Shown in pieces: positions 1 to 27,432 of a stretch of 27,432 nucleotides of DNA (position 1 is its first letter; every line of letters starts with the position of its first letter). The notes under the pieces were generated by a model. It made no database searches and had not been told where the DNA came from. It saw only the letters and a program-made list of their open reading frames with translations. Location of the stretch: IMG/VR virus record IMGVR_UViG_3300017989_000061; one strand, written 5' to 3'. The stretch comes from an uncultured virus (IMG/VR IMGVR_UViG_3300017989_000061). Lineage: Duplodnaviria; Heunggongvirae; Uroviricota; Caudoviricetes. The position numbers were made by a program, and so were the translations under genes.

Positions 1-672
1 CGTGGACAGGGAGTCTGGATTTGCCAGATTGTTGATTGCCCGGATTATTCCGGTGTGACCCGTGCCTTCACCAGAGAAGAAATTCATCTTGCTTTGTCTT
101 CAGAAGAATTCTGGTCAGGCAGAGCTGATGACCACGAAAGTTTCTATGCTTCTCTGAAGCCGGGACAGATTGTTCACTACAACAACGGATTCAACAACTA
201 TGTGCGTTGTGAAGCCTTCATTGAAGATGGTGAAACAAAGTTGAAGCCGATTGCTCTTGTCGGTCAGTGGAGAGAGTACGATCTCCCACGACGAAACGTC
301 GATGGTTCAATCTCTTATAACTACTACCCGGCAATGGTACTCGGTGAAAAGTTTGGCAGCGATAACGTCAAAACCTCATTCACTCCGAACTACTCAAACA
401 TTTATGAGGCAAAGCCAAGGGTGGGGGATATCGACCCGACAGACCTTGAACCTATCGATCTGTCAGTTCCTCCGATGACCGATGAACAGAAGTCTATCGC
501 TGCTAAATGGCAGAAGGTAGCAGCGGTCAGTCGGGCAATTGAAGAAGGGCAGCGGGCAAGAGGAAAGGAAAACAATCCTCAGAAGATTCTCGATGCCATC
601 GAAACTCTGATGAAAAAGAACCCCAAAGAATATCTCAGGCTGTTCACCACACTATCGGGGACACCTGTATAA
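1..672 (+). CDS. Hypothetical phage protein, 5'-partial
   Basis: Frame is open from position 1 (RGQGVWICQ...) through the listed 55..672 ORF. Confidence 0.8.
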   Translation, partial: RGQGVWICQIVDCPDYSGVTRAFTREEIHLALSSEEFWSGRADDHESFYASLKPGQIVHYNNGFNNYVRCEAFIEDGETKLKPIALVGQWREYDLPRRNVDGSISYNYYPAMVLGEKFGSDNVKTSFTPNYSNIYEAKPRVGDIDPTDLEPIDLSVPPMTDEQKSIAAKWQKVAAVSRAIEEGQRARGKENNPQKILDAIETLMKKNPKEYLRLFTTLSGTPV

Positions 673-677
673 AAGCC

Positions 678-959
678 ATGACAACTTCATCTGAACAAAA
701 TATGACTCCCGAACAACGTGCTATGCCAAAGCACGTTCAACAGGAAGCATACAAAAGAATCCCAATGACCTGCGATCTGGTCAGACAGATTCTGGACGAA
801 GCAATAGTCACATTGATGGACGATCTGGATATTGATCCTGCTGATGTGGCAACCGTTGATGTGGCTATGTCTCATGCTTTTCAACGTATTCGGGATGAAG
901 TTACACAACCCTTCCGAACAGAACAAATGAGGTTGTTATGTCCAAAGGATACACCGTAA
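678..959 (+). CDS. Hypothetical protein (93 aa)
   Basis: ATG ORF directly after the upstream stop, co-oriented. Confidence 0.7.
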   Translation: MTTSSEQNMTPEQRAMPKHVQQEAYKRIPMTCDLVRQILDEAIVTLMDDLDIDPADVATVDVAMSHAFQRIRDEVTQPFRTEQMRLLCPKDTP

Positions 960-1123
960 TCAGTGAAGCCGACGATCATATCATCGTTGGAATGAGTTTC
1001 GCACACTTCAACAAAAATTGCGAACCCTCAATTACCTACAACGGCAGATAATACAAGTGGGGACCACTGGAAATCTGCCCAATCAATTTCTGTTCCGCAC
1101 GTCGCTACAATCTGGAAAGCTGA
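938..1123 (+). pseudogene. Small ORF interrupted by an in-frame TAA (1049-1051)
   Basis: GAGG then ATG at 938; MSKGYTVISE..ITYNGR*YKWGPLEICP..NLES* fills the gap to the next gene. Confidence 0.4.
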
Positions 1124-1128
1124 AATCA

Positions 1129-1332
1129 ATGACATACAGAGAACTTCAGGCTGAAATGGCTAACTGGACCGATGAGCAACTGGATTCCGATGTGACCATT
1201 GAGATGCTCTGTGATCACGGCGACAATGAATGTTTTGCCGCTGAGTTGAGAATCGCTGGTGAAGATCATCCATCACTGGATGAAGATCACCCTGTACTGC
1301 TGGAATCGTCTTTTGACGACACCCAGTCATAA
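1129..1332 (+). CDS. Hypothetical acidic protein (MTYRELQ...)
   Basis: ATG 1129 within ORF 1018..1332, purine-rich leader. Confidence 0.7.
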   Translation: MTYRELQAEMANWTDEQLDSDVTIEMLCDHGDNECFAAELRIAGEDHPSLDEDHPVLLESSFDDTQS

Positions 1333-1421
1333 AGAAACAAGTCCCCTGATTGGATGCAGGTAGCCAACCATAGTGCTGGTAAACGCCGTATGCACGTGGA
1401 GGAGTGCCAGAACAATCAGGG
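1331..1421 (+). other. Intergenic structured element (multi-stem hairpin)
   Basis: CCCCTGATTG/CAATCAGGGG 10-bp stem, outer AAAGAA/TTCTTT, inner hairpins ACCA/TGGT and GCAC/GTGC. Confidence 0.5.
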
Positions 1422-1448
1422 GCAATTCTTTCAACAAAGGGGAAAATA

Positions 1449-2111
1449 ATGACGAACATCCGAATCACAATCAGTCCTGATCTCGATGCAGAACATCTGA
1501 ACCCTGCGAGTTATGACTGTGAATGGAAACCAATTAGCTTTTCTTCAAAGTTCATCAACTATGAAGATCCCGAAAACTACCTCAAGTTTGAAAACGGCAA
1601 GATCGTTCCTGCCACCGAAGAACTGAAGGAAAAGTTTGAGCAGGGATTCGCTTTCCTGCTCGACTATTACGAACACGGTTTGGGAATGTGGTCAATTCAT
1701 GGAACTGGTCCTAGTAGCACATGGGATAATACCAGTTGTGCTGGCATTTTGCTCTGGAACCACAAAGCTGAGGACATGGGTGCCAAGACACCCGATGAAC
1801 GAGAAAAGGACGCAAAACGCTTCCTCGAACGATACACTGACTGGTGCAATGGCACTTGTCATTACTTTGAAATCCACAAAATTACAGACTGTGAACATTG
1901 TGGACAAGAAATCAAAGAAACAATCGAAACAGACTACTCAAGGCAAGGTCACGTCGGAGACGACATCGAAGACGCTATCCGACAGGACTTGTTTGGAGTG
2001 ATTAGCGATTATCCTGATGCTCATATCACCTTTGCTGGTGATGGAAGTCATTACGGAAGTTTCGTCAAAATTCCGACACCTGATGAAATCGCAGAAGCAG
2101 AAGCACTGTGA
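1449..2111 (+). CDS. Hypothetical phage protein with CxxC
   Basis: AAGGGG RBS and ATG 1449 in ORF 1404..2111; YEHG..WD..G and CEHC motifs. Confidence 0.8.
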   Translation: MTNIRITISPDLDAEHLNPASYDCEWKPISFSSKFINYEDPENYLKFENGKIVPATEELKEKFEQGFAFLLDYYEHGLGMWSIHGTGPSSTWDNTSCAGILLWNHKAEDMGAKTPDEREKDAKRFLERYTDWCNGTCHYFEIHKITDCEHCGQEIKETIETDYSRQGHVGDDIEDAIRQDLFGVISDYPDAHITFAGDGSHYGSFVKIPTPDEIAEAEAL

Positions 2112-2250
2112 AACGAATGACTGTGAAAAATGCGGACGATTTTCAGGACACTGTGTCGCTCGTATCAATGAACGGTTTTACGATTCAGAACATCCTTATG
2201 GCGTAGACGACTGGAAAACTATGCCAATCTTCAAAGAAGAGGACACCTGA
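2083..2250 (+). CDS. Small Cys-rich hypothetical protein
   Basis: Fills the gap between neighbours; CEKC motif; start uncertain. Confidence 0.5.
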   Translation: MKSQKQKHCETNDCEKCGRFSGHCVARINERFYDSEHPYGVDDWKTMPIFKEEDT

Positions 2251-2252
2251 TA

Positions 2253-2786
2253 ATGGGACTCACGATCAAAAACAATGCTGAAATCAAACAGCAGGAAGCG
2301 TTCAAAATCTTTGCCAAAGATAAAGATGGCAATTTGGTATCTGCCTTCTTTATGTGTCTTAAAAAAGGACTGCACTACCCATCAAACGAACGAATCCGTG
2401 TCGATGATGAAGAAACAGGATTCTTCGCATTCAAAGATTTTGATCGTGCCGTTTCACTGGCAATCCAAGGCAAACGATCATGGACGACAGGCTATGGACA
2501 AAATAGACACTGGGATTTTTCAACAAGTCGGCTGATCGTTCTCCCAGTAACAATGTACGAAGTTTATGCTCAAGGGGATTTTCACGTCCCATCAGGTGAT
2601 GTTCAGGTGATGGATGGGTACTATCCTGCCTTTGAATCCAAGGAGATTGTAGTACACGACACCCCGGAAAACGTCATGGCATTTCACGATGCAGTGATTG
2701 CCAGAGTCATCAAAAATCAAAGATACCACATGACTCCAGTTGAAAAACTGGCATTCGAGACCCGACTACCACAATACGTTGCTTAG
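2253..2786 (+). CDS. Hypothetical protein (177 aa)
   Basis: GAGGA RBS, long co-oriented ORF. Confidence 0.8.
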   Translation: MGLTIKNNAEIKQQEAFKIFAKDKDGNLVSAFFMCLKKGLHYPSNERIRVDDEETGFFAFKDFDRAVSLAIQGKRSWTTGYGQNRHWDFSTSRLIVLPVTMYEVYAQGDFHVPSGDVQVMDGYYPAFESKEIVVHDTPENVMAFHDAVIARVIKNQRYHMTPVEKLAFETRLPQYVA

Positions 2787-2794
2787 GAATAACC

Positions 2795-3109
2795 ATGAAA
2801 GACATGCTCGCCAAAGCACAGGAAAAGGCAGAACAGACAATCTTCAATGACCTGAATATCACCATAAAGGTGAAACTCAGAAAGTCAGAACTAGGGAACT
2901 ATCACGAAGCAATTCTGCCAGAACAACCCATCAGCACTTCAACCATCGGCGTCATTGCGCTTATGATGGAAACTCTTGTTGTTGGGGTGAGAGTGTATCT
3001 CTTTGAGGAAAGAAAACTCTCCGTCGAATACCACTTCATGTATTCACATCCAAGCGGAGGACGCAACGGTTGTGAAGCTAAAAGGTCGTTTGACCTTCCA
3101 TTGTTTTAG
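2795..3109 (+). CDS. Hypothetical protein (104 aa)
   Basis: AGGA RBS, ATG. Confidence 0.75.
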   Translation: MKDMLAKAQEKAEQTIFNDLNITIKVKLRKSELGNYHEAILPEQPISTSTIGVIALMMETLVVGVRVYLFEERKLSVEYHFMYSHPSGGRNGCEAKRSFDLPLF

Positions 3110-3118
3110 GACACCTTC

Positions 3119-3610
3119 ATGGCATTCAACGAAACAAACCTCGGACCCTTCCGAATCATTGAAGACACAAAAAACAACAATGTTGTTATGGCTCCGGGCT
3201 ATGAAAACGCCACTATCTACGATAGTCGGGAAGACCTCTGGATTCAGCATGGACTGAAAGAACTGAATCTGGACAGACTCGAAATGGTAAGGTCACTCAG
3301 CCTGTCTTTGACACCCGGTGAACAGGAAGCAGTTTCAGAGTTTCTGAGACAACAGCCGAAAAAACGAAAAGATGACAAGCTCAAAGAATTCAGAAAACCA
3401 ATTGAAGATGCTTTTGAAGTCATCGCTGAAATGCGTGATGACAACAATGTTTATGTTGTTCTGACTTTCAAAGAAACATCTCATTCCAGTTACGACTGTT
3501 ATCGGTACTTCTACCATTCCGACAAAGAGGAATGGGAAAACTACATTCACTACCAAAACGTCAATGCAGATGAAGCAATGGCGTGGATGGCAGCAGTTAA
3601 GCATAAGTAG
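3119..3610 (+). CDS. Hypothetical protein (163 aa)
   Basis: AGGACACC leader then ATG. Confidence 0.8.
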   Translation: MAFNETNLGPFRIIEDTKNNNVVMAPGYENATIYDSREDLWIQHGLKELNLDRLEMVRSLSLSLTPGEQEAVSEFLRQQPKKRKDDKLKEFRKPIEDAFEVIAEMRDDNNVYVVLTFKETSHSSYDCYRYFYHSDKEEWENYIHYQNVNADEAMAWMAAVKHK

Positions 3611-3618
3611 GGGAAACC

Positions 3619-4008
3619 ATGACCGCTCACGAAACACTCACCAAAGTTGCTGCACGTCTTTCTGGACACCATAAAGACGATTTGTCAACAACTGAACGAC
3701 AAATCGCCGCTCTCCTGTTTGACTGTGAGTATATCATCGTAGACGATCAGGGTAATATCCTCGACCGTCTTGATGCAGCAGTCAGTTGCCCTGACTACGT
3801 GACTACTACCAACGGTGAACGATTCACTGTTGATCACCACCGAGATATGATTCAATCTGTTCACAAGCGGTTCGGTCGAAACATCGATGCCACTCATGAG
3901 GCATGGAATCGACTGATGGAATCTCGCTTCGACAGAGAACAAGTCGAAACTTTGTTAGGAGAAGAATACAATGCCCAAGACAACCCTTTTCGTCGTCATC
4001 GAAGTTGA
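3619..4008 (+). CDS. Hypothetical protein (129 aa)
   Basis: AGGGG RBS, ATG. Confidence 0.75.
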   Translation: MTAHETLTKVAARLSGHHKDDLSTTERQIAALLFDCEYIIVDDQGNILDRLDAAVSCPDYVTTTNGERFTVDHHRDMIQSVHKRFGRNIDATHEAWNRLMESRFDREQVETLLGEEYNAQDNPFRRHRS

Positions 4009-4147
4009 AATTGAACACGGCAAAGATACCACCCCCGATGAAATCATCGACGATTGTGAATATGATTTCCCTTCTCCCGAAGGACATAACGGGGAAATCA
4101 CTCACACAGAAATGATCGGATACACCGAAGAACGACCAATCGTTTGA
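3971..4147 (+). CDS. Small acidic hypothetical protein (58 aa, not in ORF track)
   Basis: AGGAG RBS, ATG 3971, MPKTTLFVVIEVEIEH...ERPIV*, fills gap. Confidence 0.65.
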   Translation: MPKTTLFVVIEVEIEHGKDTTPDEIIDDCEYDFPSPEGHNGEITHTEMIGYTEERPIV

Positions 4148-4158
4148 GGACACCCAAC

Positions 4159-4461
4159 ATGAAACCAACAGCACGAGAAATTCTCGCCAAGAAAATGGCG
4201 GATCGTATTGGTCACGGCATGGAAGAAAAATGTTACACCCATGCTGATGTGGCAATTGAATTTGTAAGCGACTATTCGTTTACAAGTACGCTGTCACTCA
4301 TGGAAGCGTACAGGAAAGCTGAAAACAACGAAGAATGTGCTAAGATCCTCAGACTCTATTGTACAGACTTCATGCAGTATTGCCGGGAATATGATCCCGG
4401 TAGACTTCGTGTAATCAGGGAATGCAAGGAACTCTACAATGAAAAACAAAGTGACAATTGA
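4159..4461 (+). CDS. Hypothetical protein
   Basis: GAGGACACCCAAC-ATG. Confidence 0.75.
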   Translation: MKPTAREILAKKMADRIGHGMEEKCYTHADVAIEFVSDYSFTSTLSLMEAYRKAENNEECAKILRLYCTDFMQYCREYDPGRLRVIRECKELYNEKQSDN

Positions 4462-4708
4462 TCTGCCCGCTGCGTTTCAAGTTGAAGACTACCACGAAAT
4501 TCCCGTTGTGCTGGATATGCTCAAAGGAATGACAGGAGACACCTCACTCAAGACCAACGAAGTAAAGTCTGCTCCTGAAAAAGAAAATCCACACGGACAG
4601 ACTTTTTATTGGGGAATTCTCTACAAAGGCAGATACCCCAGTAAAGCAACCATCAATGCCTGTCTGGAAAAGGCTGGTTGTGATATGAACCCGGACTACG
4701 ACGATTGA
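4439..4708 (+). CDS. Hypothetical protein (89 aa)
   Basis: AAGGA RBS, overlaps end of upstream gene. Confidence 0.7.
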   Translation: MKNKVTIDLPAAFQVEDYHEIPVVLDMLKGMTGDTSLKTNEVKSAPEKENPHGQTFYWGILYKGRYPSKATINACLEKAGCDMNPDYDD

Positions 4709-4718
4709 GGAGATTTCT

Positions 4719-4871
4719 GTGACTCTTTTTTGTTTAATCCACAAATACGACGACAAAACCGATCTTCATCTTTTCAAGTCAGAAAAGACTGTTGAACCCG
4801 GAGAAGTTGCCGCACAACTCAATGTGGATTTTCTTCTTTGTGAAATGTTGATGATGTTGACTGCCCTGTAA
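4719..4871 (+). CDS. Small hypothetical protein (50 aa)
   Basis: GAGGAG RBS, GTG start, fills gap. Confidence 0.5.
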   Translation: MTLFCLIHKYDDKTDLHLFKSEKTVEPGEVAAQLNVDFLLCEMLMMLTAL

Positions 4872-4883
4872 TTGAGGACACCC

Positions 4884-5126
4884 ATGCCAATTCTAACAGA
4901 ACCTGAAGACCTGAATTGGTTACAGGAAACTCACAACGTCTCAACCAATGGTTACAAAGTTGCCGTACTGCACGGCAATGAAGACTACCCAACCAAAGTT
5001 GAACTGTTCACCAGAGATCACTTTAGGTGCAAACCCACCATCTATGAACCTGATGAAGACGGGACACTAAGACTTGTTAAGTTCGGGACCGGGCAACCAC
5101 CGCCGACAAAAGAGGACACCCAATGA
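4884..5126 (+). CDS. Hypothetical protein
   Basis: GAGGACACCC-ATG. Confidence 0.75.
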   Translation: MPILTEPEDLNWLQETHNVSTNGYKVAVLHGNEDYPTKVELFTRDHFRCKPTIYEPDEDGTLRLVKFGTGQPPPTKEDTQ

Positions 5127-5491
5127 GCTACCAACGTGTTGTGCCAAGAGACCTGTTCAACGAATCAAAGTTGCTCAAATGCCTTGGACAACTCGTTCTA
5201 CTCATTCACAATGGATGTGACAAAGATGGAACAGCCACTCCTGCTAATCTCAAATATGAGCACGTAGGCAACCAATTTAACATCATCCAAGATCCGTCCG
5301 ATGGCAGCATCGAATCTCCAAACATGCGGTTCTACAATAACGGTTCATTTCTATGCTTTGGACACCCAATGAACTGCAATGAGCCTTACCCGCTGCTCCT
5401 GAAAACTGTCGATGACGAAATCGAAGTCTTCAATGATGACGGGACACTAACCGATCAATTCAGGGAATTTTGCGATGAAATCGAAGATTGA
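5123..5491 (+). CDS. Phage hypothetical protein (RVVPRDLFNESKLLKCLGQL N-terminus)
   Basis: ATGA overlap, GAGGACACCC leader; N-terminus resembles a recurrent phage hypothetical family (from recall). Confidence 0.8.
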   Translation: MSYQRVVPRDLFNESKLLKCLGQLVLLIHNGCDKDGTATPANLKYEHVGNQFNIIQDPSDGSIESPNMRFYNNGSFLCFGHPMNCNEPYPLLLKTVDDEIEVFNDDGTLTDQFREFCDEIED

Positions 5492-5714
5492 ATATATCCC
5501 AGACAGTGCCGAACGAATCAATCGACCTGTCAAACGACGTGGCGGAATCCTGAATCTCGCTCCCGGACAATCAGAAGATGGTTACGGAAGCAAAATCACT
5601 ACCGATACAATGGTCCGACTCGATAACCGACTTTATCGTGTCTACGCTACCTGCTACTCCAACGTAGCAAGTCACTGGATCATCAAAGGTGGACAGAAAC
5701 TTCATCTGAGGTAA
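5475..5714 (+). CDS. Phage hypothetical protein (GYGxKI..RVY..CYSN)
   Basis: Overlapping ORF; motif typical of small phage proteins. Confidence 0.75.
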   Translation: MKSKIEYIPDSAERINRPVKRRGGILNLAPGQSEDGYGSKITTDTMVRLDNRLYRVYATCYSNVASHWIIKGGQKLHLR

Positions 5715-5933
5715 ACAATTACTCAACGAAATCAGAATCAAACCAAATTGCGGGGCGAGATTCCAAGAAACTGAATTGGGTTATCATCCTGATCTCCCAA
5801 AATTACGAGAAACAGTTTTGCTCGCTCCCAAAACTGCCGAACAACTTGAAAACGCTCTCGCAGCTTGCCAGCGGTCACTCGCAAAAGCTGACACCCGGTA
5901 ACAAAACATCCAATCACTCACCGGGAGAACAAA

Positions 5934-6374
5934 ATGAGTTGTTACCACAATATCACCAAAGTTGAATTTGAAAACACCGTCGTTAAACAATGGGGATTCC
6001 ACCCAATGTCAATCGATGGAACAACTGAACTTGTCTATGGCAAAACTACCACAATTCACGGACATACTGTCTCCTGCCGCATCTACTCAGGCATTAACCC
6101 CGATGGCAATAGTCGGGAAGTTGGCAAAGATGCTATCCGCATCCAGTTGTTCGTGAAACAAAATGGACACCCACAGAAACTCAACAAAACACGTCGATGC
6201 CTCAGAGTTAAAGGATGGAAAAATAATCTCACAAACGCTCTGAGAGAAGAAAAAGCAAAGGTCACTCAATGTAAATGTGGTGCCCTCCTCGCTCACCGTA
6301 AAAAAGGTGACTTCTACGGTTGTGTGACTTACCACGATACAGGATGCAAGGGAACACCCGCAAAATACACATAA
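5934..6374 (+). CDS. Protein with C-terminal topoisomerase-type C4 zinc ribbon
   Basis: CKCGALLAHRKKGDFYGCVTYHDTGCKGT matches the zf-C4_Topoisom pattern; GGGAG RBS. Confidence 0.75.
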   Translation: MSCYHNITKVEFENTVVKQWGFHPMSIDGTTELVYGKTTTIHGHTVSCRIYSGINPDGNSREVGKDAIRIQLFVKQNGHPQKLNKTRRCLRVKGWKNNLTNALREEKAKVTQCKCGALLAHRKKGDFYGCVTYHDTGCKGTPAKYT

Positions 6375-6384
6375 GGAACAAACC

Positions 6385-6639
6385 ATGTCCGCAATCAGCC
6401 TGAATATCGACACAGATATCATCGGTGATGACTTTGAAAAAGGACGAAAACTGCTCACCAACGTCCTCAAAGCAATTCCTGACACCCACGATATGACCAG
6501 ACTCGAAGCGGGAACATACGTCAAAGAATTTACCTTCTACGTTGACCCCGAAACCGCCGAAGTTAAATGTGCCAGAAATGATAGCCTCTATGGACGTATC
6601 AATCGTCCAACCGTCACTCTTACCATTGATGAACTCTAA
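6385..6639 (+). CDS. Hypothetical protein (84 aa)
   Basis: AAGGA RBS, ATG. Confidence 0.7.
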   Translation: MSAISLNIDTDIIGDDFEKGRKLLTNVLKAIPDTHDMTRLEAGTYVKEFTFYVDPETAEVKCARNDSLYGRINRPTVTLTIDEL

Positions 6640-6648
6640 GGAAAGAAT

Positions 6649-7083
6649 ATGACCATCTTTGTCTCCGACAAAAACGAAGCACGAAATGAAAAACTGTTCG
6701 ATACTCTCGTGTCCTGCATGGGCAACTGTGAAACTATCGAAGGGGAAGTGCTAAGAGCGATCAATCGTCTCGTTTATCGTTACTACAACGATGGAGATTA
6801 TTGGTGGGAAGGCTATGGCTGCGAAACTGCCGGTCCCGCTGCCGCTTTCCTCAAAAGAATCAAAAATCGCACCGATCTTTGTCTAAACAAAGAAATCAAC
6901 GCAAGCGATCAACGACGGGGTGAAGCCTACGAAAAACAAATCCTCGCCATTCATGAAAAGATTCTCGACTGGATCGAAAGCAAAAATGGTGAATACACCC
7001 TCAACATTGATGATCTCGATATGGACGAAACAGATCCCATCTATGAAAACAATGGATACTATGACGATGGCATCGACTTCTGA
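6649..7083 (+). CDS. Phage hypothetical protein (GEVLRAINRLVYRYYNDGD)
   Basis: AAGGA RBS; recurrent phage motif. Confidence 0.8.
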   Translation: MTIFVSDKNEARNEKLFDTLVSCMGNCETIEGEVLRAINRLVYRYYNDGDYWWEGYGCETAGPAAAFLKRIKNRTDLCLNKEINASDQRRGEAYEKQILAIHEKILDWIESKNGEYTLNIDDLDMDETDPIYENNGYYDDGIDF

Positions 7084-7136
7084 GACACCCTCAGAGGCTC
7101 TGTAACGAATCGTTACTCTAATATGGGATAATCCTC

Positions 7137-7550
7137 ATGCACCAAACTGTATTTGAAAATGAGAAGCATAAATCAACTGTAAATGAGTATTATCTTGATG
7201 AACAGACTCATTGGCGGTTTGCTTCTCCAAAAGCTGCTGAAAAAGTGGCAAATGTCCTCCGATCTATCACAACCGGACTCAAAATCTATGTGAGACACCT
7301 GCCGGTAAATGAAACAGACAGAATCAGGGGAGTCGGTGATTACGCTATTACCACGTTCCGACGATTGGATTGTTTCGCTACCAGTCGATTTTGTCACGCT
7401 ATCGAACAGGCTCAGTCTCTTGTGCTGGCTGACGATATCGCTGAATACGATCCCGAACACCCACTACTGAAAAACTGGTCGTTCAAACCAGAAAACAGAA
7501 ACAAACTCTCAAAAATTCACTTTGGTGAAAAGGACTTTAGCAAAACATGA
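7137..7550 (+). CDS. Hypothetical protein (137 aa)
   Basis: ATG ORF coupled to the next gene. Confidence 0.7.
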   Translation: MHQTVFENEKHKSTVNEYYLDEQTHWRFASPKAAEKVANVLRSITTGLKIYVRHLPVNETDRIRGVGDYAITTFRRLDCFATSRFCHAIEQAQSLVLADDIAEYDPEHPLLKNWSFKPENRNKLSKIHFGEKDFSKT

Positions 7551-7915
7551 GACACGTCAACCACATCGGAAAACCAACCATCATTGATGAACCCGGAATC
7601 TATCGTACCCGCTGCGGTGAACTCGTCACTGTCAACAAAGTTGTTGAGCATGTCGCCTGCGGAGAATACCCAAACGGAATCCCTGACACGTGGGATGTCA
7701 ATGGACGACTCTACCCGTCCTCCGAATCTGACAACGATATCGTTAGCAAACCAATCTCAAGGGAAACCATCCTCAATGCCGATGGTATCTCGTTCTGGGC
7801 AAAGGATGCTCTCAAACACCTTGAACAACGTGATATCGTTGACGCAATTGCTGATCTCGAAATGCTCAGTGAATACTTCAACGTCAAACTCAAAAACATG
7901 ATGACACCTGCCTAA
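7547..7915 (+). CDS. Hypothetical protein, apparently two modules
   Basis: ATGA overlap; N-module PGIYRTRCGE..W..NG..DIV, C-module SFWAKDAL..RDIVDA. Confidence 0.75.
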   Translation: MRHVNHIGKPTIIDEPGIYRTRCGELVTVNKVVEHVACGEYPNGIPDTWDVNGRLYPSSESDNDIVSKPISRETILNADGISFWAKDALKHLEQRDIVDAIADLEMLSEYFNVKLKNMMTPA

Positions 7916-8065
7916 ACAAAAGAACAACACATGAGCGAACCGAAATCAGAAAGAAGACAATTGTTCGCCCTCGTCCGATTGTAGAATTCCAATCAGACTA
8001 TGAAGCACAGTTGTTGCTCAACTCGTAAATGTGTTCACAAATATCCCAAAGGAACTGGACACCCT

Positions 8066-8269
8066 ATGAACAATCAAGAAACAATCGAAATTCTGTTCGA
8101 TCAGGGTGAGTACAGAGGATGGAAACTCACCTACAATGATTACAGACCCAAAACAGGTCGATGGGAAGGAACACGATTCGGCGTGACACAACACGCTTCA
8201 ACAAAAGAAAATCTCCAACGGTCAATTGACCAAAGAATCAAAGAATATCCCAGTTCAGGCGGGGCATAA
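8066..8269 (+). CDS. Hypothetical protein
   Basis: GGACACCCT-ATG. Confidence 0.65.
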   Translation: MNNQETIEILFDQGEYRGWKLTYNDYRPKTGRWEGTRFGVTQHASTKENLQRSIDQRIKEYPSSGGA

Positions 8270-8829
8270 TGCAAACAATTGGTGACAATATGACACTCCA
8301 GAAAACAACCATCGAAATCACCGTGTTCTCTGACGGAGCATACACCCCTGAAACAATCGCTCAGATTGCTCAGGATATTAACGACGGAGATTGCACAAAC
8401 ATTGGGGAATACGCTGGAAGTTGGAAAATCACCAACACCGAACACCTGTCACCACTCGAAATGTACGATGAACTGAAAAAAGTTCACTCTGACCCATCCT
8501 CCCTGCTGGGAGAAGACCACCCGCTGGTCACAATGGACACCCGGACACGTAATGCCATCAGACTCGCAAAGAAGTTTGAATGGGCAAGCTACGGAAAGAT
8601 GTTCATCGAAGTTGAAGATCTGGAATCTGTCGGCCTGACCATGCCCAAACAATACACTGACTTTAATTGGGCTAAGTTCTGCACCGACGTTTACAAACAA
8701 ATCACCGGAGAAGATCTCGAACCCTCAAAAGCTGTCGGACGTGGTTTTCAGTCCCAGTATTACGGTCGAAATGTCTCCGATGCTCTCAAAGCAAAATTTG
8801 TCCCCGAAGGAATTGACGTATGCTCCTGA
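8269..8829 (+). CDS. Hypothetical protein (186 aa)
   Basis: TAATG coupling, long ORF. Confidence 0.8.
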   Translation: MQTIGDNMTLQKTTIEITVFSDGAYTPETIAQIAQDINDGDCTNIGEYAGSWKITNTEHLSPLEMYDELKKVHSDPSSLLGEDHPLVTMDTRTRNAIRLAKKFEWASYGKMFIEVEDLESVGLTMPKQYTDFNWAKFCTDVYKQITGEDLEPSKAVGRGFQSQYYGRNVSDALKAKFVPEGIDVCS

Positions 8830-9089
8830 TCATTTATTCACAAAATTCCACTTTCGGACCTGAAATCGGGGCTGTTGCACAAGCAGACACCCACGATGAA
8901 GCTATCGAAAAAGGTGTGAAAATGACTGTGAATAAATTGAACGACTTTCGAGGAGAAGAAGTCAGCGACAAAGAAAAAGAAACCATCAAAAAAGAATTTG
9001 AAACTCACAACGAATTTTCACCTAATCCGGGTGATTATTACAACGAAAAGTGCTGGTCTGTCTCCATCGCCACTGTTGACACCCTGTAA
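8820..9089 (+). CDS. Hypothetical protein (89 aa)
   Basis: AAGGA RBS, overlap with upstream gene. Confidence 0.7.
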   Translation: MLLIIYSQNSTFGPEIGAVAQADTHDEAIEKGVKMTVNKLNDFRGEEVSDKEKETIKKEFETHNEFSPNPGDYYNEKCWSVSIATVDTL

Positions 9090-9109
9090 ACAACGAAACA
9101 TCAAAACAT

Positions 9110-9198
9110 AGTCCGAAACATAACTCGTGGGTATGACAATCAACCTGTGCCCGGTTCATACCCTGTGCCCGGTCGATTGCCACGGGGGATTTCGGACT
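9110..9198 (+). other. Structured leader containing a 12-bp direct repeat
   Basis: AGTCCGAAA/TTTCGGACT and CTCGTGG/CCACGGG stems; CCTGTGCCCGGT at 9144 and 9162. Confidence 0.55.
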
Positions 9199-9220
9199 TA
9201 TTCAACCAACGGAGAGAACC

Positions 9221-9718
9221 ATGTCTGACACTGCATTTGATCTGTACCCTACCACCACAGAACAAAAGAACGCAAAAGCATTCCCCAAAGGTCGATACCA
9301 CTATGACGGTCATGGTATCAATCGGGATGGTGATCGTATCCTCACTTGTTCCGAAGCCCCCTACTTCAATGGCAACGAAAGGAACGAAAACAGAGACAAA
9401 ATGGCAGAGGAAGTTGCCAAATTCTGTGCTGAAGCTCACCGTCTCCAAATCGATACACAAAGAACAGTCAAACCCGATACCACATGGCACCCCAGAATCT
9501 TCCTCACTCTGGACACCCATGAACTAAATACGCACTTCCAACAGGTTGTCTGCGTCGAAGTCAGACGACCCGATGGAAAAATCGCACGGTTTAACCTCAG
9601 TTTGTCCGCTTCCGATGATGGACAAAAATGTAAAGGTAAACTCTACGTGCAGGGTAAAACCGAAGCATCAGATTCTCACGTCGAACGAACAGGAAAGTTT
9701 GTCGATTACAGCAGTTAG
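9221..9718 (+). CDS. Hypothetical protein (165 aa)
   Basis: GGAGAG RBS, ATG. Confidence 0.8.
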   Translation: MSDTAFDLYPTTTEQKNAKAFPKGRYHYDGHGINRDGDRILTCSEAPYFNGNERNENRDKMAEEVAKFCAEAHRLQIDTQRTVKPDTTWHPRIFLTLDTHELNTHFQQVVCVEVRRPDGKIARFNLSLSASDDGQKCKGKLYVQGKTEASDSHVERTGKFVDYSS

Positions 9719-9726
9719 GATAATCA

Positions 9727-9984
9727 ATGAGCGAAAACCTGAAAGCATCCGATTTCTTTGGTGAACCCAAAGTCAATGTGGATTATAATAACCCGTTCTG
9801 TGACCTGCCCTTTGCCTACCTCATGTGGATTGAGGATGGTAGACCATTCGCCATGTTCAAAGATTATGCGTGGAATGGGACACCTGAAGGGAACACTATT
9901 CCAACATTTCCAGTCATCGAATACACTCATCACAGCGATCTGAGTATTCCACTGGATGAACTACTCGAAAAAGGTCTCCCATGA
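9727..9984 (+). CDS. Hypothetical protein (85 aa)
   Basis: AGGA RBS. Confidence 0.7.
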   Translation: MSENLKASDFFGEPKVNVDYNNPFCDLPFAYLMWIEDGRPFAMFKDYAWNGTPEGNTIPTFPVIEYTHHSDLSIPLDELLEKGLP

Positions 9985-10421
9985 ACATTGTTCTCAAAAA
10001 CATCAAATTCCTCGAAACATCAAGAGGAGTCGCCTTCACCGCTTCCATCTATCTCGATGGTAAACGTGTCGGAACAGTCGAAAACAGCGGAACTGGTGGA
10101 TGCAACAATTATCATTGGAAAGATGATAAAGCTGAGAAAGCTATCACTGAACACGCTGAATCTCAGCCGCCACTTCCTTCAGAACATTTCCCTGAAGGAC
10201 TGCCAATGGATATTGACTTGTTCATTGACACCCTGATAGAAAAACAGGAAACCGAAAAACAGTACAAAAAATGGTGCAAAACAAAAACCGTTTTTCGCCT
10301 CAAATCAACCCCCGAAGGCGAATGCCTCACCGTCGCAAGACCATACAACCTCAACATCAAAAAAGCCCTCAAACAAAAGTACGGGGCAGAACTGGTCGAA
10401 ATCATCAACGAAAGGTTCTGA
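9981..10421 (+). CDS. Phage hypothetical protein (FTASIYLDGKRVG..N.G.GG)
   Basis: ATGA overlap; recurrent phage motif. Confidence 0.8.
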   Translation: MNIVLKNIKFLETSRGVAFTASIYLDGKRVGTVENSGTGGCNNYHWKDDKAEKAITEHAESQPPLPSEHFPEGLPMDIDLFIDTLIEKQETEKQYKKWCKTKTVFRLKSTPEGECLTVARPYNLNIKKALKQKYGAELVEIINERF

Positions 10422-10428
10422 GACAACC

Positions 10429-10695
10429 ATGAAATACTCAGCAGTCATGGTCGCCATCCATGATGGTGATATCGTCGGAGCACTCGACCCAACTGTCTAC
10501 AAAGGAATCGAACATCCCTTCCCACATGGATGGGATACACTCACAAAACAACTCGGACACTCAAATTATGATGTGGTGGATATCGATTGTCAGCCTGAAC
10601 TGGCTCAATCCATCATTCATAAGCACGTGCCCACAGGCACACAAGCCTATCAACCGGGAACGCTCAATAATAGTCTGGACAATAAATCAGACTAA
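10429..10695 (+). CDS. Hypothetical protein (88 aa)
   Basis: ATG ORF in the gene array. Confidence 0.7.
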   Translation: MKYSAVMVAIHDGDIVGALDPTVYKGIEHPFPHGWDTLTKQLGHSNYDVVDIDCQPELAQSIIHKHVPTGTQAYQPGTLNNSLDNKSD

Positions 10696-10724
10696 TAGCG
10701 ACTAATAGGAGACACCCAAATACC

Positions 10725-10967
10725 ATGTCAGCAGAAGCCGAAGCAATCAAATTTGATTACATGCTCCTGTCTCGGTTGCAGATGGATTGTGAATACTTTG
10801 TGAACACCTGCCCTTACATCAAACATCTTTGGGCAGGAAACATCAAAGATCAAATCGCCAAGATGAAAGAACTTTGGAACAGGCTCAAAGAGAAGCCGGA
10901 ATGGTTGAGTCTGGAACAAATCGACACATACGAACAACAGATGATTCAGGCACAGGCAAACGCCTAA
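10725..10967 (+). CDS. Standalone LPD11 (large polyvalent protein-associated domain 11) protein
   Basis: YMLLSRLQMDCEYF..HLWAG..QI..MKELWN..KPEWLS.EQI..YE..M matches the LPD11 consensus. Confidence 0.8.
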   Translation: MSAEAEAIKFDYMLLSRLQMDCEYFVNTCPYIKHLWAGNIKDQIAKMKELWNRLKEKPEWLSLEQIDTYEQQMIQAQANA

Positions 10968-10978
10968 TAGGGACACCC

Positions 10979-11338
10979 ATGTATTTCAAAGTTGTCAGCC
11001 CAGCATTAACCTCGCTGCATGGCGTGCCAGACTTTATGGTGACCTACAAAGCGGGCAAATGGACACACCCTGTTATCGAACGATCACAACTGTTCGTCTT
11101 CGATGATTATGACAACGCAGAACACTTCATGGAACAATACCCCTCCATCATGTTTATCTGCGAAGTCTCCAATCCGACACCCGTTACTAAGGCAGCAGGA
11201 AACATCAACTTTGAGGCATTTTGGCAGGGAAATAACCCGCAGACAAAACCTCTCCCAGAAGGCACTTTTGGTTGTAATTCCGTAAATCTCACACAAGCCA
11301 TCGCTGCGAATCTGAGAACAACACCCCCTCTCTGCTAA
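10979..11338 (+). CDS. Hypothetical protein
   Basis: AGGGACACCC-ATG at 10979 within ORF 10829..11338. Confidence 0.75.
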   Translation: MYFKVVSPALTSLHGVPDFMVTYKAGKWTHPVIERSQLFVFDDYDNAEHFMEQYPSIMFICEVSNPTPVTKAAGNINFEAFWQGNNPQTKPLPEGTFGCNSVNLTQAIAANLRTTPPLC

Positions 11339-11610
11339 TTGAGGCTCTTACAATCGAAAATAGAAGCCTTAGACAGCGAATCAGGGCCAAAGTCACAAAA
11401 GGACACCCAATATGAGGACATAAGCAAGAGTGAATAAGGGCAAAACCTTACCCATTTTCACAGGAACTCTGCTGGAAATCTGAAAAAGTTTGGCCTAGTC
11501 AGTGTTCATGTTCGTTCTCATTGGGCAGAAAACCCCTTGCGAACCCTAAGAAAATGGTCTCATAGGGCAAAAAACCCACATCATAGGAAAATCTAATGTC
11601 AAGGGATTGG
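11339..11610. other. Candidate replication origin / control region
   Basis: Non-coding gap at the C>G to G>C skew inversion; imperfect 20-bp direct repeats at 11516 and 11558. Confidence 0.4.
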
Positions 11611-11678
11611 TCATGAGTTCGATCAGCATTTCACTAACAGGCGAATACAAGAAAGGTCAATTAACGAAGGAAAGACCC

Positions 11679-12011
11679 GTGGCACGGATAGCACACCAGA
11701 ACGCATTTGCCCTGTTACTTCTGACCATTGTATCGATCTCATTCTATGACGCTTATCTGGTAATTGAATATCAGGAAAGCATCATGGACAATGAATGGAA
11801 TCCAGTAGGTTTGGTCCTGCTTGAAGCGGGACATGGGACACCTGACTTATTCGTATCAACAAAGTTGTTCGGCACACTTGTGGTGATGTACTCTTTGTTG
11901 GTGATGAAACGAAAATATAAGCGTGCGATGTTGATAACATCGTGTGTGGCGTTTTTTCAGGTGGCTCTGTTGATTTTCCTGTGGTTGGACCCACGCCTCT
12001 ATCAATACTGA
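11679..12011 (+). CDS. DUF5658-like small membrane protein
   Basis: Three hydrophobic segments with D...E.NP....K pattern (YDAYL..EWNPVG..TKLFGT); start uncertain (11607 or GTG 11679). Confidence 0.65.
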   Translation: MARIAHQNAFALLLLTIVSISFYDAYLVIEYQESIMDNEWNPVGLVLLEAGHGTPDLFVSTKLFGTLVVMYSLLVMKRKYKRAMLITSCVAFFQVALLIFLWLDPRLYQY

Positions 12012-12020
12012 GGACGCCTA

Positions 12021-12287
12021 ATGGCAGCAACAGCACGAGAAGTTCTCGCCGCTGATCTCGACAGGATCAGGATTGTGACGAGGAAAGGTGGGGAACCCCG
12101 CTGTGAATCAACAACGGTCTATGACCGAACCACTAAGACTGTAGATGATCGATTGTGGATTACGTTGTCAACAACAGAGGGCGATCCCACTGTAGTCGTG
12201 GATGATCTGGATCAGGAGATTGTACAAAGCGGAGATCCTGCGGGGGATTACGACCATACAATCTTTGTGGACACCACTGAAGGATAA
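12021..12287 (+). CDS. Hypothetical protein (88 aa)
   Basis: GAGGA RBS. Confidence 0.7.
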   Translation: MAATAREVLAADLDRIRIVTRKGGEPRCESTTVYDRTTKTVDDRLWITLSTTEGDPTVVVDDLDQEIVQSGDPAGDYDHTIFVDTTEG

Positions 12288-12290
12288 CAC

Positions 12291-12606
12291 GAAAAGGGTG
12301 GTCTTGTCGGGAAACGAAGTTCACAAGACAAGATCATCCTTTTCTTGAAACAACAGAGGGAAGCAAGTAGGGCAATATAAGTCTCGTCAAAGTCACGTGG
12401 CAACGTGGTGGCGACATAATTGGGGCTAAGTATCCCCGACGAAGCCAAGTCGTGTTTACGTTTTGCGACCTTGCTGATTCCCACCAATGAAGCGAATAGC
12501 CGTCACATGCCTTCAGACCGTAGAGGTCAAGACTAGGGTCATGAGCGAACTCCGCTTGGTGGAAAAGAGGCTGATGATGGAGAACGGATTCAGTATAATC
12601 TCTGTT
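12291..12606 (+). ncRNA. Candidate large structured ncRNA (family unknown)
   Basis: No credible ORF; nested stems with G-U pairs (see findings). Confidence 0.55.
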
Positions 12607-12750
12607 TTTGAGGACACCCAATGAAATAATGAGGGATAACTAACAGCCAACTCAAAGCGTAAGCTTCTTTGAAGTATGCGAAATGCTTAGCGGCATCACT
12701 CCAACCTCTCAAAAGCACAAGGCACAAATGACGCAACAGCACTATCCCTC

Positions 12751-13023
12751 ATGGCTACAAGGAAAAGGCTAATGCCCAACGTATTTAAGTCAATTACCAG
12801 TGGTGCATCTTACTATGGTCGCACTGAAGCTGTAGGCAACATTGCAACAGTGTTGCGTACAGGGGTGATGGCTTGTGGTTCTGGCGACGATCACATTTTG
12901 CTGAAACGTGAGATGAAATTGTTGCAGGATCATGTTGGGGATGAGGATGTGGAATTAAAGGCCGGTCCTCTTGGGCAAGGCAAGAATTTCGCAAAGGACA
13001 CCCATGATACCAGCAACACATGA
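12751..13023 (+). CDS. Hypothetical protein (90 aa)
   Basis: ATG ORF, weak RBS. Confidence 0.55.
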   Translation: MATRKRLMPNVFKSITSGASYYGRTEAVGNIATVLRTGVMACGSGDDHILLKREMKLLQDHVGDEDVELKAGPLGQGKNFAKDTHDTSNT

Positions 13024-13195
13024 CAATCAGATATCTTACCGAGCTTATTGTCAGCTCGGAGGTTGTCGGAATTCTGATCTGACTAAAGTGCAACGGCACA
13101 ACGGATCACACGTTTACACGACTTATCATTACATCGGTGTTGGTCAGGCTTATTGGAAGCAGGACTTGCCAGCAGGGCCATCATGCTTGATTTAA
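13004..13195 (+). CDS. Small hypothetical protein
   Basis: AAGGACACCC-ATG. Confidence 0.6.
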   Translation: MIPATHDNQISYRAYCQLGGCRNSDLTKVQRHNGSHVYTTYHYIGVGQAYWKQDLPAGPSCLI

Positions 13196-13401
13196 CACAA
13201 ATGTCCGAAACACGGCTCAGAGAGTTGTTTTGGTCTTATGTTTCGGACATTCAGCGATCCAGAGAATCATCTTTGGATGACACAGAGGCAGATAAGCTGT
13301 ACGGCAGTGCTCGTAAATCACTGACTCAGATAGCTGAGTTATTGGGTGATGAAGACGATGTGCTGGAGATGGACGGCAAGCCTTGGCATTATTACCTGTA
13401 G
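13183..13401 (+). CDS. Hypothetical protein
   Basis: ATG 13183 in ORF 13153..13401. Confidence 0.65.
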   Translation: MLDLTQMSETRLRELFWSYVSDIQRSRESSLDDTEADKLYGSARKSLTQIAELLGDEDDVLEMDGKPWHYYL

Positions 13402-13409
13402 GACACCTC

Positions 13410-13471
13410 ATGCTTTTCCAACAACTTGCTGATCCCGATCATGCTTTTCCAACAACTTGCTGATCCCGATC
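13410..13471 (+). repeat. Perfect 31-bp tandem duplication
   Basis: ATGCTTTTCCAACAACTTGCTGATCCCGATC x2 (13410-13440, 13441-13471). Confidence 0.95.
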
Positions 13472-13662
13472 ATGATTTGGGCTATACGGAGACATTGCTC
13501 CGTCAGGAGTTTCAACGTCTGAACTGTGATTGGGGGAATTTTTCTCAGTGGATGGATGGTCAGACTATTGGTCTCACTTCAAACAACGAGCCAATTTATT
13601 ACCTGACTGATGTTCGTCGTTATTTGACCCAAGGTGGGTTGAATGCCCCGATTGTAGATTAG
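13441..13662 (+). CDS. Phage hypothetical protein (WMDGQT..IYY..DVRRYL)
   Basis: Intact ORF from the second repeat copy; separated from its RBS by the duplication. Confidence 0.65.
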   Translation: MLFQQLADPDHDLGYTETLLRQEFQRLNCDWGNFSQWMDGQTIGLTSNNEPIYYLTDVRRYLTQGGLNAPIVD

Positions 13663-13669
13663 GACACCC

Positions 13670-13768
13670 ATGAACACTCTGACAACACTGCTTTTGGTTG
13701 CTGCATTGACAATACCATTTGTCATTGCAGCCTTTTGGCCCAAAGGCGACATTCCATTCAACTACTAG
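13670..13768 (+). CDS. Small membrane peptide (32 aa)
   Basis: AGGACACCC-ATG; MNTLTTLLLVAALTIPFVIAAFWPKGDIPFNY*. Confidence 0.6.
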   Translation: MNTLTTLLLVAALTIPFVIAAFWPKGDIPFNY

Positions 13769-13777
13769 GGGAGAGAC

Positions 13778-14269
13778 ATGGGAAATCAAACTAAGCTCGA
13801 AATTCGAGTACGTGGCGAGAATACAGCCAGTCGGATAGCGAATGAGATTTTTCCTGTACTGGCTGAATTTTTCAGTGAGTATGTTGGTGAGAGCATCAGG
13901 AAACAGTCTGGTGGTTTGTTCAAGAAGATTGAGGACAAATTGAAGGAAATTGAATCACAGTTTCCTTCAGATCCTATTCTGCAAATGATTGTGCGGAATG
14001 GGTTGGAATACAGTGTTTCTTATCTGGTCAAGTGTTGTGAGACATACACTGAAGAAGGCAGGGAGTGTGGCGAGGCTATTTACTCAGAGAAAACCGTTTA
14101 TGTTGCTGATATTCAGAGTGGGTTTGTGAGTCGGATTTACTCTCCACCGGAGTACCGAACGAATCACAGTGTGGACACCGTGATAAAAGCCCGTAAGAAG
14201 TTCAAAGAGGCAGAGAAGGCATTTAATGAGGCACGATCTGCATTATTTCCTTTTGGGGAGCGAGATTGA
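13778..14269 (+). CDS. Hypothetical protein (163 aa)
   Basis: GGGGAGAG RBS. Confidence 0.8.
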   Translation: MGNQTKLEIRVRGENTASRIANEIFPVLAEFFSEYVGESIRKQSGGLFKKIEDKLKEIESQFPSDPILQMIVRNGLEYSVSYLVKCCETYTEEGRECGEAIYSEKTVYVADIQSGFVSRIYSPPEYRTNHSVDTVIKARKKFKEAEKAFNEARSALFPFGERD

Positions 14270-14325
14270 TTCATCGGTGAATCGGAAGCTGAGTGATCCT
14301 GTTTTTTTGAAAAGGAGCGAGATTG

Positions 14326-14778
14326 ATGGGGCCATTTAACCCGCAGTATGGACCGATTGATCGAGAGAAGGAATGCAGTGTTTTGCTTCCTAATGGTCTC
14401 CGACTGGTTTGTCCTGCTTATCCGGCTGAATGTGAATATGTTCGGTTGGTGGACTCAAACGGTTTTGAGATGGTTATGTGGGAAGCTTCTGAATGGGCAG
14501 AAGAACCATTGACTGTGATGGGTGCCATCATGGGAGCTGTTAGTCGGGAAACGGATATTCCAGAGACATTTACGGTTGAGCCTTGTGATTTGAATAAAGG
14601 TGACACCGTGATATATGAAACTGACACGATTTGTCATGAGAAGACAGTTGAATCTGTCTTTGAGGACCACTCGAAGTCATATTACGAGTGCGTAGTTCGT
14701 TTCAAGGATGATCCAGAGGAATATATGTTTGGTGAAGGCGACAGATTGCCATTGGTTCCCAAAGTGGACACCCAGTAA
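14326..14778 (+). CDS. Hypothetical acidic protein
   Basis: AAGGAG RBS. Confidence 0.8.
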   Translation: MGPFNPQYGPIDREKECSVLLPNGLRLVCPAYPAECEYVRLVDSNGFEMVMWEASEWAEEPLTVMGAIMGAVSRETDIPETFTVEPCDLNKGDTVIYETDTICHEKTVESVFEDHSKSYYECVVRFKDDPEEYMFGEGDRLPLVPKVDTQ

Positions 14779-14802
14779 GAAAAGACAGAGAGGAAGTCCC
14801 AC

Positions 14803-14835
14803 GGGGGATGAGTGTGTTGCTTGTCCCTCATTTTG
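14803..14835 (+). terminator. Possible hairpin/terminator upstream of the tRNA-like RNA
   Basis: GGGGGATGAGT/GCTTGTCCCTC stem (G-U rich) followed by ATTTT. Confidence 0.3.
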
Positions 14836-14843
14836 AAACACAT

Positions 14844-14960
14844 GGTGCAGTCAGGTAGAGTTCAGCAAATATGTCTCCTTTGGCAGAAAGGCCCGAGAGA
14901 CACGGGAAAAGTATGTTGAAGGTTTGCTGAAATGGGAGTTCAAGTCTCTCCTGCATCACC
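14844..14960 (+). ncRNA. tRNA-like / mini-tmRNA-like RNA
   Basis: Acceptor GGTGCAG/CTGCATC+ACC, T-arm GGGAG-TTCAAGT-CTCTC, unpaired D-loop, 10-bp helix replacing the anticodon arm. Confidence 0.6.
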
Positions 14961-14977
14961 GAACAAGGGTTTTATTG

Positions 14978-15130
14978 ATGATTCATCCTAAGACCCCAGA
15001 GGAATGGGCAGAATACGAGAAGCGAGTTCGAGCCTATGAAGAAAAGGGTTTAACTCGTAGTGATGCACAGGGTGTAGTGGATGTTGAGTGGCACAATGAG
15101 CGATCAGTGACACCCGACAAGACAGTGTGA
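14978..15130 (+). CDS. Small hypothetical protein (GLTRSDAQGVVD motif)
   Basis: ATG 14978 lies downstream of the RNA element. Confidence 0.6.
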   Translation: MIHPKTPEEWAEYEKRVRAYEEKGLTRSDAQGVVDVEWHNERSVTPDKTV

Positions 15131-15168
15131 ATGACAACTTTTTTCCTAGTTTTGCAGAGGACTACAGA

Positions 15169-16116
15169 ATGGCTACGGCATTGAACGCAGGTGACGTGAA
15201 GCGTCGGGATTACTTTTTCGTTGATCCCAACGAAATCATCGTCAAGGACGATCTTCGAGGTCGGAAATTTGCACCGACAGAGGCTGATATCATCAGTCGT
15301 GCAATTTCCATGTTGGAAAAGACTCAGTTGCAGCCGGTCATGGCTCGCCGAGTTCAGGACAAAAAACTTCAGTTGGTTCTGGGATTCACCCGAACTGCTG
15401 CTGCCCGTCTGATCCGCAGTGGATTTGAGCACGAAGGGGTTCAGTACCATGATCCCGAGTTCACGCTCAAGGTGATCGTTGCCGATTGCAACGATAAGGA
15501 AGCTTTGTACCGCAATATCGCCGAGAACAACGAGCGAAATGCTTGTTCGGACATCGACGATGCTCACAACCAGAACCGGATGCGTGAGCACGGTGACAGT
15601 GACACGGACATCGCCAAGTTTTATGGTTGTTCTGTGACTCAGGTTGGCAAGCTCCGCAAGCTGCTGTCTCTGAGTGATGAGGAGCAGCGAATGGTTCACC
15701 TTGGTCAGCTTCCGACGCAGGTTGCTGTTGATCTGCTGGATGTGGACACCGAGGAACGAGCAGCAATCATCGCCAAGTGTCAGAAGGACAACGGCAAGGT
15801 GAGTGGTTCGGATGTTCGATCACAGTTGCGAGATCATCATCTCGCCGACGTGGACGATGATGATTCGGAAGCTGATGCGATTTTCGGTGAAGCTCCGGCA
15901 CCTTCGGACCAGAAGCCTGCTAAGAGCATTACCCGCTCGATTCGGGAACTGAAGACTTACCTGAACTCACGTCTGGAAGACGAAAAGTTCGAGGACTTTC
16001 ATGATGTGATGAATGTCCTGCTTGAGTGGCAGGCAGGTAACAAGTCTGACAAACAGATGGACAATGCTTTCCGCCGACTGGAACAGAAGAAGCCTAGTAA
16101 GCGAAAGGCAGCTTGA
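15169..16116 (+). CDS. ParB-like protein (ParB/Srx N-terminal domain + HTH)
   Basis: QLQPVMAR..LVLGFTRTAAA, ENNER, HTH DTDIAKFYGCSVTQVGKLRKLLSL; GAGGA RBS. Confidence 0.85.
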   Translation: MATALNAGDVKRRDYFFVDPNEIIVKDDLRGRKFAPTEADIISRAISMLEKTQLQPVMARRVQDKKLQLVLGFTRTAAARLIRSGFEHEGVQYHDPEFTLKVIVADCNDKEALYRNIAENNERNACSDIDDAHNQNRMREHGDSDTDIAKFYGCSVTQVGKLRKLLSLSDEEQRMVHLGQLPTQVAVDLLDVDTEERAAIIAKCQKDNGKVSGSDVRSQLRDHHLADVDDDDSEADAIFGEAPAPSDQKPAKSITRSIRELKTYLNSRLEDEKFEDFHDVMNVLLEWQAGNKSDKQMDNAFRRLEQKKPSKRKAA

Positions 16117-16136
16117 CGCCCTGTCGTCCCCTGTTG

Positions 16137-16180
16137 AGGCACCCGGTGATGATGTTAGTCACCGGGTGCCTTTTTTATTT
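16137..16180 (+). terminator. Intrinsic terminator
   Basis: AGGCACCCGGTGA/TCACCGGGTGCCT 13-bp stem followed by TTTTTTATTT. Confidence 0.85.
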
Positions 16181-16226
16181 GACACCCAGTAAATTGTCAT
16201 CAACAACCTTATCTGGGAGAGAAACG

Positions 16227-16691
16227 ATGGACGACACACGACAGCTTTTCTGCAACGGTTACACGTACCAGTACGATGATATCATCAGGGCATGTGCTGG
16301 TGAGAATTTCACCATGAGCATCACCTGTGAGGATGAAGCCCGAGTAGCCACTAAGATGGTGAACATCGGCATCGATAGTCGATTGCAGGCTTGCTATGTT
16401 CCTGCCCGTGGGGATTCATTCAGCAACGGTGAGCGGTCTATCACTGCGACATCTGACACCAAATACTGGAAGACTGGCGACAAGCTGGTGCTGGCGACCA
16501 CTCTTGACTGTGATATCAGCCCGGAGAGTTTTCCAGTATTCCTCAGACGGTTGTGTGAGGACACCGAATGGATCGAAGGTGATGAAGAGTGTGACTATGA
16601 AGTCGGCAACACTCTGGCATCGGACATTCTGTATTCACTTGGTTTCACCGAAGGCAAGTTTGTTGGACGTGAAGCATTGGGGTTAGACTGA
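16227..16691 (+). CDS. Hypothetical protein
   Basis: GGGAGAG RBS, ATG 16227. Confidence 0.8.
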   Translation: MDDTRQLFCNGYTYQYDDIIRACAGENFTMSITCEDEARVATKMVNIGIDSRLQACYVPARGDSFSNGERSITATSDTKYWKTGDKLVLATTLDCDISPESFPVFLRRLCEDTEWIEGDEECDYEVGNTLASDILYSLGFTEGKFVGREALGLD

Positions 16692-16903
16692 TGAAAATTG
16701 GACCCGGCACAGTAGTTCTAAATCAAAGCAAATCTCGTCCCTGTGGTGGTCGTGTTATTGACCCACCAGAAGATGGGGCAAAGGATCTTGATGGATTTGT
16801 GTGGGTTCAGTGGGACGACAAAAACATCGGCAGGAATGGTGTTTGTACTGAACTGTTGGAGGATCTCACTTTGACCGCCAAAGTGTTTTTTGTTGACACC
16901 TGA
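16691..16903 (+). CDS. Small hypothetical protein (70 aa)
   Basis: TGATG coupling. Confidence 0.65.
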   Translation: MKIGPGTVVLNQSKSRPCGGRVIDPPEDGAKDLDGFVWVQWDDKNIGRNGVCTELLEDLTLTAKVFFVDT

Positions 16904-16917
16904 TTTGGGAGAGTCAA

Positions 16918-17166
16918 ATGGCGAAGAGTCAAGTTCGGAAACAGTGGCCTTGCCCTGATGGTTATCGAGAGATAACCGCAGGCGAACAATTGCCTGAAGA
17001 CACTGAAATCTACGACCGAAAGCTATTGGCTGAAGGTCGCAGCAAATGTCTGATGGGTTTTTATCTGGGCTGGTCTGTGGGCGGTTGGCTGACATACCGT
17101 CCTAAAAAGACTACTGTTAACTGCAATCATTCAACGCCACATTACTGGTTGCTTGTTCAAGTTTGA
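16918..17166 (+). CDS. Hypothetical protein (82 aa)
   Basis: GGGAGAG RBS. Confidence 0.7.
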   Translation: MAKSQVRKQWPCPDGYREITAGEQLPEDTEIYDRKLLAEGRSKCLMGFYLGWSVGGWLTYRPKKTTVNCNHSTPHYWLLVQV

Positions 17167-17215
17167 CACCCTGACAGTTGGGTGTAAGACAATTCTTTTC
17201 AACAGGGAGAATCAA

Positions 17216-17608
17216 ATGTTTGACAGGGCAAAAGTACGTGAACTTCGTGACGCCATCCAGTCAGCTCTGGATGAACATCTGGACTTTGATGGTGTGAAAA
17301 TTGATGTTGGTCGTGCTTCATTCAATCACACAACAGCCACGTTCAAGCTGGAAGTTGGAACTGAAAACTCTGATGGTTCAGTGAACACGAAGGACGGCGA
17401 AACTTTCAAGCGAAATGCTGTTCTGTGGGGTCTGTCCCCTGATGATCTTGGAAAAGAGATCAGCAACGGCAATGACACGTTCGAGATCATTGGTGCGAAT
17501 ACTCGTGCCAAAAAGTATCCGATTCTGGTGAAGAGCGTGTCGAACGGCAAGGTTTACAAAATGAGTGCTCAGCAGGTTGTTCTTTACATGAAGATGGCTG
17601 CTGTTTGA
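17216..17608 (+). CDS. Phage hypothetical protein (..DLG..IIG.N.R..KYP..GK.YK)
   Basis: GGGAG RBS, ATG 17216. Confidence 0.8.
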   Translation: MFDRAKVRELRDAIQSALDEHLDFDGVKIDVGRASFNHTTATFKLEVGTENSDGSVNTKDGETFKRNAVLWGLSPDDLGKEISNGNDTFEIIGANTRAKKYPILVKSVSNGKVYKMSAQQVVLYMKMAAV

Positions 17609-17651
17609 CACCTGATATTTGTTCATCAACACAACTTTAGGGGAGAGAGTG

Positions 17652-18050
17652 ATGAACGTCGAACGATATATCAGCTACTACGGCGACGGTGCGGTTTTGG
17701 ATTGTGCAAGAAATGCCGTAGACTGTCGTGTGGACACGGAGCCGGATTGGGGTGACACCTGTCCCAATGATTACTCCGACACAGGAGAATATCCTGATCC
17801 GGCTCCGTCGTGTATTGTCCGTGTTGTCATGCCGAAGGCTGACTATCTCGATATCTGGTATTATTGCCATCGAGATAACATGGGTCCGAATCCTTTGTCT
17901 GATGCTTATGAGGCCGCACAGATTGTGGCGATCAAGGCAGTAGAGACTGAGGTGATTCAGTGTGACTCACCGTGGACACCTGAAGAGTGTGACAGACTTG
18001 ACGGTTGTTACCTGTGTGGTGGTGATCACAGAAACTTGGGGAGAGAGTAA
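17652..18050 (+). CDS. Hypothetical protein
   Basis: GGGGAGAG RBS. Confidence 0.75.
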   Translation: MNVERYISYYGDGAVLDCARNAVDCRVDTEPDWGDTCPNDYSDTGEYPDPAPSCIVRVVMPKADYLDIWYYCHRDNMGPNPLSDAYEAAQIVAIKAVETEVIQCDSPWTPEECDRLDGCYLCGGDHRNLGRE

Positions 18051-18379
18051 TGAAAATGTCACAAGTCCGGTACGAACAGTTGAAAAACGGGATTCGTACT
18101 ATTGCGGATCATCTGGGGCCGCAGAATTGTCGTGACTTCGCTGAGGATCGAAATGGCTGTCAACTCATGTGGGCATTGTACCACAAACTGACAAATCAGT
18201 TGCAGTACAACGACAATCATCCATGTTTTGCGAATGGAACGTGGGTTCGTTTGGTTCCTCACGACGAAAATTTCCAGTCATACGACGACAATGGAGTGAC
18301 GTTGCATGACACCCACATTGAGACTGCGTTGAAGCTAATTCGGAAAGAATTGAAACTTGATGCAGGGAGCTGGAAATGA
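18050..18379 (+). CDS. Hypothetical protein (109 aa)
   Basis: GGGGAGAG RBS, TAATG coupling. Confidence 0.75.
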   Translation: MKMSQVRYEQLKNGIRTIADHLGPQNCRDFAEDRNGCQLMWALYHKLTNQLQYNDNHPCFANGTWVRLVPHDENFQSYDDNGVTLHDTHIETALKLIRKELKLDAGSWK

Positions 18380-18690
18380 TTTTTCTAATCAAAGACGGCA
18401 TGCGTATGTGTCGTGATAACCGTTGGCGAAGTTTCGCTAATTGGGGAAGTACAAACACCTGCGTAAAAACTTATCGCCGTCTGGGAGTGGCGAAGAAAAG
18501 AGCCGACAGACTCAAGGCAAAGGTGGTGCAGATCACTGAGGATAATATCACAGTTGAAGCTGGTGGCAGAGTTTATGTCACTATCCCAGTGAGTGACACC
18601 TATCACCGAATTGAAGACAAGAACATTGAGGAATTCGTGGTACACGATGGTACTCTCCCCACCGTGTCAGCAATTGCTGGCACGGTTTGA
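18376..18690 (+). CDS. Hypothetical protein (104 aa)
   Basis: ATGA overlap, GGGAG. Confidence 0.7.
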   Translation: MIFLIKDGMRMCRDNRWRSFANWGSTNTCVKTYRRLGVAKKRADRLKAKVVQITEDNITVEAGGRVYVTIPVSDTYHRIEDKNIEEFVVHDGTLPTVSAIAGTV

Positions 18691-18706
18691 AACTCTCCCC
18701 GCCGCC
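18689..18706 (+). repeat. 18-bp repeat GAAACTCTCCCCGCCGCC, copy 1, opening a hairpin
   Basis: Identical to 23435-23452. Confidence 0.85.
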
Positions 18707-18756
18707 ACCCCTCTGCAATTCTGCATGGGTGGTTGGCTTAAAACAGGAAATGTCTG

Positions 18757-19098
18757 ATGAAAGAAATGATTAACGTCGTTTACGAAATGCACGAGCAATT
18801 CAATGACATTGCTTATTCACTTCGTGACACCGCTGAATCAGCCAGACATTTGGGACTGGATCGACTGGCTGCTCGCTGTGAAAAGCATGCAGAAATAATC
18901 GTTCAGTCAGCAAAGATAGTAAGTGATGCTTGTGGTGCTGCTGTCCGAGATGAACTCAAACGTGTTCAAGAATCTTCGGGCAATATGCTGTCGGCATTGC
19001 TGGTTGGTTGTGAAATTGGAGAAAGGAAAACAGATGAATCAACGGGACATGGCGATGTTGACAATGGGGATGATTGCTTTGGGGTCGATGACACCTGA
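18757..19098 (+). CDS. Hypothetical helical protein (113 aa)
   Basis: AGGA RBS. Confidence 0.7.
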   Translation: MKEMINVVYEMHEQFNDIAYSLRDTAESARHLGLDRLAARCEKHAEIIVQSAKIVSDACGAAVRDELKRVQESSGNMLSALLVGCEIGERKTDESTGHGDVDNGDDCFGVDDT

Positions 19099-19210
19099 TC
19101 AACCATCACGAAGAGGTTACTTCACTTCACCTGAAGAACGATCAATCAAACGAAAAAATCGTGCAGCCAAGAAACGGGCACGACAAAACAGGAAGAAGAA
19201 CCGACGATGA
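19034..19210 (+). CDS. Small protein with Arg/Lys-rich C-terminus
   Basis: AAGGA RBS; KRKNRAAKKRARQNRKKNRR; ATGA overlap with the next gene. Confidence 0.6.
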   Translation: MNQRDMAMLTMGMIALGSMTPDQPSRRGYFTSPEERSIKRKNRAAKKRARQNRKKNRR

Positions 19211-19494
19211 AAGTCGAACTGAAAAAAGCAGGCACAACTGGTGTTGAAGTTCGTGGTTACACAGACAATAAAAACACTCCTTATGATGTTGTTCTTTTGG
19301 CCAATTATGGTGACGGGTGGACTGTTGGAATGTCATCCTGTATGCCATCTAACTTCTCAGAAGCTTACGACCAACATCGTGTAGTTACTGCTGCTTTTGA
19401 ATTAGTCAGAGACTACGAAGCTGACACCGCTGATATTGGTGATGTTCGCTATCTTGGTGAAGATGACACCATGAAAGGTTTGGGAGAGAGATGA
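19207..19494 (+). CDS. Hypothetical protein (95 aa)
   Basis: Coupled ORF. Confidence 0.7.
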   Translation: MKVELKKAGTTGVEVRGYTDNKNTPYDVVLLANYGDGWTVGMSSCMPSNFSEAYDQHRVVTAAFELVRDYEADTADIGDVRYLGEDDTMKGLGER

Positions 19495-19847
19495 ACACCT
19501 ACGTCGTAGCAATATACGTCAATTCAGCGAATCGCTGGGTTGCGAAAGTCGATTGTGACGCACCTGAACAGGCCGTGCCGACTGCCATCAAGAACACTGA
19601 AGGTGTAAGGGCAAATTATCTCGGCATGTTGGAGGAAGGCCAGACTCTGGTTGACTTCTGCCAGAAAAACGAAATCAACAAGTTTGGCGATGAACAGCGT
19701 TACATCGTGAAGTTCCCAGTGTCTGGGCGTGTGCATGAATGTCGCCGGAATGATGACGGCGATTTGTGTGCTGTCCTTCACAGTGGATTGTGCTGGGCTG
19801 AAGATGACACCCGAATCGAAGTTAAGAAGATTGATGAACTGATATGA
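19491..19847 (+). CDS. Hypothetical protein (118 aa)
   Basis: GGGAGAG RBS. Confidence 0.75.
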   Translation: MNTYVVAIYVNSANRWVAKVDCDAPEQAVPTAIKNTEGVRANYLGMLEEGQTLVDFCQKNEINKFGDEQRYIVKFPVSGRVHECRRNDDGDLCAVLHSGLCWAEDDTRIEVKKIDELI

Positions 19848-20041
19848 GCATTGTTCGTAAGAATCTTCTGACACGACCGGGATACTCCCCTTACTGTGGG
19901 AGTGATGGTTGTCGTAAAGGTCATCCACGAACAGAGTGGGATGGGAATCAGTTTCGTTGCCGCTGTGGATGGCGTTCTTCATTTGACGCTGAATTTATTG
20001 AATGCTACCGGAAGGTTCGTAAGGAACACGACACCCGGTAA
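19844..20041 (+). CDS. Small putative Zn-binding protein (YSPYCG..C..PRT..QFRCRCGW)
   Basis: ATGA overlap; four Cys. Confidence 0.7.
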   Translation: MSIVRKNLLTRPGYSPYCGSDGCRKGHPRTEWDGNQFRCRCGWRSSFDAEFIECYRKVRKEHDTR

Positions 20042-20079
20042 CGAGTTGTTCAAACAACCTGTTCACTTGGGAGAGTGTT

Positions 20080-20643
20080 ATGATGACTATCGCAGTCAAT
20101 GAGTTTACCGTTACACGACAGAAACGCTGGGGTGAAGAACACCCGACTGTCGAAATCACTCAGGGTGGCATTGATTACACCGGCCCTGATGCTCTGGTCA
20201 AAAAATATGTTGGTGAATTTGAGACATTCACCAACATGACCGAAGCAGTTGAAACAGCAATTTCCATTGCCAAGGCATGGCAGGCTGATTCTGACGAGGA
20301 AATCCACATTGGTTGTGGGTTTACACATGGCACAAGTATGCCATTGGACTGTGAACCAGCCAATGAGGACACCTACAACACTCTTATCGCTGGGGCTAAG
20401 GAGTTCGACGAGAACTTACCCAAGTGTGCTCAGTGTGGAGATTTTCTCGGCAAGAACAAATACGGCAACGCTGATACCGGCGAGTATGATTGTTGCTCAG
20501 AGTATTGTGCCGAACAACATCACTTCACACCATCAGTTGAAATCTGTCTGAATTGTCATGAGGCATTTGAGGACACCGACGAAGACTGGCATCGAGAGTG
20601 TTACTGTTCTGAATTATGTCAGAATGAGTCTGATGAAAGTTAA
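20080..20643 (+). CDS. Hypothetical protein with two C-terminal CxxC..CSxxC metal-binding repeats
   Basis: CAQC..CCSEYC and CLNC..YCSELC; GGGAGAG RBS. Confidence 0.8.
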   Translation: MMTIAVNEFTVTRQKRWGEEHPTVEITQGGIDYTGPDALVKKYVGEFETFTNMTEAVETAISIAKAWQADSDEEIHIGCGFTHGTSMPLDCEPANEDTYNTLIAGAKEFDENLPKCAQCGDFLGKNKYGNADTGEYDCCSEYCAEQHHFTPSVEICLNCHEAFEDTDEDWHRECYCSELCQNESDES

Positions 20644-20845
20644 CCAATTTTTGATGCAATTTGAGTTCTGCTCGATGGCCGAAAGTCGTCGAGCAGTTTC
20701 TCATAAAGCTGTCAAAGTGAATGGAACTCCATTGTCTGCCGATCAGTTGTTAGAGGACGCCACATCAGTATTCAAGGTTGGCGACACCCTGACAATAGGC
20801 AAGAGAGTGACAACAACAATCACCAAAGAACACTTGGGAGAGTGA
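20633..20845 (+). CDS. Standalone S4-like RNA-binding domain protein
   Basis: SMAESRRAVSHKAVKVNG...VGDTLTIGKR resembles the S4 consensus (S.SEARRLI..GAV.VNG..GD.L.VGKR). Confidence 0.65.
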   Translation: MKVNQFLMQFEFCSMAESRRAVSHKAVKVNGTPLSADQLLEDATSVFKVGDTLTIGKRVTTTITKEHLGE

Positions 20846-20847
20846 AG

Positions 20848-21207
20848 ATGGCTAACCTTACATTCAAGGTCCACATGCTGGCTTTTGAGGATGTGGAAAA
20901 GATTCGTCCGGTTGATATCCCGGAAAGTGAAGTCTACGCCTGTACTACGGACGGCAAGAAAGACGTGTTTGCCCTGCTGGAACGCATTTTCCACTACGGG
21001 CAGAACATGTTTCAGTCAAAGCCGTTTTGCTCTGTCAGTATGGGTGACGTTGCTCATGTTGAGGGCAAATACTACCTGTGCATGGCCAATGGATGGGAAG
21101 AAATCTCCGAAGATGCTCTGGAGAAATACCGCAAGGTAGATCGTGATAACAGATCAATGCTTTGCTATGGAATTGATGAGTTCAAGAGCAAAATCGCAGA
21201 AACCTGA
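20848..21207 (+). CDS. YodL-like domain protein
   Basis: LERIF..Q...SVSMGDV..EGKYYLC..GW resembles the YodL SLSVxDVV..YY..GF motif. Confidence 0.65.
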   Translation: MANLTFKVHMLAFEDVEKIRPVDIPESEVYACTTDGKKDVFALLERIFHYGQNMFQSKPFCSVSMGDVAHVEGKYYLCMANGWEEISEDALEKYRKVDRDNRSMLCYGIDEFKSKIAET

Positions 21208-21239
21208 CAGAAATTTTGCTGAATTTTTCCTGAACCTGC

Positions 21240-21268
21240 TTTACAGCTAACTCCTTACTCCGTAGGAT
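21240..21268 (+). promoter_or_regulatory. Putative sigma70-type promoter
   Basis: TTTACA-17 bp-TAGGAT in an intergenic gap. Confidence 0.45.
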
Positions 21269-21361
21269 AAGGATGTGACAACACTCCCAACGGTCAGGGA
21301 GTTAGCTGACACCCATCAAGCAGACAGTGACAAATACAAAAGTTGTTTCGGGAGAGACAAA

Positions 21362-22063
21362 ATGAACGACATGCTTGAATTCATCGGCGAAGGTTATGGA
21401 CAGGCCGCACTTTGTGCCTTTCGCAAGCAGCGAATGGAAAAATATGTTTCCACGATTATTGAGCGTGTGGGCATTCCCACTATCGTGGTCACCATGATTA
21501 ACGACGATCCTGATTTGTACGGTGATCGTCGGTATTACAAGACTTGTGACGTTGCCGCCATGGCAAAGGAATTTGTCTTCAATCTTGATGAGGATTGCCT
21601 GAAGTATCTTCTGATCGATACCCGCATTCCAAATGAAAATGGTTTGGAGCTGTTTCAAACTCTGTTTGAGTACAACTGTGGTGTTGCCATCGTTCAACGA
21701 GTGGACACCCCGGAAACCCACGAAGCAAGGCAACAGGCTGAGAAACGACAGAAGCTGGAAGGCATTGCCAAAGAAGTGGCTGCTCGACACGGTGTAACTG
21801 TTGACAGTCTGGAGTTCATTGCCGCTGTGGAATCAGACATTGAGAACATTCGTCAGGATGCTGAGGATCGACAGTACGGAATGCGGGAAGATGGTCTTTG
21901 CATTGGATGGGGTGCGACACCCGAACAATGGCAAGACGAATACAACGCTGTTGCAACTCACGCTAGTTCTCAGACGGGAACACTGAGTGACGTGTTGGAA
22001 CGGCTGGCAACCGAATGCCCGCTGCTGTGGGCCAAATATCAGGAGAGTAAGTGTGACACCTGA
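21362..22063 (+). CDS. Hypothetical protein
   Basis: GGGAGAG RBS before ATG 21362; ORF track start is 21275. Confidence 0.8.
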   Translation: MNDMLEFIGEGYGQAALCAFRKQRMEKYVSTIIERVGIPTIVVTMINDDPDLYGDRRYYKTCDVAAMAKEFVFNLDEDCLKYLLIDTRIPNENGLELFQTLFEYNCGVAIVQRVDTPETHEARQQAEKRQKLEGIAKEVAARHGVTVDSLEFIAAVESDIENIRQDAEDRQYGMREDGLCIGWGATPEQWQDEYNAVATHASSQTGTLSDVLERLATECPLLWAKYQESKCDT

Positions 22064-22322
22064 GTACAACGAAGTCATCGACCGATCAGTGAGTAATTTG
22101 ATCGCTGATTGGCACAACAAAAACTATGTTGCTGTGATTCAGAATCTGTCCCGCCGACATCCGGCAGTCACAGCGACATTCATTGTTCAAGGGACGCTGG
22201 ATGGTCACCTGACACGAGGAGACTGCAATACTATCACGAATATGCTGGATGAGGATCATCGTGAAATTCGTGACAATCAAGGAATCGAGGCTACCCATCG
22301 GCCTTGGACTCTTACTTCCTGA
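22053..22322 (+). CDS. Hypothetical protein
   Basis: AGGAGAG RBS, GTG start. Confidence 0.65.
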   Translation: MTPEYNEVIDRSVSNLIADWHNKNYVAVIQNLSRRHPAVTATFIVQGTLDGHLTRGDCNTITNMLDEDHREIRDNQGIEATHRPWTLTS

Positions 22323-22407
22323 TCGCTGGGAGTAAAAGTGGACACCCTATGATGGGACAGTGGCGAACAATCGCCAAAACAAAAGTTTTCTTTTTGGGAG
22401 AGTGACT

Positions 22408-23433
22408 ATGTCACATGAGATTGAAGCAGTAAGACTGTCCGATGGTCGATTGGCTCACGAAGCACTCTATGCGAATTCACCCGCATGGCATGGCCTTGGT
22501 GAAGTCTGGCGACCGGGTGAAGGTCTGGCACCCTGTTCACAGGAAATTGAGGAAATTCTTCCTTCAATTTTCTTCAAGGTGGAAAAACGTCCTGTCTGTG
22601 ACACTGACGGCAACGCCGATGACGGTTGGTATCGTCTGGTCAGAACAGACACCGGCAAACTCCTCCACGTAGTGGGTGACAAGTACGAACCACTCCAGAA
22701 CCGTGAAGGATTCGAGTTTCTCGATTCCCTGCACATGGACGGCGTGATTCGATACGAATCAGTCTTCGTCCTGAATGGCGGAAAGAGCGTTGTTCTGCTC
22801 GCTCGTATGCCGTCCTATGACGAAGTTGTTCCCGGCGATGTGAGTTTTCGCTATGTCATGGCGAAACTTCAGCATGGTGGCGGATCAACAATTCTGACAC
22901 CTACAAGCGTTCGTGCCGTTTGTGCTAACACGGTTCGTGCAGCACTGGAAGGCAACACGAATCAGATTGCCATTCGGCACTCTGGTGACATGAAACTCAA
23001 GCTGGATGCGGCGAAAGACGCCATCAGTCAGTTTGATCGACAGTTCACCCTGTTTCGTGAAAACGCACAGAAACTGTTGGTGGGATACGACAAAGAACGT
23101 GCAGCGGATTACATGGAAGAACTGTATCCGACACCTGTTGAGGAAACGTACTCAACGGAACGAGGATACAACCGAGCAAAGAATGCTCACGACCGAAAGG
23201 TTGGCGAACTTCGCTATATGTTCAAACAGCCCGGACAGCAGATGAAGGGAGTCAAGGGCACTTGGTGGGCACTGTTTAACAGTGTGACTGAGGCTATTGA
23301 CCATGGCAAACGTCGGACTGTTCGTGGTGACAAACGAGCAACGAACGAGAACCGATACAAGTCGGTTATCGAGAATGACGGGGCTGCCTTTAAGGAACGA
23401 GCATTCCAGCTCGCTCTGGAAATGGTGGCATAA
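22408..23433 (+). CDS. DUF932 family phage/plasmid-like protein
   Basis: AWHGLG, VR.DT..VG..Y.PLQN, L.GG, PTSVRAVCANT, IRHSG and GT.WA..N.VTE..DH motifs. Confidence 0.88.
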   Translation: MSHEIEAVRLSDGRLAHEALYANSPAWHGLGEVWRPGEGLAPCSQEIEEILPSIFFKVEKRPVCDTDGNADDGWYRLVRTDTGKLLHVVGDKYEPLQNREGFEFLDSLHMDGVIRYESVFVLNGGKSVVLLARMPSYDEVVPGDVSFRYVMAKLQHGGGSTILTPTSVRAVCANTVRAALEGNTNQIAIRHSGDMKLKLDAAKDAISQFDRQFTLFRENAQKLLVGYDKERAADYMEELYPTPVEETYSTERGYNRAKNAHDRKVGELRYMFKQPGQQMKGVKGTWWALFNSVTEAIDHGKRRTVRGDKRATNENRYKSVIENDGAAFKERAFQLALEMVA

Positions 23434-23434
23434 C

Positions 23435-23500
23435 GAAACTCTCCCCGCCGCCTGCCCTGTTGGACACCCGTCTAACAGGGCAGGACGGTTGAGAGCTTTC
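23435..23500 (+). promoter_or_regulatory. Long hairpin with 18-bp repeat copy 2 and a GACACCC apex; potential anti-RBS switch
   Basis: CCTGCCCTGTTGGAC-ACCC-GTCTAACAGGGCAGG; TCTCCCCG is complementary to downstream CGGGGAGA. Confidence 0.6.
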
Positions 23501-23518
23501 AAACAACGGGGAGAAACA

Positions 23519-23710
23519 ATGGACCACGTAAACATTACTGATTCCGGTCGCAATTGGCGACTGGGCACGAGAAAAATCATCAATCTCAAGACGATGGAAT
23601 CTCGCACAATTGATTGCACACCAGTGCGTGAAGCAACGTACATGCATGAACGAGAATTTGTGCGGAAATGTGCTGAGGCATTCGAGACAGGCAAGTGGCC
23701 TGAAAAGTAG
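23519..23710 (+). CDS. Small hypothetical protein
   Basis: GGGGAG RBS. Confidence 0.65.
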   Translation: MDHVNITDSGRNWRLGTRKIINLKTMESRTIDCTPVREATYMHEREFVRKCAEAFETGKWPEK

Positions 23711-23766
23711 ACACCCAGTAACGGGGTGTAACATCAACAAAACTTCTCTGGGGAGAGAACAATGAA
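23708..23766 (+). repeat. Gene-leader module, copy A
   Basis: TAGACACCCA..AACATCAA..AACTTCTCTGGGGAGAGAACAATGAA shared with 25597-25650. Confidence 0.85.
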
Positions 23767-24334
23767 AACGATTACTCGTTTTGAACTTGTCCGGGATTTG
23801 CTGGCACGAAATTCTTCTGCCTTCCCGGCAACAATCGTTGCTCTGACAAAAGAGCATAACCTGCGTGCAAAAATGGACGGCGTTCCTAATCCGTTCTGGC
23901 AGGCACACAAAGACGGTCGGCTCAAGAAACGGTCGGAAGTCAATGGTTTCCTCAACTGGATTTACGCCAACAGCGTCAACAACCAGCGAATGAGGGAAGA
24001 ACAGCCGTTGACGCCAGACGGTCACATTGAGCACTTCGAGCCACTCCCACGAGCGTGGGGGCATCGTGTAAAGGGGACACCCTTTGTACGTCATACCAAC
24101 AAAGGTGGTGACAAACTGATCTATCTTGAACTCAAGGTAGAACGGTCATTGGAGTGGCGATACGAAATCGACGGGGAACCAGTCGATAAGGCAGAAGTTC
24201 TGCCGTTCGTCGCCAAGAAAAAAGAATCGTCTCGACAGAAAACAGAAAAGGCAATTTATTGTCGTGACTATCTGTTGAGTAATGTTCTGGAAATCAGGTA
24301 CGGCGGGGAAATCTACTCCCTCGCTACTGCGTGA
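23762..24334 (+). CDS. Phage hypothetical protein (190 aa)
   Basis: GGGGAGAG RBS, long ORF. Confidence 0.85.
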   Translation: MKTITRFELVRDLLARNSSAFPATIVALTKEHNLRAKMDGVPNPFWQAHKDGRLKKRSEVNGFLNWIYANSVNNQRMREEQPLTPDGHIEHFEPLPRAWGHRVKGTPFVRHTNKGGDKLIYLELKVERSLEWRYEIDGEPVDKAEVLPFVAKKKESSRQKTEKAIYCRDYLLSNVLEIRYGGEIYSLATA

Positions 24335-24340
24335 CATTTA

Positions 24341-24499
24341 GCCGACCCGGTTAAAGGATGGCACTATAGTTGAGCGAAGGCTTATTTGGCCTTTATCCGG
24401 GTTGGTGTTATTGGACACCCTGTAACGTACTGCACGAGACGGGGCAGTCCAGTAGCCAGTAACGGTGCCCACGGGGTAGGCTGTCGCCGTCTCATTTTT
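24341..24499 (+). other. Two long intergenic stem-loops flanking a GACACCC site
   Basis: GCCGACCCGG.TAAAGG/CCTTTA.CCGGGTTGGT; GAGACGG/CCGTCTC followed by ATTTTT. Confidence 0.55.
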
Positions 24500-24518
24500 G
24501 ACACCTTGGGAGAGATCA

Positions 24519-24833
24519 ATGTCAAACGTCAAACGTGTCGAAATCAAAGGCAAAGCACCCTACAACCTGCACGAAAATGAAACACTCCAGCCAATGCTTG
24601 CGTTCATGGCAGGGCCAATGAGTGGACTAAAAATTGAGTGGAAAGGATTCGCCGATTCTGTTCCTGCTCCTCCTCCAAACAGCAATGGTTGTATTGTCTG
24701 CTACAACTTTGAACTGACTGGCGAAGAAGCCGTTAGTTACAAATGGCTCGACCTGTTTGTTGACACCCTGAATGGAATGACTGGCGGGGAAGTCACTACC
24801 AACAAAGTGAGGGACATTGAGAACGATGGATAA
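24519..24833 (+). CDS. Hypothetical protein
   Basis: GGGAGAG RBS. Confidence 0.75.
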   Translation: MSNVKRVEIKGKAPYNLHENETLQPMLAFMAGPMSGLKIEWKGFADSVPAPPPNSNGCIVCYNFELTGEEAVSYKWLDLFVDTLNGMTGGEVTTNKVRDIENDG

Positions 24834-25170
24834 CGCTGAACGAATCGCAAACGCTCGGAAACGTCTGGAACGACTGTGTGATCTGGGAACCACGATCTAC
24901 ACAATGCGAATTGACTACGGACGACGACACCCGGAAAAGAAATATTTCGCTGTCATGGTCATGGATGGAAACACCCTGACCAACATCAGCGGACACGTCG
25001 CCCGACTGCTCGGTCGCAAATGGTCAAACGACAATGGGTCTAGTTGGGCAAACTCCAGTGGAGTTCTGCACCGTAATGCCCGAGATTTGGTGGAACAGTT
25101 GGCAAATGAATTGCACAACGCCTACACCGTGAAAGAAATCGACAGAGCGTTTTATCATGTCGAAGTCTGA
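24826..25170 (+). CDS. Hypothetical protein
   Basis: Overlapping ORF. Confidence 0.7.
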   Translation: MDNAERIANARKRLERLCDLGTTIYTMRIDYGRRHPEKKYFAVMVMDGNTLTNISGHVARLLGRKWSNDNGSSWANSSGVLHRNARDLVEQLANELHNAYTVKEIDRAFYHVEV

Positions 25171-25420
25171 CACCCGGAAAGAAGCCAATCAGCGTCGGAA
25201 AGTCACAAAAGCATTTTCCGACCTGATTCAGGCTGAAATTGATTCGATTATTCCTGAAGAATCCATGTCAACGTGGCTGGATAATATCGGGATCATAAAA
25301 GGATCAGAAACAGACGACAAAGGAAACTTTGTCCTGTTTGTCGAAAAAGAAAATGGCCGAATGTTTCGGCTGGTTATGACACCCATCAAATGGGAAAAAA
25401 CTCTGGGGAGAAAACAATGA
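25157..25420 (+). CDS. Hypothetical protein (87 aa)
   Basis: Overlapping ORF. Confidence 0.65.
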   Translation: MSKSDTRKEANQRRKVTKAFSDLIQAEIDSIIPEESMSTWLDNIGIIKGSETDDKGNFVLFVEKENGRMFRLVMTPIKWEKTLGRKQ

Positions 25421-25599
25421 GTTACTGTTCATCGCTGAAAACATGGCAGGTTGAGAACGTCCTCGAAAAAGAGGCTACTGCTGATCTCGGTGCTAACGGG
25501 AAAGACCTGAGCCTGTACTATGAGGCACGGGAAGAACTCGCCAAACGTGGTGTTGATGCTGATACTGTCCTACGGGAACGTGGTATCGCCAAACCTTAG
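25417..25599 (+). CDS. Small hypothetical protein
   Basis: GGGGAG RBS, ATGA overlap. Confidence 0.7.
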   Translation: MSYCSSLKTWQVENVLEKEATADLGANGKDLSLYYEAREELAKRGVDADTVLRERGIAKP

Positions 25600-25650
25600 A
25601 CACCCACTAACAAAACATCAAAACAACTTCTCTGGGGAGAGAACAATGAA
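25597..25650 (+). repeat. Gene-leader module, copy B
   Basis: 26 bp identical to 23741-23766 plus shared upstream blocks. Confidence 0.85.
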
Positions 25651-25972
25651 GTTCAGTAATCCACGTACTGAGGCAACAATCGAAGATTGGCCTCATGGTC
25701 GCAAACGTGTTACGGCGAAATTCTTCGTCGAAACCAACAAACGTGGCTCTCGTGTCGGTCGCACTACAACCGGCAAACCAAAGTTTACTACCTACCATCA
25801 GAATATGATTCTGGTGGACGGTGATGACGGCAGAATCTACGCTGTCGGTCTGACTGAGTACAATCAGGTGGTTGTCTGGGAAGGAACTCTCAAGACAACC
25901 GAGTATTTCTATGAGAATAGCGAAGAATACGCTGCACTCCTCCCATTGCTGACACCCAAGGAGTCATCATGA
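25646..25972 (+). CDS. Hypothetical protein
   Basis: GGGGAGAG RBS. Confidence 0.8.
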   Translation: MKFSNPRTEATIEDWPHGRKRVTAKFFVETNKRGSRVGRTTTGKPKFTTYHQNMILVDGDDGRIYAVGLTEYNQVVVWEGTLKTTEYFYENSEEYAALLPLLTPKESS

Positions 25973-26199
25973 CATTTCTGGTAGTCAACAATGAGTTTAA
26001 CCGGGTGAACTATCCCAAACTCATTGGGCAAGTGCTGCACAGCCCACCGGGCTATGCCCACGTCAAACCTGTTGACACCCAAGAAACAAGTGTCAGACAG
26101 GTCACAACGAACAATGCACTGATTTGGGGAGAGAAAAATGAACCTGAAAAAGATCTTGATGGAGTTGGGAAATCACTTGGTCATGGATTGTGGATTTGA
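25969..26199 (+). CDS. Small hypothetical protein
   Basis: AAGGAG RBS; 3' end overlaps the next gene. Confidence 0.5.
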   Translation: MTFLVVNNEFNRVNYPKLIGQVLHSPPGYAHVKPVDTQETSVRQVTTNNALIWGEKNEPEKDLDGVGKSLGHGLWI

Positions 26200-26533
26200 T
26201 CCTCCAGTCCTGCCGATTGTCAACTTCACCAACTGGCTCAATGATGATGATAACGCACGTGGCTTTCTTGCAGGTTACGGTTGTTATTGGCCAGTTGTCG
26301 GTGAGTCAGCCGAGACACCCGATGAACAGGTAGCAAAAGACAACTTCAAAGTTCTGATTTATGCTGTCATGCGGTCAACGCCGACCGATGATCGTATGCC
26401 AATCTGGGCATTTGAACGATTCCTCAATGATGAACCTGAAGCCCGATTCTGGCTGATGGAACAGGGAGTTAACTGGCCGATGACACCCGTCATGGGTTTA
26501 GTTCGACAAGCCGACAAACTTCGGGGAAAGTGA
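26138..26533 (+). CDS. Hypothetical protein with an internal repeat
   Basis: GGGGAGAG RBS; F..[WF]LND...AR..L...G..WP occurs twice. Confidence 0.75.
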   Translation: MNLKKILMELGNHLVMDCGFDPPVLPIVNFTNWLNDDDNARGFLAGYGCYWPVVGESAETPDEQVAKDNFKVLIYAVMRSTPTDDRMPIWAFERFLNDEPEARFWLMEQGVNWPMTPVMGLVRQADKLRGK

Positions 26534-26712
26534 TGAAACTCAAACAATGGTCTGAAAAGACCGGCATCAAAGCCACTACTCCCACAACCGAAACTAATGC
26601 AGTTTCGGTTGTGGTGGATCAACAGCACGAAGATCGTCTCAAATTGTGGCACCTGACTGATTATCTTGTGTCCTCACAATGCGGGGTAGTGGTCTGGCTC
26701 ATCCCTCGATGA
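26533..26712 (+). CDS. Small hypothetical protein
   Basis: TGATG coupling. Confidence 0.6.
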   Translation: MKLKQWSEKTGIKATTPTTETNAVSVVVDQQHEDRLKLWHLTDYLVSSQCGVVVWLIPR

Positions 26713-26754
26713 CACCCGTTGACAATTCATCAACAACGCTCATGGGGAGAAACA

Positions 26755-27219
26755 ATGAAAATCAAGTTCAATCTGTTCAAAGACTCAGGAACACTCGTTG
26801 TCCAGAAAGAGGACACCGACCAAAAAGCTACGGCAAGTGGATACACCCGCCATGTTCATGGTTGGGGAGCTGAAATTCACCTGCTGCATCTGATTCGTCA
26901 ACGACTAATGGGCATTGGGCTCAATCTGGCTCGTGTCAAGGTTTCTAGTGATGCACATTTGTTCGGTGACGATCATATGTGCTATCTGAGGACACCCGGT
27001 AAACTGGCAACGAAGTCAAGCCGAACACCACACATGTGGATTGTGGATCGTAATTACGCAATCCGATCAAGTTCGGAAGAGTACAACGATGGGAAAGAAG
27101 TAATCTTCGGAATCGACGGGGATATCTTCAACAAACAACCAAACTGGCTCGAACTACTCAAAGGCATCTGCGACAAAGCCGGTGTTGAGTGTGTTGTCCG
27201 ACACCCAGTAACAGCGTAA
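26755..27219 (+). CDS. Hypothetical protein
   Basis: GGGGAG RBS, ATG 26755. Confidence 0.8.
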   Translation: MKIKFNLFKDSGTLVVQKEDTDQKATASGYTRHVHGWGAEIHLLHLIRQRLMGIGLNLARVKVSSDAHLFGDDHMCYLRTPGKLATKSSRTPHMWIVDRNYAIRSSSEEYNDGKEVIFGIDGDIFNKQPNWLELLKGICDKAGVECVVRHPVTA

Positions 27220-27235
27220 CAAAGCCGCTCCAATA

Positions 27236-27432
27236 AGCCTCTGGCAAAGGCAAGTCAACTAGGTGGAGAAGTCCAATGGAGTAGTCAGCCTGAATCCCTG
27301 ATGCACCCGGTTGTGGCAGGGTAGGGCGTTAAGTAACCGGGGGCACGGTCACGAGGAGCGCCAACGTGGTGGTGGCCGTGTCACAGTTAACTCTTTCGGG
27401 GATGAATGGTATTGACAGGCTATCACGCTGAA
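27236..27432 (+). ncRNA. Candidate structured RNA, possibly truncated by the window end
   Basis: AGCCTG/CAGGCT, CCCGGTT/AACCGGG and GCACGGTCAC/GTGGCCGTGT stems; no ORF in the track. Confidence 0.45.

Follow-up and report, generated by a model that had tools for sequence, protein, structure and literature searches.

The T4 late promoter TATAAATA and the T7 promoters are short phage-specific promoters, and Chi and KOPS are exact, over-represented, strand-skewed words that occur chromosome-wide and follow replication polarity. For the giant phage AR9, late promoters of the form AACA-N6-TA/G were described, with 94 of 118 mapped start sites carrying the consensus and 13 late promoters lying inside open reading frames (ORFs), and the hyperplastic regions of T4-type phages contain promoter-early stem-loop cassettes (PeSLs) (PMC5312081; PMC2839356). 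Here, the word GACACC was analyzed in a 27,432-nt stretch of DNA from an uncultured Caudoviricetes virus (the whole stretch is called the window) and in the 234.6-kb viral record and relatives of this phage.

Counting on both strands of the window found GACACC 87 times on the plus strand, from 660 to 27200, and never on the minus strand; 74 of the 87 copies were GACACCY, the next base being C in 53 and T in 21. These counts and coordinates agreed with the original prediction. Its chance expectation of 6 to 7 copies was somewhat low, as 100 rounds of dinucleotide shuffling gave 18.0 ± 4.2 copies with both strands summed (top value, 31), and the enrichment itself held. The gaps between copies averaged 308.6 bp (SD 129, CV 0.42, minimum 42, maximum 658). 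Only 2 of the 86 gaps were shorter than 100 bp, whereas an exponential law with the same mean predicted 23.8, and the same law predicted 10.2 gaps above the observed maximum of 658. Furthermore, the local-variation statistic Lv, which tolerates a drifting rate, was 0.35 (z = -8) for the GACACC gaps of the entire motif block, versus 1.00 ± 0.08 in 10,000 Poisson simulations, the lowest of which reached 0.71. The proposed regular spacing was thus borne out, and the gaps are not exponential.

The array, however, was not genome-wide as had been suggested. Of 200 copies in the record, 179 lay in a single 80-kb gene block, a long run of small genes in one direction with the motif on the coding strand. 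Along the block, density climbed from about 1 per kb to 4.4 per kb before the array ended abruptly; the assembled record continued uninterrupted across this edge, and no GACACC array was present on its far side. About 195 copies fell within about 100 kb, and the dense arm held more copies than genes (Table 1). The ratio to the inverse word in the block was 179:0, GGTGTC occurring 0 times versus 10 to 16 expected, and 5 inverse copies were left in the whole record. Outside the block the word was depleted both ways (sense, 8 versus 18.9 expected; antisense, 4 versus 15.3 expected), the depletion covering both strands of the other ~128 kb. Purging in both orientations is what a signal in double-stranded DNA would show if stray copies were harmful either way.

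Table 1. Coordinates of the GACACC array and associated features in the window
Feature	Position	Strand	Description
GACACC array	660..27205	+	87 exact copies, none on -; gap CV 0.42; section of a 179-copy, ~80-kb array
Distal part of the "long arm"	1..13300	+	35 copies, 2.63 per kb, GC 0.451
"Dense arm"	13301..27432, on to ~6 kb past the window	+	52 copies, 3.68 per kb, GC 0.480
Junction copy (example)	4877..4886	+	TAATTGAG-GACACC-C-ATG
Conserved 144-aa protein	6649..7083	+	Anchor for finding relatives; outside the signal
Full module	16136..16229	+	Terminator-like hairpin 16136-16172 + T-run, GACACC 16181-16186, CA-rich leader, GGGAG 16215-16219, ATG 16227
Second hairpin module	16867..16920	+	Hairpin + T-run 16867-16885, GACACC 16895-16900, GGGAG 16907-16911, ATG 16918
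DUF932-family gene	22360..23433	+	Pfam PF06067, E 5e-38
Module	25599..25648	+	GACACC, leader cactaacaaaacatcaaaacaac, GGGAG 25635-25639, ATG 25646

Synonymous-codon shuffling of the 153 block genes (200 rounds) yielded 82 ± 4.5 copies of GACACC (highest, 97) against 179 observed, and 10.4 ± 2.8 copies of GGTGTC (lowest, 4) against 0 observed. The word was therefore no codon or protein artefact and was directional and selected for itself, as originally proposed; its enrichment was 8 to 10 times expectation. It also ran through unrelated genes: 58 of the 179 block copies, consisting of the bare core plus Y only, had at least 40 open codons on each side, and the 29 window copies deep within ORFs used all three frames (14, 11, and 4 in frames 0, 2, and 1, respectively). 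None of the 18 one-mismatch variants showed comparable enrichment or strand bias in the block, the largest occurring 42 times versus 24 expected, with 35 on the opposite strand.

Placement relative to genes differed between the two arms. Many long-arm copies lay 1 to 5 nt ahead of an ATG, the GA of the motif doubling as part of a ribosome site (GGA/GAGG) or a stop codon (TGA); in the junction copy of Table 1, GACACC occupies the spacer from the ribosome site to the start codon at 4884, and its upstream flank is identical in the relative L058. The typical dense-arm module had the order GACACC, CA-rich leader (CATCAACAA), GGGAGAG, and ATG. Among the 146 ORF starts of the block preceded by a Shine-Dalgarno (SD) site, 60 had GACACC within 70 nt upstream versus 19.6 expected, 32 of them at 36 to 49 nt and 11 at 1 to 5 nt, and GACACC was the sole non-ribosome-site word strongly enriched upstream of block starts. 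Approximately one-third of the copies in this phage were placed in such a promoter-like manner. The hairpin and T-run directly before GACACC in two modules support a promoter reading. In a variant strain, cassette-sized indels were found, and 5 to 6 of 11 joints had a breakpoint no more than 10 nt from a GACACC copy.

Four relatives shared this architecture. Three of them carried longer words (AGCTGTAC, GGTTGTAC, and AATTGTACC) placed either 10 to 11 nt before ATGs mostly without a ribosome site or 30 to 45 nt before ATGs with one. In L058, L055, and W01 (LR756511.1, the closest sequenced relative), the core-to-ATG distance peaked sharply at 10 to 11 nt (6 of 14, 6 of 15, 7 of 55, and 9 of 71 copies), and starts no more than 14 nt from the core had an SD site in only 1 of 7, 1 of 6, 4 of 11, and 2 of 17 cases. 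The TA of TGTAC thereby lies 12 to 13 nt ahead of the ATG, a position published as a signature of leaderless genes (PMC3160421). Starts with longer leaders in the W01 dense arm, by comparison, had an SD site in 29 of 35 cases. In that arm, an ORF-opening ATG lay 10 to 50 nt downstream of 79% of the 55 copies versus 27% of random points, and several strong terminator-like sites of W01 stood 15 to 30 nt before copies. Dense-arm copies lay at ORF edges in 34 of 44 cases in G002 and 14 of 35 in G001, with the core mostly 30 to 45 nt before the ATG. The fourth relative, L091 (DUF932 protein 47% identical), used GACACC itself with equal spacing at mostly other in-gene positions, and conservation there was limited to RGACACC. 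Of the three internal copies of the DUF932 gene (22648, 22896, and 23130; flanking copies at 22341 and 23463), one aligned with a copy in the L091 homologue, and the W01 homologue had none. Conservation among relatives thus held for density in L091 and mostly not for position.

In coordinates of the record in window orientation, 1 to 85 kb was collinear with W01 195→21 kb (the distal long-arm part in the window with ~27→21 kb, minus strand), and 86 to 106 kb, which includes the dense arm, matched W01 1 to 19 kb inverted. Although the densest 20 kb was inverted between the two phages, the motif was on the coding strand in both and followed the genes, which speaks against the proposed polarity from a genome end, ejection, or replication. 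The original interpretation is thus supported as to a directional, selected, regular signal written through genes, and unsupported as to genome-wide extent and that polarity.

In three relatives the equivalent word stands upstream of genes with promoter-like geometry, which makes a transcription signal the leading reading. We give an even chance to GACACC(Y) being the invariant core of a phage-specific minimal promoter, multiplied into a tandem array that also crosses genes. This clade of huge phages has a long block of small accessory genes, all in one direction, with a lineage-specific word before its genes; copies are sparse upstream and recur at intervals of about 300 bp in the terminal dense arm, which is GC-rich and made up of tiny genes. 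In this phage and in one relative, that word has been reduced to 6 to 7 bases, a length that fits into coding sequence, so that extra copies fill long genes with the ~300-bp spacing kept. Each copy would add transcripts for everything downstream, copies less than about 100 bp apart would interfere with each other, and reversed or out-of-block copies would fire antisense or mistimed RNA and hence be purged. The anatomy of the array, its statistics, polarity, and depletion, the geometry in relatives, and the turnover of positions are observations, from which we infer the transcription start at GACACC, its reader, and the reason for the kept spacing. The reader would probably be the host RNA polymerase plus a phage-encoded factor, possibly a divergent sigma-70-family protein encoded within the same block. 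PF00623 found no phage RNA polymerase in this record or the 595-kb W01 record (the control matched 14 of 14 genomes), and PF00940 (single-subunit RNA polymerase) had no match in the record and likewise none in any control genome, so that its absence carries no information. Sigma-70 region-2 proteins numbered one in this record and three in W01, the syntenic pair being 23% identical over full length; a region-2 gene was also found in G001 and not in a sequence scan of the G002 fragment.

Several observations run against the promoter reading. For a gene whose ATG follows GACACC after 1 to 2 nt, that copy cannot serve as promoter, and the TA of a sigma-70-type -10 element is missing from the word. 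Promoter-like placement extends to only about one-third of the copies in this phage, the deep copies are bare, as noted above, and 10 of 36 in L091 are likewise deep in ORFs. The copy at 23463 lies in a hairpin loop, and one L091 copy lies directly 5′ of a terminator-like hairpin. A downstream YRNTAA / A+13 pattern was weak in this phage and absent in L091. An exact word without enriched variants would be expected of enzyme-like recognition more than of a promoter.

Strict co-orientation with genes through the inversion, bare-core copies in genes, and spacing kept while positions turn over would also suit a transcription-coupled signal without an RNA start, acting in the non-template strand, double-stranded DNA, or nascent RNA. 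This could be a recurrent site of pausing or factor reloading (RfaH/ops-like or sigma-dependent), an orientation-dependent roadblock shutting off the block, or an RNA processing or stability site. Stoperators provide a precedent for the roadblock, being asymmetric, with an orientation that tracks transcription and a function lost on reversal (PMC9283540). We nevertheless rate such a signal as unlikely: antisense depletion inside and outside the block would not be expected of an RNA-level signal or one-way roadblock, predicted RNA accessibility did not differ between GACACC and its one-mismatch variants (0.474 versus 0.492, p = 0.50), the site spans 6 to 7 bp versus 13 bp in stoperators, and the SD-less ATGs that lie 10 to 11 nt away in relatives point to a motif that sets RNA 5′ ends.

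One-strand nick sites are known from T5-like and some Pseudomonas phages. A comparable strand-specific mark here, either a phage nickase site or a one-strand base modification, seems improbable, although the exact word without tolerated variants, the apparent sufficiency of bare-core copies, and the depletion elsewhere would accord with it, as would the missing inverse orientation, since DNA nicked at close points on both strands would break. Such nicks could let a tracking activator load or ease the torsional stress of a block under heavy transcription. The block contains an HNH endonuclease gene; this gene is also present in W01, however, which uses another word. No DNA methyltransferase was found among 103 scanned proteins of at least 200 aa in the partial record, and the gene-upstream geometry of the relatives would be left unexplained.

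We find little room for a polar signal of the Chi or KOPS type that would be densest at a genome end or terminus at the edge and be read by an enzyme tracking along DNA, either a helicase-nuclease or a translocase. The exact skewed oligomer suggests it, as does the density rise to an abrupt edge, seen here and in three relatives. The two W01 arrays, which face each other across 19.5 kb, have the orientation that Chi would need flanking a DNA end. Orientation nevertheless follows the genes in the inverted dense arm, the assembly passes through the edge with no copies beyond it in this phage, and the fixed 10- to 11-nt and 30- to 45-nt distances to start codons are unaccounted for. Moreover, wrongly oriented Chi is harmless, so this reading leaves the purging unexplained.

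Lagging-strand priming sites are barely credible: the complement GGTGTC includes GTGTC, the primase site of T7 type, the record has a Toprim primase-like gene, and regular spacing would suit Okazaki priming, but GACACC is depleted on both strands of the ~128 kb that also need replication, with GGTGTC as the primase site the template strand would imply forks head-on to all block genes, and the relatives' words share no primase-like core. Just as remote is the idea that the phage passively avoids a host restriction enzyme of Type III or Type ISP, which cuts only between inversely oriented sites, for the asymmetric word, its 179:0 ratio, and the T7 precedent of 36 EcoP15 sites in a single orientation (PMC3874151) are met by a strong enrichment and regular spacing that avoidance does not predict, by the remaining inverse copies, and by gene-linked words of 8 to 17 nt in relatives.

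Among the described systems, the T7 EcoP15 sites resemble GACACC as an asymmetric hexamer in one orientation only, yet they represent avoidance without a functional array, as far as PMC3874151 describes them, whereas here the word is enriched, regularly spaced, and conserved in a distant relative. Chi and KOPS share the strand-skewed exact word and a density rising towards a defined point; this suggested analogue fails on distribution, since the array here is limited to a single gene block and keeps to gene orientation across an inversion. The other suggested analogue, the stoperators of L5 and cluster A phages, agrees in being asymmetric and genome-spread, with an orientation that tracks transcription and a consensus that varies between related phages (PMC9283540). 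The orientation rule thus applies, but site length, density, and placement do not: stoperators are 13-mers bound by a temperate-phage immunity repressor, occupy short intergenic spaces, and number a little above twenty per genome, and antisense purging is absent from their logic as described in that account, whereas here a 6- to 7-nt word recurs every 300 bp, also inside genes, with no repressor identified. AR9-type promoters are likewise numerous, co-oriented with genes, sometimes within ORFs, and built on a very short lineage-specific core. The ~118 AR9 late start sites are genome-wide, before genes, and read by a phage polymerase in the account of PMC5312081, unlike the regularly spaced copies here, where PF00623 found no such polymerase. 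Finally, PeSLs are promoter and terminator-hairpin cassettes that punctuate non-essential small-gene blocks in phages with T4-type heads, and recombination between them shuffles gene cassettes (PMC2839356), comparable to the hairpin-motif-leader modules of the window and the indels near motifs. PeSL promoters are described there as sigma-70-like and intergenic, whereas the word here is bare, 6 to 7 nt long, and not of sigma-70 type, with one-third of its copies deep in genes; its polarity is strict, its density graded, and the remainder of the genome purged of it.

The window contained 87 copies of GACACC on its + strand and none on the − strand, as the original prediction had listed, and 74 of the 87 were followed by C or T, which bears out the claimed pyrimidine preference. 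The chance expectation of 6–7 copies proved too low; dinucleotide shuffles gave 18.0 ± 4.2 for both strands, or ~9 per strand. The gaps were as regular as had been claimed, with a mean of 308.6 bp, a CV of 0.42, two of 86 gaps <100 bp and a maximum of 658, whereas an exponential law of the same mean predicts 23.8 gaps <100 bp and 10.2 gaps exceeding that maximum. The local-variation statistic of the gaps (Lv) was 0.35 against 1.00 ± 0.08 for a Poisson process, indicating regularity despite a drift in density.

The window corresponds to bases 134501–161932, read on the reverse strand, of a 234,631-bp viral record (44% complete according to CheckV), or R 72700–100131 when the record is numbered in window orientation (R). 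The whole record contained 195 GACACC in window orientation and 5 inverse copies, with 53 and 43 for the reversed word as control. The array is not genome-wide as had been proposed, since 179 of the 195 copies lie between R 25 and 106 kb, within a block whose genes almost all share one direction, and the word is depleted elsewhere. Along the array, copies per 5 kb rise from ~5 to 22 and then fall to 0–3. In the block, the 179 GACACC compare with 17–23 expected, an 8- to 10-fold enrichment with regular spacing, and the reverse, GGTGTC, occurred 0 times vs 14–16 expected; the word is thus exact, over-represented and strand-skewed there, as Chi and KOPS motifs are. The excess also withstood a synonymous-codon shuffle of 153 block genes, which yielded 82 ± 4.5 GACACC (highest 97) against the 179 observed and 10.4 ± 2.8 GGTGTC (lowest 4), where the block has none. 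No such behaviour was seen for any of the 18 one-mismatch variants of GACACC. In the 128 kb beyond the block, GACACC was found 9 times and GGTGTC 4 times vs ~19 expected for each; counted relative to the genes outside the block, 8 sense copies stood against 18.9 expected and 4 antisense copies against 15.3, both depleted. Beyond the block, the record showed no further polar word.

The huge phage behind the record has a T4-type portal, large terminase and prohead protease, and it also encodes inteins, TnpB genes and a Toprim primase-like protein. Besides two TnpB-like genes there are several genes for homing endonucleases, and intein/LAGLIDADG insertions lie in the portal protein and in an actin-like protein. 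Among the scanned proteins there was no repressor or integrase-type lysogeny module, except one resolvase adjoining a TnpB gene. A tRNA of amber-suppressor type, with anticodon CTA, suggests possible recoding of TAG in part of the phage genes; a tmRNA called in the dense arm (window 13301 onward and ~6 kb beyond) is probably a false call. The coordinates of these and other features are collected in the table.

Features of the window, the viral record and related loci
Feature	Location	Remark
Variant-strain cassette indels	window 7915–8066, 10969–11339, 12273–12349, 13407–13439, 16459–16673, 20618–20837 and others	
DUF932 gene	window 22360–23433	internal copies at 22648, 22896, 23130
Dense arm of this phage	window 13301–27432	GC 0.48
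Dense arm, locus L175		GC 0.527
Dense arm, locus L176		GC 0.533
Dense arm, locus L025		GC 0.49–0.52
tRNA, anticodon CTA	L009:5677–5751 (record bases 5677–5751)	outside window; ARAGORN label 'Pyl'
tmRNA, atypical tag peptide	L015:14421–14560, − strand	ARAGORN; dense arm, overlaps window 27373–27432 and beyond
Intein/LAGLIDADG insertions, portal and actin-like (Pfam 'Volactin') proteins	L011:6804–9329, L012:8676–10802	outside window
Tandem NNACC pentamer repeats, 2 kb	L097:5905–7840	unrelated phage contig found via DUF932

Copies were classed by the number of open codons on both sides, deep copies having at least 40 on each side. Of the 179 block copies, 44 lay at the edge of an ORF, 58 were deep within one and 77 were intermediate; deep copies were somewhat rarer than among random points (32% vs 40–49%), yet far above chance. 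Edge copies shared T at −5, G at −3 and A at +13, with C at +1 in 89% of them and A at +6 in 80%; in deep copies the core plus Y alone was kept, beside a weak T at +4 and weak A at +5/+6 and +13. The preceding base was T or G in 67 of the 87 window copies. TGACACC, in which the motif's GA forms part of a stop codon, made up 65 of the 179 block copies, and GGACACC, which gives a GGA ribosome-site core, made up 63; TAA or TGA starts 3 nt past the motif in 46. GACACC was the most enriched word, the ribosome site itself aside, before 146 ORF starts preceded by such a site, 60 of which had a copy ≤70 nt upstream (19.6 expected), 32 at 36–49 nt and 11 at 1–5 nt. Long genes bear internal copies, three of them in the DUF932 gene. 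Terminator-like sites in the window part numbered 30 vs 15.1 expected, and only two strong ones, each a hairpin plus T-run, directly precede a motif copy.

No GenBank phage matched when 25 kb was searched at near-identity, and single-protein scans of IMG/VR with DUF932 and TerL returned only the same phage, at 99.9–100% identity, plus one unrelated motif-less locus. The closest GenBank record was LR756511.1 (W01), an uncultured 595-kb phage with a TerL identity of 53%, in which GACACC is not in excess (50 and 70 copies). W01 carries the word AGCTGTAC, with 55 copies on the + strand in bases 1–19.2 kb (GC 0.49–0.52) and the complement from 20 kb to ~290 kb, decaying per 10 kb as 12, 7, 9, 3, 6 and onward. 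Protein-level synteny pairs R 1–85 kb with W01 195→21 kb and R 86–106 kb with W01 1–19 kb, inverted; the word stands on the coding strand in both the record and W01, the inversion notwithstanding. Orientation therefore tracks gene direction in both genomes, and the idea of a polarity tied to replication or to the genome end is not supported.

Two further IMG/VR records, G001 and G002, were reached via a conserved block protein and have the same design. G002 (159.5 kb) carries GGTTGTAC 96 times forward and once reverse, with counts per 10 kb of 1, 3, 3, 7, 6, 6, 10, 18, 26 and 15, an array end at 95.2 kb and a stray copy at 103.7 kb; G001 (340.9 kb) carries AATTGTACC 65 times reverse and twice forward, with counts of 5, 4, 6, 9, 7, 21 and 11 and a stop at 275.9 kb. 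Lv was 0.21–0.30 in all five arrays compared, and the largest gap was 636–658 here vs 1093–1552 in the long-word relatives. Dense-arm GC was 0.527 in G002 and 0.533 in G001 vs 0.45–0.46 upstream. In all four phages checked, the dense arm exceeded the neighbouring long arm (window 1–13300 in this phage) by 4–8 points of GC, and dense arms end against AT-rich DNA, which in G002 has repeated GGATTTTTCAAAA-like words.

Gene-edge copies made up 34 of 44 in G002, 14 of 35 in G001 and 32 of 55 in W01, with 3, 6 and 5 deep copies, respectively. In the W01 dense arm, 79% of copies were followed within 10–50 nt by an ATG that opens an ORF, vs 27% of random points. The distance from core to ATG peaked in the relatives at 10–11 nt, mostly without a ribosome site, and at ~25–45 nt, mostly with one. 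These relatives show TAC-N-W-A, and in the 10–11-nt class the TA of TGTAC falls 12–13 nt before the ATG. PMC3160421 places the −10 box of leaderless genes ~12 bp before the start codon, and the 10–11-nt class bears this signature. In this phage, no enrichment of a TGTAC-type word was seen anywhere in the record, and sigma-70 consensus promoters were not enriched in the window part (15 vs 17.3 expected) or in W01 (23 vs 17.3).

GACACC itself recurs in the metagenome contig L091, whose DUF932 homologue is 47% identical to that of the window; the nucleotide sequences have almost no similarity, with two short blastn hits of 68–75%. The word occurs there 36 times forward and 0 times reverse in 12.4 kb of the 42.9-kb contig (mean gap 346, CV 0.44), at variable places within ~29 small genes; a purine precedes the core, and the bases that follow it are not conserved. 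When the DUF932 genes are aligned, copies stand at nt 288, 536 and 770 here and at 148, 237 and 555 in L091; one pair only coincides, on a shared Asp-Thr, and the W01 homologue has none. Word and density are thus conserved although individual positions turn over. No further GACACC array was found at the 79 DUF932-anchored loci scanned. One of the contigs, L097, has a strong word, CCCTACC (26 forward, 0 reverse), in pentamer repeats behind AT-rich 'aattgcaaaa' boxes; it was rejected as a related array, being a local one-strand repeat of a different kind.

Comparing contigs of four runs, we found in two seawater runs, X6 and X7, a variant strain of the phage, ~3% diverged (738 differences), with cassette-sized deletions and replacements. 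In 5–6 of 11 joints the breakpoint lay ≤10 nt from a motif copy. Several breakpoints are on or beside motif copies, reminiscent of PeSL-mediated shuffling. The window differs from the genome used in this comparison by one substitution at 22001 and a shift from 27264 onward, presumably an indel. In other samples, contigs from this phage or a near-identical one break near both dense-arm borders, where L021/L089 start (R 85231) and a contig of run X6 ends (~R 107 kb); this could be strain-variable structure, such as the inversion seen against W01.

Judged from sequence, GACACC is most likely a transcription-linked signal in double-stranded DNA, because its polarity follows the genes through the inversion, the word sits upstream of genes in three relatives, hairpin–motif–leader modules occur and stray copies are purged in both orientations. 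Initiation, that is, a phage-specific promoter, would be the simplest version of such a signal. The word of the GACACC lineage is short enough to arise within genes, every copy of a tandem array would add transcripts for the genes downstream, and copies <~100 bp apart would interfere with one another; we infer that long genes would thus be filled in and short gaps would be missing. Short promoters, some inside genes, are known from the giant phage AR9 (PMC5312081), and PMC2839356 describes promoter–terminator cassettes that punctuate and shuffle the small-gene regions of T4-type phages; the promoters reported for phage G are software predictions.

Against initiation, a third of the copies are bare cores deep in genes, the flank in L091 lacks conservation, copies only 1–2 nt ahead of an ATG cannot be promoters of the gene it opens, and no variant of the word is tolerated. 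Placement at a fixed upstream distance is partial, with 60 of 146 starts near a copy and 58 of 179 copies deep. GACACC has no TA and does not provide the sigma-70-type −10 element, TA at −12/−11 with an A/T-rich melting region; YRNTAA downstream of it is weak here and absent in L091. Sigma-70 region-2 proteins number one in the record, at R 29018–29911, three in W01, one in G001 and none in the G002 fragment. The syntenic pair from the record and W01 is 23% identical (pairwise BLASTP E = 1e-8). The record's sigma gave no match as a protein in G001, G002 or W01, a search too insensitive to be telling because it missed this W01 homologue as well. A multisubunit phage polymerase (PF00623) was not detected in the record or W01, and nothing can be read from the PF00940 search, whose control matched no genome. 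Any link between sigma and motif we only infer.

These points against a promoter keep other readings alive, foremost a non-initiating transcription signal and a strand-specific nick or modification site. It is rather unlikely, in our estimate, that the bare hexamer is a spacing-controlled, strand-specific DNA signal and not a promoter, a site for a phage nickase, modification enzyme or tracking protein kept at intervals of about 300 bp along the coding strand of the early-gene block regardless of gene boundaries, having taken over former promoter-word places in this lineage; if true, such a periodic, polar mark on DNA would have no described counterpart in any phage. A Chi-like signal is less likely. 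A signal read in RNA gains no support from predicted RNA accessibility, which was the same for the motif as for its one-mismatch variants. Primase sites fail on distribution or enrichment, an alternative genetic code was rejected with TAA/TGA stops after the motif and ORFs that are short but regular, and the likeness to a eukaryotic Kozak context is taken as coincidence.

The five phages use four different words. In the conserved layout of the block, a density gradient leads up to a dense arm, GC-rich and made of tiny genes, with the signal about every 300 bp. If the promoter reading holds, huge phages of one marine and sediment clade would run a 60–300-kb accessory-gene block from a private, fast-evolving start signal. 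The GACACC lineage, where the spacing stays set as single sites come and go and copies are purged everywhere else, would show how far a start signal can shrink, to six bases sown through coding sequence. Minimal functional promoter length, self-spacing of tandem promoters and co-evolution of signal and reader would then be directly testable. The strand-exclusive word array is also a simple sequence handle with which to find and orient early-gene blocks of uncultured huge phages.

In the literature searched, no published description of such a one-strand, regularly spaced array was found, and among the matches listed for GACACC and phage there were apparently primer or unrelated uses only. Type III restriction avoidance, as set out in PMC3874151, fails on enrichment and regular spacing: in the T7/EcoP15 type all sites have one orientation and are unenriched, in contrast to the 5 inverse copies in the record and the severalfold excess here. 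Chi and KOPS spread over a whole replicon with a polarity set by replication or DNA ends, whereas GACACC occupies one block and follows the genes through an inversion. L5-type stoperators are likewise asymmetric sites whose orientation tracks transcription; however, they are ~13-bp sites that number a few tens in a genome, sit in short intergenic spaces and are bound up with an immunity repressor, and GACACC has a core of 6–7 nt and 195 copies; in the block, 44 of these lie at ORF edges and 58 deep within ORFs. Unusual here are a core of six bases, copies within genes, a spacing that is kept although positions turn over and the purging of strays, as well as a graded architecture that extends across the clade with a word that differs in almost every member.

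Follow-up and report, generated by a model that had tools for sequence, protein, structure and literature searches.

What is the 117-nt segment at positions 14844-14960 (plus strand) of this viral DNA, which carries the two ends of a tRNA and, where the anticodon loop would be, a long structured module? The window, that is, the whole 27,432-nt stretch of DNA analysed here, represents the minus strand of positions 134501-161932 in a 234,631-bp IMG/VR record that is judged 44% complete; among its products are a major head protein, a portal, a large terminase and baseplate parts. Head-protein relatives are encoded by 385 IMG/VR stretches, 80 of which were kept, and the kept set includes a 458,813-bp record judged 91% complete; therefore, the phage belongs with the huge phages and should have a genome of roughly 0.5 Mb. 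The 117-nt element of this phage is a well-formed gene with a tRNA frame, and the standard tests place it outside both the tRNAs and the tmRNAs.

The original prediction had described an acceptor stem, a D-loop with GG, a 10-bp helix, a T arm and a terminal A-CC, and every one of these outer parts is present where it had been placed, all on the plus strand. The acceptor stem is formed by GGTGCAG (14844-14850) and CTGCATC (14951-14957), which pair at 7/7 positions in the MFE fold and in the alignment to the Rfam tRNA model (RF00005), with one G-U at 2:71 (i.e., G1-C72, G2-U71, U3-A70) and a probability of ~0.7 in the pair-probability calculation. As had also been pointed out, the alanine identity pair G3:U70 is absent in this 7-bp register, and for a G-U to fall at 3:70 the stem would have to be extended to 8 bp, with the upstream T paired to A14958. 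The ten nucleotides that substitute for a D-loop (TCAGGTAGAG, 14851-14860) are unpaired in the MFE fold, and RF00005 places them on the D arm at low posterior probability only; judging from the letters, a U would fall at tRNA position 8 and the GG could act as G18-G19. The central helix joins TTCAGCAAAT (14861-14870) to the complementary GTTTGCTGAA (14922-14931), as seen in the sequence, the MFE fold and the pair probabilities (0.65-0.86 for nine pairs and 0.11 for the tenth, a U-G). A 2-nt connector, AT (14932-14933 in the MFE fold), replaces the variable region and leads to the T arm GGGAG-TTCAAGT-CTCTC (14934-14950), which has a 5-bp stem with a closing G-C pair, a loop that fits TTCRANN, a pair probability of ~0.65 and an RF00005 alignment at high posterior probability. 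The element ends with a discriminator A and CC (14958-14960); the next base is G, so the terminal A of CCA is not encoded. Altogether, 22/22 outer pairs (7 + 10 + 5) are intact, three G-U pairs among them, and both the T loop and the GG are canonical. The MFE fold of the element (-37.4 kcal/mol) gives the acceptor stem, the unpaired 10 nt, the central helix and the T arm, and its energy is only modestly better than that of shuffled sequences (-29.5 +/- 3.6 kcal/mol, z -2.18, with 5/200 shuffles as stable).

The interior module (14871-14921, 51 nt) replaces the anticodon loop, and its favoured fold consists of a 7-nt bulge, a 9-bp helix (element positions 34-42 with 71-79, probability ~0.78), an internal loop and a CCCG-AGAGACA-CGGG hairpin (~0.79), with pair probabilities in the MFE structure of 0.75-0.79 and without any 7-nt loop carrying U33. 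Among the three inner pairings proposed originally, CCCG/CGGG stood (~0.78-0.79), whereas TGTCTC/GAGACA (~0.2) and CCTTT/AAAGG (~0) did not; the latter two have one base in common, and both cannot form in full. A pseudoknot combining TGTCTC/GAGACA with CCCG/CGGG was judged sterically implausible, with no linker between the last two strands. The statement that the RNA leaves no room for a tag reading frame is literally untrue, since a 19-codon ATG...TGA frame can be read from the sequence at 14871-14930, across the interior and the adjoining helix strand; no ribosome-binding site was found for this frame and nothing supports its use. Finally, we searched the 234-kb record for a second copy of the interior and found none, and the idea of a repeated mobile insert was dropped.

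Is the element simply a tRNA that standard tools score poorly? With default settings ARAGORN finds 0 genes in the 27-kb window, and with introns allowed (-i) it finds none at the element. When its threshold is lowered to 80%, it draws a tRNA-Phe(GAA) with a 46-nt intron at the element, and the same setting yields 465 calls in 234 kb; this lowered-threshold output is noise. There is no Rfam match in the window at gathering thresholds. The RF00005 score of the element is 20.7 bits vs. a cut-off of 29 (E 0.024 on the narrow stretch), which makes it the fourth-best tRNA-like locus genome-wide (E 0.0099), and the alignment is confident for the acceptor stem and the T arm only, with 51 nt where the model has 17 anticodon-arm positions. 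That is, the element has the tRNA-type ends (7-bp acceptor stem 7/7, T arm 5/5 and a T-psi-C type loop, TTCAAGT), but neither a D stem nor a standard anticodon arm (5-bp stem, 7-nt loop, U33, purine 37); it scores under the RF00005 gathering threshold and escapes ARAGORN, in agreement with the earlier view that it is not an ordinary tRNA. A match to mascRNA (14.1 bits vs. 42.5) reflects T-arm likeness only, and no group I intron (RF00028) matches at the element.

The resemblance to tmRNA is one of layout. The Rfam tmRNA consensus runs through a 7-bp acceptor stem, ~10 unpaired nt, a 10-bp helix, 1 nt and a T arm, and the element through 7 bp, 10 nt, 10 bp, 2 nt and a T arm; the claim that the layout is that of the tRNA-like domain (TLD) of tmRNA (with a long P2-like helix between the unpaired D-loop and the 1-2 nt that precede the T arm) thus agrees with the consensus structure in both order and sizes. 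A relationship to tmRNA beyond layout was supported by none of the tests, as the tmRNA model (RF00023) does not match the element at E<=10, the element is not among the 3 genome-wide matches to this model at E<=0.01, and a true mini-tmRNA is already present in the genome (below).

To judge how often such an arrangement arises by accident, we searched for T arms (5 pairs, closing G-C, loop TTCRANN) that directly adjoin, on their 3' side, a segment able to pair 7/7 with another one located 60-200 nt upstream. There are 5 such sites in the 234,631-bp record itself, whereas 100 genomes simulated with a first-order Markov model contained 0.35 on average and never more than 2; the four sites other than the element are an accepted tRNA gene, an accepted tmRNA gene, a 67-nt tRNA and a 149-nt unit beside tRNAs. 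With the stricter definition (<=1 acceptor G-U, NCC tail), any site at all appeared in 1/100 simulated genomes. A chance resemblance to tRNA would be compatible with the fold z-score of merely -2.18 and with the 0.35 loose sites expected per genome; on the other side stand the rarity of strict sites (just that 1/100 of simulated genomes), the placement of a 10-bp helix exactly between D-loop and T arm, and the coincidence of the element with an intergenic gap on the coding strand. We consider this reading, already disfavoured, to be extremely unlikely. The architecture is non-random, lies between genes on the coding strand and qualifies as neither tRNA nor tmRNA.

The element fills a 199-nt gap (the preceding ORF ends at 14778, the next ATG is at 14981), all neighbouring ORFs are on its strand, and it ends 20 nt before the next ribosome-binding region, downstream of which are a 49-aa ORF and a ParB-like gene. 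This part of the genome is a hypervariable block of small ORFs that is not common to the relatives. Directly upstream of the element, a fold of 14770-15000 gives an 11-bp hairpin followed by AUUUUG (14803-14835, plus strand) that is weakly suggestive of a terminator for the preceding ORF; a consensus terminator scan did not flag it. A copy of the heptamer GACACCC (14767-14773, plus strand) lies 71 nt upstream of the element. This heptamer occurs 53 times on the plus strand of the window and 0 times on the minus strand, and 118 vs. 0 times genome-wide, where ~8.4 occurrences per strand are expected; its extended consensus is GACACCC-A-N-T-A-A, and it is often found directly before an ATG or over a stop codon. 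With such a distribution, GACACCC is a candidate for a phage motif of promoters or initiation regions; were it a promoter, the RNA would start on its own 71 nt upstream. As for promoters of the sigma-70 type, 1 candidate was found inside the element vs. 1.3 expected, and was rejected.

How widespread is the element? A search with blastn in distant mode (14300-15700) against 50,697 phage records gave no match, and an exact 25-nt pattern recovered 1 contig in IMG/VR, 100% identical. Among related huge-phage records, 0/16 matched 14323-16116 by blastn, and the anchors for synteny (the ParB-like neighbour and the upstream ORF) gave weak, non-syntenic matches in 1/16 records each. A covariance model built from the element matched only itself among 17 phage records. 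In 40 metagenome loci, which were anchored on homologues of the ParB-like neighbour (the ParB alignment gave 3 IMG/VR and 40 metagenome loci), this model found the identical contig only, plus one 23-nt stem-only match (E 0.81), and no tRNA-like unit was found upstream of the ParB homologues in these 3 + 40 loci except in the identical contig. Similarly, a strict architecture scan (uninterrupted central helix of >=7 bp) of six related records (1.51 Mb) returned the element only. A second match to the model in the record (213851-213961, 21.5 bits with filters off) is inside a 160-aa ORF, has no T-loop and was treated as chance. With filters off, the model also scores ordinary tRNAs of T4 and T5 at up to 24.4 bits, T4 RNAC at 14.9, the mini-tmRNA of the same genome at 11.8 and T5 RNA1 at 9.9; the ordinary tRNAs being above the other three, the part in common is therefore the generic top half of a tRNA. 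On sequence grounds the element is an orphan, with no homologue beyond near-identical strains in the databases searched.

The locus itself is not confined to one sample. In whole or in part, it is present in 11 DNA sequencing runs from six studies of sediment and seawater (2018-2024), and no RNA run is among the runs that hold it. A 151-nt contig over 14849-14999 is identical in two runs, while diverged contigs show 13 differences over 14746-15700 in one run and, in a second case, 31 differences plus 12 gap positions over 14515-15147, flanks included in both.

The rest of the record offers a context of unusual tRNA-frame genes. A 140-nt mini-tmRNA (RF00023 53.7 bits, cut-off 47), in which 78 nt replace 308 model positions, is the nearest tRNA-frame gene, ~12.4 kb downstream of the element, and its first 60 nt are the last of the window (27373-27432). 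The record also holds a 67-nt tRNA(CUA) without a D stem and with a UUCUAAA loop (RF00005 29.9 bits, cut-off 29), a canonical tRNA whose anticodon is CUA, a 'tRNA-Asn' enlarged by an insert of ~83-91 nt (RF00005 33.4 bits), a tRNA-Leu(UAA) with a group-I-like intron and the 149-nt acceptor/T-arm unit, and tRNAs with anticodon-loop inserts of 17, 22 and ~83 nt are found in this genome and its relatives. The related phages hold assorted tRNA genes that look damaged or bear inserts, and the 91%-complete relative has a 335-nt tmRNA (82.7 bits) instead of the short one. Recoding of TAG was considered and no sign of it was seen, as coding density is 0.85 under the standard code and 0.89 when TAG is read through. 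The record encodes a protein of the tRNA nucleotidyltransferase (CCA-adding) type (phrog_2244, E 6.5e-27; PF01743, E 3.4e-17; positions 107671-109137 of the record), and none of the five other acceptor/T-arm genes that the scan turned up encodes CCA. A search of the 234-kb record (44% complete) for genes of SmpB, RtcB and the tRNA-splicing endonuclease (tRNA_int_endo) was negative. The interior of the element and that of the mini-tmRNA have AAAGGCCC in common, and a homology between the two interiors was rejected as not significant (p ~0.14-0.19), the score being equalled by 144.5 per 1000 shuffles and by 573/3000 genome windows.

Non-decoding phage RNAs that look like tRNAs were described in T4 and T5 decades ago, and no function has been assigned to them. 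Together with the oversized tRNA genes of Lak phages they are precedents for the element, which is thus not novel in kind, contrary to what the original prediction had proposed. The T5 genome (NC_005859) encodes RNA1 (144 nt, 30501-30644) and RNA2 (125 nt, 32959-33083), annotated as 'tRNA-like stable RNA with unknown functions'; like the element, these RNAs are phage-encoded, of similar size, have an acceptor-type terminal stem and a canonical T arm and fold with a long irregular arm in the place of the anticodon arm. Unlike the element, they keep a D arm and an extra arm in their folds and lie inside a tRNA gene cluster, whereas the element is without a D stem and stands alone among small ORFs, with no tRNA gene in the 27-kb window. 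The T5 RNA1 score given above (9.9 bits vs. T5 tRNAs at up to 24.4) reveals no specific sequence relation to the element, and neither does that of T4 RNAC (14.9 bits). The latter, the 139-nt species 1 RNA, likewise annotated as a stable RNA to which no function is ascribed, resembles the element in its T arm (CCGGG-UUCGAAU-CCCGG), terminal stem and long hairpins; in contrast to the element, RNAC and RNAD have imperfect terminal stems and adjoin tRNA genes, and RNAD (119 nt) shows no T arm in its fold. Passages of two papers state the roles of these two T4 stable RNAs as unknown (PMC3014915, PMC9697503).

Two further comparisons concern the frame and the insert. Mycobacteriophage DS6A carries a tmRNA that, in the parts of two publications that deal with it, is described as little more than a TLD and as inhibitory to tmRNA (PMC4131195, PMC11915505), and which we located at JN698994 28478-28556 (79 nt). 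The tmRNA TLD, the DS6A element and the 140-nt tmRNA all have, like the 117-nt element, a 7-bp acceptor stem, a ~10-nt unpaired loop with GG, a ~10-bp helix, 1-2 nt and a T arm; the element differs from the tmRNA TLD in having no G3:U70 (which both the DS6A element and the 140-nt tmRNA do have), no conserved D-loop and pre-T-arm sequence and no Rfam tmRNA score. Lak megaphages, according to the section of Devoto et al. (2019) on these genes (PMC6784885), have oversized tRNA genes with 'enigmatic introns'; as described there, these are, like the element, tRNA-framed genes of huge phages, too long for a tRNA and left unclassified by standard tools, and their anticodons can be assigned after removal of the insert, whereas no credible anticodon loop is left in the element. 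The closest kind, judging by the folds, is the phage tRNA-like stable RNA, to which the element corresponds in its tRNA ends and in a long arm that is predicted to be non-decoding. It is a new, D-stem-less form of this long-known, unexplained kind of phage RNA.

Which explanation accounts best for these observations? We favour, at about an even chance of being right, an expressed, non-decoding tRNA mimic that is matured by RNase P, receives CCA and is akin to T4 RNAC and T5 RNA1/RNA2. We infer that this mimic is built on a core like the tmRNA TLD, without a D stem, and serves as a decoy or scaffold; the transcription, processing and stability of the 117-nt RNA, like its decoy or scaffold role, are part of the same proposal. 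The acceptor stem, T arm and GG D-loop would form the minihelix and elbow of a tRNA, giving an L shape, in which the 10-bp helix would take the position that a tRNA gives to its stacked D and anticodon stems (of the same length) and the 51-nt structured module would stand in the place of the anticodon loop; therefore, no codon would be read. The RNA would be transcribed together with the rightward block of small ORFs and cut by host RNase P at G14844; its 3' end would be trimmed to ...ACC and CCA then completed by a nucleotidyltransferase (one is phage-encoded), and the product, ~117-118 nt long, would accumulate as a stable RNA. As for its role, the RNA might titrate a reader of the tRNA top half (e.g., EF-Tu, a defence protein that targets tRNAs, or an enzyme of tRNA processing, modification or charging), or the tRNA frame might stabilise the inner hairpin by acting as its scaffold. 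A role as decoy for anticodon nucleases, which had been suggested, is unlikely because there is no anticodon loop.

In support of the mimic, we count the architecture and the chance controls, the intergenic position on the coding strand, the RF00005 alignment of the acceptor stem and T arm, the lack of an anticodon arm (51 nt for 17 model positions) and the presence of the locus in DNA-run contigs from several studies; the other minimal tRNA-frame genes and the nucleotidyltransferase-type protein of the same genome and the T4/T5 precedents point the same way. We count against it the lack of an RNA run among those that hold the locus, the orphan status, the non-syntenic flanks, the z-score of -2.18, the terminator-like hairpin directly upstream and the position outside a tRNA cluster, unlike in T4 and T5.

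Alternatively, the element might be a decaying relic. An insertion or rearrangement would have removed the D stem and anticodon arm of what was once a tRNA or tmRNA gene, and the remainder would today be neutral DNA or yield a transcript without function. Since the architecture is found only here among the six related records scanned, the element could indeed be a recent, neutral derivative, and the failure to find a homologue in 17 phage records, 40 metagenome loci and the phage collection, the hypervariable small-ORF block that relatives do not have and the damaged-looking or insert-bearing tRNA genes of related phages would all be expected of a relic. Decay should bring mismatches, however, and the 22 outer pairs are intact with three G-U only, the T loop and GG are canonical and the locus persists in runs sampled from 2018 to 2024, which is not proof but makes us regard a relic as rather unlikely. 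We are more doubtful of a role in cis, a possibility that the original prediction had raised, in which RNase P and the 3' tRNA-processing enzymes would cut a polycistronic transcript at the element and thereby separate the upstream message from the 49-aa ORF and the ParB-like gene, or set the stability of these. The position exactly between two co-oriented genes, 20 nt ahead of the next ribosome-binding region, suits a mark of this type; a minimal acceptor/T-arm unit would be enough for cutting, however, which leaves the 71-nt central arm over, and the terminator-like upstream hairpin speaks against simple read-through. We judge a mark in cis to be improbable.

An inhibitor or competitor of trans-translation of the TLD type, comparable to the TLD-only tmRNA of DS6A and acting through SmpB binding or entry into stalled ribosomes, has a domain layout in its favour that is the same in the tmRNA consensus and in the 79-nt DS6A element, and a molecule similar to the latter is described, in the relevant passage of PMC4131195, as a strong inhibitor of tmRNA, perhaps through titration of SmpB. 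We nonetheless hold this to be quite improbable: the element has no G3:U70, no RF00023 match and, before the T arm, no GGAC-type segment such as the 140-nt tmRNA and the Rfam consensus have; a bona fide mini-tmRNA is already in the genome and the AAAGGCCC similarity to its interior is insignificant (p ~0.14-0.19, as above); and an SmpB gene was not found in the 234-kb, 44%-complete record. It is slightly less probable still that the element is an insert-bearing tRNA without a D stem from which ~46-51 nt are removed, leaving a short decoding tRNA like the 67-nt tRNA(CUA) of this genome, with GUUGAAG (anticodon UGA) or UUGAAGG (anticodon GAA) as possible 7-nt loops. Consistent with such an insert are the tRNA-Phe(GAA) with a 46-nt intron drawn by ARAGORN at a lowered threshold, the anticodon-loop inserts of 17, 22 and ~83 nt in this genome and its relatives and the 'enigmatic introns' of Lak-phage oversized tRNAs, as reported in the section cited (PMC6784885). 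However, the ARAGORN setting in question produces noise (465 calls in 234 kb), an insert here would precede the anticodon on its 5' side instead of occupying the 37/38 site, 46-51 nt are too short for a group I intron (and RF00028 does not match), no bulge-helix-bulge motif was seen in the favoured fold and neither RtcB nor the tRNA-splicing endonuclease was found in the record.

Beyond the favoured non-decoding mimic, it is tempting to view the D-stem-less, TLD-type frame as a general platform of this phage, used for the mini-tmRNA, the 67-nt tRNA and the 117-nt RNA, with the last being an active mimic directed at the ribosome or at SmpB/EF-Tu. We consider this unlikely; if it were true, the 51-nt module at the decoding end would block, sense or redirect the translation quality control of the host or a tRNA-directed defence, and the 117-nt RNA, charged or uncharged, would be an active effector and not a passive relic.

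In conclusion, as an orphan the element is a further case of a known puzzle rather than the opening of a new one. It is a clean and minimal example of its kind, in which the top half and elbow of a tRNA are combined with one long arm and the D stem is missing. If expressed, it would provide a compact substrate with which to ask what such mimics bind, be it RNase P, the CCA enzyme, EF-Tu, SmpB or defence nucleases.

A tmRNA gene is found in the same phage genome, the 234,631-bp record G000, on the minus strand at G000 134421-134560 (window 27373-27432 and beyond). This 140-nt gene scores 53.7 bits on the Rfam tmRNA model RF00023, against a cut-off of 47, and has both G3:U70 and a tmRNA-type D-loop, with only 78 nt compared to 308 model positions; the tag that ARAGORN reads from it (DNEKRPMFRSCLG*) is atypical. 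In its place, a 91%-complete relative carries a 335-nt tmRNA (82.7 bits). The 140-nt gene appears to be a phage tmRNA that has been shortened or whose tag has degenerated.

Unusual genes built on the tRNA frame are also present outside the window. A plus-strand cluster at G000 5522-5914 holds three units, namely a 149-nt unit with a tRNA-type acceptor stem and T arm, which includes a second T-arm-like hairpin and whose 3' part reaches 24.9 bits on the Rfam tRNA model RF00005, a tRNA(CUA) at 5677-5751, and a ‘tRNA-Asn(GUU)’ (33.4 bits) with an anticodon-loop insert of about 83-91 nt. On the minus strand, at G000 211217-211284, lies a 67-nt tRNA that lacks a D stem (RF00005 29.9 bits, cut-off 29). 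Between its 7-bp acceptor and its T arm come a GG-containing loop of some 8-12 nt, an extended anticodon helix capped by the loop UUCUAAA (anticodon CUA), and a single nucleotide. This is a second amber-reading tRNA, beside the canonical one in the cluster; despite its presence, coding density (0.85 vs. 0.89) did not point to TAG recoding. As a side observation, the tRNA arrays of related huge phages contain further odd genes of this kind (G009 172457-172595 and 173017-173122; G002 161547-161634), among them a 139-nt unit lacking an anticodon loop that ARAGORN did not detect, a tRNA-Leu(UAA) into which a 22-nt hairpin is inserted, and a tRNA-Thr(UGU) whose inserted hairpin, of 17 nt, lies 3' of the anticodon loop.

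The gene 170 nt downstream of the 117-nt tRNA-like element (window 15127-16116) encodes a ParB-like protein (PF17762 HTH_ParB; phrog_1033) with 74 metagenome homologues at E<=1e-10. Upstream of the ParB-like gene, no RNA comparable to this element was present in any of 42 examined loci that had diverged (were not identical).

Finally, the heptamer GACACCC is strand-specific, with 53 copies on the plus strand of the window (e.g., at 14767, 5890, 25599 and 27200) and 0 on the minus strand, or approximately one copy for each small gene. Genome-wide, the counts are 118 vs. 0 by strand, with ~8.4 expected per strand, and the copies occupy about 120-220 kb of G000. The extended consensus is GACACCC-A-N-T-A-A; an ATG lies 0-3 nt after the heptamer in 23 of the 118 copies, and N[GC]TAA follows it in 21. 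GACACCC is a candidate promoter motif of the phage, or else one for translation initiation.
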